Shown here: positions 1-64,000 of the stretch, one piece after another
Numbering within the stretch: position 1 is the stretch's first letter
How the letters are laid out: each line of letters begins with the position of its first letter
Assembly (NCBI GenBank): GCA_021786355.1
Contig: JAJYNK010000009.1
Location: 517 to 64,516 of the forward strand
Direction of reading: 5' to 3'
DNA: 64,000 nt
Source: a bacterium
Lineage (GTDB): Bacteria > Patescibacteriota > Minisyncoccia > UBA6257 > UBA9933
Notes under the pieces: model-generated
What the model saw: the letters and a program-made list of their open reading frames with translations, nothing else
What the model was told of the DNA's origin: nothing
The model's database searches: none
Made by a program: the position numbers and the translations under genes

Positions 1-84
1 TTCAGACATTCGGATAAACCGGGCGGGAAAAATCCGGAATCAGAGCAATACCCCGGGCTTAGCGAAAAAGGAGCTGAAAAAGCT

Positions 85-837
85 ATGGAGCAAAAATCCA
101 GGGAAATAAAAGAAAATGTTGAAAACGCCCCTGACCGGGCTCTAATTTATATTGGAGGAGCCACGGAGCTCGCAAGAACCAAATCAACAGCCGTTGCCGT
201 GGGCGAAGGATTAAAAGCGTTGTACAAAGACGATGAAAACGTGCTGGTCTTAACCAAAGAGGAAATTTTAAGCCGAGCAGGAAAAACCGAATCACTTTCG
301 TCCACGATTAAAAAAATCGTTGAAATAATCGAAAGCGACGAAAATAAAAACAAAAAAATAGTGGTTGATTTTCCTCTGTTCGTTAAAGAACTTTCATTTG
401 GCCGCCGTTGGGACGCTAAAAAAGATAATTTTGAATATTTCGATTATCTGGATAAAAAATACGGCGATGACGAGGAAGGAGCTTTTGAAGAATGGTCTCT
501 TACCAAAGGAGAAAACATTGAAGGGGTAGAGGGTCCGAATCCGGAGACGGTAGCGGAGGAATATTTATTTGGTCTGGACAGAATTCATGAATTTGCAAAA
601 AAATATTTTCCTGACAGACCGGTGGTTATCGGCGCGGTTTCGCATCGCTGGGATTTGGACGCCGCCATTTTAAAATTGATAGCAGGCGAGGTTTCTCCTA
701 AAAGTTTTAAAGAAATTTCTAACGAAAAGCTTACAGACACCACGGAGGGCACGGCCATAACAATCGGCGAAGATCAGATGAAAATCGCGTGGAGGGGAAA
801 AGAATTTGAGATAAAAATAGAAGAACAAAATGAATAA
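85..837 (+). CDS. Histidine-phosphatase (phosphoglycerate-mutase-like) fold protein with a degenerate N-terminal catalytic motif; first gene of a 4-gene operon
   Basis: C-terminal motif VIGAVSHRWDLDAAILKL resembles the second His motif (VSHGG..) of histidine phosphatases. The N-terminal position LIYIGGATELARTKS aligns to LxxVRHGETxxN but has GGA in place of RHG. AAAGGAG RBS 8 nt before ATG 85. The stop overlaps the next ORF's start by 8 nt. Confidence 0.35.
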   Translation: MEQKSREIKENVENAPDRALIYIGGATELARTKSTAVAVGEGLKALYKDDENVLVLTKEEILSRAGKTESLSSTIKKIVEIIESDENKNKKIVVDFPLFVKELSFGRRWDAKKDNFEYFDYLDKKYGDDEEGAFEEWSLTKGENIEGVEGPNPETVAEEYLFGLDRIHEFAKKYFPDRPVVIGAVSHRWDLDAAILKLIAGEVSPKSFKEISNEKLTDTTEGTAITIGEDQMKIAWRGKEFEIKIEEQNE

Positions 838-1228
838 TTTAAACCCAAATAAATGGATACGGGATTATTCTGATGCCGTAAGTGATTTTACTTTCGGCGA
901 CCACGATCCGGCATCTCATCTGCCGTTCAATGCCTTTAAATTTTATCCTTTATATTTTAATCTTTGGATGGATAAAATTTATTCCGCTATCAAAATAATT
1001 GAAAGCGAAAAAATCTCCAAAAATAAAATCTTAACAATTCTCCCCAATTATGGCTCTATAAAATATATATTTTATACGCTTGTAAATATGGGCGCTTATT
1101 TTAATTATGACAAGGAAAAAGCAAAAACTATTTTTGACTTTTTTATAAAGTATATGTCTTGGTTAAGCAAAGACAAAAATTTATTTAATGAAAAAAGCTG
1201 TGTTTTAAGAACAAAAAAAAGAAATTAG
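830..1228 (+). CDS. Hypothetical protein, probable N-terminal part of a gene interrupted by a frameshift in an A8 tract
   Basis: The start overlaps the stop of the upstream ORF. The ORF ends at TAG 1226-1228, just after an A8 run at 1212-1220. Another frame is open from 1209 into the next ORF. Confidence 0.4.
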   Translation: MNNLNPNKWIRDYSDAVSDFTFGDHDPASHLPFNAFKFYPLYFNLWMDKIYSAIKIIESEKISKNKILTILPNYGSIKYIFYTLVNMGAYFNYDKEKAKTIFDFFIKYMSWLSKDKNLFNEKSCVLRTKKRN

Positions 1229-1427
1229 CAGGATTCTTCCAAAATTAAAGGTTGCCGACGAAAAGGAAAAGGCAAATATATCCAAATTAAGCGGTATTTT
1301 AGCGCTGTATAACCACGCGCTTTACAACGATTATTCAACCGAATACGGATATTCCAACGATGGCCCTTACAAATACAAAAATTTCTCTCTACTTGTAAAG
1401 AATTATCCCGATTTATCTCCTAAAGAA

Positions 1428-1895
1428 TTGTGGCCTCAATTAAAAAATTTTAAATTCAAAAAAATAATTATTTTTGTTTTGTATAAAAACACAAGGATCA
1501 AAATGCGTTTTGTAACTACCCATATTTTAGCGGATAGAAACTATGCCAAAAAATTGTTTAAATACCTGGTTTTTTTGGACGGAAAACCAGCGACTAGCTT
1601 TAAAATTGAAAAATTAATCCGGCAAATAGCTGATAAAATCGGCGAAATTTATCTTGAGGCAAAAAGGTATAATTTTGAAAAAACAAAATTAAAATTTTTG
1701 GAGCAACAATCTTATGAATTAAAAGGGTTATTTGCCTTGGCCGGTTTAAATTGGCGGCCGGAGAAAGCAATGATTAAAAAAGTAAAAAATAAGCGGTTAA
1801 AAACAGATTTTATAAAAATGTCCTACCCGAAAAATAAAAAGGAATACGAAAAATATATAGGAGTGGCATACTTGAAAAAGATTTACAATTTATGA
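1428..1895 (+). CDS. Hypothetical protein, probable C-terminal part of the same frameshifted gene (frame open from 1209; 1428 is a TTG codon)
   Basis: Hand translation of frame 0 from 1209 runs without a stop through 1428 into this ORF. No in-frame ATG lies upstream of the TTG at 1428. Its stop overlaps the ATG of the next gene (ATGA). Confidence 0.4.
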   Translation: MWPQLKNFKFKKIIIFVLYKNTRIKMRFVTTHILADRNYAKKLFKYLVFLDGKPATSFKIEKLIRQIADKIGEIYLEAKRYNFEKTKLKFLEQQSYELKGLFALAGLNWRPEKAMIKKVKNKRLKTDFIKMSYPKNKKEYEKYIGVAYLKKIYNL

Positions 1896-2215
1896 AAGAA
1901 ATAAAAGGGATCGTGGCAAACAAAGGAAAAGCCAGGGGTAGAGTAAAAATCATTAAAAACTCCGCGGACTTTAAAAATTTTAAAGAAGGAGAAATTTTAG
2001 TTGCGGAATTAACCAATCCCTCTTTCGCGGCAATTATTATAAAAGCAGCGGCTATAATTACGGATAAAGGAGGAATAACTTCTCATCCTGCTATCATAGC
2101 CAGAGAATTCGGCATACCTTGCCTTGTCGGCGCGAAAAACGCCACTAAAATTTTAAAAGATGGCGACAGGATTGAAATGGATTTAAACAAAGGAACTGTA
2201 AAAATTTTGAAATAA
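1892..2215 (+). CDS. Stand-alone PEP-utilising enzyme mobile (phosphohistidine swivel) domain protein
   Basis: Contains GGITSHPAIIAREFGIPCLVG, the classic phospho-His motif of PEP synthase/PPDK/enzyme I. Only 107 aa long, with no ATP-grasp or TIM-barrel domain. Confidence 0.8.
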   Translation: MKEIKGIVANKGKARGRVKIIKNSADFKNFKEGEILVAELTNPSFAAIIIKAAAIITDKGGITSHPAIIAREFGIPCLVGAKNATKILKDGDRIEMDLNKGTVKILK

Positions 2216-3154
2216 ATGTACACAAAGAATTTTAAGAAATTATCTAAAGAAAACACTGGCACTGCAGGAGGCAAGGGAGCGTCACTGGGAGAAATGACTC
2301 GAGCCGGTATTCCAGTGCCGCCCGGATTCGTAGTTTTAGCGCAAGCTTTTGACAATTTTTTAGAAGAAACCGATTTGGGCGTTGAAATTGAGGCGCTGCT
2401 TCATAAAGTAAAGGTTAAGGACATAAACCCCATTGAAAAAGTTTCCGAAGAAATCAGGAATTTAATTTTAAGCGCCAAATTTCCCAAAGATATCGCCAAA
2501 GAGATTTTGATTGAATTTTCCAAGCTAAAAGCAAAATACGTAGCGGTAAGAAGTTCAGCCACTGCCGAGGATTCCTTTACCGCTTCCTGGGCCGGAGAGC
2601 TGGAAACCTATTTAAATACCTCAAAGGAAAATCTTTTGGAAAATGTTAAAAAGTGCTGGGCATCGCTTTTCACTCCCCGAGCTATTTTTTACCGCTTTGA
2701 AAAAAAATTGAACAGGCAAAAGGTTTCCGTGGCGGTTGTTGTGCAGAAAATGGTCCAGTCGGAAATTTCGGGCATTACTTTCACGGTTCATCCGGTAACA
2801 AAAGATTATAACCAAATGGTGATTGAAGCCGGATATGGCCTTGGCGAAGCGATTGTTGGGGGCAAAATCACTCCGGATACCTATATAGTGCATAAAATTA
2901 AAAATACTATTTTAGACGCGAATATCTCCGAACAAAAAATGATGGTTGTCCGCCACGGAAACGGCACAAAAGAAGACGTCGTCCCTAAAGCCAAGCAGAA
3001 AAAGCAGAAGTTGTCTGATAAGTATATTTTAGAACTGGTAAAAATATGCCAGAATATAGAAAATTATTATAAAAAACCACAGGATATTGAATGGGCTTTG
3101 GAGAAAAATAAATTTTATATTGTTCAAAGCAGGCCGATTACAACATTAAAATAA
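2216..3154 (+). CDS. Stand-alone PEP synthase / pyruvate phosphate dikinase N-terminal ATP-grasp (PPDK_N) domain protein
   Basis: GTAGGKGASLGEMTRAGIPVPPGFVV matches the N-terminus of PpsA (GGKNASLGEM). At 312 aa it ends before any His domain. Its start codon directly follows the stop of the His-domain gene. Confidence 0.8.
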   Translation: MYTKNFKKLSKENTGTAGGKGASLGEMTRAGIPVPPGFVVLAQAFDNFLEETDLGVEIEALLHKVKVKDINPIEKVSEEIRNLILSAKFPKDIAKEILIEFSKLKAKYVAVRSSATAEDSFTASWAGELETYLNTSKENLLENVKKCWASLFTPRAIFYRFEKKLNRQKVSVAVVVQKMVQSEISGITFTVHPVTKDYNQMVIEAGYGLGEAIVGGKITPDTYIVHKIKNTILDANISEQKMMVVRHGNGTKEDVVPKAKQKKQKLSDKYILELVKICQNIENYYKKPQDIEWALEKNKFYIVQSRPITTLK

Positions 3155-3192
3155 CTTTGACTATATAAAAGTTTTTGCTATATTTACCGGAT

Positions 3193-3264
3193 GCGAGTGT
3201 AGCTCAGTGGTAGAGCACCGCCCTTATAAGACGGCCGTCGCAGGTTCGATCCCTGCCACTCGCA
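3193..3264 (+). tRNA. tRNA with anticodon UAU (Ile-AUA decoder)
   Basis: Hand-folded cloverleaf: acceptor GCGAGTG/CACTCGC, D arm GCTC-AGTGGTA-GAGC, anticodon loop CTTATAA, T arm GCAGG-TTCGATC-CCTGC. There is one C-A mismatch in the anticodon stem. No encoded CCA. Confidence 0.55.
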
Positions 3265-3288
3265 CTTTTTTTGTTATAATAAATACAT

Positions 3289-3897
3289 ATGGAATCTTTG
3301 TTTTTAAACCTCTCCGAAGTTCACCGAATACTCGCGTATCTGGCTATATTTATAGGAATGTTCATAGAAGGAGAAATTATTTTGGTGCTCACCGGGGTGT
3401 TAGTAAGAAGCGGGGCTATTAGTTTTTTCCCTTCGCTGTTAACGGCTTTTGTTGGAGTTATTTTGTGTGATCTTTTTTATTGGAGCCTGGGGAAAAGATT
3501 GGTTGAAAGCGGAAGAAAAAAATTTTTATTTTTCACAACCGAGAATACCGCGCCAATTTTGCGGAAGCTGGAAAAAAGAAGCGGTTTTTGGATTTTTATT
3601 TCTAAATTCGCTTGGAATTTAAACAGAGTGGTTTTGGTCTGCGCCGGTTATTCAAAAATTTCTCTTAAAAAACTTCTAAAATACAGCGCCACCGCCGCGG
3701 CCGTCTGGACAGCCTTATTAATTTCTCTCGGATACATTTTCGCCCACCAAACCGATATTCTTAAACACGACTTAAAACGCGCTGCTCTATTTTTGACGCT
3801 TTTAATAATAGGCGTTATATTCTTTGAGTACGCTCTTAAAAAAGTTTTTAATGCGTTAAGCAACGGCGGTAACGGAAATACGACTGAAACGCATTAA
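3289..3897 (+). CDS. DedA/SNARE-associated (VTT domain) membrane protein
   Basis: About 200 aa and multi-TM. Carries an IFIGMFIEGEIILVLTGVL..FFPSLLTAFVGVILCDLFYWSLGKR pattern typical of the DedA family. Confidence 0.7.
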   Translation: MESLFLNLSEVHRILAYLAIFIGMFIEGEIILVLTGVLVRSGAISFFPSLLTAFVGVILCDLFYWSLGKRLVESGRKKFLFFTTENTAPILRKLEKRSGFWIFISKFAWNLNRVVLVCAGYSKISLKKLLKYSATAAAVWTALLISLGYIFAHQTDILKHDLKRAALFLTLLIIGVIFFEYALKKVFNALSNGGNGNTTETH

Positions 3898-3926
3898 AAG
3901 CTCGTGGAAATAAAATTATAATTATC

Positions 3927-4000
3927 GGGCGATTAGCTCAGTTGGTTAGAGCGTCTCGTTTACACCGAGAAGGCCGGGGGTTCGAATCCCTCATCGCCCA
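3927..4000 (+). tRNA. tRNA-Val (anticodon UAC)
   Basis: Acceptor GGGCGAT/ATCGCCC, D arm GCTC-AGTTGGTTA-GAGC, anticodon stem TCTCG/CGAGA with loop TTTACAC, T arm GGGGG-TTCGAAT-CCCTC, discriminator A. Confidence 0.8.
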
Positions 4001-4024
4001 CAAATATTTAAACTCCTTAATTTA

Positions 4025-4053
4025 TTGTAATAATCGAACCCGTATGCTATATT
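4025..4053 (+). promoter_or_regulatory. Putative sigma70 promoter TTGTAA-N17-TATATT upstream of the 4085 gene
   Basis: Hexamers at 4025-4030 and 4048-4053 with 17-nt spacing, about 30 nt upstream of the ATG at 4085. Confidence 0.35.
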
Positions 4054-4084
4054 CAATATAGCAATTATCTTCACCAGTTCGATT

Positions 4085-4738
4085 ATGAAGCAAGATAAAA
4101 AACAAAAAGCGCGGGAACTCCGAGCTTATGGTTACTCTCTGAACGAGATTGCGAAAAACTTAAACGTTTCAAAAAGCAGCGCGAGTATCTGGGTCCGCAA
4201 CGTCGCCCTAACCAAAGACCAGGAGAAAACGTTATCAAGGCGTACCGCGAAACTCTCTGTTGTGGAAAAAAGACGCGCAACTCGACTAGCTCGGAAAATC
4301 GCCTCACAAGAAAACCTCTTAAACCAATCGCAAAAGCAAATAAAGAAAGTGACCCAAAATGAGCTCCGGCTAATTGGCTCGGTATTGTATTGGACAGGGG
4401 GAGGAAAAACCCAAAAAGGCCTTGTCCGGTTCTCAAACAGCGATCCAGAGACGGTTAAGCTAATGATGGCTTTTTTTAGGAGCGTTTGCGAGGTTCCGGA
4501 ATACAAATTTCGGGGCCATATTTATACCCAACCCCACATAAACCCGCGAAACGCAGAAAAATACTGGTCGGAAATTTCCGGCATCCCCTTAAAGCAATTT
4601 TTCAAACCCTCGGTAAAAAAAGCTACTAAATCCAAAAAAGGGTGGCTTTCTTATGGATCTTTTGAAATCTATATCTGTAATGTTGAGCTATTCTTAAAAA
4701 TCCAGGGGTGGGTTAAGGGCATTTTTGCCTTTTTTTAG
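4085..4738 (+). CDS. HTH-domain protein. The N-terminal helix-turn-helix is LNEIAKNLNVSKSSASIW. The C-terminal half is loosely reminiscent of a degenerate LAGLIDADG-type nuclease fold.
   Basis: RAYGYSLNEIAKNLNVSKSSASIWVRN is an HTH-like segment. The C-terminal part (LIGSVLYWTGGGK..) has no confident family match. Confidence 0.35.
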   Translation: MKQDKKQKARELRAYGYSLNEIAKNLNVSKSSASIWVRNVALTKDQEKTLSRRTAKLSVVEKRRATRLARKIASQENLLNQSQKQIKKVTQNELRLIGSVLYWTGGGKTQKGLVRFSNSDPETVKLMMAFFRSVCEVPEYKFRGHIYTQPHINPRNAEKYWSEISGIPLKQFFKPSVKKATKSKKGWLSYGSFEIYICNVELFLKIQGWVKGIFAFF

Positions 4739-5004
4739 TTCGGCAATTGCCGAACTAACCAATTGGCAAGTTGCCGAACTTTTTTATTAAAACACTAGAA
4801 AATGTTTATCAAGTTTTGATAAACATTTTCTAGCCTAATTTTAGACTAATCTGTCGTAAAAGATTGTTTATCAAAACTTGATAAACATTTTTTATACTTT
4901 AGACCCCTGAAATTTGTTTTAAAGTGTTTGTTGTCTACACAAGCCAGACATTTTAATTCGGCAAAGCCACTGTTTTAATTCGGCAATGGTCATTGCCGAA
5001 TTAA
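4737..5004. repeat. Palindrome-dense convergent intergenic region
   Basis: P1 at 4737-4756 is a 20-bp perfect palindrome (AGTTCGGCAATTGCCGAACT) followed by a GGCAA-GT-TTGCC hairpin and a T-run that acts as a terminator. P2 at 4795-4833 is a 39-bp palindrome around TGTTTATCAA-GTT-TTGATAAACA. P3 at 4865-4887 is the inverted copy TGTTTATCAA-AAC-TTGATAAACA. P4 at 4975-5004 is TTAATTCGGCAATG-GT-CATTGCCGAATTAA. The four are arranged with overall dyad symmetry. Confidence 0.7.
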
Positions 5005-5030
5005 AAAACCTATAAATAACGGTGGTAGAA

Positions 5031-5534
5031 TTAATCCTTAAACTTGTTTAAAAACCGTTCCTCGTCATAAATTCCCCATTTATAAAGCCGGTACAACGAT
5101 TTGTGCCTATCGGAAACATCCGGATCGCTACCGATTTTTTCAAGCCAATTAACGAATTGAGTCCCTTTATATCCATGTAATTTCTTATAAAATAGAGGAA
5201 TTATTATGTCTTTTAATTGATCAAATTCTCGCACTATTAAAGTAGCCCTTCTTCCGCGTTTTACTCCATCTCCTTGCCATGATTTATGATTATAAATTTT
5301 ATTTCTCAGACCTAACTTTTCCTTAACTAATCTAATAAGTTTCTCGTCTCTTTCGTGCATTGCCAGCACAAATGCCGGTTGTTTTTGCTTTCTCCCATCA
5401 CTTTTTTTATATCCTGGAGTAAATGAGAAACATCCCTCTCCATCAATAAGCCCTCTTATATAATCAAAGGTTAATGGATTTGTTTCAAATTGTTTCGCGG
5501 CCAACATTGGCACCATATTTTTATATTGTATCAC
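5031..5534 (-). CDS. LAGLIDADG homing endonuclease (single-motif, homodimer type)
   Basis: YIRGLIDGEGCFSF is a canonical LAGLIDADG motif. At 167 aa it is free-standing. Confidence 0.8.
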   Translation of the reverse strand: MIQYKNMVPMLAAKQFETNPLTFDYIRGLIDGEGCFSFTPGYKKSDGRKQKQPAFVLAMHERDEKLIRLVKEKLGLRNKIYNHKSWQGDGVKRGRRATLIVREFDQLKDIIIPLFYKKLHGYKGTQFVNWLEKIGSDPDVSDRHKSLYRLYKWGIYDEERFLNKFKD

Positions 5535-5566
5535 CGATTAACATTTAGTATAATTATATCATAATA

Positions 5567-5944
5567 ATGACTCTAAAATCTGAATTGGGTAATTATGGCG
5601 AAGATTTGGCTTGCGAGTACTTGGTTAACAACAAATACCGGATTATCGAGCGGAATTATAAAAAGCCGTGGGGAGAAATCGATATTGTAGCAATAGACCC
5701 TGACAAAACCCTTGTTTTTATAGAAGTCAAAACTCTCCGGCAATCTACTAATTTTGGCCTAAAACCTGAGGATCAATTAACCTCTTCTAAACTTAAAAAA
5801 GTGGCCAGGACCGCCTCTTTATATTCAAACGCTAACCAAGGCTTAATAAATAAGACGAGGGGATGGCGAATTGATTTGATCGCTATAACCCTGAATAACG
5901 CTGACAGCCCAACTATTTCTCATTATAAAAATATTTCTATTTGA
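5567..5944 (+). CDS. yraN: YraN family (UPF0102) endonuclease-like protein
   Basis: GEDLACEYLVNNKYRIIERNYKKPWGEIDIVA...LVFIEVKT fits the UPF0102 pattern. About 120 aa. Confidence 0.75.
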   Translation: MTLKSELGNYGEDLACEYLVNNKYRIIERNYKKPWGEIDIVAIDPDKTLVFIEVKTLRQSTNFGLKPEDQLTSSKLKKVARTASLYSNANQGLINKTRGWRIDLIAITLNNADSPTISHYKNISI

Positions 5945-5965
5945 CTGTATTTATAGGGTATTTAC

Positions 5966-6068
5966 CCCCACACCAAACGAGGATTAAATCAAATCCACAG
6001 CTTTGATAAAGCGAATTTATTCCGTCAACTGACGGAATAAATTAAAATATCCTCGTTTGGTGTGGGGG
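5966..6068. repeat. Hairpin repeat, family C copy 1. A 20-bp perfect inverted repeat (CCCCCACACCAAACGAGGAT / ATCCTCGTTTGGTGTGGGGG) encloses a nested 11-bp hairpin TTATTCCGTCA-AC-TGACGGAATAA.
   Basis: Read directly from the sequence. A second copy with a different but complementary inner stem lies at 39529-39666. Confidence 0.8.
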
Positions 6069-6134
6069 TTTACAAGATTTAAAAAATATGCTATTATTTA
6101 GTTAGATCGTAAAAAAATCTTTGAGGGGGTAAAA

Positions 6135-6317
6135 ATGTTCAACTACACGAACCAGAAGCACAACAGCAAAAGGAAGCGGAGTGACCGCTTCACTCGCAAG
6201 TTTTTCCAGCCGATATTCAGCGGAATGCTGGCCATGACCGTGTTCGCCTTCATGATGGTGATCCTGACCTCTCGCTATCCCGCTTTCATGAAGTCGATCC
6301 TAACATTCCATTACTAG
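6135..6317 (+). CDS. Small hydrophobic protein (60 aa) in a higher-GC cassette
   Basis: G-rich RBS GAGGGGGTAAAA before the ATG. One predicted TM segment (MLAMTVFAFMMVILT). Local GC is clearly above the surroundings. Confidence 0.3.
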   Translation: MFNYTNQKHNSKRKRSDRFTRKFFQPIFSGMLAMTVFAFMMVILTSRYPAFMKSILTFHY

Positions 6318-6336
6318 GAAAGGAAGGAGGTGCGCC

Positions 6337-6621
6337 GTGCTGGATGTCTGGGTTTTTGAAACAGGTAGGAAACTCGGCAACCCGAACATGGTTCAGATAT
6401 GGACAGAAGGTGTTATTATACCCTTCCGTCACAAGAAACACTTCGGCCGTCGCATAATAACGGCCGGCGGCGTAAACGAAAGGTTCAAGCCGGGCGCACA
6501 TACCCGCGACACTCACAACTACTTTGTCGCGCCGGCTGCTTTTGCCTTGGCCTGCGACAAAGCTAAAGAGTATTTCCGAAGAAACCCCCCAGAAAAGAAA
6601 GGAGATTGGGTCCCCGCATAG
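6337..6621 (+). CDS. Hypothetical 94-aa protein in a higher-GC cassette
   Basis: AGGAGG RBS directly upstream (GTG at 6331 or ATG at 6337). Followed by a rho-independent terminator. Confidence 0.35.
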   Translation: MLDVWVFETGRKLGNPNMVQIWTEGVIIPFRHKKHFGRRIITAGGVNERFKPGAHTRDTHNYFVAPAAFALACDKAKEYFRRNPPEKKGDWVPA

Positions 6622-6640
6622 GGACCCTTTTTTTTACGCA
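6608..6640 (+). terminator. Rho-independent terminator GGGTCCC-CGCATA-GGGACCC followed by T8
   Basis: A perfect 7-bp GC stem plus a T-run directly after the 6337 ORF. Confidence 0.75.
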
Positions 6641-6661
6641 AAAAGCGGGGTAAGCAAAATT

Positions 6662-8008
6662 TTATTTTAAAGCTTCTAATACTGTTTCTTTTTCATCCCA
6701 GTAGATTTTCTTACCATTTTTGATGCACATTGATACTTCTCCTCCTTTGCCGGTTAAAACCACGACATCGCCTTTTTTCGCAAAAGAAAAAACTTTTTGG
6801 ATCGCTTCTTTTCTGTCTATAATTTTATTTACGGTTGCGAATTTTTTCGGATTATTGCGAAGTCCGGCTCGAACGCCTTCTTCAATATCGTCTAGAATTT
6901 GATTTGGATTTTCGTCGTAAGGATCTTCATTCGTTAAAATTATCTTGTCACAATATTGAGCGGCAATATTTCCCATTTTCGGCCTCTTCCATCTGTCGCG
7001 TCCGCCGCCTTGAGCCCCTAATAAACAAATCAATGAGTTTTTAGCTGATAGCTTATAGCTTATAGCAGCTTTATAAACCGATTCCAAGCTAAACGGTTCG
7101 TGCGCGTAATCAATAATAACCGTAAATCCTTTTTTATTTTCCACTTTTTCCAATCTGCCGGGGGTTTGTTTTGCCTTGCCGATAATAGGCTTTATTTTAT
7201 CAAGCGGAACGCCCTGCGACATCGCAACGGCAATAGCGGCTACCGCATTGTAAACATTAAATTCTCCTATCAGGGGGGTTTTAAATCTCTCGCTTTTGAT
7301 TGAAAATTTCGATCCCTCCGGCCCCAGTTCAACTTTCTTAATTTCAATTATTTTATCAAGGTTTAATTTTAAATTTTTATTTTTAAATTTTAAATTTTCT
7401 ATTGTGTACCCTATTTTTGTTTTTATTCCAGGCTCCAAAAAATATTTAACATCCGAATCATCCAAATTATAAATTCCTATGCTATTTTCTTTTTTGGCCA
7501 GTTTTTCAAATAGTTTTACTTTAGCGCTTCTATAATTTTCAAAACCGCCATGGCGTTCAATATGTTCGGGGGATAAATTGGTAAAAACCGCCACATCGTA
7601 ATCTATAAACCGGTGCCTATATTGCAAAATACCCTCTGAGGACGTTTCCACAACAGCATACCGGCATTTTAACTCGTCGGCTTGGCTTAAAAATTTCTGG
7701 AGCTTAAACCGGCCAAGCATAGTTTGCTTATGCTCATTTTTCCATTCTTCATCTCCTATGCGCACTAGAGCGGTTGTAACGAGCGCGGTTTTATAACCGA
7801 ATGAATTTAAGATTTGAGCAATAAGGTCACAAGTGGTGGTTTTGCCTTTTGTCCCTGTAACTCCGATAATTATCATATTCTTTGACGGAGAACCATAAAG
7901 AAACGCGCCTAAAAAAGCCAGCATCCAATGGTAAGCTGGCTGAAAAAATTCAAAAACCGGTTTTGGAATAGCTTTTCTTCCTAAATTTAAAATTTTTTCT
8001 AAATTCAT
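6662..8008 (-). CDS. Mur ligase family protein, MurE-like
   Basis: GVTGTKGKTTT P-loop, Mur ligase middle-domain pattern, GGGRDRWKRPKMG and a TNEDPYDENP (DNPR-like) C-terminal motif. Assignment among MurE/MurF paralogs is uncertain. Confidence 0.65.
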   Translation of the reverse strand: MNLEKILNLGRKAIPKPVFEFFQPAYHWMLAFLGAFLYGSPSKNMIIIGVTGTKGKTTTCDLIAQILNSFGYKTALVTTALVRIGDEEWKNEHKQTMLGRFKLQKFLSQADELKCRYAVVETSSEGILQYRHRFIDYDVAVFTNLSPEHIERHGGFENYRSAKVKLFEKLAKKENSIGIYNLDDSDVKYFLEPGIKTKIGYTIENLKFKNKNLKLNLDKIIEIKKVELGPEGSKFSIKSERFKTPLIGEFNVYNAVAAIAVAMSQGVPLDKIKPIIGKAKQTPGRLEKVENKKGFTVIIDYAHEPFSLESVYKAAISYKLSAKNSLICLLGAQGGGRDRWKRPKMGNIAAQYCDKIILTNEDPYDENPNQILDDIEEGVRAGLRNNPKKFATVNKIIDRKEAIQKVFSFAKKGDVVVLTGKGGEVSMCIKNGKKIYWDEKETVLEALK

Positions 8009-8009
8009 T

Positions 8010-8290
8010 TTTTTAATACGCGATCAAGTATATTCTCGCTACCGTTCAGCCGCCCGGCGAGCGGCTTCACTGGCGCCACTCCTTCGCTCGTCCAGCCGCA
8101 AGTTCCGTAGAGCAGCTCTCGGAGGTATCGCAAGCTTGGTGTCGCCTTAGGCGACTTGCGATGCCGAGAGCGCAGGCGGGATTTGGCCGCTGGAGCCAAA
8201 GAACCGCCGGTGCTCATAGGAATTTGCGGCTGGACACCTTGCCCGCTCAGTCGCGGAGCCGCGCTACGAATATATTTGCTCGCGAATACA
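8010..8290. other. GC-rich, ORF-poor intergenic block of about 280 bp, flanked by imperfect inverted ends (AAGTATATTCTCGC ... GCGAGCAAATATATTCG)
   Basis: Conspicuous GC and nested hairpins (for example GTCGCCTTAGGCGAC) between the Mur ligase gene and ruvA. Only a 70-aa ORF overlaps it, judged spurious. Confidence 0.5.
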
Positions 8291-8294
8291 CTCC

Positions 8295-8873
8295 CTATCT
8301 TTTACTTAAAAATTTTAATGCCGTTCTTATTCTTTCTTCCGGTTTTTCAATTTTTGAAGAAATGGATTTTACGGCTTCTTTTACTTCGTTTTGCCTATAA
8401 CCCATTCTTTTGAGCGCTTCGGAAATATCAACGTCGATTTCCAGCATAGAAATAATTTCTTCGCTTTCTTTAACCGCTATTTTGTCTTTTAATTCCAAAA
8501 TTATGCGCTCGGCGGTTTTTTTGCCGACTCCGGAAATTTTTGTAAGAAGGTCGGAGCGTTTTTTGTTTACGGCGGACATTAATTCTTCCGGTTTTATGAC
8601 TGATAAAATTTTCAAAGCCATTTTCGGACCGACGCCGGAAATCGAGGTCAGCATTTCAAAAACATCCATTTCGGTTTTATCGTAAAATCCGTAAAGCTCG
8701 ATTCCGTTTTGATTGACGTGAGTATGGCAAAAAATTTTCGCTTTGGAATTTATTTTCGGAAGTTTATTAATCGTCCGCTTCGAAACAAAAACCTTAAAGC
8801 CTATTCCGCTTGTTTCAATAATAATAAAAAGTTTGGTTTTGACGGTGAGCGTGCCTGAGAGGGAATAAATCAT
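8295..8873 (-). CDS. ruvA: Holliday junction branch-migration protein RuvA (start taken at MIYSLSG; the ORF track extends to 8930)
   Basis: Contains the SISGVGPKMALKIL and ISGVGKKTAERIILELKDK helix-hairpin-helix pairs and the N-terminal OB pattern LFIIIETSGIGFKVFVS. Confidence 0.8.
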   Translation of the reverse strand: MIYSLSGTLTVKTKLFIIIETSGIGFKVFVSKRTINKLPKINSKAKIFCHTHVNQNGIELYGFYDKTEMDVFEMLTSISGVGPKMALKILSVIKPEELMSAVNKKRSDLLTKISGVGKKTAERIILELKDKIAVKESEEIISMLEIDVDISEALKRMGYRQNEVKEAVKSISSKIEKPEERIRTALKFLSKR

Positions 8874-8995
8874 TATGGATAGTATAAAATACAAAGCAAA
8901 AATTATAAAGGGAGGAAAATTGACAAACAAATTGGTTTTCTTTAGTCTATAGAAAGATATTAGAAAATAAATTAGGAATCAGGGGGGGGTGGACT

Positions 8996-9571
8996 ATGAA
9001 ACAGAGTCAGAAGAACCAAGAACTGAAAGACACGATTGAAATATTAGCGTTTAAAGGACTCGACTTCGGACTGGCGGTTTCGCTGCTTTACAACGCAAAA
9101 ATTATCTCCCAAGATTTTATTGATAGGCTTGAATTCGATCAATTAGTCAAAATTTACCGAGCAAATATTTATTCAGGTCACAAAATATTTATTTTGGACT
9201 TAATGGAAAAACGCGCTTCTGATTTTTGGCACTGGAAAACGATTTTTGACCTTACTCCGCGAGACGAATCAACCATTTCCACCTGCAAAAACCGTGATGA
9301 AATAATTTCCAAAATGAAAAAGGCGGCGATGGATGACTTTGATAAATTATACACGCTGTTTAAATTACTGGATGTATGTTATTATGAACTCCGTGACAAT
9401 ATCAGACGAGTCAAAAAAGAAGTGGAGGATAAAATTTGTCGCGATATTCAACTGACATTTAGTCAGTGCGTACAAATTCTAAACTCCGCCGACCCGAATA
9501 GTAATTTATATACTAAAGCATTTCAAGAAATCTCGGTTTATATATTGGATGAATTCAGACAAAAAACCTGA
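8996..9571 (+). CDS. Hypothetical protein (191 aa)
   Basis: ORF preceded by a G8 tract (AGGGGGGGGTGGACT ATG). A rho-independent terminator lies downstream. Confidence 0.45.
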   Translation: MKQSQKNQELKDTIEILAFKGLDFGLAVSLLYNAKIISQDFIDRLEFDQLVKIYRANIYSGHKIFILDLMEKRASDFWHWKTIFDLTPRDESTISTCKNRDEIISKMKKAAMDDFDKLYTLFKLLDVCYYELRDNIRRVKKEVEDKICRDIQLTFSQCVQILNSADPNSNLYTKAFQEISVYILDEFRQKT

Positions 9572-9584
9572 TTTTCTAAGACGA

Positions 9585-9616
9585 AATGCTATTGGTTGGC
9601 CGGAGCCTTGCTCCGG
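9585..9616 (+). terminator. Rho-independent terminator GGCCGGAGC-CTTG-CTCCGGCC followed by T6
   Basis: Seen directly, downstream of the 8996 ORF. Confidence 0.7.
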
Positions 9617-9654
9617 CCATTTTTTATTATTCATAAGTTTTTATAAATAAATCG

Positions 9655-9690
9655 TTGACAATTAATCTCTTATATAATAAGATGACGAAC
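9655..9690 (+). promoter_or_regulatory. Putative promoter for rpsT (TTGACA -35 with an AT-rich TATATAATAAG -10 region)
   Basis: TTGACA at 9655-9660. Several -10 candidates follow at 12-17 nt. Start codon at 9711. Confidence 0.35.
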
Positions 9691-9710
9691 ATAAACAAAT
9701 TTTAATTTAC

Positions 9711-9965
9711 ATGCCAAGAACAAAATCAGCAAAAAAAGCTTTAAGACAAAGCGAGCGGAAAAGAAAAATAAACGCGAAAAGAAAACTTGATTTGAGAAAA
9801 GTTCTCAAGGAATATAAAAATCTCCTTGAAACCAAGGACAAAGAAAAAGCGAAGGAACAGTTGAAAACCGTTTATAAAAAATTGGACAAGGCCGCGAAAG
9901 TTAAAATAATAGCAAAAAACAGAGCGGCCCGGCTCAAATCCCGCTTAACTAAAAAACTCGCCTAA
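9711..9965 (+). CDS. rpsT: 30S ribosomal protein S20
   Basis: MPRTKSAKKALRQSERKR...AARLKSRL is a typical S20 sequence. Confidence 0.9.
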   Translation: MPRTKSAKKALRQSERKRKINAKRKLDLRKVLKEYKNLLETKDKEKAKEQLKTVYKKLDKAAKVKIIAKNRAARLKSRLTKKLA

Positions 9966-9979
9966 AGGCGAGTTTTTTA
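9957..9979 (+). terminator. Terminator CTCGCCT-AA-AGGCGAG followed by T6
   Basis: Overlaps the last rpsT codons. Confidence 0.65.
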
Positions 9980-10029
9980 GTTATTCAACCGAATTAGTTT
10001 TCTATTTTTATTCTGACTTTTTTTGGTTT

Positions 10030-12180
10030 TTATTGCATTAGGGCTTTTATCGAAAGTCCGATTTTTCCGTTTTCAACTTTTATAATTTTTGCTTTTACAA
10101 TATCGCCTAATTTAAGGACTTCGTTAATATCTTTTACGAATCCGCTTTTTACTTCTGAAATGTGGATCATTCCGTCGTTACCGCCGCCCAAATCGACAAT
10201 GGCGCCGAATTCCAAAAGCTTGATAATTTTACCCTCAATAATTTCTCCGACTTCAAATTCTTTTGTTAAGGACTGGATGTACTGAATCGCCGCTTGAGCT
10301 TGTTCTGGGGTAGTTGCGGAAACAAATACTTTTCCGGTTTGTTCGATGTCTATTGTCGTAACGCCGGTGTCTTTAATTATCATATTAATAATTTTGCCGC
10401 CCGGACCGATAACCTCGCCGATTCTTTCGGGATTTATATCAAGGGTTAAAATAATCGGCGCAAATTCGGATAATTTCTCGCGCGGTTTATCGATAACTTT
10501 TTTCATAACTTCCAGAATTTCCAGCCGGGCTTTTTTAGCTTGAGCCAGCACGTCTTTTAAAATATCCGCCGTAACTCCTTCAATTTTCACGTCCATTTGC
10601 ATGGCGGTAATTCCGTCTGTCGTACCCGCAACCTTACAATCCATATCTCCGTAGTGATCTTCCGGCCCTTGAATGTCGGTTAAAACCTTGTATTTCTGTT
10701 TGTCGTTTGTAGTTTGTGGTTTCTCTGTGATTATACCCATTGCAATGCCTGCCACCGGCTTTTTAATAGGAACGCCCGCGTCCATCAAAGACAATATCGA
10801 AGCGCAGACAGTTGCCATAGAAGACGACCCGTTCGAAGACAAAATTTCTGAAACAACGCGGATAGTATAAGGAAATTCCTCTTTTGAAGGGATTATTGAC
10901 CTTATGGCTTTTTCCGCCAAAGCGCCGTGGCCGATTTCTCTGCGGCCGGGAGCGCCCATTCTGCCTATTTCGCCGACCGAATAGGGGGGGAAATTGTAAT
11001 GGAGCATAAATCTGCGTTTCCCTGAAACCTCCATTGTTTCTATCATTTGTTCCTGTCCTGGAGCGGCTAAAGTTGTAACTGCCAACGATTGAGTACTGCC
11101 CCTAAAAAATAACGCTGAACCGTGAAGCCGCTTGAACAAACCGACTTGGCCAAAAAGCGTCCTGACTTCGTCGAGTTTTCGAGAGTCGGGCCTCAAATCT
11201 TTTTCCAAAACATTTTTATGGATAAGCGCGTCGATTTCTTCTTCAATAATAGAGTCTATTCCGTCAGGAATCAGCCCCTCGGAAACCAAATATTCTTTCA
11301 AATCTTCTTTTAGTTTTCGTAAATTGTCGTTCTGCTCGGCTTTGTCGGAAACATAAACCGCGGCTTCCAATTTGGTTTTTCCCGACGCTTCGGTCGGGAC
11401 TCCGACTGTTTCACGTCGGAGCAAAAATTCCTGAACTTTATGCTTCAGATTCGGGTCCGGCTCCGTCAAAAGCACCTCGGATTTTGGTTTGCCGATTTTG
11501 GAAATTATTTCTTTTTGGAATTTAATAAGTTTTTTTATTTCTTCCTGGGCTGTTTCAAACGAGCCGATGGCTTCTTTTTCGGAAACTTCGTTTGCCGCCA
11601 GCTCTATCATATTTATTTTACTTTCATTTCCGGCGACAAAGGATTCGAATAAAAATTCCCCGCCGTTAATTTCCGTCTTGGTCGGGTTAATCATTAAATT
11701 TCCGTCTTTCATTTTTGCCAACCTAACGCCCGCGACCGGCCCGTTCCACGGAATATCGGAAATTGCCAAAGCAACAGAAGCGGAAAGAAGGGAAATAAAA
11801 TCCGGATCGTTTTCTTCGTCGTAAGAAAGAATGGTGATAACAATTTGAACATCGCGCCTCATTCGCGAATTAAAAAAAGGCCTTAGCACTCTATCTATCA
11901 TCCGGCCGGAAAGAATGGCTTCTTCTGAAGGCCGGCCTTCGCGCCGGATAAAACGGCTGCCGATAATTTTACCGGCGGCGTAAAATTTTTCTTCGTAATC
12001 AACTACTAATGGAAAATAATCCGTGGCGCGGTCATTTTTCCCCATCGTGGCGGTTACCAAAACCACAGTGTCGCCATACTGGCCTAAAACAGCCGAGTTG
12101 GCTTGCTCGGCTATTTTTGAAACTTTTAGACTAAGGGGCTTACCCTGAAAATCAATTGAAAATTCTTTGAATTCAAGCAT
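10030..12180 (-). CDS. pnp: Polyribonucleotide nucleotidyltransferase (PNPase)
   Basis: 716 aa with two RNase PH domains, KH and a C-terminal S1 domain (GKIIKLLEFGAIVDLGGG). Confidence 0.95.
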   Translation of the reverse strand: MLEFKEFSIDFQGKPLSLKVSKIAEQANSAVLGQYGDTVVLVTATMGKNDRATDYFPLVVDYEEKFYAAGKIIGSRFIRREGRPSEEAILSGRMIDRVLRPFFNSRMRRDVQIVITILSYDEENDPDFISLLSASVALAISDIPWNGPVAGVRLAKMKDGNLMINPTKTEINGGEFLFESFVAGNESKINMIELAANEVSEKEAIGSFETAQEEIKKLIKFQKEIISKIGKPKSEVLLTEPDPNLKHKVQEFLLRRETVGVPTEASGKTKLEAAVYVSDKAEQNDNLRKLKEDLKEYLVSEGLIPDGIDSIIEEEIDALIHKNVLEKDLRPDSRKLDEVRTLFGQVGLFKRLHGSALFFRGSTQSLAVTTLAAPGQEQMIETMEVSGKRRFMLHYNFPPYSVGEIGRMGAPGRREIGHGALAEKAIRSIIPSKEEFPYTIRVVSEILSSNGSSSMATVCASILSLMDAGVPIKKPVAGIAMGIITEKPQTTNDKQKYKVLTDIQGPEDHYGDMDCKVAGTTDGITAMQMDVKIEGVTADILKDVLAQAKKARLEILEVMKKVIDKPREKLSEFAPIILTLDINPERIGEVIGPGGKIINMIIKDTGVTTIDIEQTGKVFVSATTPEQAQAAIQYIQSLTKEFEVGEIIEGKIIKLLEFGAIVDLGGGNDGMIHISEVKSGFVKDINEVLKLGDIVKAKIIKVENGKIGLSIKALMQ

Positions 12181-12181
12181 T

Positions 12182-12697
12182 TTATTTTTTTATCATTATT
12201 CTGGGATTTTTTTCTAAATTAATAAAAAGATCGGCCGCTTCTTTTAATTTCGATGAAGTATTATAACTGAAAGCGGCAACTTCAACAATCCTGCCCATAC
12301 CCCATTGGATATATTCAACAAGCGGTTCGAAATCGCCGTCGCCGGTAACTAAAATTATGACATCCAAAAATCCCGACATTCTTAAAGCGTCAACGGCCAT
12401 TCCAACGTCCCAATTGGCTTTTTTAACGCCGCCCGGAAAAACTTGGATATCCTTCATCCTTAATTCAACGCCGGCTTTCTCTAGGGCCTCAAAAAAGGAC
12501 GCCTCGCCCGTAGGCGCGGACTTATCGGACGTTTCGCTTTTAACGACATAGCCCAAAGCTCTGATAAGCTGGCGACCGTCAACGAGCGTTTTAATAAGCT
12601 CCCGATAATTTACCTTGCCGCCGTAAAGATGCTTGGCTGAATGATAAAGATTTTGGACATCTATAAAAATGCCCACTCTTTGATTTTTATTTCTCAT
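12182..12697 (-). CDS. NYN/LabA-like (PIN-like) domain protein inserted between rpsO and pnp
   Basis: Contains VGIFIDVQNL and ILVTGDGDFEPLV, hallmarks of NYN/LabA. Confidence 0.75.
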   Translation of the reverse strand: MRNKNQRVGIFIDVQNLYHSAKHLYGGKVNYRELIKTLVDGRQLIRALGYVVKSETSDKSAPTGEASFFEALEKAGVELRMKDIQVFPGGVKKANWDVGMAVDALRMSGFLDVIILVTGDGDFEPLVEYIQWGMGRIVEVAAFSYNTSSKLKEAADLFINLEKNPRIMIKK

Positions 12698-12832
12698 GTG
12701 CCGGTTTTATTTAAATTTTACAAGTGGAGCGAAGTTAAATTTAACTTTAAAACCGAACACCCCGCCGCGGCGGGGCAAGGGTTTTGTGTCTGAATTTTGT
12801 TCGCTCGCTCTCCAAAATTCAGACAAAGCCCT

Positions 12833-13099
12833 TTATTTTTTAAGTCCGAGTTTTTTAACAATCTTGTCGTAAGAAGATTTCCTTTTGGTTAAAAGATAGT
12901 CAAGAAATCTTTTTCTCTTGCCAACCATTTGAAGCAATCCCCTTCTGGAAGAATGATCTTTTGGATTTTTTTTAAGATGGCCGGAGAGCTCGTTAATTTG
13001 CTTGGTTAAAAAAGCAACCTGGACCTCCACGGACCCGCTGTCTTTTTCGTGAATAGCGTGATCTTTGATCAAACTTTTCTTTTGAGTTTTAGTTAACAT
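12833..13099 (-). CDS. rpsO: 30S ribosomal protein S15
   Basis: [48 protein letters not shown]. Confidence 0.9.
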
Positions 13100-13223
13100 G
13101 ATTTTTAAAGGGTATCATTTAAAGCCTTGATTGTCAATTCTTAAATTTATTTTACGACAAATTAATGATATAATCAGTTAATTGGCTAAATAGAAAATTT
13201 GTTAATTATTAAGAACTATTTAT

Positions 13224-14186
13224 TTGTTCAGCAAATTAACTAATCAACTAATTAACCAGACTGCAACACGCATGGCTGATATAAATAAACTACTTAAAAA
13301 CTATCTCGACTATCTTGAGATAGAGAAAGGCAGAACCAAAGAAACGCGGGAGAATTACGAACATTACTTAAAAACGTTTTTTGAATTTGCCAGAATAAAA
13401 TCCGAAAGCGATATCAACGCTGACAACGTAAGAGATTTTAGAATCTATCTGGCGCGGCTCCATAATCTTCGAGATGGTGAAAATTTTAAGCGCACAACTC
13501 AAAGCTATTATATAATAGCGCTTAGAAACTTTTTGAAATTTTTGGCGAAAAACGACTATAAAGTTTTGGCTTCGGAAAAAATCGAGCTTCCCAGGATCCC
13601 AAAACAACAAATAGACATAATGGAATACTCGGATTTGGAGCGGCTTATGGCGGCGCCCAAAACAACCGATTTAAAAGGGCTGCGCGACAAGGCGATTTTG
13701 GAAGTTTTGTTTTCAACCGGACTTCGAGTGTCGGAATTGTGCGCTTTAAACCGATATTTTGACTTGAATAGGGGAGAAATTTCCGTACGCGGTAAAGGCG
13801 GGAAAATACGAGTGGTATTTTTAGCCGACTCCGCTAAAAAAGCCATTAAAAATTATCTGGATAAACGAACCGACGCCGAAGAAGCTTTATTTGTGAGCTT
13901 AACCAAAGCAAAAAATCCAAAAGTGCTTGGAAGAATTATTCCTCGCACAGTCCAACGCTTGATAGATTTTTATGGAAGAAAGGCAGGCATCTCACAAAAA
14001 ATCCATCCGCATTTAATCCGACACAGCTTTGCCACTGATTTATTAATAGGCGGAGCGGATTTAAGGTCAGTACAGGAACTTTTAGGCCACAGCAATATCT
14101 CCACAACCCAGATTTATACGCACTTGACCAATAAAGAGCTTAAAGAAATACATAAAACTTTTCACGGGAGACGCAGGAGCGAGTAG
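13224..14186 (+). CDS. Tyrosine site-specific recombinase, XerC/XerD-like (true start possibly MADINK at 13272)
   Basis: Catalytic signatures LIRHSFATDLL (HxxR) and LGHSNISTTQIYTHL (Tyr) plus an N-terminal SAM-like core-binding domain. Confidence 0.85.
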   Translation: MFSKLTNQLINQTATRMADINKLLKNYLDYLEIEKGRTKETRENYEHYLKTFFEFARIKSESDINADNVRDFRIYLARLHNLRDGENFKRTTQSYYIIALRNFLKFLAKNDYKVLASEKIELPRIPKQQIDIMEYSDLERLMAAPKTTDLKGLRDKAILEVLFSTGLRVSELCALNRYFDLNRGEISVRGKGGKIRVVFLADSAKKAIKNYLDKRTDAEEALFVSLTKAKNPKVLGRIIPRTVQRLIDFYGRKAGISQKIHPHLIRHSFATDLLIGGADLRSVQELLGHSNISTTQIYTHLTNKELKEIHKTFHGRRRSE

Positions 14187-14239
14187 AAGCAACCACCAAC
14201 TAATAAGATTTAGGACATAAATAAAAAACGTAGAAGTGT

Positions 14240-14263
14240 CGTTGTATAGTATACTATACAACG
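14240..14263. repeat. Palindrome CGTTGTATAGTATACTATACAACG, one of five copies of the TATAGTATACTATA-core palindrome
   Basis: Other copies at 16889-16912, 32445-32466, 43175-43200 (inside a CDS) and 54896-54923. Confidence 0.85.
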
Positions 14264-14303
14264 CAAGAGGAAACGTACTTTAGTGATTAAATAAGTTTTT
14301 TGT

Positions 14304-14324
14304 TTTGTGTCCTCGGTGGGAGTC
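14304..14324. repeat. 21-bp direct repeat TTTGTGTCCTCGGTGGGAGTC duplicating the tRNA-Leu 3' end (att-like). Second copy at 14483-14503.
   Basis: Identical 21-mer at both positions. The second copy includes the last 17 nt of the tRNA. Confidence 0.8.
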
Positions 14325-14486
14325 CTCTTCCCCCGTAATTTTTCGTTCATAAATAAACATGAAAAATTACTCCTCCAGAGCCGGGGTTTTAAAAAAGCAA
14401 AGCAGTTTGCTTTTTTAAATACCCTTCTCCTCCCTTGTGATGTAAAAACTATAAATCCCTTTGAAATCAAAGGGATTTATAGTTTG

Positions 14487-14568
14487 TGTCCTCGGTGGGA
14501 GTCGAACCCACAACCCTTACGGGATAGCGTCCTAAGCGCTACGCGTATTCCATTTCCGCCACGAGGAC
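14487..14568 (-). tRNA. tRNA-Leu (anticodon UAG), long variable arm
   Basis: Reverse complement folds as acceptor GTCCTCG/CGAGGAC, anticodon stem TAGCG/CGCTA with loop CTTAGGA, variable arm TCCCGTAAGGGTT, T arm GTGGG-TTCGACT-CCCAC. Confidence 0.8.
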
Positions 14569-14629
14569 ATATTAAACAAATAAATTATACATTATTAAAG
14601 TGTGCTTTTTAATAAACCCCCTTATTTTA

Positions 14630-14708
14630 CCCCGTAGTGAATTTTGACTTTATTAATTTTATAAATTAATGTCGCCTTTGGCGACTACAGTCAAAATCTA
14701 CTATAGTG
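14630..14708. repeat. Hairpin repeat, family H copy 1 (CCCCGTAGTGAATTTTGACT ... AGTCAAAATCTACTATAGTG) with inner hairpin GTCGCC-TTT-GGCGAC
   Basis: Seen in the sequence. Belongs with copies at 14831, 40933, 43802 and 56613. Confidence 0.8.
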
Positions 14709-14830
14709 TTGACTTTTAAATAATTTTATTGTATTATATCTCAATATTTTGGATTAGACAATCCCACACATAAATACTGTGTATGGGACAAACTATCCCA
14801 AAATTTGCTCTTATAAATAGTTTACGTCAA

Positions 14831-14909
14831 CCCGGTAGTGAAGCTTCGGCCGAAATAAATTTTATCCTCCGACGTAACGTCGGAGGAAAGCCGAAGTTCT
14901 ACTACGGGG
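14831..14909. repeat. Hairpin repeat, family H copy 2 (CCCGGTAGTGAAGCTTCGGCC ... GCCGAAGTTCTACTACGGGG) with inner hairpin CCTCCGACG-TAA-CGTCGGAGG
   Basis: Seen in the sequence, immediately upstream of the higher-GC operon starting at 14953. Confidence 0.8.
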
Positions 14910-14952
14910 TCAATAATTCTGATATCTTAATCCTGAAAGGGGGACGACAACC

Positions 14953-15669
14953 ATGGCAGAAGAAAAGAAAGCTGATTTCAGCGCCGGAGAAGTTGGAAAA
15001 GAGCTCGGGATAACGGCAGGAGGTATTGCTGTTTTTGAACTCCTCAGAAAAGCCTGGGGGCTTATGAAGGTGGGGTCAAGAACCGCTGCCGCTGAAGTCA
15101 TTCGCGAAGTCGGGAGCAAGGCGGCCGCGGAAACGGCCAAAAAAGTGCAGGCGAAGATGAGCGATCATTACCGCGCCAAACTTCTTGTTTTTCTACAGAA
15201 GATGGAGTCTTCAACGGAACCGAGGCAGCAGAGCGCGGCAAAAACCATCAGAAAGAGGCAAGAGGACCGACAGTTTTGCCGGCCCCGGTCTTATTCTGAC
15301 GGCGGAAATTATCGACCCGGCGAAGAAAACCTTCTCGTGAATTGCCTCGGAAAAGTTCTAATACTCAAAGAACCTGAGAAAGAAGTAGCGGCAGAGGCGG
15401 CGGCGACAGAAAAAGAAACCATCAATTTCTTCGTCTGGCTCGGCGAACTCCCGCCTCAAGAATTCGACAGCGCGATTGAGTTTCTCAACCATGACATAGT
15501 TATGCAGTGGTTAAGAATGCTCGGCATTCGTTTCAACGAAATATTCGGTATCGTCGGTTCAGAACTACGTCCTTTCAACGATAAATGGGTTAAGTGGCTC
15601 AACAATCGCCGCACAGCACGCGGTCGGAGGACTGTAGAATATCAAAAGGAGGGCCCTCCTCATGCGTGA
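14953..15669 (+). CDS. Hypothetical protein (238 aa) in a higher-GC island
   Basis: GC visibly higher than the backbone. The stop overlaps the next start (ATGCGTGA), which suggests translational coupling. Confidence 0.5.
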   Translation: MAEEKKADFSAGEVGKELGITAGGIAVFELLRKAWGLMKVGSRTAAAEVIREVGSKAAAETAKKVQAKMSDHYRAKLLVFLQKMESSTEPRQQSAAKTIRKRQEDRQFCRPRSYSDGGNYRPGEENLLVNCLGKVLILKEPEKEVAAEAAATEKETINFFVWLGELPPQEFDSAIEFLNHDIVMQWLRMLGIRFNEIFGIVGSELRPFNDKWVKWLNNRRTARGRRTVEYQKEGPPHA

Positions 15670-16612
15670 AACTCTTAGTGAAATACTCCTAACGCTGCGG
15701 CTCATTCTCGACACAGTCATCACCGGCGCCGCGGACGCCGCCGAGGTCCTTGCCTTTGTCAGGGGCGAAAACAGAACCGATCTTGAAATATATCGGATCG
15801 GACTTTCACGGCTCGCGATTGCAGCGGCGCTTCTGCCTATACCAATCCTGCTTCTGGGAATTTTCGGATTCTCGATGTGGATTTCAATTGCGGGACTTAT
15901 TTGGGCGTTCTTCACGATCTTACTCTCTTTGCTGGCCGCGCCGATTGCGTTGATAATCGACGCGGTCTGGCACAGAACAACAGTAGGACTTGGAGAACGT
16001 TATGTTCGATTAACGCTACATGTTATTTTCGCCGAGTTATCGTTCGCAATAATGCTTATAGTCATTCCTATCGAGAAAAGACCTGAGTTGATCCCGTTGC
16101 TACTGCTCTTGGCCCTTATCATTTTTATTGGGACTCGTCTTTTTGGGGGCGCTTTCATCTTTAACGGAAGGGCAATAACGGTTGTTGCATCAATGATTTT
16201 CATCGCAATCGTCATTTCGTTGTTTCTCCCCCGCACAACGGCTCTCGCGAGAACCGCGGCGAGAGGAATCGATAATAATGTCGTTGCAGTATTTTCCTTA
16301 AATTCTCCTACGAAACCAACGGAAATAGGAACCAACCAGAAAATCCTCGTTGGGATGGAATTCCCGATCAAGCCAGGGGAGGATAATTATCTCTTCGCAA
16401 CTTCGGTCAAGGGAAAACGAACCGAGTACAAGTTGGAGGCCAACCAGCCCATCATCATTCGCTCAGCCCAACCCGACGGTTCTTTAAGGGATTTTCGACT
16501 GGGACCCGGAAGGTTTGGCTGGGAGGTTTTAAGAGATCAACAGGCTGGGCAGCTTCGGGTGCGAAGCGAACAGCCTGCGGTTCTCCGAATTATTGACGTG
16601 AACGAAAGTTGA
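15662..16612 (+). CDS. Polytopic membrane protein (about 6 TM helices) with a C-terminal soluble domain, in a higher-GC island
   Basis: Long hydrophobic stretches (LLLGIFGFSMWISIAGLIWAFFTILLSLLAAPIALII, LLLLLALIIFIGTRLFGGAFIF, VVASMIFIAIVISLF) followed by a 110-aa hydrophilic tail. Confidence 0.5.
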   Translation: MRETLSEILLTLRLILDTVITGAADAAEVLAFVRGENRTDLEIYRIGLSRLAIAAALLPIPILLLGIFGFSMWISIAGLIWAFFTILLSLLAAPIALIIDAVWHRTTVGLGERYVRLTLHVIFAELSFAIMLIVIPIEKRPELIPLLLLLALIIFIGTRLFGGAFIFNGRAITVVASMIFIAIVISLFLPRTTALARTAARGIDNNVVAVFSLNSPTKPTEIGTNQKILVGMEFPIKPGEDNYLFATSVKGKRTEYKLEANQPIIIRSAQPDGSLRDFRLGPGRFGWEVLRDQQAGQLRVRSEQPAVLRIIDVNES

Positions 16613-16618
16613 TCTTTG

Positions 16619-16738
16619 CCCCGTTAGAGAAAAGTCGCCGCGAGCGACTGAAGTCGTGCTCTTAGCACGGCGTTCTCTAATGGGGTTTGCCCCGTTAGAA
16701 GTAGGACGCGTACGATGCGTCCGCGACTTCTAACGGTG
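16619..16738. repeat. Two tandem hairpin repeats of family B: CCCCGTTAGAGA...TCTCTAATGGGG (16619-16685) and CCCCGTTAGAAGT...ACTTCTAACGGTG (16690-16738)
   Basis: Each arm pair is complementary apart from single G-T and C-T mismatches. The inner parts hold small hairpins. Confidence 0.75.
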
Positions 16739-16742
16739 TTTG

Positions 16743-16793
16743 CCCCACTTGTACTTCAGCGCAAGAGCGCTGAAGTACAAGTGGGATTTTTTT
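16743..16793 (+). terminator. Terminator in the same hairpin style: CCCCACTTGTACTTCAGCGC-AAGA-GCGCTGAAGTACAAGTGGG followed by T7
   Basis: A 19-20-bp perfect stem plus a T-run ending the island. Confidence 0.8.
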
Positions 16794-17029
16794 ATTTATT
16801 ACAGTTTCATACGAATTATAAATACACACGGATTGGTGCGTATAAAAAAATAAAATAGTTTGCAAAATTAATTCGGAAATAAATTTTTAGTGGTATAGTA
16901 TACTATACCACTTAACCGTTTTATATCGCATATAAAAATTATTTATTGTAAGAATATTGATTATAGGAAAAATAATAAAAAACACCCCAGTAAATCGGAG
17001 TGTTTTTTTAAATCACTAAATAAATAAAT

Positions 17030-17413
17030 TTATAAGTTTCCGGCAATTCCTCTTATTGCTGCGACTAGCCCTTTAGCAAGCAAGCCAACCGCGACAGATA
17101 CAAGAGCCCAGAGTATATGATTTCTTGCCGCTTTGGTTTTTGCTTCATCTCCGCCGGAAGTTAAAAACTGAAACGCTCCCCAAACAATAAAAACAACCGC
17201 CAAGGCAATTAATAATCCCAATAAATAATTAGCCACTGTATCTAGCGTATCGTACACATTAGAAAGGCCGGTTATGGGGATATTTCCGGGTTGTCCTTGG
17301 CCTGGCGGAGTAAATATCGCGGCAAACGAAAATACCGGCAACGCGAGCGATAAAATCGCTCCTGAATAAATAATACTTTGTAAAACTTTTTTCATTTTTT
17401 TGTATCGTATCAA
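17030..17413 (-). CDS. VirB2/TrbC-like pilin-family protein A (signal peptide, then two hydrophobic helices joined by TSGGD)
   Basis: YLLGLLIALAVVFIVWGAFQFLTSGGDEAKTKAARNHILWALVSVAVGLLAKGLV is the characteristic two-helix hairpin. Confidence 0.5.
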   Translation of the reverse strand: MIRYKKMKKVLQSIIYSGAILSLALPVFSFAAIFTPPGQGQPGNIPITGLSNVYDTLDTVANYLLGLLIALAVVFIVWGAFQFLTSGGDEAKTKAARNHILWALVSVAVGLLAKGLVAAIRGIAGNL

Positions 17414-17442
17414 TTCGACCTCGACCTTTTTCTTTATATTTA

Positions 17443-17853
17443 TTATAACGTTTGTATTATTCCGTACAACGCGCCGATGATTCCTCGCGCGAGTAAAATT
17501 ACTAATAATCCGATTGCGGCGTATAAAACTGTTTTTTGGCCTTCCTGGAATTTTTTAGGGTCGCCTGACGCGGTCATCATTTTCCAAGCGCCGTAGATAA
17601 CTATTATCACAGCCACAGAAACCGAAACGCCGATAAAATAATCGATTATTTTGGAAAGGACGCTATCAAGAGTCGAGCCGGATCCAAAATAATTAAAAAG
17701 CTGGCCGCTCCCGCCGCTAGCAGAAGGACTTGCTCCAGTTGGCTGACCGCCGCTTGTTGTCGGCTGACCTCCGCTTGTTTCGGCTAATTGATAAAAAGCA
17801 AACAAAGGCGCGACTTTAAGCCAATTCAAAATTTTTTTAATGTTTTTTCTCAT
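17443..17853 (-). CDS. VirB2/TrbC-like pilin-family protein B, with a low-complexity TSGGQPTTSGGQPT repeat
   Basis: DYFIGVSVSVAVIIVIYGAWKMMTASGDPKKFQEGQKTVLYAAIGLLVILLARGII has the same architecture as A and C. An imperfect 21-bp tandem repeat in the DNA encodes SGGQPT twice. Confidence 0.5.
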   Translation of the reverse strand: MRKNIKKILNWLKVAPLFAFYQLAETSGGQPTTSGGQPTGASPSASGGSGQLFNYFGSGSTLDSVLSKIIDYFIGVSVSVAVIIVIYGAWKMMTASGDPKKFQEGQKTVLYAAIGLLVILLARGIIGALYGIIQTL

Positions 17854-17994
17854 CCCAGTACTACAACTTCGATTATTTTTGTGTTAATTCTCGAGGTTGT
17901 GATTTATTGATTATTCTTATTTTTATTACCCAATATCAACTTAATTCAGGTTCTCAAAAATTTATAGAGAATGTATCGAAGTTGTAGTACTGGG
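17854..17994. repeat. 20-bp perfect inverted repeat CCCAGTACTACAACTTCGAT (17854-17873) / ATCGAAGTTGTAGTACTGGG (17975-17994) flanking a 101-bp AT-rich segment. The left arm abuts the ATG of pilin gene B.
   Basis: Arms verified base by base. The start codon of B (reverse complement of CAT 17851-17853) is immediately adjacent. Confidence 0.85.
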
Positions 17995-18026
17995 CATTTT
18001 TAAAATTATAAAAAATTTTTAACTGC

Positions 18027-18377
18027 TTAGCAAGGAAATTTATTCCATGGACCTAAACTGCCGCCGACAAGAACTTTCAAAACCAAATCAACTATGAACC
18101 CGGCTAAAAGAAGAATGGCTATGCCGATTAAGATAGTTCTTATTTTTCCAACCGCTTCTTTGTACTTTCCGGGATCTCCGGCAGAAGTCATTATTTTAAA
18201 CCCCGCCCAAACCAAAGCGCCGAGCGCCAAAACAAACGCGAAAACAATGACAAAATTATAAATATTTTGAGCTAACTGGAATAAATCGCAAATAGTACAT
18301 TCGAGCTTAGCCGTTCCCGGACCGCACTGAACTAAAGGGGTCAAAGCCGCATTGGCAATATTAACTAAATTAATCAT
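18027..18377 (-). CDS. VirB2/TrbC-like pilin-family protein C
   Basis: FVIVFAFVLALGALVWAGFKIMTSAGDPGKYKEAVGKIRTILIGIAILLLAGFIV. Confidence 0.5.
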   Translation of the reverse strand: MINLVNIANAALTPLVQCGPGTAKLECTICDLFQLAQNIYNFVIVFAFVLALGALVWAGFKIMTSAGDPGKYKEAVGKIRTILIGIAILLLAGFIVDLVLKVLVGGSLGPWNKFPC

Positions 18378-18388
18378 GGTTTTTCGTT

Positions 18389-18442
18389 GTCATCCCGAGC
18401 GTGGCGAGGGATCTCGAGATTCTTCGCTTCGCTCTGAATGAC
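18389..18442. repeat. Repeated 5'-UTR element D copy 1 (GTCATCCCGAG...AGGGATCTCGAGATTCTTCGCTTCGCTCTGAATGAC)
   Basis: A near-identical copy at 33201-33262 overlaps the holB start codon. Short terminal inverted ends GTCAT/ATGAC. Confidence 0.75.
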
Positions 18443-18476
18443 TCTTTGTTGTTGGTTGTAGGTTGTTAGTTATTGG

Positions 18477-19760
18477 TTATTTAAATAAATTATTTATCTG
18501 CGCGCCGGCTTGGTCAAGCGCTTGCTGGGAATTTGTTTTTCCGTTCAATACTGATTCGACCGCGTTTGAAAAAATCTGACTGGTTTGGTCGGGGTCCGGC
18601 TGATACCAGGAATCAGCAGAAAGTGCTTGGTTTGCGAAAACATTCAAATCCGGATCATTTTGATATTGCTTGATTAAAATTTTTAAAGCCGGCGGGCGTT
18701 TTGTCGCCTGAAGATATGTAAGAGAATTTTGCGGGTCGGTTGTCAGATATTTTATAAAATCCCAGGCAAGATCGGAGTTTAAACTTTTAGAAGAAACCGC
18801 CAGACCCCAATAAGCGGCGTAATTTTTAGGATTCGAAGAATCGACTTGCGGCATAGAAGCAACCGTAAAATTCAAAAGCGGATTTTTTTGTTTGAGATAC
18901 GAAATCTGATTAGCATAACCGAAAATCATCGCGGCCTGCCCCTGACTAAATAAATCAAATGAATTGCCCAGATTCTGATTCCAAACATAGTTACTGCTGG
19001 CTGGCTTGGCAAAACCTGTATAAAAATCAAATGCGTTAGTTGCTTTGCCACTAAAATCGGCTCGCATAAAGGATGGGTCGACCATCAAAGAACCGTATTG
19101 AATCATTAGCGTATTTAAAATATCGGTTCCGTTTACAATATTTTTATCAGAGCTGCCGATAGCGGCGCCTGCTTGAAAAATCTGGCCGTTGGCTTGTTTT
19201 TTTGTAAGCCGTGTCGCCAAATTCGTAAAATCACTCCAATTATCGGGCGGAAAAACAACGGCATTGGCATTAAAAATATCTTTGTTGTAAAAAAGAGCGA
19301 GCGAGTCGAGGTAAAGCGGCGAACCATAAACTCTGCCCTGATAAGTAAAATCTTTTTCAACAACCTGCGGAAAAAGTTGGCGAATATTTGCCAAAGAAAT
19401 TTGAGCGTCAGCGGCTGGCATTAGAAGATCGCCTTGCTTTAAAAGCCAGGAGTTATGGAACATCAAAATATCCGGACCCTGATTTTTCGCCATCGCTCGA
19501 ACAAATTCATTTTCAAAATCCGCTTCGGGAATTTGTTGGTATTGAATTTGAACTTTGCGGTCGTAAAGCTTGCTATAGTTGTCTATAGTGGCCTGAAAAG
19601 CGGAAACATTATCAACTCCCCAGAAAACCAGTTTTCCCGACACGGAAGTTTTGGAGCAATTTTTGGTTATAGGGATAACGCAAAAAATACTTAAGACAAC
19701 TAAAATAAGAACAATTATTCCGACCCCGAATAAAACTATTTTTGAGCGATTATTATACAC
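18477..19760 (-). CDS. Extracellular solute-binding protein (ABC-type family 1, sugar-binding-like) with an N-terminal membrane anchor; no adjacent permease or ATPase
   Basis: About 427 aa with an N-terminal TM segment and typical SBP length and composition (..WGVDNVSAFQATIDNYSKLY..). Confidence 0.65.
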   Translation of the reverse strand: MYNNRSKIVLFGVGIIVLILVVLSIFCVIPITKNCSKTSVSGKLVFWGVDNVSAFQATIDNYSKLYDRKVQIQYQQIPEADFENEFVRAMAKNQGPDILMFHNSWLLKQGDLLMPAADAQISLANIRQLFPQVVEKDFTYQGRVYGSPLYLDSLALFYNKDIFNANAVVFPPDNWSDFTNLATRLTKKQANGQIFQAGAAIGSSDKNIVNGTDILNTLMIQYGSLMVDPSFMRADFSGKATNAFDFYTGFAKPASSNYVWNQNLGNSFDLFSQGQAAMIFGYANQISYLKQKNPLLNFTVASMPQVDSSNPKNYAAYWGLAVSSKSLNSDLAWDFIKYLTTDPQNSLTYLQATKRPPALKILIKQYQNDPDLNVFANQALSADSWYQPDPDQTSQIFSNAVESVLNGKTNSQQALDQAGAQINNLFK

Positions 19761-19770
19761 GAGTTAATTT

Positions 19771-22257
19771 TTATAGCGTAACCGCGCCAGCCAATTTGTC
19801 TCCTCCTTTTAACGTCATTATTTTTACTCCGGAGGTGGCGCGTCCCGCAGTCCGCACGCTTTTCAAGGTCGTTTTAATAATTTGTCCTTTTGTCGAAAGC
19901 GCCAAAAGCTCGGCTTCTTCAAAAATCACTTGCGCGCTGACTATTCTCCCAGTCTTGGAATTAATCTTAGCGGTTTTTATCCCTTGGCCGCTTCGCTTTT
20001 GAACTTTGTATTGCCCAAGTGAAGTTTGTTTGGCAAAACCATTTTCCGTAACAACCAAAACTTTCAGCTTGGAAAGTTTTTCCTTCGACTCTGTATTTAT
20101 TATATCAAGTCCAACGACAAAATCATCCTTTCTTAATTTTATCGCTTTAACGCCGGTGGCAATTCTCGACATCGCCCGAAGCTGGCTTTCTTTGAATCTT
20201 ATCGATTGTCCCAGAGCGGTTACGATTAAAACTTCGTCTTTGCCCGAAGACGATTTAACCCAATGAAGCACGTCGCCTTTCTGCAAATTAATACCGATGA
20301 TTCCGGTGCGTCTGATATTGGTAAAATCCTCAAGCGGAGTTTTTTTAATGACTCCATATTTAGTAGCCATTACCAAAAATTGTCCTTCCTGGCCTTTGCT
20401 TTTAGCGGGATAACTGACTATGGCGCTGACTTTTTCTTCGGGCGGAATTTCCAAAAAGTTTTGGATGACTTTGCCTTTGGCTTGCCGCGACGCCGCTGGG
20501 ATTTCATAAACCTTCGTTTGAAACACTCTTCCTTTTTCCGTAAAAAACAAAATATTGTCGTGGCTATTGGCCGCGATAAAATGCGAAATTAAATCCTCTT
20601 CTCCGACTTCAGAACCAATCAGACCTTTGCCGCCTCTTTGCTGGCTTCTAAAAACATCGGGATTTCCTCTTTTTATGTAGCCGTTTTGGGAAAGAGTGAT
20701 AACAACTTCTTCTTCGGTGATCAAATCTTCTTCTTTAAATTCCGTGAGGCCGCCTGCGACAATTTTAGTGCGCCTTTCGTCGCCGTAATTTTTTTTGATT
20801 TCCGAAAGTTCGTCTTTTATGACTTTTAAAATTTTCTGCGGACTATGTAAAAGAGCTTCCAATTCGCTTATTAACTTTTTCTTTTCTTTAAGCTCATCTT
20901 CTATTTTCTGCCTTTCCAGCGCCGCCAAAGTCGAAAGTTTCATTTCTAAAATCGCTTCGGCTTGAATTTCGGTAAGCTTGAAACGGGAAACCAAATTTTT
21001 GCGCGCTTCTTCTTTATCCTTTGATTTCTTAATCGTCTCGATGACTTTATCTATAACCGAAAGCGCTTTCGCAAGACCCTCTAAAATATGCGCCCGCTCT
21101 TTGGCTTTGCGAAGTTCAAACTCGGCTCTTCGGCGAACAACTTCTTTTCTGTGTTCGATATACTGGGCTAAAAATTCTTTCAGCGAAAGAAGCTGGGGCT
21201 GAAGTCCGCCAACCAAAGCGATTGTGTTCAAATTAAAATTCTTTTGAAGGTCCGTGTGCTTATAAAGCTGGTTTAATATTTTTTGCGCGGGCACATCGTT
21301 TTTAAGCTCAACGACAATTCTTAGTCCGTCGCGATCGCTTTCGTCGCGCAAATCTTTTATGCCTTGAATTTTTTTGTCGGTAACAAGGCCGGCCATTTTT
21401 ATCAGAAGCTCGGACTTGTTAACTTGATAGGGGATTTCGGTGATTATTATATTGAAATTATCCTTTTTTCTTTCTTCAATTTCCGCCACCGCCCTAACTG
21501 GTATGGAACCGCGGCCGGTAGAATACGCCTCGGCTATGGATTTTTTATCGTAAATAATGCCGCCGGTCGGAAAATCAGGACCTTGAACAAACTTCAGCAA
21601 GTCCTCGGTTGTGGCTTTGGGCGAATCAATCAAATGAAGAGTAGCGTCAATAACTTCGGAAAGATTGTGCGGGGGAATGCTGGTCGCCATACCTACCGCG
21701 ATACCCGAAGAACCGTTTAAAAGAAGGTGGGGGAGCTTAGAGGGAAGCACCGACGGTTCTTTTGTGGTGCCGTCATAATTGTCCAGCCAATTAACCGTAT
21801 CCTTTTCTATATCAATAAGAAGCTCTTCGGCTATTTTTGATAAACGGCACTCAGTGTATCTGTAAGCAGCCGCTGAATCTCCGTCCTGGCTGCCGAAATT
21901 GCCTTGGCCGTCAATTAAAGGATAACGAAGAGAAAAGTCCTGGGCCATTCTAACCAACGCGTCGTACACGGAAATATCGCCGTGCGGGTGATAGCTTTTT
22001 AACGTATCTCCGATAACCGAGGCGGATTTCCTATATTTGGCGCTCGCTCTTAGTCCGCTTTCCCACATTGCCCAAAGAATTCTTCGCTGAACCGGCTTTA
22101 AGCCGTCTCTGACATCCGGCAAAGCTCGCGAAACAATAACCGACATCGCGTAATCAAGATATGACTCTTGAAGCTCGTCGGATATTTCTCGCTTTTCAAT
22201 TCCTGAGCCGACGCGAGAACTGCTTTGATTATTTTCCGGTAATTTATCTTTTTTCAT
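19771..22257 (-). CDS. gyrA: DNA gyrase subunit A
   Basis: Contains [14 protein letters not shown] and the active-site region [11 protein letters not shown]. The C-terminal GyrA box QRGGKG is present. Confidence 0.9.
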
Positions 22258-22267
22258 ACGCTTTGCT

Positions 22268-22576
22268 TTACTGATTTTGTATATTTATAATTCTTTCGCC
22301 GCCGATTTTTGGTATTTTTGAATATAAATCGGAAGTTAATTCGCTAAATTTATATTTAATTGATTGGCCGATAACTGCCGCGCCGTTTTTAAAAACCGGC
22401 CAAAACGAAGTTTCGCGAGTTTCGTCCGCTTTGGAAGTCCCCACTTCTTTAATATAGGAACTCATATACCAAATCCAAAAAAAAATAACAATAATCATTG
22501 AAACCGCGCTTAAAAAAATAATCGCTTTTTTCTTTTTTTCTTCATTGGAATGCCTTATTTTACTTAACCAACTCAT
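22268..22576 (-). CDS. Small membrane protein (hypothetical)
   Basis: One TM segment ([21 protein letters not shown]). No recognisable family. Confidence 0.35.
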
Positions 22577-22585
22577 AAATCATTG

Positions 22586-23212
22586 CTAAATCGTCAATAC
22601 TACGACTTTTGTAGGCTTAATTTCCTCGATGTCTTTTTTCTTTATAACCAGCTTGTCCGTTTTTTCAACTTTCGCGGTATCTATTTCTTCCAAAAACTTT
22701 TTAATGTCGTCCGCCTTCCTTTTTAATCCGGGAACCTTATAAAAGGCGGGGATAACTATTTTCGGCTGAATCTGCTTTATCAATTTAACTGCGGTTTTTT
22801 GATCCAAAAACGGCTCGCCTCCCGCAGGCACAACCAAAATATCGATTCCGTTTAACCCTTCCATTATTTCCGGGGAAAGCGCTTGGGAAATATGCCCCAA
22901 AAAACAAAAATTTATCCCTTCCATTTCTGCCCAATAAATGGTTTTTAAAAATTTTTCAGATGATTCTTCCGCGACAAAAAAACCCTTAACGTTTACGCCG
23001 TTAAAATCATATTCTCCGGCTCCTAAAACTTCCGCGGCAGCTTCCTTGTCGGAATTATAAGACAAAGGAAAGGCGGTTAAAGTTTTTAAAACCGCGTCGT
23101 ATTTAAAACGCGGAGCTGTCAAACCGCTAGAGGACTCAATCGGATCTATTAAAATAACTTGGTCGCCGGATTGCAATTTTAAGCATCCTTCGCCGTAATA
23201 AGAAATAACCAT
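22586..23212 (-). CDS. MBL-fold (Lactamase_B_3-like) metal-dependent hydrolase family protein
   Basis: About 200 aa. The N-terminal pattern MVISYYGEGCLKLQSGDQVILIDP is typical of this family. Confidence 0.5.
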   Translation of the reverse strand: MVISYYGEGCLKLQSGDQVILIDPIESSSGLTAPRFKYDAVLKTLTAFPLSYNSDKEAAAEVLGAGEYDFNGVNVKGFFVAEESSEKFLKTIYWAEMEGINFCFLGHISQALSPEIMEGLNGIDILVVPAGGEPFLDQKTAVKLIKQIQPKIVIPAFYKVPGLKRKADDIKKFLEEIDTAKVEKTDKLVIKKKDIEEIKPTKVVVLTI

Positions 23213-23361
23213 AACAAAAGAATATCGCGTAGCCTTTAGGCGAAGCCTATATCGCGCCGAAGGCGCATTTATCCATAAATATCAGGAGGATACTTATAGA
23301 TATAGTTGATATTTGCTCGCTGACGCTCGCGATACTATAATTCACTATACCAGAGAAGCCC

Positions 23362-24519
23362 TTGCTTTTCAATTCCTTTTTGATTACAATTTTTCTCTAT
23401 ACTATATATATGACCGAAACTACAACGTTGCAAAACGATAAACAACTATCGGCAATGAACCAGCTTGCCAAAGCAGCCCCTAACATACTGAGCTTTTTAA
23501 AGCAGGGCGACCTGATAGAAGCCAAACTTTTGGCCCGGACACCGAAAGCGGTTCATTTTGATTTAGGCAAATACGGAACCGGCATCGTATACGGAATCGA
23601 ACTTTTAAACGCCAAAACCATAATTAAAAATCTTAAAGTTGGCGATCCGGTTAACGCCAAAATATCCGAAATAGAAAACAGCGATGGCTTTGTGGAACTG
23701 TCTTTGGCAAACGCCCATCATCAAAAAAATTGGCAGGAACTGGAGGATTTAAAGGAAAAAAACGAGCCCATCGCAATAAAAATAACCGGCGCCAACAGCG
23801 GCGGACTGGTGGCGGAACTTTTGGGAATCAAAGCGTTTTTGCCGGTTTCCCATCTTTCGTCCGAACATTACCCGCGGGTGGAAAAAGCGGACAAAGGCAA
23901 AATTTTGTCTGAATTAAAAAAATTATTGGGCCAGGAATTAAACGTTAAAATAATCGACCTGAACCATCGAACCAATAAATTAATAATATCCGAGAGGGAG
24001 GCGGTTGAAGGAAGCGCCAAAGACTTAATAGCTAAATATAAGGTGGGCGACGTTATTAACGGAATAATTACCGGCATCGCCGATTTCGGAGCTTTTGTCC
24101 GGTTCGCCGACAACCCGGCTATTGAAGGGTTGATACACGTTAGCGAACTTGACTGGCGACTAATAGACAATCCCAAAGAAATAGTCCAAATAAATGAAGC
24201 TGTTGCCGCGAAAATAATAGAAATAAAAGAAGACCGGGTTTTCCTTTCTTTGAAAGCGCTAAAAACCAATCCATGGGAAGAAGCCGCCGGCAAACTTAAA
24301 GAAGGTCAGGAGATTACGGGCGCTGTCCATAAATTCAATCCGTTCGGCGCTTATGTGGATTTAGAAGACGGCTTATGGGGACTGATACACGTTTCGGAAT
24401 TCGAATCGCTCGAAAAAATGAGAGACGAACTTGAAATCGGAAAAAAATACAACTTTATAATCGAATCCATAAAATCGGACGAAAAAAGAATCGTTCTGAA
24501 ACTAAAAAAAGAAGAGTAA
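23362..24519 (+). CDS. rpsA: 30S ribosomal protein S1-like (multiple S1 domains)
   Basis: Four S1-like repeats (GDLIEAKLL.., GDPVNAKISEI.., GDVINGIITGIADFGAFV.., EITGAVHKFNPFGAYV). Confidence 0.75.
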   Translation: MLFNSFLITIFLYTIYMTETTTLQNDKQLSAMNQLAKAAPNILSFLKQGDLIEAKLLARTPKAVHFDLGKYGTGIVYGIELLNAKTIIKNLKVGDPVNAKISEIENSDGFVELSLANAHHQKNWQELEDLKEKNEPIAIKITGANSGGLVAELLGIKAFLPVSHLSSEHYPRVEKADKGKILSELKKLLGQELNVKIIDLNHRTNKLIISEREAVEGSAKDLIAKYKVGDVINGIITGIADFGAFVRFADNPAIEGLIHVSELDWRLIDNPKEIVQINEAVAAKIIEIKEDRVFLSLKALKTNPWEEAAGKLKEGQEITGAVHKFNPFGAYVDLEDGLWGLIHVSEFESLEKMRDELEIGKKYNFIIESIKSDEKRIVLKLKKEE

Positions 24520-24525
24520 ATAAAA

Positions 24526-24552
24526 ACGGTCGCCTAAGGCGACCGTTTTTGT
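24526..24552 (+). terminator. Rho-independent terminator ACGGTCGCC-TAA-GGCGACCGT followed by T5
   Basis: Directly downstream of the S1 gene. Confidence 0.8.
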
Positions 24553-24587
24553 GTTGGAATTATAAATATAAAGTTGTAAAATAGTTA

Positions 24588-25949
24588 TTGATGAAATTAA
24601 CTTTTTGCGGCGGGGCCGGTGAAGTAACTGGCGCCAATTATTTATTGGAAAGCGAAGGCGCGAAAGTTTTGATTGACTGCGGGCTTATTCAAGGCGGAAC
24701 TTTTTGCGATCCAAAAAATTTCGAGGACTTTCCTTACGACCCGAAAACCATCGACGCGGTTTTTGTTACGCACGCGCATATCGACCACACCGGCCGGTTG
24801 CCGCTTTTGTATAAAAGAAATTTTAAAGGAACTATTTATTCTACGCCGCCGACAAAAGATTTTGCCGAACATCTCCTGATAGACTCGGAGGGTATTTTAA
24901 GAAAAGAATTTTTGAGAGAGAAAAAACCTCCGCTTTATTCCCTTTCCGATATAAACGAAACATTGAAGCTTTGGAAAAAAATCAGTTATCACGAAACTCT
25001 TCGCGTCAAAAATTTGATAATCGAATTTTTCGACGCCGGCCATATTTTGGGCTCTTCTTTTATTTCCATAACTTCCGACAGCGGAAAAAAAATCGTTTTT
25101 TCCGGAGATCTGGGAAACTACTCGGCGCCGATGATTAAGGACACGGAGCCAATACCGGCCGCCGATTACGTATTGATTGAATCCACTTACGGCAACCGCT
25201 TGCACGGAGATTTTTCAAAAAGAAAAGATGAACTGGAAGACGCCATTGAAGAAACGGTAAAAAATAACGGCGTGCTGTTAATTCCGGCTTTTGCGATGGA
25301 AAGAACGCAAGAACTTTTATATGAATTGAACGATCTGGTCGAAAAAGGGAAAATTCCGAGAGTGCCGATTTTTATAGACAGCCCGCTGGCCATAAGACTG
25401 ACTGATGTTTATAAAAAATTCTCCCAAAATCCCCTTTATTTCGATACCGAAGCCATTAGCCGGCTTCAAGGGGGCGACGCTATTTTCGATTTTCCGGGGC
25501 TAAGAACATCGCTAACCGTCGAACAATCCAAAGAAATCAATTTCATAAAACCGCCGAAAATAATAATTGCCGGCTCGGGAATGAGTAACGGCGGAAGAAT
25601 AATTTTTCACGAACAGCTTTATTTGTCAGATCCCAGAAACGCGATTTTGTTTATCGGCTACCAAGGCAAAGGAACTTTGGGAAGAAGCATCCAAGACGGC
25701 GCCAAGAAAGCAAAAATTTTCGGACAAAGCGTGGATGTAAATTGCAAAATAAAAGAAATAAGCGCTTACTCGGCGCACGCCGACCAGGCAAAACTTTTGG
25801 GGTGGATAAAACCGATCCGCGAATCTATACAAAAAGTTTTCATCGTACAGGGCGAAGAAGAAGAAATGATTCCTCTTGCCAATAAAATAAAAAACGAGAT
25901 GACGATCGACACATTAATCCCCAAAGAAGGAGAGTCTGTTGTGTTATAA
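24588..25949 (+). CDS. MBL-fold beta-CASP family RNA-metabolising hydrolase (RNase J/CPSF-like)
   Basis: VTHAHIDHTGRLPLL motif 2 plus a downstream beta-CASP-like region. 453 aa. Confidence 0.7.
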   Translation: MMKLTFCGGAGEVTGANYLLESEGAKVLIDCGLIQGGTFCDPKNFEDFPYDPKTIDAVFVTHAHIDHTGRLPLLYKRNFKGTIYSTPPTKDFAEHLLIDSEGILRKEFLREKKPPLYSLSDINETLKLWKKISYHETLRVKNLIIEFFDAGHILGSSFISITSDSGKKIVFSGDLGNYSAPMIKDTEPIPAADYVLIESTYGNRLHGDFSKRKDELEDAIEETVKNNGVLLIPAFAMERTQELLYELNDLVEKGKIPRVPIFIDSPLAIRLTDVYKKFSQNPLYFDTEAISRLQGGDAIFDFPGLRTSLTVEQSKEINFIKPPKIIIAGSGMSNGGRIIFHEQLYLSDPRNAILFIGYQGKGTLGRSIQDGAKKAKIFGQSVDVNCKIKEISAYSAHADQAKLLGWIKPIRESIQKVFIVQGEEEEMIPLANKIKNEMTIDTLIPKEGESVVL

Positions 25950-25956
25950 TTAAATA

Positions 25957-26970
25957 ATGCTTAATAAAGAAATACATCTCTCTTCTAAAATTTTTGAAAA
26001 TCATAACGAAAAGGCGCTTCGAGACGGATTCGGCGAAGGCTTAATGGAGCTCGGGGAAGAAAATAAAGACGTGGTTGTCTTGTGCGCGGATTTAAAAGAA
26101 TCAACACGTTGCCACTGGTTTGCCGATAAATTTCCCGAAAGATTTTTCGAAATCGGCGTCGCGGAACAAAACATGGCGACAATCGCCGCCGGACTGGGAG
26201 TAGCCGGAAAAATTCCTTTTATTTCTTCTTATGCGGTTTTTTCTCCTGGCAGAAATTGGGAGCAAATAAGAACTACAATCGCTTACAACGATTCGAACGT
26301 AAAAATTGCGGGACATCACGCCGGAATTTCAACCGGAGCTGACGGCGCAACCCACCAGGCAACCGAAGACATCGCCACAATGCGGGCGATGGCAAATATG
26401 AAAGTAATCGTTCCGTTTGACTATGAAGAGGCAAAAAAAGCGACTATAGCGGCTGCCAAAATCTGGGGCCCGGTTTATATAAGATTGGCGCGAGAGAAAA
26501 CTCCGGAAATAACAACAAGCAAAACCCGTTTTGTTCCGGGAAAATCCTATATCTTATGGGAATCAAACCCTTCGACGAGCTCAGGACGGAGAAAACCGCA
26601 GGCGGTAATTATCGGCGCCGGACCGTTGCTCTATAACGCGCTTTTGGCGGCAAAAGAACTGGAAAAAGAAAAAATCGGGGTGGTAGTTTTAAATTCTCAC
26701 ACCATAAAACCTCTTGATGAAAATAAAATCGTTGAATTGGCAAAAAAATATCGGGCAATCGTAACAGTTGAAGAACATACTATAATAGGAGGGCTGGGAT
26801 CGGCCGTAGCCGAAGTTTTGGCAAAACACGCGCCAACGGCAATGGAGTTTGTGGGCATACAAGATGTTTTTGGCCAAAGCGGAGAGCCAAAAGAATTGAT
26901 TAGCAAATATGGCATGGGAACAAAAGACATAGAAAATGCCGTTAAAAAGGTTTTAAAAAGAAAAAGATAA
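25957..26970 (+). CDS. Transketolase C-terminal subunit (pyrimidine-binding plus C-terminal domains); no N-terminal subunit gene adjacent
   Basis: FFEIGVAEQNMATIAAGL, GISTGADGATHQATEDIATMRAM and HTIKPLD motifs of transketolase C-terminal sections. Confidence 0.85.
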   Translation: MLNKEIHLSSKIFENHNEKALRDGFGEGLMELGEENKDVVVLCADLKESTRCHWFADKFPERFFEIGVAEQNMATIAAGLGVAGKIPFISSYAVFSPGRNWEQIRTTIAYNDSNVKIAGHHAGISTGADGATHQATEDIATMRAMANMKVIVPFDYEEAKKATIAAAKIWGPVYIRLAREKTPEITTSKTRFVPGKSYILWESNPSTSSGRRKPQAVIIGAGPLLYNALLAAKELEKEKIGVVVLNSHTIKPLDENKIVELAKKYRAIVTVEEHTIIGGLGSAVAEVLAKHAPTAMEFVGIQDVFGQSGEPKELISKYGMGTKDIENAVKKVLKRKR

Positions 26971-26990
26971 TCAAAACACTGGGGAGTTGA

Positions 26991-27298
26991 CCCCGCACCT
27001 TTTAAGCTCACAATCGTTTTTTGAAAATGTATTACATGTATATACTAAAAAGCAAGGTTAATGGTGAATTGTATATAGGAAGCACCGGTAACATCAAAAA
27101 ACGATTAGAAGAGCATAATTTGGGAAAGGAAAAAGCTACCAAAAGTTATAAACCTTGGAAAATCGTTTATCTAGAAGGCTATTTTTCTGAAAATGACGCC
27201 AGAACCAGAGAACACAATCTTAAACACTTCGGCAAGGTTTATTCCCAGCTGAAACGAAGAATTAAAAATAGCCTTCAAGAGTCTTAAAAGGTGCGGGG
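26991..27298. repeat. 16-bp perfect inverted repeat CCCCGCACCTTTTAAG (26991-27006) / CTTAAAAGGTGCGGGG (27283-27298) bracketing the GIY-YIG ORF
   Basis: Verified base by base. The right arm begins at the ORF's stop codon. Confidence 0.85.
27021..27287 (+). CDS. GIY-YIG nuclease domain protein (88 aa, homing-endonuclease-like)
   Basis: YMYILKSKVNGELYIGSTGNIKKRLEEHN matches GIY-YIG. Confidence 0.8.
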   Translation: MKMYYMYILKSKVNGELYIGSTGNIKKRLEEHNLGKEKATKSYKPWKIVYLEGYFSENDARTREHNLKHFGKVYSQLKRRIKNSLQES

Positions 27299-27346
27299 TT
27301 GATGATATAATAAAAGCGACAAAACGGGCGATCAGGAGAAAATAAT

Positions 27347-28387
27347 ATGTTCGACATAATCACCATAGGAACCGCGACTCAAGACGTTTTTTTGACCGGC
27401 AAACTTTTTAAAGTCATAAAAGATCCAAAACACTTGGAAAAAATCGGAATCTTAACCGGAGAAGCCGAGTGTTTTGCTTTGGGCTCGAAAATAGAAATAG
27501 AAAAACCGGTTTTTTCCATCGGCGGAGGAGCGGCAAACGCGGCCGTAACCTTTAGCCGACAAGGATTAAAAACAGCTTCTTTGATAAAGCTGGGGAAAGA
27601 CCCGGAAGCCGAATCTATTTTGAAAGAATTGAAAAGGGAAAAAGTTTTCCCGCTTCCTATTTATGACAAAAAGTTGAGCACTGCTTATTCAGTCGTGCTT
27701 CTTGCGCCGTCAGGAGAAAGAACCATTTTGGTTTACAGAGGCGCCTCAAAATATTTAAAAATAAGCGAAATTCCTTTTAATAAAATAAGATCCCGCTGGG
27801 CTTACATTTCTCCGGGAAACATTCCGTTTCCAACACTTCTAAAAATTTATTCACACCTGAAAAAACAAAATACGCTTATCGCCATAAATCCATCAAAACA
27901 TCTTATGGAAATGGGCATTAAAAAACTTGAGCCGATCTTATCGAAAAGCAAAGTTGTGATTTTAAACCGCGAAGAAGCGTCTTGTCTTACGAAAACTAAA
28001 TACCAGAACGAAAAAGAAATTTTCCGGCGACTGGACAAAGCCGTTTTAGGAATAGCGGTGATGACCGACGGACCAAAAGGAGTTATCGTTTCGGACGGAA
28101 GAAAAATATATCAAGCCGGAACTTTTAAAAACAAAAAAGTTGTCGACGAGACAGGAGCGGGCGATTCTTTCGGAAGCGGATTTGTTTGCGGGCTAATTCG
28201 CAAAAAAGAAAGATGCGATAAAAATAAATGCGTACCCGCCAACATCACTTACGCGATACGGCTCGCTACGGCAAACGCAATTTCAAATCTTGAAAAAATC
28301 GGGGCCACGGAAGGGCTGCTGACAAAAAACGACTTTGAAAAAAATCCAAGGTGGAAAACCTTAAAAATAAAGATTAATGATATTTGA
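27347..28387 (+). CDS. PfkB-family carbohydrate kinase (ribokinase-like)
   Basis: GGGAANAAVTF near the N-terminus and the DETGAGDSFGSGF anion-hole motif. Confidence 0.8.
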   Translation: MFDIITIGTATQDVFLTGKLFKVIKDPKHLEKIGILTGEAECFALGSKIEIEKPVFSIGGGAANAAVTFSRQGLKTASLIKLGKDPEAESILKELKREKVFPLPIYDKKLSTAYSVVLLAPSGERTILVYRGASKYLKISEIPFNKIRSRWAYISPGNIPFPTLLKIYSHLKKQNTLIAINPSKHLMEMGIKKLEPILSKSKVVILNREEASCLTKTKYQNEKEIFRRLDKAVLGIAVMTDGPKGVIVSDGRKIYQAGTFKNKKVVDETGAGDSFGSGFVCGLIRKKERCDKNKCVPANITYAIRLATANAISNLEKIGATEGLLTKNDFEKNPRWKTLKIKINDI

Positions 28388-28460
28388 ACTTCGCGCCTAA
28401 TTATTTTTCTTTTGCAATTTGGAATTTAACTTTTTTTAGTGTTAAATAGATAAACAATGA

Positions 28461-28580
28461 ATCCCGTTAGAAATAATGAACAATATGACTTTATGTTATC
28501 AAATACTTTAATTTATAAAAACGTCGATTATTTAGCATTATTTAACTTTGGCACATTTTTTGTGCAATTTCTAACGGGAT
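28461..28580. repeat. Hairpin repeat, family B copy (ATCCCGTTAGAAAT ... ATTTCTAACGGGAT). The right arm overlaps the ATG of the next gene. Inner hairpin GCACA-TTTTT-TGTGC.
   Basis: 14-bp perfect arms about 92 nt apart. A motif ATGAACAA(T/C)AT occurs after both arms. Confidence 0.8.
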
Positions 28581-29163
28581 GAACAACATAGAAAATTATC
28601 GAAAACCTAAAATCTGCGTTTCCGGAACCGCAGAATTAAGCGATTTCAGCGAAAATACTAATTTAATCGCCGAAAAATTAGGCGAGGAAATAGCCAAACA
28701 AGGCGCGATTTTGGTTGATGGAGCAACAACCGGTTTTCCGCAATGGGCGGCAAAAGGCGCAAAAAATGTCGGGGGCTTTGTAATCGGATTTTCGCCGGCG
28801 GACACGGAAAAAAACCACGTTGAATTATTCGGACTGCCGACCGATTACCACGATATGATAGTTTATACCGGCTTCCATTATTCAGGGCGGAATTTAATTC
28901 TTACTCGATCTTCCGATGCGGTTATTGTCGGTCCGGGAAGAATCGGCACAATCAACGAATTCACCATAGCTTTTGAAGACAACAAGCCTTTGGGAATTTT
29001 ACAAGGCGATTGGGACACGGACGAAACTTTTAAAATGCTTATTGAAAAATCTCACCGCGCCCAGGAAAGGAAAGGAAAAATATTTTTTGATTCTAATCCT
29101 AAATCGTTGGTTGAAAAAATAATCGAAGCTATCAATAAAGAGACTTTAAAATACGAAAAATGA
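28579..29163 (+). CDS. LOG/TIGR00725-like Rossmann-fold protein
   Basis: VDGATTGFPQWAAKGA and VGPGRIGTINEF resemble the GGGxGxMG and PGGxGTxxE motifs of the LOG family. Confidence 0.6.
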   Translation: MNNIENYRKPKICVSGTAELSDFSENTNLIAEKLGEEIAKQGAILVDGATTGFPQWAAKGAKNVGGFVIGFSPADTEKNHVELFGLPTDYHDMIVYTGFHYSGRNLILTRSSDAVIVGPGRIGTINEFTIAFEDNKPLGILQGDWDTDETFKMLIEKSHRAQERKGKIFFDSNPKSLVEKIIEAINKETLKYEK

Positions 29164-29220
29164 CCCCAATTATTCGATGATCTTAAAAGGTCGAGAATAA
29201 ATTCATCGGGACAAATAAAA

Positions 29221-29481
29221 ATGGCCAATTCAAAAAAAGAAAAACCGATCGGCAAAGTAACCCACTATTACGGCAATATCAACGTGGCAATAGTTAAATT
29301 CAACAAAAACGTAGACGTCGGCGCAAAAGTCCATTTTAAGGGCGCCCACACCGATTTTGAACAAGAAATCGGCTCTATGCAGTTTGACCACAAAGATATT
29401 TCTTCCGCTAAAAAAGGCCAAGACGTGGGCATAAAAGTGAACGAAAAAGTTCACGAAAACGACGAAGTTTTTGAAGCTTAG
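29221..29481 (+). CDS. Hypothetical small protein (86 aa)
   Basis: ORF with a plausible RBS. No confident family. Confidence 0.35.
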   Translation: MANSKKEKPIGKVTHYYGNINVAIVKFNKNVDVGAKVHFKGAHTDFEQEIGSMQFDHKDISSAKKGQDVGIKVNEKVHENDEVFEA

Positions 29482-29506
29482 CCTTTAAATTTCTTAATAT
29501 CAAAGC

Positions 29507-30640
29507 ATGATGTTCTTTTTGTTGTCCACCGGACTCCTGGTCGGGTCAATTATCGGGGCGGGAATATTTTCTCTGCCGTATGTTTTTTCAAAATCCGGAT
29601 TTCTCGCCGGAATTATTTATCTTTTAGTTTTAGGTATTTGTACTTTTTTAGTTCATCTAATGTACGCGGACATTATCGCGAGAACCAACGAAACACACCA
29701 TCGTTTTCCGGGATACGCCAAAATTTATCTGGGAGAAAAATCCGGACAACTGGCCGGAATCATAGTGTTTCTGGCAAACTTTTTAACACTGACGGTTTAT
29801 TTAATCCTTTCAATAAGTTTTTTTAATTTAATCAGCCCGCAGTTTCCGCTTTATTATAAATTTTTAATATTTTGGATTCTCGGCTCACTGACTATTTTTT
29901 TGAAAATAGAAAAGGCGGCGTTTTTTGAAATACTGACAACCTCGCTGACAATCGCGGTCATTGTCGCGGTTTTTTTGGCCGGGTACTTTTACGGATTGCC
30001 GGCGGTAAATTCGCCGTCCACGACTTTAAATAATTTAACCCTGCCTTTCAGTCCGACTTTATTTTCTTTATTGGGGCTTGGAGCAATTCCCGCGCTTCTG
30101 GTTTATTTTCGGGAAAAAAAATTGCCTTTTAATAAAATCAAGCGGGTTCTTTTGTGGTCAACGCTAATTGTCGTTATCGCCTATATTTTATTTGTTTTAG
30201 GAATAAGTCGACTTTCGGGAACGGTTTCCGAAGACGCGGTCTCGGGACTGATAGGAAATATCTCTCCGACGATTTTATTTTTCCTGGGAATTTTCGGAAT
30301 TGTTTCGCTTTTAGATTCCTATATGTCGGTGGCTTTTGACGTGGAAAAAACAATGCACTACGAATGGAAGCTGCCGAAGTGGCTTTCTAAAAGTTTCGTG
30401 GTTTTTCTTCCGCCATCCCTTTATTTTTTGGGATTTCAAAATTTTCTTTCTTCAATCGGCGTTGTCGGCGGAATCTTATTTGGCTTGTGGGGGATAATGA
30501 TAATTCTTGTCTGGCGGAAAACCTCGGCTTCATCCTGCCCCACGCAGATTGTCGAAAAAATCCCCAACTGGCTTATTTATTTTCTTTTTGCCGTCTTTAC
30601 CGCAGGAATCGTTTATGAGATTATTTACGCGTTAGCGTAA
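29507..30640 (+). CDS. Amino acid transporter-like polytopic membrane protein
   Basis: About 11 TM segments. The N-terminal GAGIFSLPYVFSKSG resembles Aa_trans/tyrosine-tryptophan permease families. Confidence 0.55.
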   Translation: MMFFLLSTGLLVGSIIGAGIFSLPYVFSKSGFLAGIIYLLVLGICTFLVHLMYADIIARTNETHHRFPGYAKIYLGEKSGQLAGIIVFLANFLTLTVYLILSISFFNLISPQFPLYYKFLIFWILGSLTIFLKIEKAAFFEILTTSLTIAVIVAVFLAGYFYGLPAVNSPSTTLNNLTLPFSPTLFSLLGLGAIPALLVYFREKKLPFNKIKRVLLWSTLIVVIAYILFVLGISRLSGTVSEDAVSGLIGNISPTILFFLGIFGIVSLLDSYMSVAFDVEKTMHYEWKLPKWLSKSFVVFLPPSLYFLGFQNFLSSIGVVGGILFGLWGIMIILVWRKTSASSCPTQIVEKIPNWLIYFLFAVFTAGIVYEIIYALA

Positions 30641-30665
30641 ATTAGCCACTAGAAAAAGAAAAATT

Positions 30666-30737
30666 GCGCCCGTAGTTCAACGGATAGAATACATCCCTCC
30701 GAAGGATGAGATCGAGGTTCAATTCCCCGCAGGCGCA
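30666..30737 (+). tRNA. tRNA-Arg (anticodon CCG) with two C-A mismatches (acceptor 6-67, T stem 51-63)
   Basis: Acceptor GCGCCCG/CAGGCGC, D arm GTTC-AACGGATA-GAAT, anticodon stem CATCC/GGATG with loop CTCCGAA, T loop TTCAATT. Confidence 0.55.
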
Positions 30738-30782
30738 CAAAGGGAAGATTTTACCTAGCACCACCGCTGCCCATTACGAGGG

Positions 30783-31817
30783 TCAAAACCTCGCAATGTC
30801 CTTGATGGTTATCAGTAGCATCAAAGCAAGAAGCAATGCCAAACCAACAGCGTTGGCGTAACGTTCAAACTTAACAGGCAATGGAGAGCCTTTTATTTTT
30901 TCAATTAACAAAAACAAAATTCTTCCGCCGTCCAAAGCCGGAAACGGAAATATGTTTATCGCCGCCAAGTTCAAAGAAATCAGGGCTAGAAGCTGAAATA
31001 AATAAACTATACCTAATTTACTGACCTCGCCGGTGATTTTTACGATCCCGACCGGCCCGGTTAGTCCTGCTAAACTGCCCTCGCCCAAAATCGCGGTTTT
31101 AATAAGATTAAATATCGCCACATAAATCATTGAAAAAATTTCAAACGCGCTTTTTAAACCCTCCCAAACAGCTTTGAACACGTTCATTTTAGGCTGGCCC
31201 GCGTCTATCAAAGCCACTCCCAAAGCGCCTTCGCCAACAGGCGGATTTTTTCTAGGCGTTGATTTTATTTCAATTTCTTTTCCGGCGCGCTCTATTTTTA
31301 AATTAACTTTTTGCCCGCGATGCTGGTCTATAAAACTTATAAAATCTTTAGTTGTTTTAAAATCAACCAGCTTGTCATTAGATAAAATACCGCTTTCAGC
31401 GGCCGGGCTGCCCGCCTTAACATCGGTAATAAAAACCGCCTGCGGCACGCCAATCGAAAAAACAATCGCGATAAGTATCCAGCCGAGGATAAAATTCATC
31501 ACCACTCCGGCGGCGATAATAATAATTCTTTTCCAAACCGGCAAAAATGAAAAATTCCTCGATTTATTCTCTTTTGAAAGAATTTCGTCTTTATCTTCCT
31601 GGTCTTCTCCGTAAATTTTCACGAACCCGCCAAAGGGAAGCGCGTTGATACTATAAACAGTTTCTCCTTTTTTCTTTCCCCAGATTTTGGGGGGTAAGCC
31701 GAATCCGAATTCCTGAATCCAAAGCCCGAATTTTTTGGCAGTCAAAAAATGCCCTAATTCGTGGACTATAATAAAAACGGAAATAAAAATTACAACCACT
31801 ATAATTCCTAGCAACAT
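30783..31817 (-). CDS. rseP: RIP metalloprotease RseP (site-2 protease) with a PDZ domain
   Basis: HELGHFLTAKKFG zinc motif, PDZ region and C-terminal LDGG. Confidence 0.85.
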   Translation of the reverse strand: MLLGIIVVVIFISVFIIVHELGHFLTAKKFGLWIQEFGFGLPPKIWGKKKGETVYSINALPFGGFVKIYGEDQEDKDEILSKENKSRNFSFLPVWKRIIIIAAGVVMNFILGWILIAIVFSIGVPQAVFITDVKAGSPAAESGILSNDKLVDFKTTKDFISFIDQHRGQKVNLKIERAGKEIEIKSTPRKNPPVGEGALGVALIDAGQPKMNVFKAVWEGLKSAFEIFSMIYVAIFNLIKTAILGEGSLAGLTGPVGIVKITGEVSKLGIVYLFQLLALISLNLAAINIFPFPALDGGRILFLLIEKIKGSPLPVKFERYANAVGLALLLALMLLITIKDIARF

Positions 31818-31822
31818 AAATG

Positions 31823-32374
31823 TTATTCTTCTATTTCTTTAATTTTCTGTTCCAATATTTTTTCGATTTCTTCATTGGCTTTGTCGGTTGCTTCCTGAAT
31901 TTTGTCTTTTGCTTTGAATTTACCGTCTTCGGTGATTTTGCCGGCCTCGAATTCATTTTTGCTTTCTTTTATGGCTTCGTCTCTGTGGCTTCTTATTCCG
32001 ATGCGCGCTGATTCGCCTTCTTTTTTAACAATTTTAATAAGCTCTTCGCGGCGCTCTTGCGACAAAGGAGGCAGATTTATATGAATCACATTTCCGTCAA
32101 CCGAGCTGGAAACGTTTAAATTGGAAGATTCAATGGCTTTAGCGACAATATTAACCGCGTTTTTATCCCAAATTGATATTTGAATTTCTCGAGGCGGGAC
32201 AACGCTAATAGCGCCAACTTGCTTGACAGTTAATTTCTGGCCGTAATACTCCACTGAGATGTCTTCCACGAGCTTAGGAGAAGGCCGGTTGCCGCGAACC
32301 GTGCCAAGTTCCGATTTCAAATGTTCCATATTTTGTTTTAACCCAAGCTCGAGGTTTTTTAAGATAATATCCAT
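31823..32374 (-). CDS. frr: Ribosome recycling factor
   Basis: LKSELGTVRGNRPSPKLVEDI..., 183 aa, typical Frr. Confidence 0.9.
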   Translation of the reverse strand: MDIILKNLELGLKQNMEHLKSELGTVRGNRPSPKLVEDISVEYYGQKLTVKQVGAISVVPPREIQISIWDKNAVNIVAKAIESSNLNVSSSVDGNVIHINLPPLSQERREELIKIVKKEGESARIGIRSHRDEAIKESKNEFEAGKITEDGKFKAKDKIQEATDKANEEIEKILEQKIKEIEE

Positions 32375-32497
32375 TGGGTTATTTTAGCATTTAAGATCGG
32401 CGCGCGAAAGCACTATTTTATAATTAATCAAAATTCTGCGCCGCGCACTATAGTATACTATAGTGCCATCAGCTAATCCAGGGTTGTCTTCGCTTAA

Positions 32498-33205
32498 TTA
32501 TTTTTTAGCGTTTTTTAAAAGACTTTCAACCAGTCGAACTTGGAGTTTTTTGTTTAAATTAAAACGCTTCATTAAAGAAAGACGGTTAAGAGCCTCTTTT
32601 AACACGAGGTGATTTTTTTTAACGTCCTTTGCCAGTTTGGCGATTATTTCGTTAAGTTTTTCTGTTTGGTCATCGCCATTTGATTCTTTTTTTTCTTTTT
32701 CTGATTTTTCAGGATGGGGACTCGCCCTCCGAAGCCTTGGCGAAGGAGGGAAATAAATTTTCTGGAAACGCGAAGAAACGGTTGGTAAAAGATTTTCCGG
32801 ATTTTGCCCTATTAAAATTATCAAGGACTGCTTGGGCGGTTCTTCAACTATTTTTAATATCGCGCTTTGAGCTTCAGAAGTTAATTTTTCGGCTCCGGTG
32901 ATTATAACTGTTTTTCTTTTAGCCACAGCCGGCCGATAATAAAGAAATTTTTGCAGATTGCGAATTTCATCTATGCCGATACTACCCTTTTCATTGGGGC
33001 CGATAACGGACAAATCCTGCAGCAGCTTGCTTGAATCGCCAAACTTTCCGATTTCCAAAAAATTCGCCAGCTTTTTGGCAAAATTAAAAATTTCTTTTTG
33101 GCTTTCTCCGAAAAAAAAATAAGAATGGGAGAGATGGCTGTTTTCGGCAAGCGATTTAAAATTTTGTTCGGCTTCTTTGAAAAAATCCATTGGTTTATTT
33201 GTCAT
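32498..33205 (-). CDS. holB: DNA polymerase III delta-prime subunit-like (AAA+ clamp-loader lid)
   Basis: SHSYFFFGESQ (Walker A-degenerate, delta-prime-like) and the TVSSRFQKIYFPP sensor region. Confidence 0.65.
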   Translation of the reverse strand: MTNKPMDFFKEAEQNFKSLAENSHLSHSYFFFGESQKEIFNFAKKLANFLEIGKFGDSSKLLQDLSVIGPNEKGSIGIDEIRNLQKFLYYRPAVAKRKTVIITGAEKLTSEAQSAILKIVEEPPKQSLIILIGQNPENLLPTVSSRFQKIYFPPSPRLRRASPHPEKSEKEKKESNGDDQTEKLNEIIAKLAKDVKKNHLVLKEALNRLSLMKRFNLNKKLQVRLVESLLKNAKK

Positions 33206-33262
33206 CCCGAGTCGCCTTAGGCAACGAGGGATCTCTCGATTCTTCGCTACGCTCAGAATGAC
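33201..33262. repeat. Repeated 5'-UTR element D copy 2. Its end (GGGATGAC) supplies the holB ATG.
   Basis: Shares GTCATCCCGAG and AGGGATCTC..GATTCTTCGCT.CGCTC.GAATGAC with copy 1 at 18389. Confidence 0.75.
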
Positions 33263-33281
33263 AGACGCAGCCTAAATACGA

Positions 33282-33689
33282 TTATCTCTTTTTCATTTTA
33301 ATTATTTTCAAAACGTCTTTACCGCTTAAAATTTCCGCGTTAGACCCGATAACTTTGAGTCCGTTATATTCCTTAGGGTCGTGGGAAGCGGTAATTATCG
33401 CGCCCGGAGCTTTGAATTTATTAGCACAAAAGTTGAGCATAGGCGTTGTAGAAAGACCGATATCGATTATATCCAATTCACCTTTACTTCCTTCAATAAG
33501 GCCTTTCACGAAAGATTTTTTAAGTTGCGGGGAGCTCAAGCGGACATCCTGGCCGATAAAAAATTTTTTATTTTTATTTTTGGTAAAATATTTTCCGAGA
33601 GCAGAGCCAATTTCAAAAAAAGTTTTTGAATTAACATCGGAAGGATATTTTCCTCTGATATCGTAAGCTCGAAAGATACCTTGGTTCAT
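33282..33689 (-). pseudogene. Phosphohexomutase (PGM/PMM/GlmM family) fragment: domain I only, 135 aa
   Basis: Contains the catalytic-Ser loop ITASHDPKEYNG (compare TASHNP) but ends after domain I. Full enzymes are about 450 aa. Confidence 0.6.
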
Positions 33690-33690
33690 T

Positions 33691-33718
33691 GGTTAATTAG
33701 TTAATTGGTTGATTAGTT
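33691..33718. repeat. Octamer-repeat motif M (GGTTAATTAGTTAATTGGTTGATTAGTT) immediately upstream of the start codon of the 33689 gene
   Basis: Related copies at 13234-13257, 54811-54840 and 62110-62146. Confidence 0.75.
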
Positions 33719-33815
33719 CAATAATACAGAAGTAGGTCACGGATGGCAATTTTACTTTACAAAAAAACTATATCTGCTACTTTTAAGACAGCACAAATCC
33801 AGCGAGGAGGCGATT

Positions 33816-34028
33816 ATGAGACTTTCAGTCGAATGCCTAGAGGCGGCCATCACAAGATTACACAACCTTCGGGCTGCTCAGATCATCGCAGAAAACCCAG
33901 CCGTTGCCAGTCTCGTAGCGGAAGAAACCCGGGATGCTGATTACTTATTAAAAAATATCAATGGGCTCCTGCGGGAAAGAATCACCCTCGATCTGATCTT
34001 TGACAAGATAGTCAACCCCGGTAACTGA
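33816..34028 (+). CDS. Hypothetical 70-aa protein in a higher-GC insert (33740-34260)
   Basis: GGAGG RBS 7 nt before the ATG. GC clearly above the backbone. Confidence 0.35.
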   Translation: MRLSVECLEAAITRLHNLRAAQIIAENPAVASLVAEETRDADYLLKNINGLLRERITLDLIFDKIVNPGN

Positions 34029-34257
34029 ACGCCGAGATATAGTCACAGAGAAAGAGAGGCGAAAATGTGTTGGCGAGATGATGTTCACACGAACAGAGTT
34101 TGTTCTTTTTGCCACCAACCCTATTACGGAGATCTTGGCCACAGAAACTGTCCAGCGCTTCGCAAGGAAAAGTCACCGGACAAGCTGAAGAAAATTTCCG
34201 CCGCCTCCAAACATCAAAAGAAGAGTTGTTAAAAATCGATTTCGATTGGACGAAAAA

Positions 34258-34285
34258 GCAGGCCCGGCGCCTGCTTTCTTTTTTA
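34258..34285. terminator. Bidirectional terminator hairpin GCAGGCCCGGCGCCTGC with T-runs on both strands
   Basis: TTTCTTTTTT follows on the plus strand and TTTTTCG follows on the minus strand (glyQS 3' end). Confidence 0.7.
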
Positions 34286-35692
34286 CCCTATTTTTGCTTT
34301 TATATATTCCGCAAGCTCTTCTATTTTTACTCTTTCCTGTTTCATCGTGTCGCGGTCGCGCACGGTAACATCTCCTTTTTCTAGAGTGTCGTAATCAACG
34401 GTTATGCAAAACGGAGTGCCGATTTCGTCCTGCCTTCTGTAGCGCTTGCCGATATTTCCATTGTCGTCAAACTCGCACATAAAATTTTGTTTTAAATTAT
34501 CAAAAATTTCTTTTGCTTTGCCAACCAACTCCGGTTTATTTTTCACCAAGGGGAAAACCGCAACTTTAACCGGCGCTAATTCGGGCTTGAATTTCATCAC
34601 GATTCTAGTTTCTTCCTTGCCGTCTTCGCCCTTGATGGTTTCTTCGGTATAAGCCTCCGCAAGCACCGCTAAAAGAGTGCGAGTTAATCCGAAAGACGGC
34701 TCGATGCAGTGCGGAACAAACTTACTGCCGTCCTCGTCGGCATAACTTAAATCCACTCCGGAAAATTTAATATGCTGGCTCAAATCGTAATCGGTCCGGT
34801 ACGCAAACCCATGAAGCTCTCCCCAGCCCAAAGAAGGGAATTTATACTCCACATCATAAGTGTCTTTTGAATAAAACGAGCGTTCATTGTCGTCGTGGCG
34901 GCGCCATCTCATATTTTCATCGGATAATCCCAAATTTTCTTTGAAAAAACTTTTTATGTCTTCCATCCATTTTTCAAACGGAGCCCGCCAATCTTTTTCG
35001 GTTTGAGGGGGTTTAATAAAATATTCGATTTCCATCTGCTCGAATTCCCGGGTCCGAAAAATAAAATTACCCGGCGTGATTTCATTTCTAAACGCCTTGC
35101 CGATTTGAGCGATGCCAAACGGAAGCTTGGGACGCATGGTGTTTAAAATATTTTTGAAGTTGATAAAAATCCCTTGCGCTGTTTCGCCTCTTAAATAGGC
35201 AATGCTTTTTGAATCCGCCACCACGCCAATGTGGGTTTCGAAAAGAAGGTTGAACTTGCGCGCGTCGGTCCAGTCAGACCCGCCGCAATCAGGACAAACG
35301 ATTTTTAATTCGTTCATTTTTTGCCCGATTTCTTCAAACTTAAGCTTGGCGGTTTCGTCCACGCCGATTTTTTCTTCGAGCAGTTTGTCGCCACGATGCC
35401 TTGTTTTGCATTTTTTGCAATCAACCAAAGGATCGTTGAAATTGCTGACATGACCGGACGCTTCCCAAACTTTCGGGTTGGTGATAATAGCCGAATCGAG
35501 ACCAACAACGTCGTCCCGTTTTTGCACGAAAGTTTTCCACCAGGAAGAGGCGATGTTATTTTTTAATTCCGTTCCGTAAGGTCCGTAATCCCAGGCATTG
35601 GCCATTCCGCCGTAAATTTCCGAGTCAGGAAAAACAAAGCCTCGCCTTTTGCAAAGCGAGACGATTTTCTCCATTGTGAGTTCTTCTTTCAT
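34283..35692 (-). CDS. glyQS: Glycine--tRNA ligase (dimeric class II type)
   Basis: N-terminal FVFPDSEIYGGMANAWDYGPYG and class II motifs. 469 aa. Confidence 0.9.
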   Translation of the reverse strand: MKEELTMEKIVSLCKRRGFVFPDSEIYGGMANAWDYGPYGTELKNNIASSWWKTFVQKRDDVVGLDSAIITNPKVWEASGHVSNFNDPLVDCKKCKTRHRGDKLLEEKIGVDETAKLKFEEIGQKMNELKIVCPDCGGSDWTDARKFNLLFETHIGVVADSKSIAYLRGETAQGIFINFKNILNTMRPKLPFGIAQIGKAFRNEITPGNFIFRTREFEQMEIEYFIKPPQTEKDWRAPFEKWMEDIKSFFKENLGLSDENMRWRRHDDNERSFYSKDTYDVEYKFPSLGWGELHGFAYRTDYDLSQHIKFSGVDLSYADEDGSKFVPHCIEPSFGLTRTLLAVLAEAYTEETIKGEDGKEETRIVMKFKPELAPVKVAVFPLVKNKPELVGKAKEIFDNLKQNFMCEFDDNGNIGKRYRRQDEIGTPFCITVDYDTLEKGDVTVRDRDTMKQERVKIEELAEYIKAKIG

Positions 35693-35694
35693 TA

Positions 35695-37557
35695 TTATCT
35701 TACGATATCAACGGTTTGAAGAGAATCCGTTCCTGAGTTCACCGGAAGACCGGTAAATTCATCGGTCGCCGTAAGCTGAACAGCTGACAAAATCGGAAGT
35801 AGCGCGTTAGCCTGCGAAATACTGGGCGCTATTTCAACTTCAAACGTTGTTTCTATCGGTTTTCCTGTTACGCCTTTATTGGCTATTATCCGTCCGATAT
35901 TCCAAGAAACTTCTTGAGTTCGTTCATTATAGGTAGGCAGGCCGTCAGTGTCAATATTAGCGGCGACGGTCCCGGTCCACGAAGCGCCGGATTGCAAAAC
36001 CGCTTTGATTTTCGCGTCTTTTTTGTCGGTTGCGTAGTTTTTGATAATCCAATGGACAAGATACCGAGTGGGCTTATTAACTTGGGGCGGATAGGGCCCC
36101 TTTTTATTGTATTCGGCATAAGCGCTTATTTCGGTTCTTCCTCCGATTTTTGTTTCGGAACTGTTAACGCCTACTGTTTTGTCGCTGGAAATATAATAAG
36201 GAACGGTGGGCGAGGAAATTTCTCCTTCGGCTTTTAAAGAAAAATTTTTGTCGGATAATTTTTTTATCGGATAAATCGTTTTTGTTTTAAAAGAAAATGA
36301 AACCGTTCCTTTAGCGCCTTGGGAAAGATTTTTTAGCCCCGGTTCCTGCGAAGCATTCCAGATAACAGTATTGCTGTTCGAATCGAAAAACCCGTTACCC
36401 CGATAACTCGCAAAATCAAACATCGCGCCGGAAACTTTTACCTTTATAACCGCGTCCGCTAAACTATCTTCGGTGTTATTGCCATAGATGACGCTATAAT
36501 TTATCGTGTCTCCCGGAAAAGCCACGAAATTAGGATCGTTATTGGGGATGATGCTTAGAGAAAGAGGCGAGGAAGCAATGCCGAGATTGGCGGTTTTTTC
36601 ACCAAGAGGATATTCTTTGCCGTCTAATTCGATAAAAATTTTAGCCCTCACATCAAAAAACATACTATCCGGCCCAACAATGCTTCCTTTTATGGAAACG
36701 TTGTTTTCCATTCCGCCGGGCATTAAAGTTGTCCATATATTATTGCCGCTTGCGGGAGCCGGAGACGCTTCTTTGAATTTAAATGCAGCCGGATAAGCCA
36801 TTTCTAAACGGACTTTTGAAAAATTATAGTCGGAAAAATTTTTGTAGCTTGCGGTTATTTCAAATTGTTCGCCGGAAAAAACTTTTTGCGGAGCGCTCAA
36901 ATTAATGCCAACCGCCGGCTGGTCGGCAAAAATTTCAATGGTTTGTTTTTTTTCAAATTTAGTATTTAAATTCGGAGGTAAATACGAAAAGTAAACATCT
37001 ATTTTTTTTGCCGGATCGTTTGTGTCTAAAATCGCCAGCGAAAAAGATTTTTGATAAGAGTCGCCGCTTTCCAAAATTCCTATATTTTCTTCGATAACCT
37101 GCCTATCGCTATATTTGCCTAATCCGGCAACTCCTTCAGGAATCTGAATATCGATAAGCGAATCCCGCATTGCGCTTTTCGATTTGTTTTCTATGTTTAT
37201 TTTTACTTCAAACGGCTGGCCGGCTAAAACTTTACTTGGCGCTTTGGCTTCGAAAATAAAATCCTTGGTTTTTAAATATTGCGATAAATAATAACCGGCA
37301 AATGATCCGGCAATTATAAGCGTGGCAACAATCAGCCAAAAAATAACTTTTGAAAACTGGCTGACTTTTAAAAAAATCGATGAACTTGTCATTTGGCTTA
37401 TTTTATCGGAAACTCCGCTCCATTTCGGAATTGTTTGTTTTTCTTCCGGCGCTGAAATTTTTTTCTCTTCTTGCTTGGAAATTTTTGGAGTTTCTTTTTC
37501 CGATTCTTTTTTACTTCCCAAGCCGTATAAATTTTTTTCGAGATCTTCTAGACTCAT
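35695..37557 (-). CDS. Large N-terminally membrane-anchored hypothetical protein (620 aa), beta-rich repeat-like ectodomain
   Basis: A TM segment (VIFWLIVATLIIAGSFAGYYL) follows a Lys/Glu-rich N-terminus. No confident domain match. Overlaps recO and glyQS by 4 nt each, which suggests an operon. Confidence 0.45.
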   Translation of the reverse strand: MSLEDLEKNLYGLGSKKESEKETPKISKQEEKKISAPEEKQTIPKWSGVSDKISQMTSSSIFLKVSQFSKVIFWLIVATLIIAGSFAGYYLSQYLKTKDFIFEAKAPSKVLAGQPFEVKINIENKSKSAMRDSLIDIQIPEGVAGLGKYSDRQVIEENIGILESGDSYQKSFSLAILDTNDPAKKIDVYFSYLPPNLNTKFEKKQTIEIFADQPAVGINLSAPQKVFSGEQFEITASYKNFSDYNFSKVRLEMAYPAAFKFKEASPAPASGNNIWTTLMPGGMENNVSIKGSIVGPDSMFFDVRAKIFIELDGKEYPLGEKTANLGIASSPLSLSIIPNNDPNFVAFPGDTINYSVIYGNNTEDSLADAVIKVKVSGAMFDFASYRGNGFFDSNSNTVIWNASQEPGLKNLSQGAKGTVSFSFKTKTIYPIKKLSDKNFSLKAEGEISSPTVPYYISSDKTVGVNSSETKIGGRTEISAYAEYNKKGPYPPQVNKPTRYLVHWIIKNYATDKKDAKIKAVLQSGASWTGTVAANIDTDGLPTYNERTQEVSWNIGRIIANKGVTGKPIETTFEVEIAPSISQANALLPILSAVQLTATDEFTGLPVNSGTDSLQTVDIVR

Positions 37558-38132
37558 ACTTTTATCAATATTAACTCTTTTTTACTTTCTTTTGAAGAAT
37601 GCTCTCTGCACAAAAAATTTTGGTTTTCTTTATTAAAAAATTCCGGATTTTCTTTCTGGCAAATTTCACAGACCGCGAACCGCGGATCAAATCCCAGATC
37701 GCGTAAAATTATTTTATAAGCATCTTCCAGTTTCGGGTTTGTTTTAAAAATATCCACAATCGAATGCCAAAGTTGCTGATCCGGCTGAAATTCAAAAGCT
37801 GTTTCATTGATAAAATTCGCGATTGTTAAAAACTTCGCCAGTTTTTCGGCTGAAGTTTTAATTCCTTGAAAATTATTCCTTTGAGAAGGCAGAGCGTCCA
37901 CCACTTGCATGCGCCCGTTTCCAACAAGGCGGATGTTTATAAAATTAAGCGGCTCCAAGTACGCGCTTAATTTTGATTTTATTCTTTTTAATCCTTTGGC
38001 CTTGGCAACGACTCTGCCCAGTTTTTCGGAATAAATATGGACTGTTGCGTCAGCTTCTCCGTTTTCTTTTTTCGCCAGCACCAAAGCTTCGGTAAAATAT
38101 TCAGTCATTTTATAATCCATAAATCTTAACAA
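37554..38132 (-). CDS. recO: DNA repair protein RecO
   Basis: N-terminal OB region (ALVLAKKENGEADATVHIYSEKLGRVVAKAKG) and a C-terminal Cys cluster CEICQKEN...CREH. Confidence 0.75.
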   Translation of the reverse strand: MLRFMDYKMTEYFTEALVLAKKENGEADATVHIYSEKLGRVVAKAKGLKRIKSKLSAYLEPLNFINIRLVGNGRMQVVDALPSQRNNFQGIKTSAEKLAKFLTIANFINETAFEFQPDQQLWHSIVDIFKTNPKLEDAYKIILRDLGFDPRFAVCEICQKENPEFFNKENQNFLCREHSSKESKKELILIKV

Positions 38133-38160
38133 AAATATTCTTATAGCTAAAGACGTTTGA

Positions 38161-38208
38161 CCCCGTTAGAAGTCGCGAACGCATCACGCGCGTCCTATTT
38201 CTAACAGG
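38161..38208. repeat. Hairpin repeat, family B copy (CCCCGTTAGAAG ... TTTCTAACAGGG), flanked by GTTTGAC on both sides
   Basis: Shares CCCCGTTAGAAGT with the 16690 copy. Confidence 0.75.
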
Positions 38209-38283
38209 GTTTGACTTGGGTTTATTTTTTGTGGTAAAGATTTATTAGTAAATACAAAAAATCAAACGAAGGAGGGCGCCGCG

Positions 38284-39495
38284 ATGAAGCTCAAGTTTGA
38301 CGAAGAGCGAGCGCTCGCGGTATTCCAAGCGCTCGAAAAACCGTACGTCGACGAAAGCGGAATTTACAAAACAGCTACTTTACCCCAAAACCGTTTCCAA
38401 CCAGAGGTGGGAGCACGCGAATACGCAAATTGGCTCTTCTTCCTGTCTCTGTTCGAAAGAGGCGGAATAGTAAGCGGCGACACTATGAAGTTCTTGTGGC
38501 AACTTCACCAGGATCTGCCTGAACTCTACGAGCCCCAAATTGTATCCACCAGCTGGACCCCGCAAAAGATTGAGGATGCATTTAAGACGGTCGCACCCAA
38601 AATCCTCAATGGCAACGGTACCGGTGAAGTCGGCGCAGGTTCCTTAAGCTACAAGCTCAGCGAACACACCGCCGCCTGGTACCGCAACGCGGTCACGCTC
38701 CACAAACACTGGGGTGGCGACATCCGCAATGTTTTCTGGGGCGTCACAGAATTCGAAGAGTCTTTCCGTAGGGTGGATTATCATAACAACCCGGCTGGCT
38801 TCAATGGCATGAGGCGTAAGATTTTTTCCCTATTGGTTATCTGGCTACAGGAAAAAAACTTCATCCCTCTTTTCCCTGGACCTATTCCGGTGGACTTCCA
38901 TGCTATGCGGGTCCTCTGGGAAACAGACATTCTTCGGCTTAACGGTTTCGCCAAACCATTCGAACCCAAGGAAGGAAAACACAGCCCGGCTCTCGCAGGC
39001 AAAATCTCAATGCGCGTCAGCGAGAAATTTATGGATACTATTGCAAAATGGTCCCAAAAATTTCTCCTGAAACACAAAATGAGTCATATGGTTATCAACC
39101 CGGCCCTGTGGCTGCTCTCTCGCGATCTTTGCGCGGAGCAGTTTCAAAACATCACCTTTGCCCAGAAAGCTGAAAATTCAATGGCGCCCGGCAATGAAAG
39201 CGCAGTGCCAAAAACCGGTTCTCGCATGCGTCATTTCCGCAAAGCAAAAGAGGCTATGCGCTTCACCGAGGCGGAAGATCTGCGCCAGAACCACGCTTTA
39301 TGGTCCGCCGGCTACAAGGATCCCTGCGGCCACTGTCCTATTGAAAAGTGGTGTTCGTGGTCCATACCGGCTGCCCCTTATTACACTTGGGGCATCATGG
39401 TTCGTTCCGGTCCCCGCGTTCCCTACCATTCTCCGCTGATTCCTGGAATGTTATGCCCTTCCAGCTATCAATCCCGTAAACGTTCACGCAAGTAG
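38284..39495 (+). CDS. Hypothetical 403-aa protein, clearly higher GC than the backbone
   Basis: GGAGGG RBS. No family recognised. Has a C-terminal Cys cluster (CGHCPIEKWC). Confidence 0.5.
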   Translation: MKLKFDEERALAVFQALEKPYVDESGIYKTATLPQNRFQPEVGAREYANWLFFLSLFERGGIVSGDTMKFLWQLHQDLPELYEPQIVSTSWTPQKIEDAFKTVAPKILNGNGTGEVGAGSLSYKLSEHTAAWYRNAVTLHKHWGGDIRNVFWGVTEFEESFRRVDYHNNPAGFNGMRRKIFSLLVIWLQEKNFIPLFPGPIPVDFHAMRVLWETDILRLNGFAKPFEPKEGKHSPALAGKISMRVSEKFMDTIAKWSQKFLLKHKMSHMVINPALWLLSRDLCAEQFQNITFAQKAENSMAPGNESAVPKTGSRMRHFRKAKEAMRFTEAEDLRQNHALWSAGYKDPCGHCPIEKWCSWSIPAAPYYTWGIMVRSGPRVPYHSPLIPGMLCPSSYQSRKRSRK

Positions 39496-39528
39496 CCCCG
39501 CTGTTTTTCCAGGCGGGGCGTTTTTTTA
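39496..39528 (+). terminator. Rho-independent terminator CCCCGC-(11-nt loop)-GCGGGG followed by CG and T7
   Basis: Directly after the stop at 39493-39495. Confidence 0.7.
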
Positions 39529-39666
39529 CCCCCACACCAAAGAAAGATCTAAATTTTTTCGAAGTCAAAAATATTTAAGAAATAACAGTAATTATTTAAC
39601 AAAACAATATAAAAAACCACTAACAAAGAAATTTAATCGCTTCGCAATCTTTCTTTGGTGAGGGGG
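39529..39666. repeat. Hairpin repeat, family C copy 2 (CCCCCACACCAAAGAAAGAT ... ATCTTTCTTTGGTGAGGGGG, one A-A mismatch) enclosing about 98 nt of AT-rich DNA
   Basis: Same CCCCCACACCAAA terminus as the copy at 5966. The inner stem differs but stays complementary. Confidence 0.8.
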
Positions 39667-39786
39667 TTTATTAACACCTTACGAACAAAATCTCTTGCTT
39701 TAAAACGCCGATTACTGATAATATGCCTTTAGAACACTGCTAATTTAAAATTCTGAGCTTATATAAAATTTGAGGAGGTGTTTGGG

Positions 39787-40803
39787 ATGAAGAAAATCGG
39801 TCCGATTCCATTAGAACAACTTGTCAAAGACGATGTTAACCGAGTAATCCAACATGCTTCAATAATTATTTCGCTCACGCCCGAAGGACCTATGATTTTC
39901 GCCAACCCGAAGCCGACGTTAAATGTACTGGCGGTTATTGGACCCGGAATAGGAACTCCTTTTAAACGCTTTTTTGAACGAGCCCTGCTTTTGGAAGTGG
40001 GCATTGGAGTTGGACGGCCTTACCACGAAGCAAAAAGTTCGATTGAAAAAACATCCAGCGGCAAGCCAAAAAGCATCCCAAAACGCCGTAAATGGTTTCG
40101 TCTTACCGAACAGCAATATATCCAGGTGGCTTCGTGGATTTTCCCCTGTTTGCAAGAAATCACCAACCAGAAAGTAGCGAATTGGAAATGCAATCATGAA
40201 AGTCCGTTTTTTATTCCGACTTCCCGCCACTACTTTTCTCGCCATCAAAAAACCCTTTTCATCGAAGAGGGGTACAAATCGTGGCCGCGGGGGACGCGCT
40301 TTGCCGTATCGCTTGAAGACCGCTTCTTGCTCTCCGATATTTACTGGGCGGAAAAACACAACCCCGACTTGCGCCGGCGCCTGAAAGGTCTCGCTAAATT
40401 TATAGATCTGCGGCTTAATTTCTCCGGCGCCAAAAAAACAAAAAGTCGTCCTCGCAAAGAATTCCGGGAGCTAAAACGTTTTGTACAAGTTGCCGGAATA
40501 CTTGAGAAACGCAACTTGCCGGTCCGGCACATTGTTGACCTCCTTGATTTTCTGCCGCTGAAAAATGGTCGCAGCCGCAGCCTGTATTACTACGAGATTT
40601 CTCACTTACTCGGCTATACCGGCGAAGAATTTAGGGAGGAAAAATTCGTCCATCAGGCATTGGCCAACCCGAGCCAACGACTCAACGGCATTAAGCTCCG
40701 AATCACTACTGGCCTCTCATGCCGGGACCATATTGTTTTTGAAATATCCACCAATCTCCCCGTGGGAGAAGAGATGCCTCTTCCCGCGCCTGTCCCCAAA
40801 TAG
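39787..40803 (+). CDS. Hypothetical protein (about 339 aa from ATG 39787; the ORF track starts at GTG 39778)
   Basis: GAGGAGG RBS 8 nt upstream of ATG 39787. Basic, moderately GC-rich. No family recognised. Confidence 0.5.
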   Translation: MKKIGPIPLEQLVKDDVNRVIQHASIIISLTPEGPMIFANPKPTLNVLAVIGPGIGTPFKRFFERALLLEVGIGVGRPYHEAKSSIEKTSSGKPKSIPKRRKWFRLTEQQYIQVASWIFPCLQEITNQKVANWKCNHESPFFIPTSRHYFSRHQKTLFIEEGYKSWPRGTRFAVSLEDRFLLSDIYWAEKHNPDLRRRLKGLAKFIDLRLNFSGAKKTKSRPRKEFRELKRFVQVAGILEKRNLPVRHIVDLLDFLPLKNGRSRSLYYYEISHLLGYTGEEFREEKFVHQALANPSQRLNGIKLRITTGLSCRDHIVFEISTNLPVGEEMPLPAPVPK

Positions 40804-40932
40804 CATAAATTGCCGGGGGTGGGCGCTTTTTTTGTGATTGCGGGTTTTTTGAGTAATATTTGCTAACCCCTTGACACCAACAACCGCCATGATAAAATGG
40901 ATTATTATCGCTTAACAGGCGATTTTTTGTTT

Positions 40933-41009
40933 GCCCTGTAGTGAATTTTGGCTTGATAAAATCTGATTTTATTCGCTTTTGGCGAAGACAGCCAAAATCT
41001 ACTACTGGG
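40933..41009. repeat. Hairpin repeat, family H copy 3 (CCCTGTAGTGAATTTTGGCT ... GCCAAAATCTACTACTGGG)
   Basis: Seen in the sequence. A half-copy (ATATGCCCGGTTAGTGAAAAAACGATTGATT) follows at 41024-41059. Confidence 0.8.
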
Positions 41010-41023
41010 TTGAAAAATCAAAA

Positions 41024-41059
41024 ATATGCCCGGTTAGTGAAAAAACGATTGATTTCTAC
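41024..41059. repeat. Left member of a 36-bp inverted-repeat pair (AAAATATGCCCGGTTAGTGAAA[A/C]AACGAT[T/C]GATT). The partner lies at 43690-43725 in reverse orientation.
   Basis: About 33 of 36 bases identical after reverse-complementing. The pair flanks a 2.7-kb segment. Confidence 0.7.
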
Positions 41060-41180
41060 AGCTTTTTTCCAACCAAACCGTCGCTGGGCATAAATTAACT
41101 AAAAACATAATTTTAGGTAAAACAGAGGCGAAACAAATTAAAATCTTATTTTAATTTAGATCGTTTTTCTACTACCGGGT

Positions 41181-41696
41181 ATGGGTAAACGTCTAGCTTT
41201 TTTACTTGCTTTAACCAGTATAAACCTGGTTTTTGCCGCAGAGGAGCTTACATTCGCAAACCCTAAAACTAACGGGTTTGACAGTAAAAAATTGGCTTCG
41301 AGTGAATCTACAGTGATGATTTTTGACGGCGCAGTGGCGTCAAAATCAGCTCTGGCAAACACAAAACAGCTGAAAACCGCGATTTCTTATGAAGTTGCGG
41401 ATGTGGATAGAGTAACCGTAACCGGTTATTCCAGCACCGAATCCGAAACCGACGAAACGCCGTTTATAACCGCTACCGGCAAATATGTTTTCCCGGGAGT
41501 GGCGGCCAGCAATGTCCTGCCTATCGGAACCAAATTCCGCTTGCCAAGTCTCTTTGGCGACAGAATTTTCGTTGTCGAAGACAGAATGCATTCAAGATAT
41601 AACGGCAAAAAATGGGTAGATGTCTGGTTTGACAGTCAGGACAAAGCTCTAAAATTTGGCAAGAGATTTTCATCGATTGAAATTTTAGAGGGCTAA
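41181..41696 (+). CDS. Secreted 3D-domain (MltA/RlpA-like double-psi barrel) protein
   Basis: Signal peptide MGKRLAFLLALTSINLVFA. C-terminal segment VTVTGYSS..DETPFITATGKYVFPGVAASNVLPIGTKFRLP..VVEDRMHSRY..VDVWFDS. Confidence 0.6.
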   Translation: MGKRLAFLLALTSINLVFAAEELTFANPKTNGFDSKKLASSESTVMIFDGAVASKSALANTKQLKTAISYEVADVDRVTVTGYSSTESETDETPFITATGKYVFPGVAASNVLPIGTKFRLPSLFGDRIFVVEDRMHSRYNGKKWVDVWFDSQDKALKFGKRFSSIEILEG

Positions 41697-41741
41697 TTCC
41701 TCAGAATATTCCTTCGGAACTAGTCGAATAGAATCGACCAA

Positions 41742-41773
41742 CCCCGCCAGTCTATGGACTGGCGGGGTTTTTT
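41742..41773 (+). terminator. Rho-independent terminator CCCCGCCAGTC-TATG-GACTGGCGGGG followed by T6
   Basis: Directly after the 3D-domain gene. Confidence 0.8.
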
Positions 41774-41967
41774 ACGCGGGCGACCATGATTTTCACTACT
41801 CGCGCGCGCCTCGCTAAGCTCGGCACGGCTGCGTTCTAAAACCCTGCGGTTTTAGTATTTCCGCAACGGGAAAACGAGTTTTCCCGACCCCTTTCTTGGC
41901 GGTTCAAATCCGCGATTCACATCAGAAAAATAAAACAACAGTTTCGACTGTTGTTTTATTTTTCTTG

Positions 41968-42041
41968 CGCGGGCGACCGGATTTGAACCGGCGACCTCTG
42001 CCGTGACAGGGCAGCGCTCTACCAGACTAAGCTACGCCCGC
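41968..42041 (-). tRNA. tRNA-Asp (anticodon GUC)
   Basis: Reverse complement folds as acceptor GCGGGCG/CGCCCGC, anticodon stem CTGCC/GGCAG with loop CTGTCAC, T arm GCCGG-TTCAAAT-CCGGT. The 5' end overlaps the last 15 nt of the LAGLIDADG ORF. Confidence 0.8.
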
Positions 42042-42695
42042 TTGCCGGTATATATTATATTTTCTCCTTAAATAAATCAACTTTTCTGGATTACGCTCGT
42101 ACATGAACATAAATAATTTTCCTGAGTCCCTAATAGAATAATTTAGATACCAAGAATTATCGCTTTTTTTAAAAAGTGATCCTGTAAGATTTATCGAATC
42201 CGATAAGGCCTTTTTTAACTCCTTGATAAAAACTTCGCTTCCTGAAGTAAACCGGCTAAGAAGTACTCGCGATTTGTTTTTTCGATCCGCTTTTTTAAAA
42301 AACCCGAATGAAACATTTCCGCCTCCATCAAAATAACCTCGCACAAAGTGGCAAAAATATTTACTTGGGACGCGTGGTAATTTTATTGTTTTGCTTTTTG
42401 CCGGAGTAAGACCTAATTTTATTAAGTCACAAAACATGGCCTTACTCCCTATTTGCAATCTATAAACGGTCTTGTGCTTTTTATCTCTTTGAATAATCGA
42501 AATTTTATGGTTTGATTCAAGAGTTTTTTGAATTTCTCTTAATAAATCCGCGTCTGTAATTTGAAACTCTATAAAATGCGCGCCTCTTTTGTTTTTAAGC
42601 ATATTCCCATCCGCCGTGAAAAACCCCAAAATATACGCCATTTCCGGAGTCCATTTTTTGAAAAAATTTTCGTTTTTTGTTTTATAAATCGGCAT
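42027..42695 (-). CDS. LAGLIDADG homing endonuclease (two-motif, monomeric type)
   Basis: Motifs AYILGFFTADGN and HFVRGYFDGGGNVSF. Confidence 0.8.
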   Translation of the reverse strand: MPIYKTKNENFFKKWTPEMAYILGFFTADGNMLKNKRGAHFIEFQITDADLLREIQKTLESNHKISIIQRDKKHKTVYRLQIGSKAMFCDLIKLGLTPAKSKTIKLPRVPSKYFCHFVRGYFDGGGNVSFGFFKKADRKNKSRVLLSRFTSGSEVFIKELKKALSDSINLTGSLFKKSDNSWYLNYSIRDSGKLFMFMYERNPEKLIYLRRKYNIYRQAGVA

Positions 42696-42729
42696 TTATA
42701 CCAATTTTACCACAAAAAACATGGATTTT

Positions 42730-43563
42730 TTACTTCGGTTTTATAACTATAAATCTTTTCTTCCACCCTTTTTTAAATTCCTCTGTTGTGGCTTTTCTCT
42801 CAATAAGATTTGGATTGTTTATGTCGGGATCGGCGAATAAAACAATGTCGCCGTCTATCCCAAAAATAACCACCAAATGTCCGCCGTTTTGCGGATTTAG
42901 ATTCTTATATATGGAAGCTATGACCGGCCCGTTTTTTAACTCTTCAATCATTCGTTCAAAAGCGGTTTCCGTTTCTTCTTTCGCGAAATCAAATCTATTG
43001 CCCCTTAAACCAAAGTGTTTTACTGCGGCGTCTATTAATCCTTGATGCAGCCACCCTATGTTTTCTACATAAGCTTTGTTTTTGACCCCGTCGGAAATTA
43101 TAAAGTCAACTAAAAATTCGGAAAGTTTTTTCATCTTATCTTCGTCTACGTTTTTTGTCGGCCAAGCTCTTTCCAAGTGGTATAGTATACTATACCACTT
43201 GACTGAGTCGTGTTCGTCTAATAATTCGTTGAGTTTGTTTGTTTCGTTGCTTATCCAGTTTGCGTCATTTACGCTAGAAATAATCTTTGAATCTTTTAAA
43301 AGTTTTTTAATCGCTTTAACTACGTTTGGATCTTTTTTTGAAACACAATAAATCACAATCATCGCCAAAGAAGCGGGACCGCAGACTCTTTTTGCCCAAA
43401 ATTCGTTGCAGCCGTCGCCTTCGCAAAGCCCCTGTCCGTCCGGCAGGCGGGCATACCCGCTTTTGCCGATATCCAAATGCTGAGAAATGTTAACCGGAAG
43501 ATGGTGGCGAATTAAGAATTTTTTTTCCCGTCTTTTGTCCTGTTTTTTATTTATCGTATTCAT
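42730..43563 (-). CDS. Papain-like cysteine peptidase, C39-like family (Peptidase_C39_2-like)
   Basis: Cys box RVCGPASLAMIVIY and a C-terminal GGHLVVIFGIDGDIVLFADPD His/Asp region. The CDS contains a 26-bp perfect palindrome encoding KWYSILYHL. Confidence 0.5.
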   Translation of the reverse strand: MNTINKKQDKRREKKFLIRHHLPVNISQHLDIGKSGYARLPDGQGLCEGDGCNEFWAKRVCGPASLAMIVIYCVSKKDPNVVKAIKKLLKDSKIISSVNDANWISNETNKLNELLDEHDSVKWYSILYHLERAWPTKNVDEDKMKKLSEFLVDFIISDGVKNKAYVENIGWLHQGLIDAAVKHFGLRGNRFDFAKEETETAFERMIEELKNGPVIASIYKNLNPQNGGHLVVIFGIDGDIVLFADPDINNPNLIERKATTEEFKKGWKKRFIVIKPK

Positions 43564-43771
43564 GCCCGGTAGTAGAACAACGATTTATAAATCAAATATT
43601 TCTAAATATTTGATTTATTCCGTTTATTTAAATTAGATTTGTTTATTTATAAATATCTTTATATTTTACCCTTCAATGATTTAATAACCAGAAAAGGAAT
43701 CGATCGTTGTTTCACTAACCGGGCATATTTTGTTAAATCTACTTGATATTGAAATTATTGCAATATTTTAC

Positions 43772-45971
<2,200 letters not shown>

Positions 45972-46102
45972 AAAAGAATGCCCCTGCCTGAGACCAGGCA
46001 GGGGCTTAAAAAAATGAAATATTGCCGTAAATACCTACCCTCCTTTCGGTGTGCTAATTAAAACTTAGCACAGTATACAAAATTTGTCAATACCCTTAAA
46101 AT

Positions 46103-47842
46103 GTGGTATTTTATAACCCTATTATGGCTTCCGCAACAGTAGAAAATTTAATAAAAATCTCCCGGGAAAAACGATTAACAAAATCAGTTGACGCGGCGCT
46201 TATTCAAAAAGCGTTTTCTTTTTCCAAGTCAGCGCACCAAGGACAAAAAAGAAAGTCCGGCGAGGAATATTTCAATCATTCGTACCAAACAGCCCTGCAA
46301 CTGGCCGAATGGGGACTAGACTCAAACACAATTTCAGCCGGCCTGCTTCATGATGTTGCCGAAGATACGCTTAAAACTCTTGATGATATAAAAAATACTT
46401 TCGGCGAAGAAATAGTTTTTTTGGTAAACGGCGTTACAAAGTTGGGTCGATTAAAATACCGAGGAACCCAAAGACAGGTGGAAAATTTAAGAAAAATGTT
46501 TCTGGCAATCAGCGAAGACCTTCGCGTGGTTTTAATAAAACTCGCGGACCGTCTTCATAATATGAAAACTCTCGGCGCGGTGCCTTTGCAAAAGCAAAAA
46601 AGAATAGCTCTCGAAACCGATGAAATTTACGCGCCTTTGGCATACCGGCTTGGAATGCAAAACCTGGCGGGCGAATTGGAAGATTTGTCCTTCCCATACC
46701 TTCATCCGCAGGAATACAAGTGGCTTAACGAAAACGTAAAAGAAAAATATGAAGAGCGGTTGAAGTATTTGGAAAAAGTAAAAATCGTTGTCAATGATTT
46801 ATTAAAAAAAATTGGTATTTCTCCGGCAGGAATAGATTTTCGCGCCAAACGCTACAGCAGTTTGTACAAAAAACTTATTCGCAACGAAATGAATTTGGAA
46901 CAGATTTACGACCTGGTCGCGTTCAGAATAATCGTTTCGTCCGTTGAAGAGTGTTACGCGACGCTGGGCGCTATCCACCAAATGTGGCCGCCGCTTCCGG
47001 GAAAAATAAAAGACTATATCGCTTTGCCAAAACCGAACGGCTACAGAAGCCTGCACACTACGGTTTTTTGCGTTGACAATAAAATTGTGGAATTTCAAAT
47101 CAGAACAAAAGAGATGCACGACGAAGCGGAAAACGGCATTGCCGCCCACTGGGCCTACCATGAAGCGAAAGAAAAAAACCTCGAAAATAAACCTGTTTTC
47201 ACCAGTAGAAAAGAACTGGAATGGGTTAATCAGCTAAAAAATTGGCAGGAAGAATTTTTAAATTCCGGAGAGTCTTTAGAGGCTCTTAAAATAGATTTTT
47301 TTAAAGACCGGATTTTTGCCATCACGCCGAAAGGGGAAGTGATCGACTTACCGGCCGGGTCCACGCCGGTTGATTTTGCCTATTCAATACACAGCAAAAT
47401 AGGGGACAATTGCGTCGGCGCGAAAATAAACAATAGAATTGTTCCGCTGGATTATCAAATTCAATCGGGCGATATGGTTGAAATACTTATTCAAAAAAAC
47501 AAAAAACCTTCCGAGTCGTGGGTGAGATTCGTGAAAACCGATATTGCCAAGAAAAGGATTCGTTCTTCTCTTAAAAAAGATCACTTGCCCGGAAGCCGAG
47601 AGCGTCTGCGCACGGAAATCAAAATCATCGCCGAAGACAGAATTGGCTTGTTAAAAGACATAACAAGCATTGTTTCTCGATCTCACATTAATATAAGTAA
47701 TGTTTTAACTGCCCCGACTTCGCCGATTTTAACGTCTATAAAATTTCTTTGCGACACAAACAACAAAGACAAAATCGAGAAAGTAATTTTGAAACTAAAA
47801 AAAATAAAAGAAATTAAGCAGATCGGCTCTAAACTTATTTAA
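46103..47842 (+). CDS. RelA/SpoT-homolog (p)ppGpp synthetase/hydrolase (start possibly MASATVEN at 46124)
   Basis: HD hydrolase motif LHDVAEDT, synthetase region (YKKLIRNE...DLVAFRIIV) and a C-terminal ACT-like tail. Confidence 0.8.
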   Translation: MVFYNPIMASATVENLIKISREKRLTKSVDAALIQKAFSFSKSAHQGQKRKSGEEYFNHSYQTALQLAEWGLDSNTISAGLLHDVAEDTLKTLDDIKNTFGEEIVFLVNGVTKLGRLKYRGTQRQVENLRKMFLAISEDLRVVLIKLADRLHNMKTLGAVPLQKQKRIALETDEIYAPLAYRLGMQNLAGELEDLSFPYLHPQEYKWLNENVKEKYEERLKYLEKVKIVVNDLLKKIGISPAGIDFRAKRYSSLYKKLIRNEMNLEQIYDLVAFRIIVSSVEECYATLGAIHQMWPPLPGKIKDYIALPKPNGYRSLHTTVFCVDNKIVEFQIRTKEMHDEAENGIAAHWAYHEAKEKNLENKPVFTSRKELEWVNQLKNWQEEFLNSGESLEALKIDFFKDRIFAITPKGEVIDLPAGSTPVDFAYSIHSKIGDNCVGAKINNRIVPLDYQIQSGDMVEILIQKNKKPSESWVRFVKTDIAKKRIRSSLKKDHLPGSRERLRTEIKIIAEDRIGLLKDITSIVSRSHINISNVLTAPTSPILTSIKFLCDTNNKDKIEKVILKLKKIKEIKQIGSKLI

Positions 47843-48170
47843 CTAAAAAAATTTCCTTTGAGATTATTTCAATTACTTCTTTTGCTTCGAGTTTAAAAAT
47901 TTTTGCCGCTGGAGAAATTAAAATATCAATTCCTTTTTTAGAGGTATTTTTTTCTTGATTTTTTCCTTGACGGAAATATTCAAAAATTATTCTTTTAACT
48001 CGGTTCCGCCGAACTGAACTTTTTTCTGTTTTTTTGCTTATGACTAAGCCGACGCGATCAAATGGAAGTTGATTGGCCAAATACCTGAAATAAAAATTGG
48101 AGGTTTTGATAATTTTCGGTTTTTTTGATAAAAATTCCTTAACCGGCAGACGAAATTTCTTTGCCAACAT
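47835..48170 (-). CDS. rnpA: Ribonuclease P protein component
   Basis: SKKTEKSSVRRNRVKRI matches the RnpA RNR motif region. 111 aa, immediately downstream of rpmH. Confidence 0.8.
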   Translation of the reverse strand: MLAKKFRLPVKEFLSKKPKIIKTSNFYFRYLANQLPFDRVGLVISKKTEKSSVRRNRVKRIIFEYFRQGKNQEKNTSKKGIDILISPAAKIFKLEAKEVIEIISKEIFLVK

Positions 48171-48185
48171 TGGTTTTTGAAAAAA

Positions 48186-48320
48186 TTAAGCCGAAATTCT
48201 TTTTCTTCCTTTTGCTCTTCTTCTAGAAAGCGTTCTTTTGCCGCCGGAGGTTTTTGATCTCTTTAAAAATCCGTGCGAGCGAGCCCTTTTTCTTTTTTTG
48301 GGTTTATAGGTTATAGACAT
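48186..48320 (-). CDS. rpmH: 50S ribosomal protein L34 (44 aa; not in the ORF track because it is under 60 aa)
   Basis: Hand translation of the minus strand gives [44 protein letters not shown], matching the L34 consensus (..KRTFQPS..RKR.HGFR.RM.T..GR.VL..RR.KGR..L). Confidence 0.85.
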
Positions 48321-48497
48321 TATTTATTATTGTAGTAAAATCTTTTTAAAAATACAAGGGGGGGGAGGATGGTTTTTCTTATGTTTTAAAAGCGTTTTAA
48401 AAGTTATCAACACTTAATTCACATTTCTATCTTTTGCCTGCATTTGACATCGCTTTTTTTACTTATAAACTTGAGTTATTAGTTTTACTTCTTTTTT
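48321..48497. other. Origin-proximal AT-rich region upstream of dnaA (candidate oriC part 1)
   Basis: Classic rpmH-rnpA / dnaA-dnaN arrangement. Contains TTATCAACA (one mismatch to the DnaA box) at 48394-48402, a duplicated GTTTTAAAAG, and a G8 tract followed by GGAGG ATG and a 6-codon mini-ORF. Confidence 0.55.
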
Positions 48498-49856
48498 ATG
48501 GATCACGAACAAGTTTGGAAACAGGTTTTAGCAGAGGTTGAAATTCAATTATCCAAGCCCAATTTTGTTACGTGGTTTAAAAACAGCCGCTTAATTGAAA
48601 AAAACGACGACGGTCGAGTCATTGTCGGGCTCGGAAATAATTTCGCCAAGGAATGGGTTGAGAATAAATACCATAAATTGCTTAGCGACATTTTTTATTC
48701 ACTTGATTCGTCGGTAAAAAAGGTGGAATACGCTGTTTTGACATTGCCTGCCGAACAAAGACCGCAACCTTATAGCCGAGCGCCCGCGGTTTCAAGCCAA
48801 CCGGCGCTTATAGAGGTAAGAATCGATCCGGAAACGAATCTTCATCCTCGTTATAATTTTAAATCTTTTATTGTTGGGTCTTCAAATGAACTTGCTTACG
48901 CCGCTGCGATGGGGGTTGTTAAAGAGGTTGGATCAAAATATAATCCTCTTTTTATTTACGGGGGCACGGGACTTGGTAAGACCCATCTTCTTCAAGCGAT
49001 CGGCAATGAAATTAAATTTAATTACAAAGAGCGGCTTAAAACAAAATATGTTCCTTCGGAAAAATTCGTAAACGATATTATTTCGGGAATTCGTAATAAA
49101 AGGATGGAGGATATAAAAGACAAATATCGAAGCGTCGACGTTTTAATTATTGACGACATCCAATTTATCGCCGGCAAAGAAAGAAGTGAGGAAGAATTTT
49201 TCCACACTTTTAATGTTTTATACGATAGCGGCAAACAAATAATAATCTCGTCAGATAGACCGCCAGCGGCAACACCAATTTTAGAAGAGCGCCTAAGATC
49301 TCGTTTTAGCGGGGGAATGATCGCGGATATTGGTTTTCCGGATTATGAAATGAGGGTGGCCATAATAAAATCCAAAATTCGAGAAAAAGGAATGGGCCTG
49401 GAAGATGCTTTATGCTCCTTAATAGCCTCTAAAATACAAAGAAATATAAGGGAATTGGAAGGGGTTTTGAATAAGATCGTTTTTTACCAAGAAGCTAAAA
49501 ATATAGAGCCGAGCCATGAATTAATTAATGAAATAATAGAAAAAAACATCAAACAAACATTTAAAAACGTTTCTCCGACTCAAATAATAAAAGCGGTTTC
49601 CGGTTTTTTTGAAATTACTGAAAAAGAAATTTCCGACCACTCGCGCCGAAAAGAATTAGTGGAGCCAAGACAGATTGCGATGTATTTATTGAAAGATATT
49701 TTGGGGATGTCCTATTCTGATATTGGGAATAAGTTGGGGAAAAGAGACCACTCAACGGTTATTCACGCGTGCGAAAAGGTCTCAAAAAAGATTAATAATG
49801 ACCAGAAATTAAACCAAAAAATTATTTTAGTTAGAGAAATCATCGAGAAGAATTAA
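48498..49856 (+). CDS. dnaA: Chromosomal replication initiator protein DnaA
   Basis: AAA+ Walker A GGTGLGKTHLLQAIGNE, DnaA signature and a C-terminal HTH (..IAMYLLKDILGMSYSDIGNKLGKRDHSTVIHA). Confidence 0.95.
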   Translation: MDHEQVWKQVLAEVEIQLSKPNFVTWFKNSRLIEKNDDGRVIVGLGNNFAKEWVENKYHKLLSDIFYSLDSSVKKVEYAVLTLPAEQRPQPYSRAPAVSSQPALIEVRIDPETNLHPRYNFKSFIVGSSNELAYAAAMGVVKEVGSKYNPLFIYGGTGLGKTHLLQAIGNEIKFNYKERLKTKYVPSEKFVNDIISGIRNKRMEDIKDKYRSVDVLIIDDIQFIAGKERSEEEFFHTFNVLYDSGKQIIISSDRPPAATPILEERLRSRFSGGMIADIGFPDYEMRVAIIKSKIREKGMGLEDALCSLIASKIQRNIRELEGVLNKIVFYQEAKNIEPSHELINEIIEKNIKQTFKNVSPTQIIKAVSGFFEITEKEISDHSRRKELVEPRQIAMYLLKDILGMSYSDIGNKLGKRDHSTVIHACEKVSKKINNDQKLNQKIILVREIIEKN

Positions 49857-49973
49857 TTTATCAACAGAATTTAAACATTATTTTTTTTGATTTTTTTATT
49901 TAATTAAATGAATTTTTGCGCTTATCCACAAAATTTCATTCCTCTACTATAACTACAATTTATATTTATTATT
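49857..49973. other. dnaA-dnaN intergenic region with a perfect DnaA box TTATCCACA (49922-49930); candidate oriC part 2
   Basis: Consensus 9-mer seen directly, embedded in very AT-rich DNA. Confidence 0.6.
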
Positions 49974-51089
49974 ATGAAATTAATAGTATTGAAAACTAAT
50001 TTAAGAGATGGGTTGGGTATTGTTGGAAAAATAAATTCAGAAACGCCATCACTCCCAATCTTAAAAAATTTTTTATTGGAAACAGTTGATAATCAAATTA
50101 AAATTTCCACAACTAATTTAGAACTGGCGATTACCGGGTATGTTTCCGGAAAAATAATTGAAAACGGAGGATTAACTATTCCGTTGAATATTTTTTCGGC
50201 TATTATTAACAATCTTCAAAGCGAAAGAATTGAGTTAGAAACCGAAAAAGATAATTTAATAATTAAAACGGAAAATTACGAAGCTAAACTTCAAGGAATA
50301 AAAAAAGAAGACTTTCCGCTTTTGCCAAAAGTGGAAAACAGTGAAAATTATATTGAGATTCAAAACTCTATTCTTAAAAAAACTCTAGCGTTGGTTATGA
50401 GCGCCGCCCAAGCTTCCAACGCGAGACCGGTTTTGAATAGTATTTTATTAGATTTCCAAACAAGTTTCATAAAGTTAGCCGCCACCGACGGTTTTAGATT
50501 GGCGGAGCAAACAATAAGCGAGAGTTATTATAAAACAAATCTTGAAAAAAACATAAAAATGGTTATCCCTCTAAAAACAATCCAAGAATTAATAAGAATT
50601 ATTCAAGACGAAGAAAACGGCAATATTAGGGTTTATTTCGATAATAATTTAATAATTTTTAAAAACAACAAATATGAGGTTATTTCAAGATTAATAAACG
50701 AAGAATTTCCAAATTACGACCCAATCATACCGAAGGTTATAAACACTGAAATAATAGTAAATAAAAACCAACTAATAAGCGCGCTGAAGTTAACTGGGGT
50801 TTTTAGCGACAGATTAAACGAAATAAAAATAAACATCCCAAAAGAGAGGAAGAATATCGAAATTTATTCATCCAACTCGTTTGTGGGAGAAAATAAATAT
50901 TTAATTCCGGCGAAAATAAAAGGAGAGCCGCTGGAAATAGTTTTTAATTGGCGGTTTATAACCGATGGAATAAAAAATTTAGAAACCGAAAATGTGTTTG
51001 TGGGGTTAACAAGCGATAAAAGCCCTGCGCTTGTAAAACCAGCAAGCGACTCCAATTATTTTTATATCGTTATGCCGATTAAGGCGTAA
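49974..51089 (+). CDS. dnaN: DNA polymerase III beta sliding clamp
   Basis: 371 aa. Position after dnaA plus a three-domain clamp-like pattern. Confidence 0.85.
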   Translation: MKLIVLKTNLRDGLGIVGKINSETPSLPILKNFLLETVDNQIKISTTNLELAITGYVSGKIIENGGLTIPLNIFSAIINNLQSERIELETEKDNLIIKTENYEAKLQGIKKEDFPLLPKVENSENYIEIQNSILKKTLALVMSAAQASNARPVLNSILLDFQTSFIKLAATDGFRLAEQTISESYYKTNLEKNIKMVIPLKTIQELIRIIQDEENGNIRVYFDNNLIIFKNNKYEVISRLINEEFPNYDPIIPKVINTEIIVNKNQLISALKLTGVFSDRLNEIKINIPKERKNIEIYSSNSFVGENKYLIPAKIKGEPLEIVFNWRFITDGIKNLETENVFVGLTSDKSPALVKPASDSNYFYIVMPIKA

Positions 51090-51095
51090 GAAAAT

Positions 51096-53198
51096 CTATT
51101 GTGTCCAAGAGCGAACTGGCGTTTCCCAATTTAGAAACTGAGGATCGTCATTTGGATTAGTGGGGGGTGGGCCAAGTGGGTCGTTTCTGTTTACGTAAAA
51201 AAGAATATTGTGGAATTGAGAATTGATATTGTACTGACCGTTCAGTATTGGTTTGGATTGGATTATAGGGTCGGGATTGTTAAATGGTTCATTAGGAAAT
51301 TTACTTATAACTTGTTTCATAAACGAACTCCAAATTGGGAGAGCCGCTAGTATGCTTCCAGCGCTTTTTTGCATTGGTTCTCTGTGGTTGTTTCCGGCCC
51401 AAACGCCAACAGCTAAAGAAGGCGTGTATCCAAAAGTCCAGGCGTCAACGTAGTCGTTGGTGGTTCCGGTTTTGAGCGCGACTTCTCTGTCGTCGAAAGT
51501 TGTCAGGTTGTAGCTGCTCTGATAAAGAGGTCGGCGGGCTTCGTTATCCGAAAGCACATCGTTTATAAGTCGAGCGTATTGAGAGTCTATGGCTTGGATT
51601 GGCTTATCAACAAAACTTTCCATGATCCTTCCTTTGGAATCTTTGATGTTTAAAATTATCGTTTGTTGATGTCGCGTTCCTTCTTGGGCAAAAACTGAAT
51701 AAGCGCCAACAAGTTCGGTAAGTTTTATTTCTCCGCCGCCGAGCACAAGCGAGAGTCCGATTCTATCGGCGTCGTTTAGAGTCGTGATGCCGAAATCTTC
51801 CGCTGTTTTTATGACATTGTTCAATCCGGCTAAGTATAAAACTTTTACCGCCGGCACGTTTATTGATTGGGCAAGGGCATTTCTTAAATTAACCGGCCCG
51901 CGGAAAATATGGTCGTAATTTTGGGGGTGATAACAAGGCGGGTTGCTTATTTGATAATTTATATTCGATAACGGGCACGACGGGTTGTTGGACGCGAATT
52001 CGGTTGGCAAATCAAAAACAACAGTGTCCGGAGAGTAACCTTCTTTAAATGCCGTTGCATAAACTAATGGTTTTATCGAAGAGCCTGGTTGGCGGACGCC
52101 TTGGCTTGCAACATTAAAATTGCCGTCTATAGATTTATCGAAATAATTTGCCGAGCCTACTAAGGCCAGAATTTGACCAGTTTTCGGGTCTTCGGCAACT
52201 AAAGCGGCATTTTTCCCTTTGTAGAGTTCAGCGTTTCGGCTGGCTCCTTCTCTTACGACCTTGTCTGCTGTCTGTTGTAGATCCCAATCAAGGGTTGTGA
52301 TAACTTCGAAACCGTTGGTATTTAAAGCTTCTTCCCCGTACTTATCTATTAAATAATCCCTAACCATCATTACGAAGTGGGGGGCTTTTATGCTGCCGAG
52401 GTTTTGTTGAGTAAATTTAGGCGTTGTTTTTTGAGCTAATTCTTTTTCTTTTTCGGAAATAAACCCCATTTTTTGCATTTGATCGAGAATATGATTTTTT
52501 CTCGCTAAAAGATCGTCACTGTGGTTGCCCCAAGGAGAATAATAAGGGGGTGATTTTGGCAGAACCGCCATTGTGGCGGCCTCGGCGAGAGTCAAATCTT
52601 TGGCTGATTTAGCCAAATAAAGCTGCGATGCGGATTCTATGCCGTAGGTATTCGATCCGTAGGAAATCTGGTTTAAATATAAATTCAAAATAGCATCTTT
52701 CGAATAATATTTTTCTATCCAGTAAGTTAAAATAAGCTCTTTGATTTTTCTCTGCAAAGTTTTTTCGTTTGTCAGAAAAGCATTTTTCGCCAATTGCTGG
52801 GTTATGGTCGAGCCTCCTTGGACAAATTTTCCGCTAAGGATATTTGCGAAAACCGCACGGGCGATTCCTTTCCAATCAAGGCCGGCGTGCTTGTAAAAAT
52901 TTTGATCCTCCGCGGCTATGGTCGCATTTCTCATGTTGTCGGGGATTTCGGTCGATGAAAGGATTGTGCGTCTGCCTTGGCCGCTTATTTCGTAAAGCAA
53001 AATTTTTCCGGTGCGGTCATAAATTTTTGTGGACTGGGCCACTTGCCACGCAACGGCTTTTTCGGGGTTGGGCAAGCTTTTGGCAATTTTTGCCGTTTCA
53101 AATAAGCCCCAAACCGCAATGGCCAAGAAAATAATAAAAAGAACTCCAGAAATTTTTAAAACTTGGTAAAGTTTTTTATTTTTTACCGGAAGAGACAT
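51096..53198 (-). CDS. Class A penicillin-binding protein (PBP1A-type transglycosylase/transpeptidase)
   Basis: N-terminal TM segment, glycosyltransferase motifs (EDQNFYKHAGLD, GGSTITQQLAKN) and a transpeptidase SxxK region. Confidence 0.85.
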   Translation of the reverse strand: MSLPVKNKKLYQVLKISGVLFIIFLAIAVWGLFETAKIAKSLPNPEKAVAWQVAQSTKIYDRTGKILLYEISGQGRRTILSSTEIPDNMRNATIAAEDQNFYKHAGLDWKGIARAVFANILSGKFVQGGSTITQQLAKNAFLTNEKTLQRKIKELILTYWIEKYYSKDAILNLYLNQISYGSNTYGIESASQLYLAKSAKDLTLAEAATMAVLPKSPPYYSPWGNHSDDLLARKNHILDQMQKMGFISEKEKELAQKTTPKFTQQNLGSIKAPHFVMMVRDYLIDKYGEEALNTNGFEVITTLDWDLQQTADKVVREGASRNAELYKGKNAALVAEDPKTGQILALVGSANYFDKSIDGNFNVASQGVRQPGSSIKPLVYATAFKEGYSPDTVVFDLPTEFASNNPSCPLSNINYQISNPPCYHPQNYDHIFRGPVNLRNALAQSINVPAVKVLYLAGLNNVIKTAEDFGITTLNDADRIGLSLVLGGGEIKLTELVGAYSVFAQEGTRHQQTIILNIKDSKGRIMESFVDKPIQAIDSQYARLINDVLSDNEARRPLYQSSYNLTTFDDREVALKTGTTNDYVDAWTFGYTPSLAVGVWAGNNHREPMQKSAGSILAALPIWSSFMKQVISKFPNEPFNNPDPIIQSKPILNGQYNINSQFHNILFYVNRNDPLGPPPTNPNDDPQFLNWETPVRSWTQ

Positions 53199-53231
53199 AA
53201 TTTTGTTAAATTATAACATTTTAAATAAATC

Positions 53232-53258
53232 CCGCCCCAACCTAAGTCGGGGCGGGTG
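53232..53258 (-). terminator. Terminator hairpin CCCGCCCCGACTTAGGTTGGGGCGGG followed by a T-rich run on the minus strand
   Basis: Downstream (minus sense) of the 53269 ORF. Confidence 0.6.
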
Positions 53259-53268
53259 ATTAAATTTA

Positions 53269-53538
53269 TTATTCTAAATTGCCGTCGCTGTATTCTTTTA
53301 AATAAGAATCGTCGACCGGAGGTTGGTAATTATCTTCAGAATCGCCTAAAAGATCATCATCGGTTTTCCGGGGCGACTTTTTAGCTTTTTCCGGGTCATG
53401 TTCTTCTTCTCCGGCGGAATCAAGAACGTCATCTTCTTTGCCTTGCGGTTCTATATCCGCTTCTAGTTCGTCGATTGAAAATGAAGACATTGTAAATTTT
53501 ACAAAAAACGACCTTTCTTTGCGCCGAATAAATATCAA
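53269..53538 (-). CDS. Small highly acidic hypothetical protein (possibly starting at MSSFSIDEL, 53490)
   Basis: ORF with a strongly Asp/Glu-rich composition. Confidence 0.35.
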   Translation of the reverse strand: MIFIRRKERSFFVKFTMSSFSIDELEADIEPQGKEDDVLDSAGEEEHDPEKAKKSPRKTDDDLLGDSEDNYQPPVDDSYLKEYSDGNLE

Positions 53539-53592
53539 ATTATGGCGCGGTTTGCTTAATTAGCAAAAGAATAAGTTATATATTTTTTTTGT

Positions 53593-53743
53593 CAATCCCG
53601 CACCTTTCGCGGATTGCGAAGCTATAAAATTCCAGAAACTAAAAAGATAAAAAGTCACCCACCTTTCTTAAAGAAAAACGGTTTGGATTTAGTTCGGCGG
53701 CTTCGAAAAGAATTTATATCCGCGAAAGGTGCGGGATCAATCG
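53593..53743. repeat. 19-bp perfect inverted repeat TCCCGCACCTTTCGCGGAT / ATCCGCGAAAGGTGCGGGA about 100 nt apart, spanning the ruvC 3' end
   Basis: The right arm encodes IDPAPFAD in the RuvC C-terminal tail. It shares the CCCGCACCTTT core with the GIY-YIG-flanking repeat. Confidence 0.75.
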
Positions 53744-54218
53744 TGGATAACCAACGTATTTGATTAGAGGCAACAATGGCAATCGCAATTGCATCCGAGA
53801 CATCGTCCAAAATATTTATTTTTTTTATTTTTAATATTTTAAAAATCATATCCGCCACCAATTTTTTATTGGCGTTGCCCAGGCCAGTAATATTTAATTT
53901 AACTTCCGACGGGGCCAGTTCGATAATCGGTATTTTTTGAGCCGTAGCCGTTAATATTAAAACTCCTCGCGATTGGGCGACCTCCAGGGCGGTTTTAAGA
54001 TTTTTCATAAAGAAAAGTTTTTCTATAGCAACAAAAGCAGGCCTCTGTTTTTTTAGAAGAGAGGCGAACGATTTTGAAAGTTCCAAGAGTCGAACATTTT
54101 TGTCTTGAGATGATATTTTTAACAAGCCGCTTTTTATAAGCTTTAAATCGCGGCCTTGTTTTTCTATTAATCCGTAACCGGCGCGAGTGCTGCCCGGATC
54201 GACACCTAAAATAAGCAT
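53655..54218 (-). CDS. ruvC: Crossover junction endodeoxyribonuclease RuvC
   Basis: MLILGVDPGSTRAGYGLIE catalytic N-terminus and the DAIAIAIVASN helix. The 30-aa basic C-terminal tail runs through the inverted repeat. Confidence 0.85.
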   Translation of the reverse strand: MLILGVDPGSTRAGYGLIEKQGRDLKLIKSGLLKISSQDKNVRLLELSKSFASLLKKQRPAFVAIEKLFFMKNLKTALEVAQSRGVLILTATAQKIPIIELAPSEVKLNITGLGNANKKLVADMIFKILKIKKINILDDVSDAIAIAIVASNQIRWLSTIDPAPFADINSFRSRRTKSKPFFFKKGG

Positions 54219-54276
54219 ATAATTTTCAATTTTTAATTTAAAATTTTCATTGAATTTTTAATGACTCAATTTAAAA

Positions 54277-54810
54277 TTATTTTAAGTCCGTGTTCGTTAC
54301 TATATTTTGTACATCATCGTGATTTTCTAGCGCTTCGATTAAAAAGTTTAATTTTTCTTTTCCGGCAGAAGTTGTTTCGTTTTTGAATTTCGCTGAATAG
54401 CCTTCGGCGGTTTTTTTAAAAGCCCATACAACGCTTCCCGGATCGGCCCACTTGGCTTCGTGGTCGGATAAAATTTTTTTAGTTTCCGCAACGGTCCGGT
54501 TTTTGCTGTCGGTGATGGCTTCTATTAAAATCGCGACGCCCTCCGGTCCGTAGGCCTCCATAATCAATTCTTCTAAATTGTCGGATTTTTCCGAAGCGCG
54601 TTTAATGGCTTTTTCAATATTGTCTTGCGGAACGTTGTTTTGTTTTGCTTTGTCGATCGCAGAACGAAGTGTCGGGTTGAATTGAGGATTGGGTTCTTTT
54701 TTGGCGGTAATAGTAACAACGTTTAAAAGTTTGGAAAACAAGGCGCCGCGTTTTTTATCGGTTGTTTCTTTTTTACGTTTTATTCCCGACCAGTGGGAGT
54801 GACCAGACAT
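54277..54810 (-). CDS. yebC: YebC/PmpR family transcriptional regulator (start at MSGHSHW; the ORF track extension to 54891 is rejected)
   Basis: MSGHSHWSGIKRKKETTDKKRGALFSKL matches the YebC N-terminus. Classic yebC-ruvC linkage. Confidence 0.8.
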   Translation of the reverse strand: MSGHSHWSGIKRKKETTDKKRGALFSKLLNVVTITAKKEPNPQFNPTLRSAIDKAKQNNVPQDNIEKAIKRASEKSDNLEELIMEAYGPEGVAILIEAITDSKNRTVAETKKILSDHEAKWADPGSVVWAFKKTAEGYSAKFKNETTSAGKEKLNFLIEALENHDDVQNIVTNTDLK

Positions 54811-55015
54811 GGTTGGTTGATTAGTTAATTGGTTAGCTGGCAAGAAGAGACAAGATAATAATAGAATAGAAACTAAGGAGATAAAAGTCAAAACCTAAGT
54901 TGTATAGTATACTATACAACTTAAACTTTCTTTTTTAGAGAATAATTTGTGTGTAAAAAACAGCCCGTTGGCGAAACGCCGCGGGGCTGGTGCAAAGAGC
55001 GAGAAAATCAGATGT

Positions 55016-55345
55016 TCAGGCGGTTTTGGAAAATTCCGAGGCGGGGTAGAAGGCGTAGAGTTGCATAATTTCGATGTCGATTTTGAGAGGCATCAATGCC
55101 TCTGCAATATCGTCCGCCCGACTGGTGTCTGTGTCGCAGATGCGGAGAAACGGCACGCGTTTCCCTTCAAGGTTGTGGCAATAACTGTCGTGAACTGTGA
55201 TAATCACATCCTTGGCAAAAGGGAAACGTTTCAGAATTTTTATGGCCGCGTTTTTAAGACGGGATTCTTCGATCAAGTTATGATGGGTGGTTTCACCGGC
55301 CATTCCGTATTTCCTACTCCAACCGTGAATCTCGATGTTCGGCAT
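55016..55345 (-). CDS. Hypothetical 109-aa protein beginning Met-Pro (possible tautomerase-superfamily-like), in a higher-GC block
   Basis: Starts MPNIEIHGW. Length and Pro1 are reminiscent of tautomerase/MIF folds. Weak call. Confidence 0.3.
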   Translation of the reverse strand: MPNIEIHGWSRKYGMAGETTHHNLIEESRLKNAAIKILKRFPFAKDVIITVHDSYCHNLEGKRVPFLRICDTDTSRADDIAEALMPLKIDIEIMQLYAFYPASEFSKTA

Positions 55346-55366
55346 AACGTCTCCTTTTAGTATGGG

Positions 55367-55816
55367 TTATCGATCGGATAGGTAAAATATTTGTGGTTGG
55401 CCGTCGAGGTGGATGTAAAAATTGAAAGTCCGTATCGTGTCCCAACTTCCGTAATATTGCGTCAAACGCTCAACACGCACTCGAACGGTGTGTTTCGCAA
55501 TGTCTTCGCGCCCTGAGTTTATGGGAAACGCAAAGCACTTCGATTTACCCGGAGGTAGATAAAATTTATATCGGTCATCAATCGTAATGTGAAGTTTGCG
55601 ATCTGTTGCGCTTGTAAAAGTTACAAGAGAAGGATCGCCGGCCACGGAATAGAAAGGATCGTCGGCTTTGATTGTCTGAAGAGGCGGATGAGTCGGTTCT
55701 ATTTGCGACGGATATTTTTTTATGACAAGCTGGGGGATTTCGGTTGCCGCGCATTCCGCGACTACTACGAGTAAAATGAAACAGAAAAACAGAGCGCAGG
55801 TTTTTGGAAGTTTCAT
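55367..55816 (-). CDS. Secreted hypothetical protein (signal peptide) in a higher-GC block
   Basis: MKLPKTCALFFCFILLVVVAECAA signal peptide. Confidence 0.45.
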   Translation of the reverse strand: MKLPKTCALFFCFILLVVVAECAATEIPQLVIKKYPSQIEPTHPPLQTIKADDPFYSVAGDPSLVTFTSATDRKLHITIDDRYKFYLPPGKSKCFAFPINSGREDIAKHTVRVRVERLTQYYGSWDTIRTFNFYIHLDGQPQIFYLSDR

Positions 55817-56376
55817 CGGAATAAGCTCCTTACGAAGTTCACGGCATCAGTTGCTATTCCGGTTGTTTGAATGTCTACAGTAGGCGATTGATAGTCGTAT
55901 TGCGGGATGTCGCCGGTGTAAATACTTACGCCCCAACCCCAATCTTTCCGCGTGTATTGGCGGTCGGAAAAGGCGCGCGGATCATTTCCAACCCAAACTC
56001 CGGCAGTGTATCGGTAAAGAGAAATGAGTTTGCGACTGGCCGGAAATATATAGTTCTGGTAGTAAAACGTTTCTATTTCCAATTTCCAACTGCCCTTGGG
56101 AAGAGCCGTAATATATACCCTTGTCGGAGCTCTGCCGTTGAAGGTGAGTGCCGGACTTTCGCCGCGGTCGCTCCATTCCATAAAGAGTTCGTTTGTGGTG
56201 GCGTTGATGAATTTGATTGTGCACGATGCCGCGCCTTCCAAAATCACCACGCCTTTTGCGGGGTCGGTGTTGAACTTGGGCCACATTTCGGCCTGGTTTA
56301 TCGGACGCGTGCCGGCGCACCCCAAAACAACTACCAGAAATCCTAAAATAAGCGCTTTTTTCGTCCTGGTTTTCAT
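55813..56376 (-). CDS. Putative lipoprotein (signal peptide with lipobox LGCAG) in a higher-GC block
   Basis: MKTRTKKALILGFLVVVLGCAGT. G-rich RBS AGAGGGGGGTG upstream. 4-nt overlap with the next gene. Confidence 0.45.
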   Translation of the reverse strand: MKTRTKKALILGFLVVVLGCAGTRPINQAEMWPKFNTDPAKGVVILEGAASCTIKFINATTNELFMEWSDRGESPALTFNGRAPTRVYITALPKGSWKLEIETFYYQNYIFPASRKLISLYRYTAGVWVGNDPRAFSDRQYTRKDWGWGVSIYTGDIPQYDYQSPTVDIQTTGIATDAVNFVRSLFR

Positions 56377-56572
56377 TTCGCACCCCCCTCTTTTGTCTTC
56401 TTTGTGATTTTCCAGCGTTTTTCAAATCATTTTCAGGCTATGTAAAGTTGGGAAAGACCAAAATTATTACCATACAATATCAAAAACACAATAATTTGTC
56501 AATTATAGGTGTTTTGATTTAAGAAAGAAAAGGAAAGGGAAAATTAAAAAATTTTTTGAGATTTAGTCAATT

Positions 56573-56601
56573 TTGATTTTAATTTTTTTAACACCTATAA
56601 T
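56573..56601 (+). promoter_or_regulatory. Sigma70-type promoter TTGATT-N17-TATAAT upstream of dnaE
   Basis: -35 at 56573-56578, -10 at 56596-56601, exact 17-nt spacer. Hairpin H5 starts about 12 nt downstream. Confidence 0.55.
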
Positions 56602-56612
56602 GAGAGCGATAT

Positions 56613-56756
56613 GCCCCGTTAGTGAAGCTTCGGCCGATTAAATTTTTATTGATAAATAGTTAACCAAAAATAACCAAACTTTAAAAAAATGAAAGAGTCG
56701 TTGATAATAAAATTTAATTTGCCTTCGGCAAAAAAGCCGAAGCTCTACTACGGGGT
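56613..56756. repeat. Hairpin repeat, family H copy 5 (GCCCCGTTAGTGAAGCTTCGGCC ... GGCCGAAGCTCTACTACGGGGT), forming the whole dnaE 5' leader. Its 3' end abuts the dnaE ATG.
   Basis: Seen in the sequence. Inner hairpin TGCC-TTCG-GCA. About 100 nt of AT-rich spacer. Confidence 0.8.
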
Positions 56757-59700
56757 ATGAAGTTTGTCCATCTACATACTCATTCTCATTTTTCTCTTCT
56801 TGATGGACTTATTAAAATAGATGAACTTGTTTCCCGCGCCAAAGAATTAGGCATGGAGGCCCTGGCTTTGACGGATCACGGCAATCTTTACGGAGCCGTT
56901 GAGTTTTATAAAAAAGCGACTAAGGCCGGGATCAAACCGATTTTAGGAATGGAGGCGTATGTCGCGCCGACAAGCCGCTTTGAAAAAAATGGAAAAGAAA
57001 ATAAATACCGCCACCTTACTTTATTGGCCGAAAATCAAACCGGATGGCAGAATTTAATAAAAATTTCCACCAAAGCGCATCTTGAAGGATTTTATTACAA
57101 ACCGCGCGCGGACAAAGAACTTTTAAAAGAGCACAGCGAAGGCCTTATCGCGATGTCGGGATGCTTGGGCGGAGAGATCCCCCAATTAATTTTGGAAAAT
57201 AAATTTATCGACGCGGAAAAAGTTGCGCGCGAATACCAAATTATTTTCGGAGAAAATAATTTTTTCCTGGAAGTTTGGCACCACCCGAATATCGAAGGAA
57301 TGGAAAAAGTTAAAAATGGAATAATCGAGCTGGGAAGAAAATTAAATATTCCTCTTGTCGCCACTCAAGACATTCATTACTTAAATCCCGACGACGGAAA
57401 ATATCACGATATTCTTTTGGCGGTGCAGACCGGAAACAAAGTCGAAGACGATGACCGCTTGAGTTTGCGAGCCGATGATTTTTCAATGCGGCCTCCGGAA
57501 ATTATGGCGGAACTTTTTAAAGATTTGCCGGAAGCGCTGGAAAACACGAATAAAATTTCCGATCGCTGCGACGTCAAATTAAGCATAGGAAAAATCCATC
57601 TTCCAAAATTTTCTTTGCCCGAAGGAGAAACTTGCAGCAATAAATTTTTAAGAAAATTAATCGGCGAACAGATTTCGCGAAGATTTCCGGAAATAAACGA
57701 AGAGATAAAAAACCGTTTCGAATATGAACTCGACGTTATTGAAAAAATGGGGTTTGCCGACTACTTTTTAATCGTTTCCGATTTTGTGAATTGGGCCAAA
57801 GCCCATGGGATTATGGTCGGGCCAGGAAGGGGTTCGGCTGCCGGAAGCATTATTTCTTATATTTTGGGAATTACGGATGTCGATCCTTTAAAATACGATT
57901 TACTTTTTGAAAGATTTTTAAATCCCGACCGCATACAGCTCCCGGATATCGATTTGGATTTTGCCGATACCCGCAGAGACGAAGTTCTGGATTATGTAAG
58001 AAATAAATACGGAGAAGACAGGGTTGCGCAAATAATCACTTTCGGGACAATGGCTGCCAGAGCCTCCATTCGCGACGCCGGAAGGGCTTTAGGCATGCCT
58101 TACAGCTTTTGCGACCAGATAGCCAAGCTGATTCCTTTCAATATGGATTTAACACAGTCTCTGGAGGCTGTTTCGGAGCTAAGACAATTATACGAAACCA
58201 GTCCGGACGCCAAAAACATAATAGACGCGGCAAAAAAATTGGAAGGAGTGGCTCGGCACGCTTCGGTCCACGCTTGCGGGGTGGTGATTTCAAATGAAGA
58301 ATTGACTTGCCATTTGCCGCTTCAGCGCTCTCCCCAGCAAGAGAATATAACTATCACACAATTTGAAATGCACAATGTCGAAGACCTCGGGCTTCTTAAA
58401 ATGGACTTCCTGGGCCTTAAAAACCTAACCATTATCGAAAACACAATGCGATTGGTTGCCGAAAGCGGAGGCGGTAAAATTAATTTGTCGGAGATTCCTT
58501 TTGACGACAAAGAAACTTTTTTGATTTTGCAAAAAGGAGATACGACCGGAGTTTTTCAATTGGAATCTTCCGGAATGAGAAGATATTTAAAAGAATTAAA
58601 GCCTACGGAATTTGAAGATATTGTCGTGATGGTCGCTCTTTACCGGCCGGGACCAATGGATCTTATTCCATCTTATATAGCCAGAAAATACGGCAAAGAA
58701 GAGGTTGTCTATTTGCATCCTCAACTCGAGCCGATTCTTAAAGGAACCCACGGAATAGGAATTTATCAAGAACAAATGATGAGAATCGCGCGCGACTTAG
58801 CCGGATTTACGCTTTCGGAAGCGGACACTTTAAGAAAAGCGATCGGGAAGAAAATCAAAGAGTTGCTAGATCAGCAGAGAGGAAAATTAATAGAGGGAAT
58901 GAAGGCTAGAGGGATTGAAGAAAAAACCGCGTTAAAAATTTGGGAATTATTCCCGCCTTTTGCCAGATACGGATTTAACAGAAGCCACGCGGTTTGTTAC
59001 GCGCTGATTGCGTATCAAACGGCTTATTTGAAAGCGCGATATCCTTTGGAATTTGCAACGGCGCTTTTCAACGCCGACAGCGGCGACGTGGAAAGGGCCG
59101 CCTTTCTAATAACCGAGGTGAAAAAAATGGGCATAGCGGTTTTACCGCCGGATATCAATTCTAGTTTTATGAATTTTACGCCCGAGGGAAAAAACATCCG
59201 TTTTGGATTATTGGCGATTAAAAATGTGGGATCAAACGTCGTTGAGGCGATTATCGAAGAAAGACAAAGAGGAGGGCCGTTTTTAGACCTAATCGATTTT
59301 TTAAAAAGAGTTACGCATAAAGATTTAAACCGAAAATCTTTGGAGAGTTCGATAAAAGCCGGAGTGTTCGATTCGTTTAAAATAAGCCGGGGAAAGCTTT
59401 TGGCCAACTTGGATGAAATTTTAAGATTCAGCCAGCAAAATAAAAAAAGCGCGGATACGACACAGAACAATCTTTTTGGCGACGCGTATTTCGGAGGAGG
59501 CTTGGACCTTAAAGCCGATATGCCGATTTCCAGCAAAGACAGATTGCTTTGGGAGAAAGAACTTTTAGGTTTATTTGTGTCAGGACATCCAATGAATGAA
59601 TACGCGGCGAAACTTGAAGAAAAAAACGTAAGATTTATAAGAGAACTTATTGCCAGTAGCCGAGGTAAAAATAATTTCCATAAAAGGCATAGAATCGCGG

Positions 59701-59927
59701 GGGTAATAACGAAAATACAAAAAATTTTAACAAAAGCCGGGCAACCTATGGTTTTTGCCAAAGTCGAGGATTTTGATTCGGAAATAGAAATTTTGGTTTT
59801 CAACAGCGCGCTTACAAAAACAACCGATATTTGGAAAGAAAACAATATTATAATCGGCGAGGGCCGGGTTTCCTGGAAAGACGACCAGCCGAAATTTATC
59901 TGCGAAGACGCGGCGATTCTCGCGTAA
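56757..59927 (+). CDS. dnaE: DNA polymerase III alpha subunit
   Basis: PHP domain HLHTHSHFSLLDG, polymerase core, HhH and OB. 1056 aa. Confidence 0.95.
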   Translation: MKFVHLHTHSHFSLLDGLIKIDELVSRAKELGMEALALTDHGNLYGAVEFYKKATKAGIKPILGMEAYVAPTSRFEKNGKENKYRHLTLLAENQTGWQNLIKISTKAHLEGFYYKPRADKELLKEHSEGLIAMSGCLGGEIPQLILENKFIDAEKVAREYQIIFGENNFFLEVWHHPNIEGMEKVKNGIIELGRKLNIPLVATQDIHYLNPDDGKYHDILLAVQTGNKVEDDDRLSLRADDFSMRPPEIMAELFKDLPEALENTNKISDRCDVKLSIGKIHLPKFSLPEGETCSNKFLRKLIGEQISRRFPEINEEIKNRFEYELDVIEKMGFADYFLIVSDFVNWAKAHGIMVGPGRGSAAGSIISYILGITDVDPLKYDLLFERFLNPDRIQLPDIDLDFADTRRDEVLDYVRNKYGEDRVAQIITFGTMAARASIRDAGRALGMPYSFCDQIAKLIPFNMDLTQSLEAVSELRQLYETSPDAKNIIDAAKKLEGVARHASVHACGVVISNEELTCHLPLQRSPQQENITITQFEMHNVEDLGLLKMDFLGLKNLTIIENTMRLVAESGGGKINLSEIPFDDKETFLILQKGDTTGVFQLESSGMRRYLKELKPTEFEDIVVMVALYRPGPMDLIPSYIARKYGKEEVVYLHPQLEPILKGTHGIGIYQEQMMRIARDLAGFTLSEADTLRKAIGKKIKELLDQQRGKLIEGMKARGIEEKTALKIWELFPPFARYGFNRSHAVCYALIAYQTAYLKARYPLEFATALFNADSGDVERAAFLITEVKKMGIAVLPPDINSSFMNFTPEGKNIRFGLLAIKNVGSNVVEAIIEERQRGGPFLDLIDFLKRVTHKDLNRKSLESSIKAGVFDSFKISRGKLLANLDEILRFSQQNKKSADTTQNNLFGDAYFGGGLDLKADMPISSKDRLLWEKELLGLFVSGHPMNEYAAKLEEKNVRFIRELIASSRGKNNFHKRHRIAGVITKIQKILTKAGQPMVFAKVEDFDSEIEILVFNSALTKTTDIWKENNIIIGEGRVSWKDDQPKFICEDAAILA

Positions 59928-60005
59928 CATTAATTAGTAATTTTAGCGGGGAATACAAAGCTAATTTATTGAAATTATCGCTTTTCTGGTATAAAGTGGT
60001 CTTTA

Positions 60006-61859
60006 ATGGCTCAAAATGAAGATAAAGATCTTGATAAAAAAAGGCACTCTTTGGCCCATATTTTAGCAATGGCGGTTTTGGACTTATGCGCGGATAAACG
60101 CGGACTAAACGCGGAACAACGCGGAAAAGGATCTGTTCAATTAGGAATCGGACCGACAATAGAAAACGGATTTTATTATGACTTTGACTTTTCGCAGACG
60201 AAAGCGGATCAACGCGGATCTAAACGCGGATTTACGCAGATAACAGCGGAGGATTTGCCGAAAATCGAAGAACGCATAAAAGAATTAGTCTCGCACGATT
60301 TGAAGTTTAAAAAAGAAGTTATAACATTTGAACAAGCGAAGAAACTTTTTAAAAACCAAAAATATAAACTTGAGCTTATCAAGGAGTTAAAAGATCAGAA
60401 AAAGGCGATTAATATTTACGGCACTTTCGGAAAAGACCCAAAAGAAACTTTTGTTGATTTATGCGCCGGGCCGCACGTCAAATCAACAAAGGAAATAAAC
60501 AAAGGCGCTTTTAGACTGACAAAGCTTGCGGGCGCGTATTGGCGGGGCAGCGAAAAAAATCCGATGTTAACCCGAGTTTACGGCGTGGCTTTTAACACTC
60601 CAGACGAACTTAAGGATTATTTAAAACTTTTAGAAGAAGCGGAAAAGCGCGATCACAGAGTTTTGGGCGAGAAAATGGATTTGTTTACGGTCGATGAGAA
60701 TATCGGAAAGGGTTTGCCGTTGTGGCTACCGAAAGGCTATCTAATACGCCGATTAATTGAAGATTATATTTATAAGGCGGAACAGGAAAACGGGTATCTC
60801 CATGTTTTAACTCCGGAATTAGCCAAAGAAGTTCTTTATAAAACTTCGGGACATTTGGCGCATTATAAAGAAGATATGTACTCGCCCATAGAGATTGAAA
60901 ACGAGAAATATTATTTAAGGCCGATGAATTGTCCGCATCACCACTCCATATATAAGCACAAATTAAGAAGCTATAAGGATTTGCCTTTAAGAATAGCGGA
61001 GTTCGGCACGGTTTACAGGCACGAAAGATCGGGGGTGTTAAGCGGACTTATAAGAGTGCGGGGATTTACGCAAAACGACGCGCATATTTACATAACTTCC
61101 GAAAAACTGGAAGCGGAGATTATAAAAATATTGGAAATCCACAAGAAAGTTTTTGATGATTTTAAAATCAGCGATTATTGGTTTAGATTATCGCTTCCGG
61201 ATTTCAAAAATAAAGAAAAATACGGCGACATAAAAAATCGGAAAATGTGGGAACAAGGAGCGGAGGTTTTAAAAAAAGTTTTGAACAAACAAAAAATAAA
61301 ATTTGTTGAGGGCGTCGGCGAAGCGACTTTTTACGGACCGAAAATCGACGTTCAAATAAAAAATATTTACGGCAAAGAAGACACAATTGCAACAATTCAG
61401 GTGGATTATTATTCCGCCGGAAGATTCAATTTAAACTATATAGATAAAGACGGCAAAGAAAAACCGGTTGTGATAATTCACCGGGCGATACTGGGATCTT
61501 TTGAAAGATTTTTCGCTTTCCTTTTGGAAAAAACCGGAGGAGATTTGCCTTTATGGCTGGCCCCGGCGCAGGTAAGGATTATAAATATCGGCGAGGGCCA
61601 CAGAAAATACGCCGAAGATATTTTAACCGAACTTATAAAAAATAAAATCAGGGCAGAGTTAAGCGATGAAGACTCGACGGTTTCAAAAAAAATTCGTGAA
61701 GCTGAACTTCAAAAAATACCTTATATATTGGTAGTCGGTGACAAGGAAATTCAAAATAAGACCGTTAACGTACGACACTATAAACGCGGCCAGGAAGGAG
61801 AAATGAGCTTAGACGCAGTTATTAAAAAAATCGAAAACGAAGTCGAAAGTAAAATATAA
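60006..61859 (+). CDS. thrS: Threonine--tRNA ligase (no N-terminal TGS domain)
   Basis: Second additional domain HSLAHIL..., class II catalytic motifs (RPMNCPHH, FRLSLPDF) and an anticodon-binding domain. Confidence 0.9.
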   Translation: MAQNEDKDLDKKRHSLAHILAMAVLDLCADKRGLNAEQRGKGSVQLGIGPTIENGFYYDFDFSQTKADQRGSKRGFTQITAEDLPKIEERIKELVSHDLKFKKEVITFEQAKKLFKNQKYKLELIKELKDQKKAINIYGTFGKDPKETFVDLCAGPHVKSTKEINKGAFRLTKLAGAYWRGSEKNPMLTRVYGVAFNTPDELKDYLKLLEEAEKRDHRVLGEKMDLFTVDENIGKGLPLWLPKGYLIRRLIEDYIYKAEQENGYLHVLTPELAKEVLYKTSGHLAHYKEDMYSPIEIENEKYYLRPMNCPHHHSIYKHKLRSYKDLPLRIAEFGTVYRHERSGVLSGLIRVRGFTQNDAHIYITSEKLEAEIIKILEIHKKVFDDFKISDYWFRLSLPDFKNKEKYGDIKNRKMWEQGAEVLKKVLNKQKIKFVEGVGEATFYGPKIDVQIKNIYGKEDTIATIQVDYYSAGRFNLNYIDKDGKEKPVVIIHRAILGSFERFFAFLLEKTGGDLPLWLAPAQVRIINIGEGHRKYAEDILTELIKNKIRAELSDEDSTVSKKIREAELQKIPYILVVGDKEIQNKTVNVRHYKRGQEGEMSLDAVIKKIENEVESKI

Positions 61860-61909
61860 AGCAGATTTTTGTTGACTTTTGAGGGCTATTTATATATTCT
61901 TTTAAAACT

Positions 61910-62107
61910 ATGGGTGGCGTGCCAATGAAGCATCATACAAAGTCAAAAGTAGGGAGACGGAGATCGCATCTCGCGTTAAAGCCCTCCTCTATTTTTGTTT
62001 GTTCAAATTGCAAACATCCGACGTTGCCCCATAGGATTTGTTCCAATTGCGGCTTTTACAAAGGGAAGCTTATGAAGGAGCAGAAAGTGAAGGTAAGAAA
62101 AAGCTAG
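61910..62107 (+). CDS. rpmF: 50S ribosomal protein L32
   Basis: HHTKSKVGRRRSHLALKP...CSNCKHPTLPHRICSNCGFYKGK is the L32 zinc-ribbon pattern. Confidence 0.75.
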   Translation: MGGVPMKHHTKSKVGRRRSHLALKPSSIFVCSNCKHPTLPHRICSNCGFYKGKLMKEQKVKVRKS

Positions 62108-62109
62108 CA

Positions 62110-62146
62110 GGTTAATTGGGGAACTGGTTGATTAGTTAATTGGTTT
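62110..62146. repeat. Octamer-repeat motif M copy (GGTTAATTGGGGAACTGGTTGATTAGTTAATTGGTTT) between rpmF and nusB
   Basis: Contains the shared core TTGATTAGTTAATTGGTT. Confidence 0.7.
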
Positions 62147-62175
62147 AAGAACATTTAAAAAAATATATTTGAAGC

Positions 62176-62628
62176 ATGGCTACTCGTCATTTGATACGCT
62201 CAATAGTTCTTCAATCGCTTTACGAATGGGACTTTTCCGGAAGAAAGGCCGATTTAATAAAGATCGTCGAGCATAATTTAAATGAGTTCGGATCCGGAGT
62301 GGATGAGCCGGAATTCGCCTGGCGGATAGTAAAGGGAGTAATTTCCAACATCGCTAAAATCGACGAGATAATCGGCAAGGTGGCGCCGCAATGGCCCATA
62401 AACCAGGTTTTTATAATCGATAGAAATATTTTAAGAATCGGCCTTTACGAACTTTTGTATGCAGATCACAGTGAAGTGCCGGAGAAGGTGGCGATAAACG
62501 AAGCGATCGAGCTGGCGAAAAATTTCGGCGGGCCGAATTCCGGAAAATTCGTTAACGGAGTTTTGGGAACAGTATACAGCCAAATGCAGGAATTAGGCGG
62601 CGACAAAGAAAAAAAAGAAAACAATTAG
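62176..62628 (+). CDS. nusB: Transcription antitermination factor NusB
   Basis: [14 protein letters not shown]...[14 protein letters not shown]. Confidence 0.85.
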
Positions 62629-62692
62629 GGTTTAGAATTTAGAGTTTATAAATAAAAATTTAAGCTTTGAATTCTAAGTCTTACAATTTAAC

Positions 62693-63379
62693 GTGGATCT
62701 TTCTTCGTTTGAAAAAAAAATAAATTATAACTTTAAAGATCAAAACCTTTTAAAAGAGGCTTTGACTCACCGTTCTTACATAAACGAAAATCCCGACTGG
62801 GGCGTTTCTCATAATGAGCGGTTGGAATTTTTAGGAGACGCGGTTTTGGAATTAACAGTGACCGAAATTTTATTTTTGAAATATCTCGAAATGCCCGAAG
62901 GAGAACTTACAAGTATTCGGGCGGCTTTGGTTAATTATCAAATGCTTGCCGAGATTGCTAAGATAATTGGTTTGGAGGAGGTTATTTTGCTTTCCAAAGG
63001 CGAAACCAAAGATACCGGACGAGCAAGGGAGGTTATTTTAGCGAATGCTTTAGAGGCGCTTTTAGGGGCTTTGTATTTGGATTCCGGATACGAAACGGCT
63101 AAAAAATTTGTCAGCGAAACTGTCTTGTCTCAGCTTTCCAAAGTGATGAAAGAAAAGCTTTATAAAGATCCAAAAAGTTATTTGCAGGAAATAACTCAGG
63201 AAAAAATGAAGCTTACCCCAACGTACGAGGTTTTATCCGAGGAAGGGCCTGACCACGCGAAAGTTTTTGAATCTGGAGTTTATTTCGGCAAGAAATTAAT
63301 CGCCGTAGGCAAAGGTTTTTCCAAGCAAGAAGCGGAGGTGGAAGCGGCCAAGAACGCGCTCGAAGAAATTAGCCACTAG
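62693..63379 (+). CDS. rnc: Ribonuclease III (GTG start)
   Basis: ERLEFLGDAVLELTVTEIL signature and a C-terminal dsRBD. Confidence 0.9.
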   Translation: MDLSSFEKKINYNFKDQNLLKEALTHRSYINENPDWGVSHNERLEFLGDAVLELTVTEILFLKYLEMPEGELTSIRAALVNYQMLAEIAKIIGLEEVILLSKGETKDTGRAREVILANALEALLGALYLDSGYETAKKFVSETVLSQLSKVMKEKLYKDPKSYLQEITQEKMKLTPTYEVLSEEGPDHAKVFESGVYFGKKLIAVGKGFSKQEAEVEAAKNALEEISH

Positions 63380-63399
63380 CCACTAATAATTATTTAGAT

Positions 63400-64000
63400 A
63401 TGCATTTAAAATCTTTAGAACTAAACGGATTCAAGTCTTTTGCCCAAAAAACAGTATTAGAATTTCCAAAAGGCATTACGGCTATTGTCGGGCCGAATGG
63501 TTCCGGCAAGTCAAATGTTATTGACGCTATACGATGGCTTTTGGGAGAAAGGGAAGCTAAAAATTTAAGAGGTGGCAAAACGGAAGATCTTATTTTCGCC
63601 GGCACTAATCAAAAACCGAGAATGGGGATGGCCAGCGTAGGCGTTTATTTTGACAATAATTCGGGTTTTTTTCCGGTAGAATTCGACGAAGTTGCAATAG
63701 TTCGCCAAATAGACCGAGACAGCAATTCTAAATACACGCTTAATAAATCGGAAGTTAGAGTAAAAGATATTATTGATTTTTTTGCGAGGGTTCGGTTAGG
63801 CACAAGAGGATTGACAATTATAAATCAGGGTTCGAGCGATCTGTTTGTGCGGGTTACGTCAGAAGAACGCCGAGCTATGATAGAAGAAATTTTAGGACTT
63901 AAAGAATACCAGCTTAAAAAATCAGAAGCTTCCAGAAAACTGAAAAATACCTCGCAGAATTTGGATAAAGTTAAAGCAATGGTTGACGAAGTTTTTCCGA
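63400..64000 (+). CDS. smc: Chromosome segregation protein SMC, N-terminal part (continues beyond the window)
   Basis: MHLKSLELNGFKSFAQKTVLEFPKGITAIVGPNGSGKSNVIDAIRWLLGE. Walker A plus a coiled-coil beginning. Confidence 0.8.
   Translation, partial: MHLKSLELNGFKSFAQKTVLEFPKGITAIVGPNGSGKSNVIDAIRWLLGEREAKNLRGGKTEDLIFAGTNQKPRMGMASVGVYFDNNSGFFPVEFDEVAIVRQIDRDSNSKYTLNKSEVRVKDIIDFFARVRLGTRGLTIINQGSSDLFVRVTSEERRAMIEEILGLKEYQLKKSEASRKLKNTSQNLDKVKAMVDEVFP

What the first reader, a model, noticed from the sequence alone, without database searches (positions are those of the whole stretch)
85..3154. Operon of split PEP-synthase-like parts (phospho-His swivel domain, then ATP-grasp) with a degenerate histidine-phosphatase-fold protein and a frameshifted unknown
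Four overlapping or abutting plus-strand genes make up this operon.
- A histidine-phosphatase-fold protein keeps the second His motif (AVSHRWD) but has GGA at the catalytic RHG position.
- An unknown protein of about 355 aa is broken by an A8 tract.
- A 107-aa stand-alone phosphohistidine swivel domain carries GGITSHPAIIAREFGIPCLVG.
- A 312-aa stand-alone PPDK_N ATP-grasp domain follows.

The parts are in permuted order relative to PpsA/PPDK (His domain before ATP-grasp), and no PEP-binding TIM barrel is present. A rifampin-phosphotransferase-like chemistry, split into separate polypeptides and coupled to a phosphatase-fold partner, is not a named system I recognise. It could be a small-molecule or protein phosphorylation/inactivation module, or a regulatory phosphorelay.
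Basis: partly seen in the sequence, partly recalled or inferred. Interest (0 to 1): 0.7.

Follow-up and report, generated by a model that had tools for sequence, protein, structure and literature searches.

The report
Split four-gene dikinase module with phosphatase
A candidate-phyla-radiation bacterium carries a conserved four-gene module that looks like an ATP-driven phosphate-transfer enzyme split into separate proteins, with a previously undescribed substrate-binding part and an intact partner phosphatase. In this genome the substrate-binding gene is broken by one extra A.

Summary
The four abutting plus-strand genes are real. The 107-aa protein is a PEP-utilizers swivel domain (7e-27) with the TxxGGxxxH motif. 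The 312-aa protein is a full PPDK_N ATP-grasp (7e-106).

The "unknown" gene, here called X, is split by an A8 tract at 1213-1220. An 86%-identical relative has A7 there and an intact 354-aa protein.

The first gene is cut by the window edge: its frame is open from base 1 and reads FRHSDKP, so the catalytic Arg-His is present. "GGA" belongs to the second motif (GGATELARTKSTA). The phosphatase looks catalytically complete, not degenerate.

X has no Pfam, NCBIfam or PDB match despite a confident model. In other organisms it is fused to the swivel domain at either end, or to PPDK_N. A histidine-phosphatase gene sits next to X in 10 of the 12 informative lineages.

Best reading: a multi-component substrate,water-dikinase, related to the two-component HpeHI/PpsAB enzymes and to RPH. 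It has a free-standing phospho-His carrier, a new acceptor-binding subunit and a dedicated phosphatase. The substrate is unknown.

It is a new variant of a known kind. X may be inactive in this strain.

The parts
1..837 (+). HP: a histidine-phosphatase-superfamily protein. Its 5' end is cut by the window edge (about 7 codons missing). Catalytic Arg-His is at nt 4-9 and the second catalytic His (AVSHRWD) at nt 643-645.
830..1228 (+). X, N-terminal fragment (132 aa). It overlaps HP by 8 nt and ends at a premature TAG caused by the frameshift.
   Evidence: It matches the X profile at 1e-67.
1213..1220 (+). A8 tract: a +1 A insertion relative to the A7 tract of the intact relative. It shifts X into the +1 frame.
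1209..1895 (+). X, C-terminal part in the +1 frame, stop-free from 1209. Deleting one A restores a 354-aa protein that aligns over its full length with intact homologues.
   Evidence: It matches the X profile at 4e-64.
1892..2215 (+). SW: a free-standing 107-aa phosphohistidine swivel (PEP-utilizers) domain. The predicted phospho-acceptor His65 is at nt 2084-2086, within T57-D-K-G-G-I-T-S-H65. The ATGA start overlaps the X stop codon.
   Evidence: PF00391 at 93 bits. Best NCBIfam matches are PEP synthase and the C-terminus of PRK08296. The motif is compared with T/SxxGGxxxH in PMC12167813.
2216..3154 (+). AG: a free-standing 312-aa PPDK_N ATP-grasp nucleotide-binding domain. It starts immediately after the SW stop codon.
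   Evidence: PF01326 at 355 bits. It covers the N-terminal 310-340 residues of the PEP synthase and RPH models.

Best explanation
The locus encodes a multi-component ATP-dependent 'substrate, water dikinase' of the PEP-synthase / RPH / HpeHI mechanistic class, split into three polypeptides, plus a dedicated histidine-phosphatase partner.

Proposed mechanism (inferred, except where noted):
1. AG (PPDK_N) binds ATP and pyrophosphorylates or phosphorylates His65 of the free-standing swivel protein SW, releasing AMP and Pi.
2. SW~P acts as a diffusible or loosely bound phosphocarrier. It docks on X.
3. X is a previously undescribed alpha+beta protein that takes the place of the acceptor-binding domain (the TIM barrel in PpsA, the RIF-binding domain in RPH and HpeH, the central domain in GWD). 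SW~P phosphorylates the acceptor bound there.
4. HP is a catalytically complete histidine phosphatase, translationally coupled to X. It hydrolyses a phosphate on the same molecule, either the product or a second phosphate. This makes a kinase/phosphatase pair, as in PFK-2/FBPase-2 or PPIP5K.

The acceptor is unknown. Weak contextual hints point to a sugar, nucleotide-sugar or envelope precursor.

In this particular genome X carries a recent +1 A insertion. The module is therefore either newly inactivated or depends on low-level slippage at the A8 tract.

Shown: domain identities, intact catalytic motifs, gene fusions, conserved gene neighbourhood, the frameshift. Inferred: the direction of phosphate flow, the role of X as acceptor site, the role of HP.
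For: -
- X is fused to the swivel domain at its C-terminus (P0010, P0011).
- X is fused to the swivel domain at its N-terminus in 13 representatives.
- X is fused to PPDK_N in P0063.
- The order HP-X-SW, with overlapping start and stop codons, is conserved in Wolfebacteria, Saccharibacteria and other Parcubacteria at 43-90% X identity. AG lies downstream, upstream or nearby.
- More distant loci keep the association in rearranged form: HP-SW-X::AG (L017) and SW::X-HP (L018).
- An archaeal locus keeps SW-X.
- The HP positional orthologues pass the Pfam His_Phos_1 gathering score: L009 36.2, L015 31.3, L016 31.3 and L017 24.0 bits against a cut-off of 21.7.
- The HP fold and motifs are supported.
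- All four genes are under purifying selection, with dN/dS 0.06-0.14.
- Split dikinases with this mechanism have been characterised experimentally (PMC12167813).
Against: - There is no biochemical evidence and no identified acceptor.
- Across the wide X family only structural residues (Pro, Gly, Tyr, Trp and one Asp) are conserved. No obvious catalytic or binding constellation appears.
- AG is not within 6-8 kb in L010 or in the archaeal L022.
- Of the 12 informative X lineages, the two without an adjacent HP are the archaeal locus L022, which has a swivel gene but no HP, and L020, which has neither within the 6 kb covered downstream.
- A kinase plus a phosphatase acting on the same phosphate would be a futile cycle unless it is regulated.
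- X is frameshifted in this genome.
Confidence: 0.6

Rival explanations
1. HP is a SixA-like phosphohistidine phosphatase. It acts on the free-standing carrier SW~P rather than on a small molecule, and so resets or throttles the relay. X remains the acceptor site.
For: - SW is a small, free-standing phospho-His protein, analogous to HPr and NPr, which SixA dephosphorylates (established knowledge).
- The HP partners in L009 and L016 are small, at 191-200 aa.
- This reading avoids a futile cycle at the level of the product.
Against: - The window-type HP is 285 aa with a large insertion of about 100 residues where small-molecule histidine phosphatases carry their cap.
Confidence: 0.2
2. A His-to-His phosphorelay. 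SW~P, docked by the scaffold X, phosphorylates the catalytic His10 of HP. HP then acts as an ATP-primed phosphotransferase or mutase, in dPGM style, rather than as a hydrolase.
For: - Histidine-phosphatase-fold enzymes work through a phospho-His intermediate and some are mutases (established knowledge).
- HP-X adjacency is tighter and more conserved than AG adjacency.
- X lacks conserved catalytic residues across the family, which fits a scaffold role.
Against: - There is no precedent for this relay.
- The archaeal SW-X locus lacks HP.
- X being fused to SW or AG but never to HP among the 150 listed representatives fits X being part of the dikinase better than an HP adaptor.
Confidence: 0.1
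3. The module is a dead or decaying remnant in this strain. The A8 insertion inactivates X, so the operon has no function here.
For: - The frameshift is real and fixed in all five contigs.
- No recoding signal was identified.
- A -1 ribosomal slip on the A-run would enter the wrong frame (reading of the sequence).
Against: - X dN/dS is 0.12-0.14, the same as HP and as the comparison between intact relatives (0.11).
- There are no further stops or indels in either half.
- The share of lineage-specific amino-acid changes in X (29 of 354) is no higher than in HP (24 of 278) or AG (30 of 320).
- The lesion is therefore very recent, or it is partly rescued by transcriptional slippage at A8. Either way this does not affect what the module is in relatives.
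Confidence: 0.4
4. A split PEP synthase (pyruvate, water dikinase), or a frameshift or assembly artefact of a fused ppsA gene.
For: AG and SW score best against the PEP synthase models PRK06464 and TIGR01418.
Against: - No TIM-barrel PEP-utilizers_C is present in the operon or the next genes downstream.
- X is predicted as a helical bundle plus beta-sheet, not a barrel.
- The parts are separate genes in every relative examined, and no fused ppsA occupies this locus.
- SW is fused to X, not to a barrel, in other lineages.
Confidence: 0.03

Closest known systems
Two-component small-molecule dikinases HpeHI, CreHI and PpsAB (phenylphosphate synthase)
   Same: The ATP-grasp (PPDK_N) is a separate polypeptide from the His-bearing component. 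The mechanism is presumed to be the same: ATP to swivel His to acceptor. The swivel carries the same T/SxxGGxxxH motif (PMC12167813).
   Different: - Here the swivel is also a separate 107-aa protein, so the enzyme has three components rather than two.
- The acceptor component X shows no sequence or fold similarity to the RIF-binding-like domain of HpeH or RPH.
- A histidine phosphatase is a conserved operon partner.
- The hosts are CPR bacteria, not degraders of aromatic compounds.
Rifampin phosphotransferase (RPH) and the PRK06241 family
   Same: The ATP-grasp and swivel domains are homologous, at 299 and 82 bits to NF041857. Both lack the PEP/pyruvate TIM barrel.
Glucan, water dikinase (GWD1)
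   Same: The domain order acceptor (central) domain, then His domain, then ATP-binding domain is collinear with the gene order X-SW-AG (PMC13553574). In plants the system is paired with dedicated phosphatases that remove the added phosphate (established knowledge).
   Different: GWD is one chain of about 1400 aa with CBM45 modules. Its partner phosphatases (SEX4, LSF2) have the dual-specificity fold, not the histidine-phosphatase fold. Similarity of X to the GWD central domain could not be tested.
Bifunctional kinase / histidine-phosphatase enzymes (PFK-2/FBPase-2; PPIP5K with an ATP-grasp kinase and a histidine-phosphatase domain)
   Different: Those are fused, direct ATP gamma-phosphate kinases with no phospho-His swivel. 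The resemblance is an analogy of logic, not homology of the kinase part.

Membership tests
PEP-utilising dikinase superfamily (PpsA/PPDK/RPH/GWD) | PPDK_N ATP-grasp nucleotide-binding domain | tested here: met
   PF01326 at 354.6 bits against a cut-off of 27, covering profile positions 3-312 of 328.
PEP-utilising dikinase superfamily (PpsA/PPDK/RPH/GWD) | Swivel (PEP-utilizers) domain with the catalytic His in T/SxxGGxxxH | tested here: met
   PF00391 at 93.2 bits. T57-DK-GG-ITS-H65 can be read in the translation. The motif is as given in PMC12167813.
PEP-utilising dikinase superfamily (PpsA/PPDK/RPH/GWD) | ATP-dependent autophosphorylation of the His, with release of AMP and Pi (or PPi) | not testable with these tools
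   This needs a biochemical assay.
PEP synthase / PPDK proper | C-terminal PEP/pyruvate-binding TIM barrel (PEP-utilizers_C) | tested here: not met
   No such domain is present in any operon ORF or the two downstream genes scanned. All equivalog scores are far below their cut-offs, for example 351 against 598 bits for PRK06464.
RPH / HpeH-type small-molecule dikinases | Acceptor domain homologous to the rifampin-binding domain | tested here: not met
   - X (intact homologue P0001) has no NCBIfam hit to the RPH, PRK06241 or PRK08296 models.
- Foldseek finds nothing at E <= 0.001.
- hhalign against the HpeH-like middle domains of the same genomes gives probability below 1%.
Histidine phosphatase superfamily, branch 1 (His_Phos_1) | N-terminal RHG-type motif with the nucleophilic His | tested here: met
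   F-R-H-S is encoded at window nt 1-12. R9 and H10 are invariant in 10 sequences.
Histidine phosphatase superfamily, branch 1 (His_Phos_1) | Second Arg, the acidic proton donor and the second His of the catalytic core | tested here: met
   R66 (ATELxRTKSTA), E137 (FVKELSFGRRW) and H222 (AVSHRWD) are invariant. Assigning them to the canonical roles is by motif position, which is inference.
Histidine phosphatase superfamily, branch 1 (His_Phos_1) | Pfam PF00300 match above the gathering score | tested here: inconclusive
   - The window protein and its 285-aa relatives give no Pfam hit.
- Positional orthologues in L009, L015, L016 and L017 pass at 24-36 bits against a cut-off of 21.7.
- A profile of the window-type family aligns to them at 87% probability and E 4e-6.
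Histidine phosphatase superfamily, branch 1 (His_Phos_1) | Alpha/beta fold of the superfamily | tested here: met
SixA phosphohistidine phosphatases | Minimal core of about 160 aa without a cap insertion; acts on protein His~P | tested here: not met
Glucan, water dikinase | CBM45 modules and a central glucan-binding domain | not tested

The most novel reading that the evidence does not exclude
CPR bacteria and some DPANN-like archaea may use the swivel domain as a free, HPr-like phosphocarrier. One ATP-grasp 'charging' enzyme would serve several interchangeable carrier and acceptor modules. These include X, HpeH-like proteins and the 320-340-aa swivel proteins seen beside it in L007 and L014. 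The phosphate would be passed on, His to His, to a histidine-phosphatase-fold enzyme that then works as an ATP-primed phosphotransferase or mutase. This would be a new kind of ATP-driven phosphorelay built from dikinase parts.
Probability: 0.12. Interest if true: 0.85.

Novelty: new variant of a known kind. Interest (0 to 1): 0.58.

Why it matters
- Dikinases of the PEP-synthase/RPH class are thought to need a tethered swivelling His domain. A conserved system in which that domain is a free 107-aa protein would show that the mechanism also works with an untethered carrier.
- In neighbouring loci several swivel-bearing modules sit beside a single ATP-grasp gene. This hints at a modular charging system.
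- The work defines an unannotated protein family, X. It has 409 clusters at 50% identity, a confident predicted fold and no PDB counterpart. It is the acceptor module of such enzymes.
- It links X to an intact histidine phosphatase in organisms (Wolfebacteria, Saccharibacteria, other Parcubacteria) whose metabolism is poorly understood.
- Identifying the acceptor could reveal a phosphorylated metabolite or envelope component specific to these episymbionts.
- It also corrects an edge artefact that made the phosphatase look like a pseudoenzyme.

Tried and rejected
- **Sequence searches against PDB.** Single-sequence and profile searches for HP and X gave only chance hits.
- **Defence systems.** PADLOC models gave no hits for any of the four proteins.
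- **N-terminal extensions of long X homologues.** I tested whether the extensions in P0021, P0073 and P0112 are HP fusions. They are not. P0021 and P0022 are X-X tandems. P0073 and P0112 share a different N-terminal domain of about 330 aa.
- **Riboswitch or other RNA leader.** I looked upstream of the operon in eight related loci and in the window for a hint to the ligand. Only tRNAs were found.
- **Promoter and terminator scan of 1-4100.** Nothing informative turned up inside the operon.
- **Single-sequence hhalign of the HP profile to L015 and L017.** This was too weak. It became significant only profile against profile.
- **Collection scans for more X loci.** The genome and metagenome scans returned few new loci, because the pattern search requires the conserved YNDYSTEYG / FLxQQGYE peptides. 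The third homology search added only an archaeal member.
- **Ribosomal frameshifting at the A-run.** I considered and rejected -1 frameshifting as a rescue, because it would enter the wrong frame.
- **Literature.** Searches for this gene combination in Patescibacteria found nothing.
Full report
**1. What is in the sequence**

The + strand of window 1-3154 carries a tight gene string.
- A first ORF, listed as 85-837.
- ORF 830-1228, which overlaps the first by 8 nt.
- An ORF ending at 1895 in the +1 frame.
- ORF 1892-2215, whose ATGA start overlaps the preceding stop.
- ORF 2216-3154, which begins directly after that stop.
- tRNA-Ile(UAU) follows at 3193-3265.

- 1892-2215 is a PEP-utilizers swivel domain (PF00391, 93 bits, E 7e-27).
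- 2216-3154 is a complete PPDK_N ATP-grasp (PF01326, 355 bits, E 7e-106).
- Both score best against PEP synthase models and nearly as well against RPH-type models. They cover only the corresponding domains and fall far below every whole-protein cut-off.
- The swivel carries T57-D-K-G-G-I-T-S-H65. This matches the T/SxxGGxxxH signature described for HpeH, RPH, PpsA and PPDK (PMC12167813).
- No PEP/pyruvate TIM barrel is encoded in the operon or among the next downstream genes scanned.

**2. The phosphatase is not degenerate: an edge artefact**

- The frame of the first gene is open from base 1 and reads F-R-H-S-D-K-P-G-G-K-N-P-E-S....
- The orthologue in an 86%-identical relative (L005) is 285 aa and starts MEKKFFIFRHSDKP.
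- All nine homologues retrieved are 283-291 aa.
- The window therefore cuts off about 7 codons, and the ATG at 85 is an internal Met.
- In the family alignment R9, H10, S11, R66 (in GGATELxRTKSTA), E137 (FVKELSFGRRW) and H222 (AVSHRWD) are invariant.
- These positions correspond to the Arg-His nucleophile motif, the second Arg, the acid and the second His of histidine phosphatases. The assignment is by motif position and is inference.

Pfam does not hit this divergent protein directly. Three lines of evidence support the fold.
- Genes in the same operon position in more distant relatives pass the His_Phos_1 gathering score: L009 36.2, L015 31.3, L016 31.3 and L017 24.0 bits against a cut-off of 21.7.
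- A profile of the window-type family aligns to those proteins from the RH motif to the C-terminal His motif. Probability is 87% and E 4e-6 over 231 columns.

**3. The frameshifted 'unknown' (X)**

- Frame A ends ...KSCVLRTKKRN*. The +1 frame is stop-free from 1209 to 1892 and continues EISRILPKLKVADE....
- The break is an A8 tract at 1213-1220.
- The L005 relative has A7 there, and L014 reads RTKEE. Both encode intact 354-aa proteins.
- Deleting one A restores a 354-aa protein aligned end to end with nine intact homologues of 354-365 aa.
- The same A8 occurs in four other public contigs with two different contig-break patterns.
- About 18 other homopolymers of 8 or more bases lie in frame inside coding regions of the window.
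- It is therefore a genuine, fixed +1 insertion, not a systematic sequencing error.
- Selection has not visibly relaxed. X dN/dS against L014 and L005 is 0.12-0.14. HP gives 0.12-0.14, and the two intact relatives compared with each other give 0.11 for X.
- Lineage-specific amino-acid changes are no more frequent in X than in HP or AG.
- The lesion is very recent, or it is partly bypassed. Transcriptional slippage to A7 or A10 would restore the frame. A -1 ribosomal slip would not.

**4. What X is**

- X has no Pfam, NCBIfam or PADLOC match.
- It has no PDB match by sequence.
- A confident AF2 model (pLDDT 87.6, pTM 0.89) shows an N-terminal helical bundle, a central beta-sheet and C-terminal helices.
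- RPH does not appear among the hits listed.
- hhalign of the X family against the RIF-binding-like middle domains of conventional HpeH/RPH-like proteins from the same genomes gives probability below 1%.
- An exhaustive profile search finds 409 representative clusters at 50% identity among 1.84 billion proteins.

Domain fusions tie X to the dikinase parts.
- X::swivel in P0010 and P0011.
- swivel::X in 13 representatives.
- X::PPDK_N in P0063.
- N-domain::swivel::X in P0106 and P0112.
- X-X tandems in P0021 and P0022.

Across 116 diverse members only P32, Y165, D167, G178-P179-Y180, P197, W201, Y218, W308 and P310 stay at 80% or more. This points to a conserved scaffold with variable ligand-contact residues. 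That is what one expects of an acceptor-binding module with diverse specificities.

**5. Conserved neighbourhood**

| Loci | Arrangement |
|---|---|
| Window, L005, L006 | HP-X-SW-AG |
| L014 (Candidatus Wolfebacteria, 90% X identity) | HP-X-SW-[532-aa HpeH-like protein with swivel]-AG |
| L012, L013, L026 | AG-HP-X-SW |
| L007, L029 | two extra swivel proteins of 322 and 342 aa, then AG-HP-X-SW |
| L010, L011 | HP-X-SW, then an ABC exporter; no AG within 6 kb |
| L015, L030 (Saccharibacteria) | HP-X-SW-AG |
| L009, L016 (Parcubacteria) | HP, then X::SW |
| L017 | HP-SW-X::AG |
| L018 | SW::X-HP |
| L022, L023 (archaeon) | DegT aminotransferase-SW-X; no HP |
| L020 | X alone |

- A histidine-phosphatase gene is adjacent to X in 10 of the 12 informative lineages. 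In the closer relatives the start and stop codons overlap.
- A swivel domain is adjacent to or fused with X in all but L020. L019 and L021 are too short to judge.
- No relative has a fused ppsA at this locus. This removes the artefact explanation.

**6. Mechanism proposed**

The model follows the experimentally characterised dikinases (PpsA, PPDK, RPH, GWD, HpeHI; PMC12167813; PMC13553574).
- AG uses ATP to phosphorylate SW His65.
- SW~P delivers the phosphate to an acceptor held by X.
- HP, which looks catalytically competent, removes a phosphate from the same molecule. It is coupled to X more tightly than AG is.

Two alternatives for HP cannot be excluded.
- It dephosphorylates SW~P, in the manner of SixA.
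- It is itself phosphorylated on His10 by SW~P and acts as a transferase or mutase.

HP's size, its cap-like insertion and its best structural matches favour a small-molecule substrate.

Hints to the acceptor are weak.
- ABC exporters are adjacent in three lineages.
- MurB and Mur ligase genes are adjacent in two lineages.
- Glycosyltransferases lie upstream in L010.
- A DegT aminotransferase and an epimerase sit next to SW-X in the archaeon.

Together these suggest a sugar, nucleotide-sugar or envelope precursor, but no more than that.

**7. Comparison with what is known, and novelty**

- Split dikinases are known in two-component form (HpeHI, CreHI, PpsAB). There the swivel stays fused to a RIF-binding-like domain.
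- This system differs in four ways:
  - a third split, giving a free-standing swivel;
  - an acceptor subunit of a different, unannotated fold;
  - a conserved histidine-phosphatase partner;
  - a distribution in CPR bacteria and at least one archaeon.
- The gene order X-SW-AG is collinear with the domain order of GWD, so the 'permuted order' is not itself unusual.
- I found no paper describing this combination.
- I rate it a new variant of a known kind. It is of moderate to good interest, mainly for the untethered carrier, the new acceptor family and the phosphatase coupling.
- The rating is tempered by the unknown substrate and by the broken X gene in this strain.

Noticed in passing
L009:3047-4315 (-) and L016:11310-12590 (-): A 422-426-aa protein joins a GHKL ATPase (HATPase_c_3 plus the Morc6 S5 domain) to a C-terminal PEP-utilizers swivel domain. 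It lies close to the HP-X::SW genes. An ATPase of a different fold fused to a phospho-His swivel is unusual.
   Followed up: partly
L016:12880-16324 (-): An RPH-like dikinase gene appears split. The N-part of PPDK_N (231 aa) and the remainder (PPDK_N C-part, middle domain and swivel; 573 aa) are separated by an inserted RhuM/Fic gene of 329 aa.
   Followed up: no
L014:9358-10956; L007:2164-4157: Relatives carry extra swivel-bearing genes beside the single ATP-grasp gene. L014 has a 532-aa HpeH-like protein between SW and AG, which is absent from the window. L007 and L029 have two paralogous proteins of 322 and 342 aa, 38% identical to each other. One ATP-grasp may serve several acceptor modules.
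   Followed up: partly
window 3193-3265: tRNA-Ile with a UAU anticodon lies directly downstream of the operon. It is 98.9% identical in L014. This anticodon is uncommon for bacterial tRNA-Ile.
   Followed up: no
window 5031-5534 (-) and 4085-4738 (+): A free-standing LAGLIDADG_1 homing-endonuclease ORF (161-167 aa) sits next to an HTH protein, between tRNA-Val and a UPF0102/NERD gene. It is not obviously inside an intron or intein.
   Followed up: no
window 6301-6600: This stretch has about 51% GC against a background of about 38%. ORFs overlap on both strands, and the called 94-aa gene has no Pfam hit. It could be a non-coding RNA, but there is no credible Rfam match even at E <= 1.
   Followed up: partly
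window 901-1800: The X gene is markedly more AT-rich (27-32% GC) than the flanking HP and AG genes (37-46% GC).
   Followed up: no
window 13224-14186 (+) and 14486-14568 (-): A phage-integrase-family tyrosine recombinase lies next to tRNA-Leu. It could be XerC/D or the edge of an integrated element.
   Followed up: no
L022:4671-8095: In an archaeal MAG the swivel-X pair directly follows a DegT/DnrJ/EryC1 aminotransferase and sits beside an NAD-dependent sugar epimerase/dehydratase. A radical-SAM/SPASM gene and a nucleoside deoxyribosyltransferase gene lie downstream. This may be a hint that some X proteins act on modified sugars.
   Followed up: no

What the first reader, a model, noticed from the sequence alone, without database searches (positions are those of the whole stretch)
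4737..5004. Dyad-symmetric palindrome array between the convergent HTH gene and the LAGLIDADG gene
Four palindromes lie in the order P1, P2, P3, P4. P1 and P4 share the arm TTCGGCAAT. P2 and P3 are the same TGTTTATCAA-N3-TTGATAAACA site in opposite orientations, and P2 is a 39-bp perfect palindrome. This is more than a bidirectional terminator needs. Two operator-like sites between terminator-like hairpins could be recognition sites for the adjacent HTH protein or for the homodimeric LAGLIDADG nuclease, or a cruciform-prone recombination hotspot.
Basis: seen in the sequence. Interest (0 to 1): 0.5.

Follow-up and report, generated by a model that had tools for sequence, protein, structure and literature searches.

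The report
Conserved two-motif palindrome array, function unproven
The four palindromes are real and sit in a 290-bp non-coding stretch that related ultra-small (CPR/Parcubacteria) bacteria conserve better than the genes around it; it probably combines transcription stop signals with binding sites for a still-unidentified protein.

Summary
P1 (4735-4758), P2 (4795-4833, perfect 18+3+18), P3 (core 4865-4887) and P4 (4973-5006) are as described. Both arm sequences occur nowhere else in the 64 kb.

Both flanking genes are LAGLIDADG-type: the "HTH" protein has an HTH plus one LAGLIDADG-fold domain.

Six orthologous Wolfebacteria loci keep the array. Neutral (4-fold) sites are only 41-65% identical, yet the P3 arms are 100% identical and P2-P4 is 72-87%. 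The neighbouring LAGLIDADG gene is only 57-77%.

P1, P2 and P4 keep their hairpins through compensatory changes; centres vary or flip.

The LAGLIDADG_1 gene always pairs with yraN and is always followed by a 180-340-nt non-coding region. There the P2/P3 half-site class TGTTTNNC is about 20-fold enriched, sometimes as 10-bp-phased direct repeats that cannot form hairpins.

Best reading (confidence 0.4): P1 and P2 terminate the HTH gene, and P2/P3 (motif B) and P1/P4 (motif A) are sequence-specific protein-binding sites, binder unknown.

Live rivals: terminators only, or a minus-strand small RNA ending at P3.

Not supported: MITE/REP, dif, canonical parS, DnaA-box cluster, any Rfam family, or P2/P3 as LAGLIDADG cleavage sites.

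The parts
4085..4738 (+). 217-aa gene with an N-terminal HTH and a single LAGLIDADG-fold domain. In this clade the family's acidic residue is lost (YWTGGGK instead of LYWAEGGK).
4735..4758 (.). P1, a motif-A palindrome (TTAGTTCGGCAA|TTGCCGAACTAA). The TAG stop codon of the 217-aa gene lies in its left arm.
   Evidence: A hairpin of -21 to -27 kcal/mol is kept in all orthologs with different inner stems: AA/TT, AATCC/GGATT, CTCCC/GGGAG.
4771..4786 (+). Third motif-A arm (TTGCCGAACT) followed by TTTTTT. Paired with the P1 left arm it forms a -23.3 kcal/mol hairpin plus U-tract, a canonical intrinsic terminator for the 217-aa gene.
   Evidence: (D3, I20).
4795..4833 (.). P2, a perfect 18+3+18 palindrome made of two inverted motif-B half-sites (AAAATGTTTATC) with A-tract/T-tract flanks. 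It looks like a bidirectional terminator.
   Evidence: I3; -19.7 kcal/mol. Compensatory change ATCAA/TTGAT to GCCAA/TTGGC in L016/L018. The centre is inverted (GTT versus AAC) in L103.
4846..4864 (.). Near-invariant left flank of P3 (CTAATCTGTCGTAAAAGAT).
   Evidence: Positions 4854-4864 are invariant in 10 of 11 columns across 7 orthologs; alignments.
4865..4887 (.). P3 core, TGTTTATCAA-AAC-TTGATAAACA. Both arms are 100% identical in all 7 orthologous sequences and only the centre varies (AAC, ACC, ACT). TTTTTT follows on the + strand and ATCTTTT on the - strand.
4888..4936 (.). Conserved block after P3 (37 of 49 columns invariant). It contains AAATTTGTTTTAAAGTGTT and the core AACAAACAC (read on the - strand). 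The core lies 78-105 nt from the LAGLIDADG stop codon in 7 lineages.
4950..4978 (-). Promoter-like TTAAAA-17-TAAAAT, built from two direct copies of GCCGAATTAAAA. It would start a minus-strand RNA near 4943.
   Evidence: The same prediction appears in L005, L016 and L115, but not in L020 or L103. This is inference only.
4951..4965 (.). Extra unpaired motif-A copy (TTTTAATTCGGCAAA), 22 nt from the left arm of P4.
   Evidence: D2; 14 of 16 columns invariant.
4973..5006 (.). P4, a motif-A palindrome (TTTTAATTCGGCAATG-GT-CATTGCCGAATTAAAA). It can be read as 9+4+9. No T-run follows on either strand.
   Evidence: I6; -16.8 kcal/mol. The centre varies or flips (GGTC, GACC, GGCT, GACT), and L103 has a 10-nt longer centre.
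5031..5516 (-). LAGLIDADG_1 gene (161 aa from the ATG, 167 aa from the GTG at 5534). It is the constant neighbour of the array.
   Evidence: Pfam E=2e-11. Homolog loci all show the order yraN, LAGLIDADG_1, 180-340-nt spacer.
5567..5944 (+). yraN (UPF0102), the divergent partner of the LAGLIDADG_1 gene in every lineage examined.
   Evidence: Function taken from bioRxiv 10.1101/2024.02.06.579203.

Best explanation
The 292-bp spacer between the two convergent LAGLIDADG-type genes is a conserved non-coding control region. It is built from two short motifs, each present as a palindrome plus extra single copies: motif A (AATTCGGCAAT, in P1/P4) and motif B (AAAATGTTTNNC, in P2/P3).

It does two jobs.
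1. RNA 3'-end formation. P1 with its third arm and T6, backed up by P2, terminates the HTH-LAGLIDADG gene. P3/P2 are the first hairpins with a U-tract that the LAGLIDADG_1 transcript meets.
2. Protein binding. The motif copies are sequence-specific sites on double-stranded DNA for one or more dimeric or multimeric proteins, bound on one face of the helix.

What is shown: the anatomy, the conservation, the compensatory changes and the motif enrichment across lineages. What is inferred: that termination occurs, that a protein binds, and which protein it is. The adjacent HTH-LAGLIDADG-fold protein and the LAGLIDADG_1 protein are only candidates.
For: - Constraint. Fourfold-degenerate sites of the 217-aa gene are 41-65% identical between the window and its orthologs. 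Yet the P3 arms are 20/20 invariant, the P3 left flank 10/11, the extra P4 arm 14/16 and the post-P3 block 37/49.
- Controls. P2-P4 is 72-87% identical, against 12-67% for three other spacers and 57-66% for the LAGLIDADG coding sequence. So co-conversion by homing does not explain the conservation.
- Pattern. Arms are conserved while centres and spacers vary.
- Motif B. TGTTTNNC occurs at 16.7 per kb in the equivalent region of 9 lineages, against 0.82 per kb in the window background. Clusters of at least 4 occur only in these regions among 116 loci. In L113, L115, L109 and L111 adjacent copies are direct repeats 9-11 bp apart, which cannot form hairpins.
- Motif A. It has 4-6 copies per lineage including unpaired ones. 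The copies co-vary between lineages (AATTCGGCAAT, AATGCGGCAAT, TTTAAGCCA) and are spaced 11 or 21-24 nt apart.
- Helical phase. L020 has an exact 10-bp deletion between P2 and P3, taking the centre-to-centre distance from 62 to 52 bp.
- Terminator role. The P1 hairpin is retained at -21 to -27 kcal/mol through compensatory inner-stem changes. P1 plus the third arm gives -23.3 kcal/mol followed by T6. P2 shows two compensatory pairs. This genome routinely uses perfect A-tract/stem/T-tract palindromes at gene ends.
Against: - No binding protein is identified and nothing was tested biochemically.
- Positions 6-7 of motif B differ between P2 and P3 in the same genome (GCC versus ATC in L016), so specificity would rest on TGTTT..C alone.
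- L107 has no motif-B copy.
- The sites lie downstream of both genes, an unusual place for operators.
- Palindrome-rich 3' spacers are common in this genome.
- Conservation of the P3-to-P4 block fits a small RNA equally well.
- Only 7 close orthologs and 6 distant lineages were available.
Confidence: 0.4

Rival explanations
1. Terminators only. All four palindromes are RNA hairpins that end or stabilise the two convergent transcripts and keep them apart. The extra conservation reflects hairpin maintenance.
For: - The array lies between convergent stop codons.
- P1 with its third arm is followed by T6. P2 and P3 have an A-tract, stem and T-tract like other gene-end palindromes in this genome.
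- Compensatory changes occur in P1, P2 and P4, and the loops are variable.
Against: - The P3 arms and 11 nt of unpaired flank are invariant where P2 drifts freely. A structure-only constraint does not require this.
- P4 has no U-tract on either strand.
- The P3 core stem is only -7.5 kcal/mol.
- Unpaired extra arm copies are conserved.
- In other lineages the same motif occurs as direct repeats.
Confidence: 0.2
2. A small non-coding RNA on the minus strand. It would either have its own promoter or be derived from the 3'UTR of the LAGLIDADG_1 mRNA. It would start near 4943 from the TTAAAA-17-TAAAAT element inside the P4 repeats and end at the P3 hairpin, giving an RNA of about 90 nt.
For: - The promoter-like site is found in the window and again in L005, L016 and L115, 15-20 nt upstream of a core (ACAACCAACAC) that lies 78-105 nt from the LAGLIDADG stop in 7 lineages.
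- The most conserved block, 4846-4936, falls exactly between this site and P3.
- P3 is followed by AUCUUUU on the minus strand.
- Folding z-scores are -8 to -12.
Against: - No Rfam family matches.
- No covariation is seen outside P2.
- The promoter element is missing in L020 and altered in L103.
- In L107 the conserved module is inverted relative to the LAGLIDADG gene.
- This model does not explain the motif-B direct-repeat arrays that lie downstream of the candidate RNA in L113 and L115.
Confidence: 0.2
3. Recognition or cleavage (homing) sites of the neighbouring homodimeric LAGLIDADG proteins.
For: - Both neighbours have the LAGLIDADG fold and a single domain, so each would act as a dimer on palindromic DNA.
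- P4 can be read as TTCGGCAAT-GGTC-ATTGCCGAA. This is the 9+4+9 layout known for I-CreI-type sites (general knowledge), and five of six orthologs with a complete P4 keep it.
Against: - P2 and P3 are odd-length palindromes, and so are the motif-A palindromes of L107, L109 and L111. This does not fit a 4-nt staggered cut on a two-fold axis.
- An intact target next to an active nuclease gene would be self-destructive.
- The P3/P4 arms stay invariant in L005 and L020, where LAGLIDADG_1 is about 50% identical and reads GVG instead of GEG.
- The 217-aa protein of this clade lacks the acidic residue.
Confidence: 0.07
4. A non-functional palindromic mobile element (MITE/REP-like), or simply a recombination-prone cruciform region.
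For: - Terminal inverted match TTTTTTAGTTCGGCAAT / ATTGCCGAATTAAAAAA, 17 nt at 94% (I5).
- Centre inversions in P2 and P4, loss of a 22-nt unit, 10-nt insertions and a module inversion in L107.
- Contigs break inside P3 and P4.
Against: - No other copy of either arm in 64 kb.
- Only one exact P3-type site in the whole representative genome of the related species.
- Same position and order in all orthologs, and conservation above neutral.
Confidence: 0.05
5. An origin-proximal chromosome-maintenance site: a parS-like centromere or a DnaA-box cluster.
For: - The array lies 44 kb from dnaA-dnaN/oriC.
- Motif B (TGTTTNNC, and TGTTTCAC in four lineages) equals a parS half-site (general knowledge).
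- TTATCAAAA inside P2/P3 matches 8 of 9 positions of the oriC boxes TTATCAACA.
Against: - No 16-bp parS within 2 mismatches in the window or in any locus.
- No ParB among the ORFs tested near oriC.
- The last positions of the DnaA box fall in the variable centre of P3.
- Motif B is absent from the oriC spacers.
- One-mismatch DnaA boxes are common in the window (49 matches).
Confidence: 0.05

Closest known systems
Bidirectional intrinsic (Rho-independent) terminators between convergent genes
   Same: The array lies between two stop codons. It has A-tract/stem/T-tract palindromes, compensatory stem evolution and variable loops. P1 with its third arm, and P2, fit the pattern.
   Different: There are four hairpins with shared arms plus unpaired arm copies. 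P3 shows sequence-level invariance. P4 has no U-tract. In other lineages the same motif occurs as direct repeats.
Multi-site operator or iteron-type arrays: response-regulator boxes such as B. subtilis PhoP TT(A/T/C)ACA repeats with an 11-bp period, DnaA-box clusters, plasmid iterons
   Same: A short motif is repeated 4-9 times in about 300 bp, in both orientations. Spacings of 10-11 or 21-24 bp recur, and one indel preserves helical phase. TTAACA, TTTACA and TTCACA lie inside motif B in L113, L115 and L111.
   Different: No cognate protein is known. The array lies downstream of both genes. The window clade's variant (TTATCA) departs from those consensus sequences. The resemblance comes from memory and was not tested.
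parS / ParB-family sites (TGTTNCACGTGNAACA)
   Same: The half-site TGTTTNNC is shared, the sites are palindromic, and the location is origin-proximal (44 kb).
   Different: The half-sites are separated by 7 bp rather than abutting. No canonical parS and no ParB were found.
I-CreI-type homodimeric LAGLIDADG target sites
   Same: P4 can be read as 9+4+9, and single-domain LAGLIDADG genes lie next door.
   Different: P2 and P3 are odd-length. The sites sit intact beside the gene and stay unchanged while the protein diverges to 50% identity and loses its catalytic Glu.
REP/BIME and MITE palindromic repeats; inverted DUS/USS pairs that act as terminators in competent bacteria
   Same: Palindromes at gene 3' ends, in inverted pairs, next to a recombination/competence gene (yraN).
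   Different: They are not dispersed. Both arm sequences are unique to this locus in 64 kb and in the related representative genome.

Membership tests
Intrinsic terminator | Stable stem-loop directly followed by a U-tract, downstream of a stop codon, on the sense strand | tested here: met
   Met for P1 with its third arm (-23.3 kcal/mol, then TTTTTT), P2 (core hairpin then TTTTC on both strands) and P3 on the + strand (TTTTTT). Not met for P4, which has no T-run on either strand.
Intrinsic terminator | Structure rather than sequence is conserved (compensatory changes) | tested here: met
   Met for the P1 inner stem (AA/TT, AATCC/GGATT, CTCCC/GGGAG), for P2 (AT/AT to GC/GC) and for the P4 extension in L103. 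P3 is invariant, so it gives no information.
Homodimeric LAGLIDADG target site | Even-length pseudo-palindrome of about 22 bp: 9-bp half-sites around a 4-bp centre | tested here: not met
   P2 and P3 are 10+3+10, an odd length. P4 alone fits 9+4+9 in 5 of 6 orthologs with a complete P4.
Homodimeric LAGLIDADG target site | Specific binding or cleavage by the cognate enzyme | not testable with these tools
   Needs a biochemical assay. Indirect evidence against: the arms are invariant while LAGLIDADG_1 drops to 50% amino-acid identity and reads GVG instead of GEG.
REP / MITE | Many dispersed copies in the same genome | tested here: not met
   Both arm motifs occur only in the array within 64 kb. 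There is one exact P3-type site in the related representative genome. The full source genome was not available.
parS | 16-bp palindrome TGTTNCACGTGNAACA | tested here: not met
   There is no match with 2 or fewer mismatches in the window; the 3 matches at 3 mismatches equal chance. There is no exact match in 116 loci.
parS | ParB encoded in the genome | tested here: inconclusive
   Ten ORFs near oriC carry no ParB domain. The rest of the genome was not seen.
DnaA-box cluster / oriC | Several TTATNCACA boxes with conserved 3' CACA | tested here: not met
   P2 and P3 carry TTATCAAAA (8 of 9), but box positions 8-9 lie in the variable centre. The exact boxes and dnaA-dnaN are at 48.4-49.9 kb.
dif / Xer site | A single site at the replication terminus | tested here: not met
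   There are two copies, and the array lies 44 kb from oriC.
Any Rfam RNA family (including group I intron, 6S, SRP, RNase P) | Covariance-model score at or above the gathering threshold | tested here: not met
   In 3000-7000 only the tRNAs pass. The array gives sub-threshold hairpin matches to miRNA models only, 26-32 bits against thresholds of 80-90.
Bacterial small RNA gene | Own promoter, terminator and conservation without coding signal | tested here: inconclusive
   A promoter-like site is present in 4 of 11 sequences examined and a terminator-like P3 follows it. The 31-codon minus-strand frame is non-coding: variable columns by codon position are 8/5/5. No expression data are available.
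WhiA-like DNA-binding LAGLIDADG proteins (for the 217-aa neighbour) | LAGLIDADG fold without catalytic acidic residues, plus an HTH | tested here: met

The most novel reading that the evidence does not exclude
The array is the window clade's version of an ancient Parcubacteria-wide nucleoprotein site. That site would be permanently linked to the competence/recombination nuclease gene yraN and a domesticated LAGLIDADG_1 gene, and it lies 44 kb from oriC. On this reading it is a new kind of chromosomal cis-element, for example a centromere-like, DnaA/ParB-type titration or recombination-control site. Its two motifs would be read by LAGLIDADG-fold DNA-binding proteins rather than by classical regulators.
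Probability: 0.12. Interest if true: 0.75.

Novelty: new variant of a known kind. Interest (0 to 1): 0.5.

Why it matters
CPR/Patescibacteria have tiny genomes with little spare DNA and almost no characterised cis-regulatory elements. Here a roughly 300-nt non-coding region is kept more faithfully than its flanking genes. It is always tied to yraN, recently shown to be a transformation D-loop nuclease, and to a LAGLIDADG gene. That gives a concrete, experimentally approachable handle: gel shifts with two small proteins, and read mapping in existing metatranscriptomes.

If the sites are bound by the LAGLIDADG-fold neighbours, this would be a case of homing-endonuclease domestication into site-specific DNA binding, in the manner of WhiA. 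If instead the region encodes an RNA, it would be an undescribed CPR small RNA.

Tried and rejected
1. Small protein gene. A minus-strand frame (..NKHFKTNFRGLKYKKCLSSFDKQSFTTD*) is open in all orthologs. It lacks a start codon in the window and L103 and loses its stop in L016/L018. Variable columns by codon position are 8/5/5, and 12 of 15 variable codons change the amino acid. Rejected.
2. Replication terminus, dif or Ter. dnaA-dnaN, exact DnaA boxes and the GC-skew minimum place oriC at about 48-50 kb, only 44 kb away. Rejected.
3. Canonical parS. None found.
4. DnaA-box cluster. The critical 3' positions of the box vary.
5. MITE/REP. No other copies.
6. Conservation caused by homing co-conversion. 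The LAGLIDADG gene is the least conserved segment of the locus. Rejected.
7. Hidden tRNA with a group I intron, an idea taken from PMC13011429. There is no Rfam or ARAGORN signal and no T-arm sequence.
8. Array as a general companion of the HTH gene. Eighty distant loci have none. Instead that family sits next to tRNA-Val.
9. Neighbour genes of the distant arrays (L105, L107). They have no Pfam domain, and the L105 163-aa neighbour shows no relation to the 217-aa family.
11. Viral collection scans (protein and both palindromes) gave nothing relevant. The three motif-A hits lie within apparently unrelated sequence at about the number expected by chance.
12. Multiple alignment of the distant lineages' spacers was too poor for a covariance model.
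Full report
**Observation.**
- P1 is a 12+0+12 perfect palindrome at 4735-4758.
- P2 is an 18+3+18 perfect palindrome at 4795-4833.
- P3 is a 10+3+10 perfect core at 4865-4887. Extended to 4859-4893, its 16-nt arms are 88% complementary.
- P4 is a 16+2+16 perfect palindrome at 4973-5006.

TTCGGCAAT occurs four times in the window, all in P1 and P4. TGTTTATCAA-N3-TTGATAAACA occurs twice, at P2 and P3, even with three mismatches allowed, against 0.04 expected. P2 and P3 differ only in the centre, GTT versus AAC.

Two features were missed. A third P1-type arm (4771-4780) is followed by TTTTTT, and an extra P4-type half copy lies at 4951-4965.

This genome is rich in perfect palindromes overall: 31 with arms of at least 9 nt against about 3 in shuffles, many of them A-tract/stem/T-tract structures at gene ends. 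Another cluster of four lies at 41740-41965. Density alone is therefore not unusual here. The sharing of arms is.

**Context.** The window comes from a Candidatus Wolfebacteria-like (Parcubacteria/CPR) genome. Nine public contigs carry the 1450-bp query that covers both genes and the spacer at 100% identity; L015 is truncated and matches 1345 bp.

The other neighbour is a clear LAGLIDADG_1 protein, transcribed divergently from yraN (UPF0102). [quoted passage not shown] Both flanking genes are therefore single-domain LAGLIDADG-fold proteins, expected to act as dimers.

**Orthologs and constraint.** A scan of 185,579 species-representative genomes for the P2/P3 pattern gave six hits. That is about the number expected by chance for 20 specified bases. 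One hit is the syntenic locus of a related Wolfebacteria MAG, L005. Exact-protein look-ups added L016/L017, L018/L019, L020/L021, L022 and L103/L104.

Against these orthologs:
- The 217-aa gene is 70-80% identical in protein, and only 41-65% identical at fourfold-degenerate sites.
- The LAGLIDADG_1 gene is 50-75% identical in protein and 58-77% in DNA.
- In L005 and L020 its catalytic GEG motif reads GVG.

The array is better kept than either gene. Both P3 arms are invariant (20/20), as are 10 of 11 positions of the P3 left flank, 14 of 16 of the extra P4 arm and 37 of 49 of the block after P3. Centres and spacers vary. In global alignments P2-P4 is 72-87% identical with deletions counted as mismatches. 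Three other spacers are 12-67% identical and the LAGLIDADG coding sequence 57-66%.

Because the endonuclease gene is the least conserved segment, co-conversion during homing cannot explain the conservation. Purifying selection on the non-coding DNA can.

**How the individual palindromes evolve.**
- P1 keeps a hairpin of -21 to -27 kcal/mol in every ortholog while its inner stem changes in a compensatory way (AA/TT, AATCC/GGATT, CTCCC/GGGAG) and its loop length changes. With the third arm it forms a -23.3 kcal/mol hairpin followed by T6, a canonical terminator for the 217-aa gene.
- P2 shows the double compensatory change ATCAA/TTGAT to GCCAA/TTGGC, with L005/L022 as an intermediate.
- The 39-bp P2 of L103 is identical to the window's except that its centre is inverted. 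The P4 centre is likewise inverted between L022 and L005, which are close relatives.
- L020 has lost one 22-nt P4 repeat unit and exactly 10 bp between P2 and P3. L103 (in P4) and L005 (in P1) carry 10-nt longer centres.
- Contigs L017 and L018 end in the middle of P4, and L019 ends at the end of P3.

These are marks of palindrome-driven mutation and of assembly trouble.

P4 has no T-run on either strand, so it is not a canonical terminator. P3 has a weak core stem (-7.5 kcal/mol) but is flanked by A- and T-tracts.

**Which gene does the array belong to?** The 217-aa family is widespread in Parcubacteria. In 50 of 53 loci scanned it lies directly next to tRNA-Val(UAC), in either relative orientation. 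None of 80 distant loci has a comparable array downstream.

The LAGLIDADG_1 family behaves differently. In every lineage examined (L103, L105, L107, L109, L111, L113, L115) it is the divergent partner of yraN and is followed by a 180-340-nt non-coding region. The next gene varies. Those tested in L105 and L107 have no Pfam domain, and the L105 neighbour shows no relation to the 217-aa family.

Those regions are highly structured (z = -3 to -12) and carry lineage-specific palindromes, but they share two motif classes.
- Motif B, TGTTTNNC, is the P2/P3 half-site. Variants are TGTTTATC, TGTTTGCC, TGTTTCAC, TGTTTAAC and TGTTTTAC. It occurs at 16.7 per kb there against 0.82 per kb in the window background. 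Clusters of at least 4 in 300 nt occur only in these regions among 116 loci and the window. In L113, L115, L109 and L111 adjacent copies are direct repeats 9-11 bp apart. That arrangement cannot form hairpins but places the copies on one face of the DNA helix.
- Motif A comprises the P1/P4 arms: AATTCGGCAAT here, AATGCGGCAAT in L105, TTTAAGCCA in L111. It occurs 4-6 times per region as one palindrome plus unpaired copies, spaced 11 or 21-24 nt apart.

A 12-nt core (ACAACCAACAC-like) lies 78-105 nt from the LAGLIDADG stop codon in seven lineages.

**Interpretation.** Three observations are the signature of sequence-specific recognition rather than of hairpin structure alone:
- a motif conserved whether or not it can pair;
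- unpaired copies that co-vary with the palindrome arms;
- spacing and one indel that respect the helical repeat.

I therefore read the array as a two-motif protein-binding platform in which some palindromes (P1 with its third arm, and P2) also serve as intrinsic terminators. The binder is unknown.
- The LAGLIDADG_1 protein is the constant neighbour. However, its strong divergence and loss of Glu while P3/P4 stay invariant argue against it.
- The odd symmetry of P2/P3 also argues against cleavage-type LAGLIDADG recognition. Only P4 fits a 9+4+9 layout.
- The 217-aa HTH-LAGLIDADG protein is well conserved in this clade and has a WhiA-like make-up. But arrays exist elsewhere without it next door, and its own promoter carries a different conserved palindrome (4045-4063).

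**Rivals.**
- Terminators only. This explains P1 and P2 but not the invariance of P3 and its flank, P4's missing U-tract, the unpaired copies or the direct repeats.
- A minus-strand small RNA. A TTAAAA-17-TAAAAT element built from the P4 repeats recurs in L005, L016 and L115 just upstream of the conserved core, and P3 would terminate it. This fits the boundaries of the most conserved block. Against it: there is no Rfam match and no covariation outside P2, the promoter is missing in L020, and the module is inverted in L107.
- A small ORF, rejected.
- dif or Ter, rejected because oriC is 44 kb away (dnaA 48498-49856, dnaN 49974-51089, exact DnaA boxes at 48404, 49858 and 49922, skew minimum near 44 kb).
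- Canonical parS and a DnaA-box cluster, not supported.
- MITE/REP, not supported.

**Verdict.** The element is not an artefact and not simply a terminator. It belongs to no described family, but it is built from known kinds of parts: terminator hairpins and repeated recognition motifs. Its function remains inferred. Interest is moderate (0.5). It would rise considerably if binding by a LAGLIDADG-fold protein, or a Parcubacteria-wide role linked to yraN, were shown.

Noticed in passing
window 3927-4001 and 4085-4738; loci L016-L101: The 217-aa HTH-LAGLIDADG family lies directly next to tRNA-Val(UAC) in 50 of 53 Parcubacteria loci scanned. The tRNA can be in either orientation, and the gene is often inside a Leu-Val-[gene]-Phe-Gly tRNA cluster. 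This looks like a free-standing, possibly domesticated endonuclease gene tied to one tRNA gene. One contig (L029/L097) carries two copies.
   Followed up: partly
window 5031-5944; L103, L105, L107, L109, L111, L113, L115: The LAGLIDADG_1 gene and yraN (UPF0102) form a conserved divergent pair in every lineage examined, 50-75% protein identity to the window protein. This is more like a fixed host locus than a sporadic homing endonuclease gene. The Glu of the GEG motif is invariant across the 22-sequence alignment, but L005 and L020 read GVG.
   Followed up: partly
window 14244-14259, 16893-16908, 32448-32463, 43180-43195, 54902-54917: The palindrome GTATAGTATACTATAC recurs five times, four of them exact, against 0 expected. 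It often carries longer complementary flanks (GGTATAGTATACTATACC). It contains two back-to-back -10-like hexamers, so it could be a bidirectional promoter or an operator motif.
   Followed up: partly
window 14306-14324 and 14486-14568: A 19-nt copy of one end of the tRNA-Leu(TAG) gene (TGTGTCCTCGGTGGGAGTC) is repeated about 180 nt away, next to a tyrosine recombinase gene at 13224-14186. It looks like an attachment-site remnant of an integrated element.
   Followed up: no
window 41740-42695: A third LAGLIDADG gene (LAGLIDADG_3, 42027-42695, - strand) abuts tRNA-Asp (41967-42041). A second cluster of four perfect palindromes, with unrelated arms, lies at 41740-41965.
   Followed up: no
window 47843-51612: The replication origin region is in the window. 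dnaA is at 48498-49856 and dnaN at 49974-51089. Exact DnaA boxes (TTATCMACA) are at 48404, 49858, 49922 and 51604. The cumulative GC-skew minimum is near 44 kb.
   Followed up: yes
window 4022-4084: The promoter region of the 217-aa gene is 81-90% identical across orthologs. It is kept even in L018, where the upstream context differs and tRNA-Val is absent. It contains the palindrome TGCTATATTCAATATAGCA (4045-4063) over the -10 element, and the inverted pair AATCGAAC / GTTCGATT. This is a likely autoregulatory operator.
   Followed up: partly
L017 and L018 (ends), L019 (end): Metagenome contigs of two related strains stop in the middle of P4, and a Logan contig stops at the last base of P3. 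The palindromes, or sequence shared between strains, break assemblies, so this locus will often be missing or split in MAGs.
   Followed up: no
window 6014-6043 and 5945-6336: A further 14+2+14 perfect palindrome (AATTTATTCCGTCAACTGACGGAATAAATT) lies downstream of yraN in a 390-nt spacer. That spacer is 61-67% identical to the orthologs, and blastn aligns 6069-6644 with L005 at 85%. Rfam gives only sub-threshold hits.
   Followed up: no
L107 2213-2250 versus window 4903-4936: The conserved module CCCYTRAAATTTGTTTYAAAGTGTTGG lies in the opposite orientation relative to the LAGLIDADG_1 gene in L107/L108, immediately after its stop codon. This points to an inversion of part of the array in that lineage.
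   Followed up: partly

Follow-up and report, generated by a model that had tools for sequence, protein, structure and literature searches.

Direct repeats of the heptamer TAACTGA are known from Beggiatoaceae, cyanobacteria and some Bacteroidetes; they end 1 nt before start codons without RBS, one set is found reversed after a stop codon, and translational control has been proposed, with S1, Csp and CsrA as candidates (MacGregor 2015, PMC4679880). The G-rich heptamers GGGAATC of Xanthomonas and GGGGAYT of Nostoc follow a published outward G>C rule (Rehm et al. 2015, PMC4692102). Deletion of cyanobacterial STRR and Nostoc heptamer repeats near gene starts alters reporter output, in a study that reports no polarity analysis (bioRxiv 10.1101/2022.06.06.494920).

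The octamer RGTTRATT, which we describe from the window (i.e., the complete 64-kb stretch of DNA analysed), is not identical to TAACTGA, GGGAATC or GGGGAYT, and an exact-string literature search for the unit yielded no paper. Its arrays are a previously undescribed unit within a known, albeit little-studied, class of polar 7–8-nt intergenic repeats. Like the TAACTGA repeats, they consist of tandem intergenic units with TAAC, lie forward near starts that mostly lack an RBS, have stops that limit ORF overlap, share no downstream function and are patchily distributed over phyla; unlike them, they have an 8-nt unit, a fully G-free leader strand and, in one third of cases, inverted pairs. With GGGAATC and GGGGAYT they share an identical polarity rule, mostly co-directional genes, neighbours without a common function and a length that varies among relatives, but the G-rich heptamers form G-quadruplexes (G4; the proposed cause of their behaviour) and carry no stop codons. 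As RGTTRATT cannot form a G4 yet has the same polarity, a G4-specific cause is argued against. The cyanobacterial heptamers are likewise tandem, intergenic and near start codons or promoters, while their units and phylum differ; STRR reportedly became a named class with Mazel et al. in 1990.

The choice of start codons without Shine–Dalgarno (SD) pairing is at issue in Bacteroidota, many Patescibacteria and others. The octamer family offers a handle on this choice and on the function of the heptamer repeats, being exact, short, free of G-quadruplexes and present in many phyla, with cultivable isolates among the carriers.

Four octamer arrays in the window

Tandem octamers had been predicted to abut four start codons. 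The sequences and coordinates of the four sites are correct (13234–13257, AATTAACTAATCAACTAATTAACC; 33691–33718, GGTTAATTAGTTAATTGGTTGATTAGTT; 54811–54840, GGTTGGTTGATTAGTTAATTGGTTAGCTGG; 62110–62146, GGTTAATTGGGGAACTGGTTGATTAGTTAATTGGTTT) and the enrichment is far above chance: with up to three mismatches, the 18-mer matches seven times in the window versus 0.20 expected, and RGTTRATT twice in tandem, at no more than two mismatches, matches 11 times versus 0.98 expected. TRF independently called period-8 arrays at 13234–13256 (2.9 copies) and 33681–33718. The window arrays are intergenic head-to-tail repeats of period 8 in 2.9–4.8 copies, with 3–5 units per site over 24–40 nt. Pfam identifies the genes concerned as a Phage_integrase (Xer-type, ATG at 13272), an ORF of 135 aa with PGM_PMM_I only, YebC and NusB; the ORF at 61910–62107 corresponds to rpmF.

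The first array (13234–13257, forward strand) consists of three octamer units, AATTAACT, AATCAACT and AATTAACC; its A/C strand is the sense strand, and it ends 14 nt 5′ of the ATG of the recombinase gene. At the second site (33683–33722, reverse strand), about 4.8 units, with the A/C strand again as sense, make up nearly the entire predicted leader of the PGM_PMM_I ORF, and the last unit is 1 nt from the ATG (33689–33687). A sigma-70-like promoter match (TTGCCA-17-TATTAT, 33721–33749, reverse strand; a consensus match only, at 10 of 12 positions) stands immediately upstream of this array, and the predicted transcription start falls within the first unit. The third array (54811–54838, reverse strand; about three units, A/C as sense) is 0 nt from the ATG of yebC (54810–54808) and is kept in relatives. 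Since a sigma-70-like match (TTGACT-17-TATTCT, 54863–54891, reverse strand, a consensus match only), about 46 nt upstream of the ATG, is conserved in relatives with 76–86% YebC identity, the yebC array lies in the predicted 5′ UTR. The A/C strand had been said to run directly into the ATG in three cases: it touches the start codon in two (yebC and the PGM fragment), and the recombinase copy stops 14 nt short.

The fourth array (62110–62146, forward strand; about 4.5 units) does not abut a start codon. Its G/T strand is the sense strand, its first base is 2 nt past the rpmF stop TAG (62105–62107), and 29 nt separate its end from the nusB ATG (62176); it is thus a mirror-image 3′-trailer form, inverted with respect to the other three, which had been overlooked. 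An array of a different unit but of the same class, TTAGRGT in 3.4 copies, lies at 62623–62648 (forward strand); it begins at the nusB stop TAG (62626–62628), and the sense strand stays C-free through 62664. No terminator-like site (G+C-rich stem-loop and U-tract) was found overlapping the four window arrays.

Orientation at gene borders across phyla

Scanning species-representative genomes with the 18-mer returned at least 120 loci. Among the matches listed, 130 of 133 sit in arrays of 3–19 in-phase units, and the phyla comprise Bacteroidota, Planctomycetota, Ignavibacteria, Omnitrophota, WOR-3, Atribacterota, Patescibacteria and others, all of those named but the first extending the spread far beyond that of TAACTGA. 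The octamer arrays had been suggested to be specific to one lineage, but they are present in at least ten phyla.

Polarity was counted across other phyla, among the matches listed, in loci that total about 1 Mb, with a cut-off of 30 nt for a gene border. Such a border lies 5′ of the G/T strand in 75 of 147 intergenic arrays (34 starts and 41 stops) and on the 3′ side in eight; an independent TRF-based count gave 84 versus 9. The reverse, stop-abutting form is as common as the start form, unlike in the TAACTGA repeats. Only two of 149 arrays in other genomes, among the matches listed, are inside genes. All four window sites follow the same polarity, having an ORF on the 5′ side of the G-rich strand whatever the direction of that ORF. 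At the mRNA level, the strand is A/C-rich and G-free before starts and G/T-rich and C-poor after stops; the orientation is opposite at the two ends of one transcription unit. Placement relative to genes is therefore strongly non-random, across phyla, and the random placement weighed in the original prediction is not seen. The orientation rule is strict and easily scored at gene starts and ends, and could aid genome annotation in uncultivated lineages, where it would help to locate start codons and the limits of operons.

Unrelated 7–8-nt repeats obey the same outward G>C rule (48 versus 11). Because this polarity is common to G4-forming and to stop-less repeats, G4- and stop-codon-specific explanations are excluded and a general G/C-skew cause is indicated. 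Among the matches listed, the base after a stop codon at an array is T in 27 of 43 cases, and the stop is inside the first unit in about 16; extra stops are not the general cause of the trailer orientation, since stop-less repeats (GGGAATC) share the outward G>C polarity.

The genes beside the arrays have ordinary housekeeping functions, their N- and C-termini are natural, and they form no common regulon. The distance from array to ATG is 0, 1 or 14 nt in the window and 0–29 nt, in variable phase, elsewhere, and in Pirellulales an SD is located between the array and the ATG; the array is thus not a fixed-position signal. These distances do not fit the fixed spacing to the ATG expected of an SD/rRNA-pairing (epsilon-type) enhancer. 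No rRNA gene was found within the 64-kb window.

One G-free run in the window sits after a stop codon, contrary to the polarity rule.

Turnover among relatives and inverted pairs

Conservation of the arrays is restricted to close relatives, between which their length changes by whole units. The rpmF trailer has 4.5 units in the window and 3.5 in the relative L146, i.e., it differs by one 8-nt step, and the TAA stop of L146 is inside the first unit. The rpmF leader is leaderless-like in the window, while L146 has (ACTAACT)x4 inserted downstream of the −10 box and ahead of the ATG. In the yebC leader, octamer arrays occur in relatives at 76–86% protein identity, with about three versus about seven units; in L153, a different G-free heptamer, CCCTAWA in four copies, occupies the same leader, which suggests that the G-free property is retained. 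The yebC orthologues at or below 69% identity have no array, the gene being leaderless-looking or provided with an SD. A transcription-factor operator or regulon site is unlikely, as the yebC site is replaced in L153 and absent at or below 69% identity, and the genes are unrelated. Across aligned strain-level contigs (6–9 per site, from 22 contigs carrying each gene), the arrays are identical and never differ in unit number, the differences in one contig being confined to point changes.

The arrays had also been read as a possible footprint of an insertion element that carries a start codon. Against this, YebC orthologues without an array start with the same residues (MSGH, encoded by ATG-TCN-GGN-CAT), and in the array-led genes the Pfam profiles set in at residues 4–7, i.e., at natural N-termini.

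Among the matches listed, all 21 array pairs of opposite orientation within 200 nt have the order GT then AC, and none has the reverse. A complement that matches 12 or more of 14 nt and is no farther than 150 nt away is present on the interior side of 49 of 136 arrays, as compared to one on the gene side and one in controls. Where both neighbours were called, 12 of 17 pairs lie between co-directional genes, with arms often near stop and start. The centres of the pairs are unrelated, and ordinary terminator hairpins are frequently found between the arms. In comparison with REP/BIME or MITE elements, GT...AC pairs involve about a third of the arrays and no target duplication was seen. The other two thirds are solo, among them the second and third window sites (by the partner scan) and the fourth (by reading the intergenic sequence). 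The first site has a degenerate partner in G/T orientation, AGTTAATTGGCT (13176–13187, forward strand), 47 nt upstream of the A/C array within the divergent rpsO-xer intergenic region, with predicted pairing to 13249–13257; the predicted RNA fold of 13176–13290 has −19.2 kcal/mol (z = −2.2).

Translation and the competing explanations

The starts led by arrays lack an SD, as had been noted, albeit this is not distinctive: an SD-like motif is present in 11 of the 57 window genes (19%) and many genes look leaderless. The predicted folding energies (−35 to +20) of the three array-led genes are −1.1, −4.2 and −5.2 kcal/mol, unexceptional in two of the three against a window mean of −5.1. The three A/C copies constitute most or all of the short predicted leader, which extends from a sigma-70-like −10 box to the AUG; this box is predicted directly upstream for PGM and about 46 nt upstream for yebC. 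The copies are G-free and contain neither start codon nor SD. Judged from sequence, the A/C copies most likely act at the level of translation; this is the best-supported reading, though unproven.

We tentatively favour, at somewhat short of an even chance, a UTR repeat born by slippage and retained in the orientation that is compatible with translation. Arrays would arise and be resized by replication slippage in 8-nt steps, and selection would keep only the compatible orientation. Before a gene, this would be a G-free repeat without AUG, GUG or UUG and without an SD-like purine run; because it has neither start codons nor such a run, the small ribosomal subunit may bind there independently of SD pairing and use the first AUG, in the context -ACC-AUG or -ACCA-AUG. 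After a gene, the complementary strand would offer a stop in every frame (UAA-U, UGA-U and UAG-U), often the one that the gene itself uses. We infer that the arrays are transcribed and affect initiation or termination, with predicted promoters that are consensus matches only.

With a lower probability, though one to be taken seriously, the octamer is a functionless, slippage-prone repeat that expands between genes up to the coding border, its polarity reflecting a mutational asymmetry or only weak purifying selection against the harmful orientation, and no positive role in expression. Its fast turnover (8-nt changes, unit replacement, loss below about 70% protein identity), the loose spacing to the ATG, the unrelated functions of flanking genes and the like behaviour of many different 7–8-nt units would all fit, and Rehm et al. 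assigned no regulatory role to such repeats. However, a purely mutational cause linked to transcription or replication would not be expected to reverse the orientation from the 5′ to the 3′ end of a transcription unit, a reversal that is observed; nor would one expect the stable unit number in aligned strain-level contigs, the recurrence of one octamer in at least ten phyla, or a sister lineage that fills the same leader with a different G-free repeat. We consider it improbable that the arrays are arms of RNA or DNA hairpins, 5′-(GGUUAAUU)n ... (AAUUAACC)n-3′, spanning the intergenic region, which would either sequester the start until a ribosome terminating upstream melts the 5′ arm (coupling) or act as bidirectional terminators, processing sites or insulators, with solo arrays as decayed halves. 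The invariant pair order, the interior complements, the mostly co-directional neighbours and, at the first site, a weak partner shown as paired in the predicted fold point that way, but two thirds of the arrays are solo, including three in the window, the window sites have neither a G+C-rich stem nor a U-tract, ordinary terminator hairpins often stand between the arms, and the polarity of solo arrays would still need a separate explanation.

Less probable again are tandem binding sites for a putative trans-acting factor that would tune the adjacent gene, either a single-strand RNA binder (ribosomal protein S1, a cold-shock protein) or a DNA regulator. A universal partner would fit a unit that recurs exactly in tandem and is conserved across phyla, and S1, Csp or CsrA have been suggested for the heptamer analogue; against it stand the lack of a common regulon, the variable position, the obedience of unrelated units to the same rule and the different repeat at an orthologous site, and an 8-bp period puts the sites off one helix face. 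The dedicated regulator originally envisaged is unlikely, given unrelated housekeeping neighbours, variable ATG spacing and the substitution by a heptamer in one relative. Rho is known to prefer C-rich, G-poor RNA, a rut site requiring at least 60–80 nt of it in unstructured form. If the arrays were inward-facing putative Rho loading sites, an RNA polymerase entering the ORF in sense or antisense would transcribe a C-containing, G-free, unstructured repeat and be terminated by Rho unless a ribosome initiates, silencing antisense and untranslated RNA. This is the only single mechanism considered that explains why polarity depends on the ORF body rather than on the direction of the gene, the inward strand fits a rut-type composition, and the outward G>C excess extends across unrelated units; yet the window arrays, at 24–40 nt, are shorter than a usual rut site, and a gene would pay a cost for a rut in its own leader; we regard this explanation as very improbable.

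A broader reading is speculative and rather unlikely: G/C-skewed 7–8-nt repeats, with RGTTRATT as a cross-phylum attractor, would be a general punctuation of ORF borders in SD-poor bacteria. The inward G-free repeat would give ribosomes an SD-independent landing pad and guard against untranslated or antisense transcripts, the outward C-free repeat would be a trailer, and paired arms would bring the stop near the start for coupled reinitiation.

G-poor, SD-independent leaders are known in TMV omega, in A/U-rich S1-dependent enhancers and in the Kozak-like contexts of Bacteroidetes. Such leaders, unstructured, G-poor and just upstream of the AUG, recruit ribosomes without SD, and the octamer arrays may act likewise. 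TMV omega carries 8-nt direct repeats, ACAAUUAC, and presumably shares the hexamer CAAUUA with the octamer unit.

Tandem octamer arrays in the window

The motif is firmly supported as a tandem repeat of the octamer RGTTRATT, with a G/T strand and a complementary A/C strand (AAYYAACC). The sequences at all four sites are as originally reported. In the window, the 18-nt core has seven matches with at most three mismatches (0.20 expected), and two tandem RGTTRATT units with at most two mismatches have 11 (0.98 expected), nine of which fall within the four site clusters. Tandem Repeats Finder (TRF) independently found period-8 arrays at 13234-13256 and 33681-33718.

Pfam identified the neighbouring genes as those for an Xer-type tyrosine recombinase (ATG at 13272), an ORF of 135 aa with PGM_PMM domain I only (33282-33689, minus strand), YebC and NusB; rpmF is a 65-aa ORF at 61910-62107. 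The original prediction had all four copies abutting start codons, with the A/C strand running directly into the ATG in three. This holds for yebC (0 nt) and the PGM ORF (1 nt), while the array before the recombinase gene leaves a gap of 14 nt. Copy four has the reverse orientation: it starts 2 nt past the rpmF stop codon, and 29 nt separate its end from the nusB ATG. The missing Shine–Dalgarno (SD) sequence is real but not distinctive, as an SD-like motif precedes only 11 of the 57 window genes; in many, a TATAAT-like box lies 6-10 nt ahead of the ATG, the arrangement of leaderless mRNAs. Runs free of G or C are uninformative as a diagnostic, being too frequent in this A+T-rich genome, and an Rfam search of the window returned tRNAs only.

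Among named YebC homologues, the closest belong to Patescibacteria (Paceibacterota, Wolfebacteria, Parcubacteria), for which the length of about 176 aa is normal. The PGM_PMM domain I ORF has the same sequence in 22 contigs, which come from different samples; it is a stable gene remnant or else a conserved domain that stands alone.

Phyletic spread and polarity at gene borders

With TTRATTAGTTAATTGGTT as the query, a scan of one genome per bacterial and archaeal species yielded at least 120 loci, where a back-of-envelope estimate for random sequence gives a few dozen matches. The seed is flanked by additional in-phase units in 130 of the 133 matches listed (3-19 units in total). Since the chance of a random 8-mer passing the unit test is 0.012 (about 1% per flanking position), chance matches are excluded and the arrays are genuine. 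Judging by record titles, Bacteroidota make up the majority of loci among the matches listed, cultured isolates included (Chitinophagaceae, Ferruginibacter, Paludibacter, Saprospiraceae and Flavobacteriales). Ferruginibacter OY730416.1 and Paludibacter sp. STB_57 JAQTUE01 are array-rich genomes, and the carriers that can be cultivated include Myroides odoratimimus CCUG 39352, Zunongwangia pacifica, Belliella calami DSM 107340 and Nibrella saemangeumensis JCM 17927. Planctomycetota contribute about 17 of the loci listed (Pirellulales, Phycisphaerae, Sedimentisphaerales); other carriers among these matches are Ignavibacteria, Omnitrophota, WOR-3, Atribacterota, Patescibacteria, Cloacimonadota and Desulfobacterota, with one match each in Gammaproteobacteria, Cyanobacteria and Bacillota. 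The wide phyletic spread is thus firmly supported, and it contradicts the proposal that the motif is lineage-specific.

Equally firm is the strict polarity of the octamer at ORF borders. We oriented arrays of at least three units on the G/T strand and called long ORFs identically on both sides. Among the matches listed, this gave 147 intergenic arrays; relative to the G/T strand, 75 of them have a gene border no more than 30 nt away on the 5′ side, and eight on the 3′ side. The 75 borders comprise 34 starts of opposite-strand genes, where the A/C strand leads into the ATG, and 41 stops of same-strand genes. An independent TRF-based census counted 84 against 9. The four window sites all conform to this polarity, three in the leader form (A/C strand sense, before the ATG) and one in the trailer form (G/T strand sense, after the stop). 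As most arrays are flanked by co-directional genes, the pattern in mRNA would be either stop-(GGUURAUU)n or (AAYYAACC)n-AUG. In 27 of 43 cases the base after the stop codon is T, and in about 16 the stop lies within the first unit; start-codon junctions typically read AACC-ATG or AACCAATT-ATG, without a fixed phase. Some Pirellulales have an SD sequence between array and ATG.

Pfam checks on flanking genes gave ordinary housekeeping genes whose ends are natural: an AMP-binding acyl/acetyl-CoA synthetase-type gene (acs-like), purB, rtcB, peptidase S9, aspS, guaA, gatA, purA, cobQ and a gene with a CobB/CobQ-type glutamine amidotransferase C-terminal domain (possibly purL). One apparently stop-abutting case, at locus L099, was discarded as a shadow ORF opposite a real gene on the other strand; the other long ORFs checked are real genes. 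Flanking of one gene by an A/C array at its 5′ end and a G/T array at its 3′ end, as expected for mRNA circularisation or a cassette, is not enriched (five cases, against three, six and seven for the other arrangements).

Predicted leaders and turnover at orthologous sites

Promoters were placed by consensus matches, and the position of the arrays relative to them is inferred accordingly. Upstream of the PGM ORF, a match TTGCCA-17-TATTAT ends at 33721, immediately before the array, which would therefore constitute essentially the whole predicted leader (about 25 nt). For yebC, a TTGACT-17-TATTCT match at 54891-54863 predicts a leader of about 46 nt, the final 28 nt of which are the array; this promoter-like element is kept in relatives with 76-86% YebC identity. 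A two-hexamer match was sought for the recombinase gene and none was found; by eye, there is an extended -10 box, TGATATAAT, at about 13165-13173. In the predicted fold of RNA from that box onward, a degenerate G/T half-site at 13177-13185 forms pairs with the A/C array's distal unit (-19.2 kcal/mol, z = -2.2). Upstream of A/C arrays in general, the Bacteroidetes -7 motif TAnnTTTG is not enriched (4 of 32, against a background of 6%). We also considered the 3′ end of the rpmF trailer array (TTGGTT) as the -35 box of a leaderless nusB; this is possible locally, but the 3′ side of G/T arrays is generally far from starts (within 30 nt in 3 of 147).

Just upstream of the yebC -35 hexamer, in the divergent intergenic region, lies a perfect 22-bp palindrome, GTTGTATAGTATACTATACAAC (54896-54923), whose extended stem overlaps the hexamer. 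It is conserved with compensating changes as GTTGTATAGTTAACTATACAAC in a relative, L146, and may serve as an operator or form a bidirectional hairpin.

Strain comparison covered 6-9 aligned contigs per site, from 22 carrying each gene. Among these near-identical strains we saw no unit-number polymorphism; the sole exception to invariance is a contig that has gained an extra unit through two point changes. Over larger distances, it is firmly supported that the arrays turn over in whole units. For the rpmF trailer, the count is 4.5 units in the window against 3.5 in L146, whose TAA stop falls within the first unit; the trailer of another relative, L148, is degenerate and still C-poor. At the other end of rpmF, the window (61872-61912) has the TTGACT-17-TATTCT match ending 9 nt before the ATG, so that the gene looks leaderless, whereas L146 (JGI Ga0209514_10000064) carries (ACTAACT)x4 between the same conserved promoter match and the ATG.

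Octamer arrays precede yebC in L146 and L152 (86% protein identity) and in L154 (76%, about seven degenerate units), and a degenerate array does so in L148. In L153 (82%; Ga0265296_1004776, about 1470-1500), the octamer is replaced by a G-free heptamer, CCCTAWA, four copies of which run into the yebC ATG. Retention of a G-free repeat despite the change of unit fits selection on a property rather than on a sequence. At 69% identity or less, yebC has no array and is leaderless-looking or has a strong SD. The YebC N-terminus, MSGH, is unchanged throughout the relatives; hence the start codon does not come with the repeat, as it would with an insertion element carrying one.

Possible roles and related repeats

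We infer that the arrays form transcribed UTR sequence with a bearing on expression, and tentatively favour a role at the level of translation. This genome initiates mostly without SD pairing, and in leaders the G-free repeat, sitting between the -10 box and the AUG, would offer no AUG, GUG or UUG and no SD-like run; it may act as a neutral-to-favourable landing stretch with an A/C-rich end context (ACC-AUG). In trailers, the complementary strand past the ORF would supply UAAU, UGAU and UAGU across all three frames. The translation-initiation idea of the original prediction stays reasonable for three of the four copies, not as a lineage-specific signal, the motif being a member of a broader class. 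Against a translational role count the variable spacing between array and ATG, the shallow conservation of the arrays, the trailer polarity of repeats that lack stop codons, and the leaders themselves, of which only that of the PGM ORF is unusually unstructured.

A functionless slippage repeat, its placement filtered by selection, is a somewhat unlikely explanation; turnover in whole units speaks for it, the invariance among strains against it. That the arrays are hairpin arms for coupling or termination is unlikely. Arrays of opposite orientation no more than 200 nt apart are always G/T then A/C (21, against none in the reverse order), and 49 of 136 arrays have, no more than 150 nt away on the interior side, a complement matching at 12 or more of 14 nt, with one such case on the gene side and one in shuffled pairings. 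Of 17 pairs with both neighbours called, 12 sit between co-directional genes, their arms often near stop and start, and G+C-rich terminator hairpins of ordinary type are frequent between the arms. Solo arrays make up two thirds of all, including those before the PGM ORF and yebC (partner scan) and after rpmF (intergenic sequence read). Binding of a trans-acting factor is improbable. The IHF consensus, WATCAANNNNTTR, was considered and dropped; it matches some GATT-AATT unit junctions by eye, not the AATT-only arrays that predominate elsewhere. Inward-facing Rho loading sites seem very improbable; they are the sole single-mechanism idea considered that accounts for a polarity set by the ORF body and not by gene direction.

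A full-text literature search on octamer strings gave no match. Repeats with different units show the same behaviour: TAACTGA repeats are mainly forward, with no RBS and an end 1 nt short of the start codon, one set is reversed immediately past a stop codon, and their function is not established (MacGregor 2015, PMC4679880); GGGAATC-type repeats follow the octamer's polarity rule, and for them G-quadruplexes were discussed and no role was found (Rehm et al. 2015, PMC4692102). When TRF was run on about 1 Mb of fetched loci, with the octamer family excluded, other 7-8-nt repeats abutting exactly one gene border had G>C on the outward strand in 48 cases and C>G in 11, with no T/A bias on that strand. 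Membership of the octamer in a class of polar 7-8-nt intergenic repeats is firmly supported. Because RGTTRATT is unable to form G4 and GGGAATC is free of stop codons, neither property can be the common cause of polarity. What is new within this known class is an octamer incapable of G4 and widespread across phyla, a family that makes the mechanism experimentally tractable.

The window holds several other repeats. A telomere-like heptamer array, TTAGRGT x 3.4 (62623-62664, plus strand), begins at the nusB stop (TAG 62626-62628) and leaves the sense strand C-free for 42 nt, in the same polarity. An exception is the G-free, A/C-rich run CCAATAACTAACAACCTACAACCAACAACAAA (18441-18476, minus strand; TRF period 7), on the sense strand immediately past the stop of the gene ending at 18477 and also some 65 nt ahead of the following gene. 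About four copies of the heptamer-like GAAAATT (54219-54249, minus strand) occupy the yebC-ruvC spacer and adjoin the ruvC ATG at 54218. A second start-codon-abutting family, YTCTACTACNGGG-Y-ATG, occurs at 41167-41179(+), 43565-43577(-) and 56743-56755(+); its fuller copies (14827-14909, 40940-41009, 43802-43871) are long hairpins with stems of about 20 bp (CCCNGTAGTGAA..TTCGGC ... GCCGAAGTTCTACTACNGGG), and in three genes the 3′ arm is present by itself, running into the ATG. A small hairpin, GAGATCCCTCG-N-CGGGATGACAA, has two copies (none expected), at 18387-18415(-) and 33199-33235(-), the latter including the start ATG of the DNA_pol3_delta2 gene; a similar element lies upstream of yebC in L153.

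The probable replication origin region spans about 42000-51100, with dnaA (48498-49856) adjacent to dnaN (49974-51089), a perfect DnaA box (TTATCCACA, 49922-49930) and a minimum of the cumulative GC skew at about 42-44 kb. A tRNA-Ile with the anticodon UAU, uncommon in bacteria, is encoded at 3193-3265 on the plus strand.
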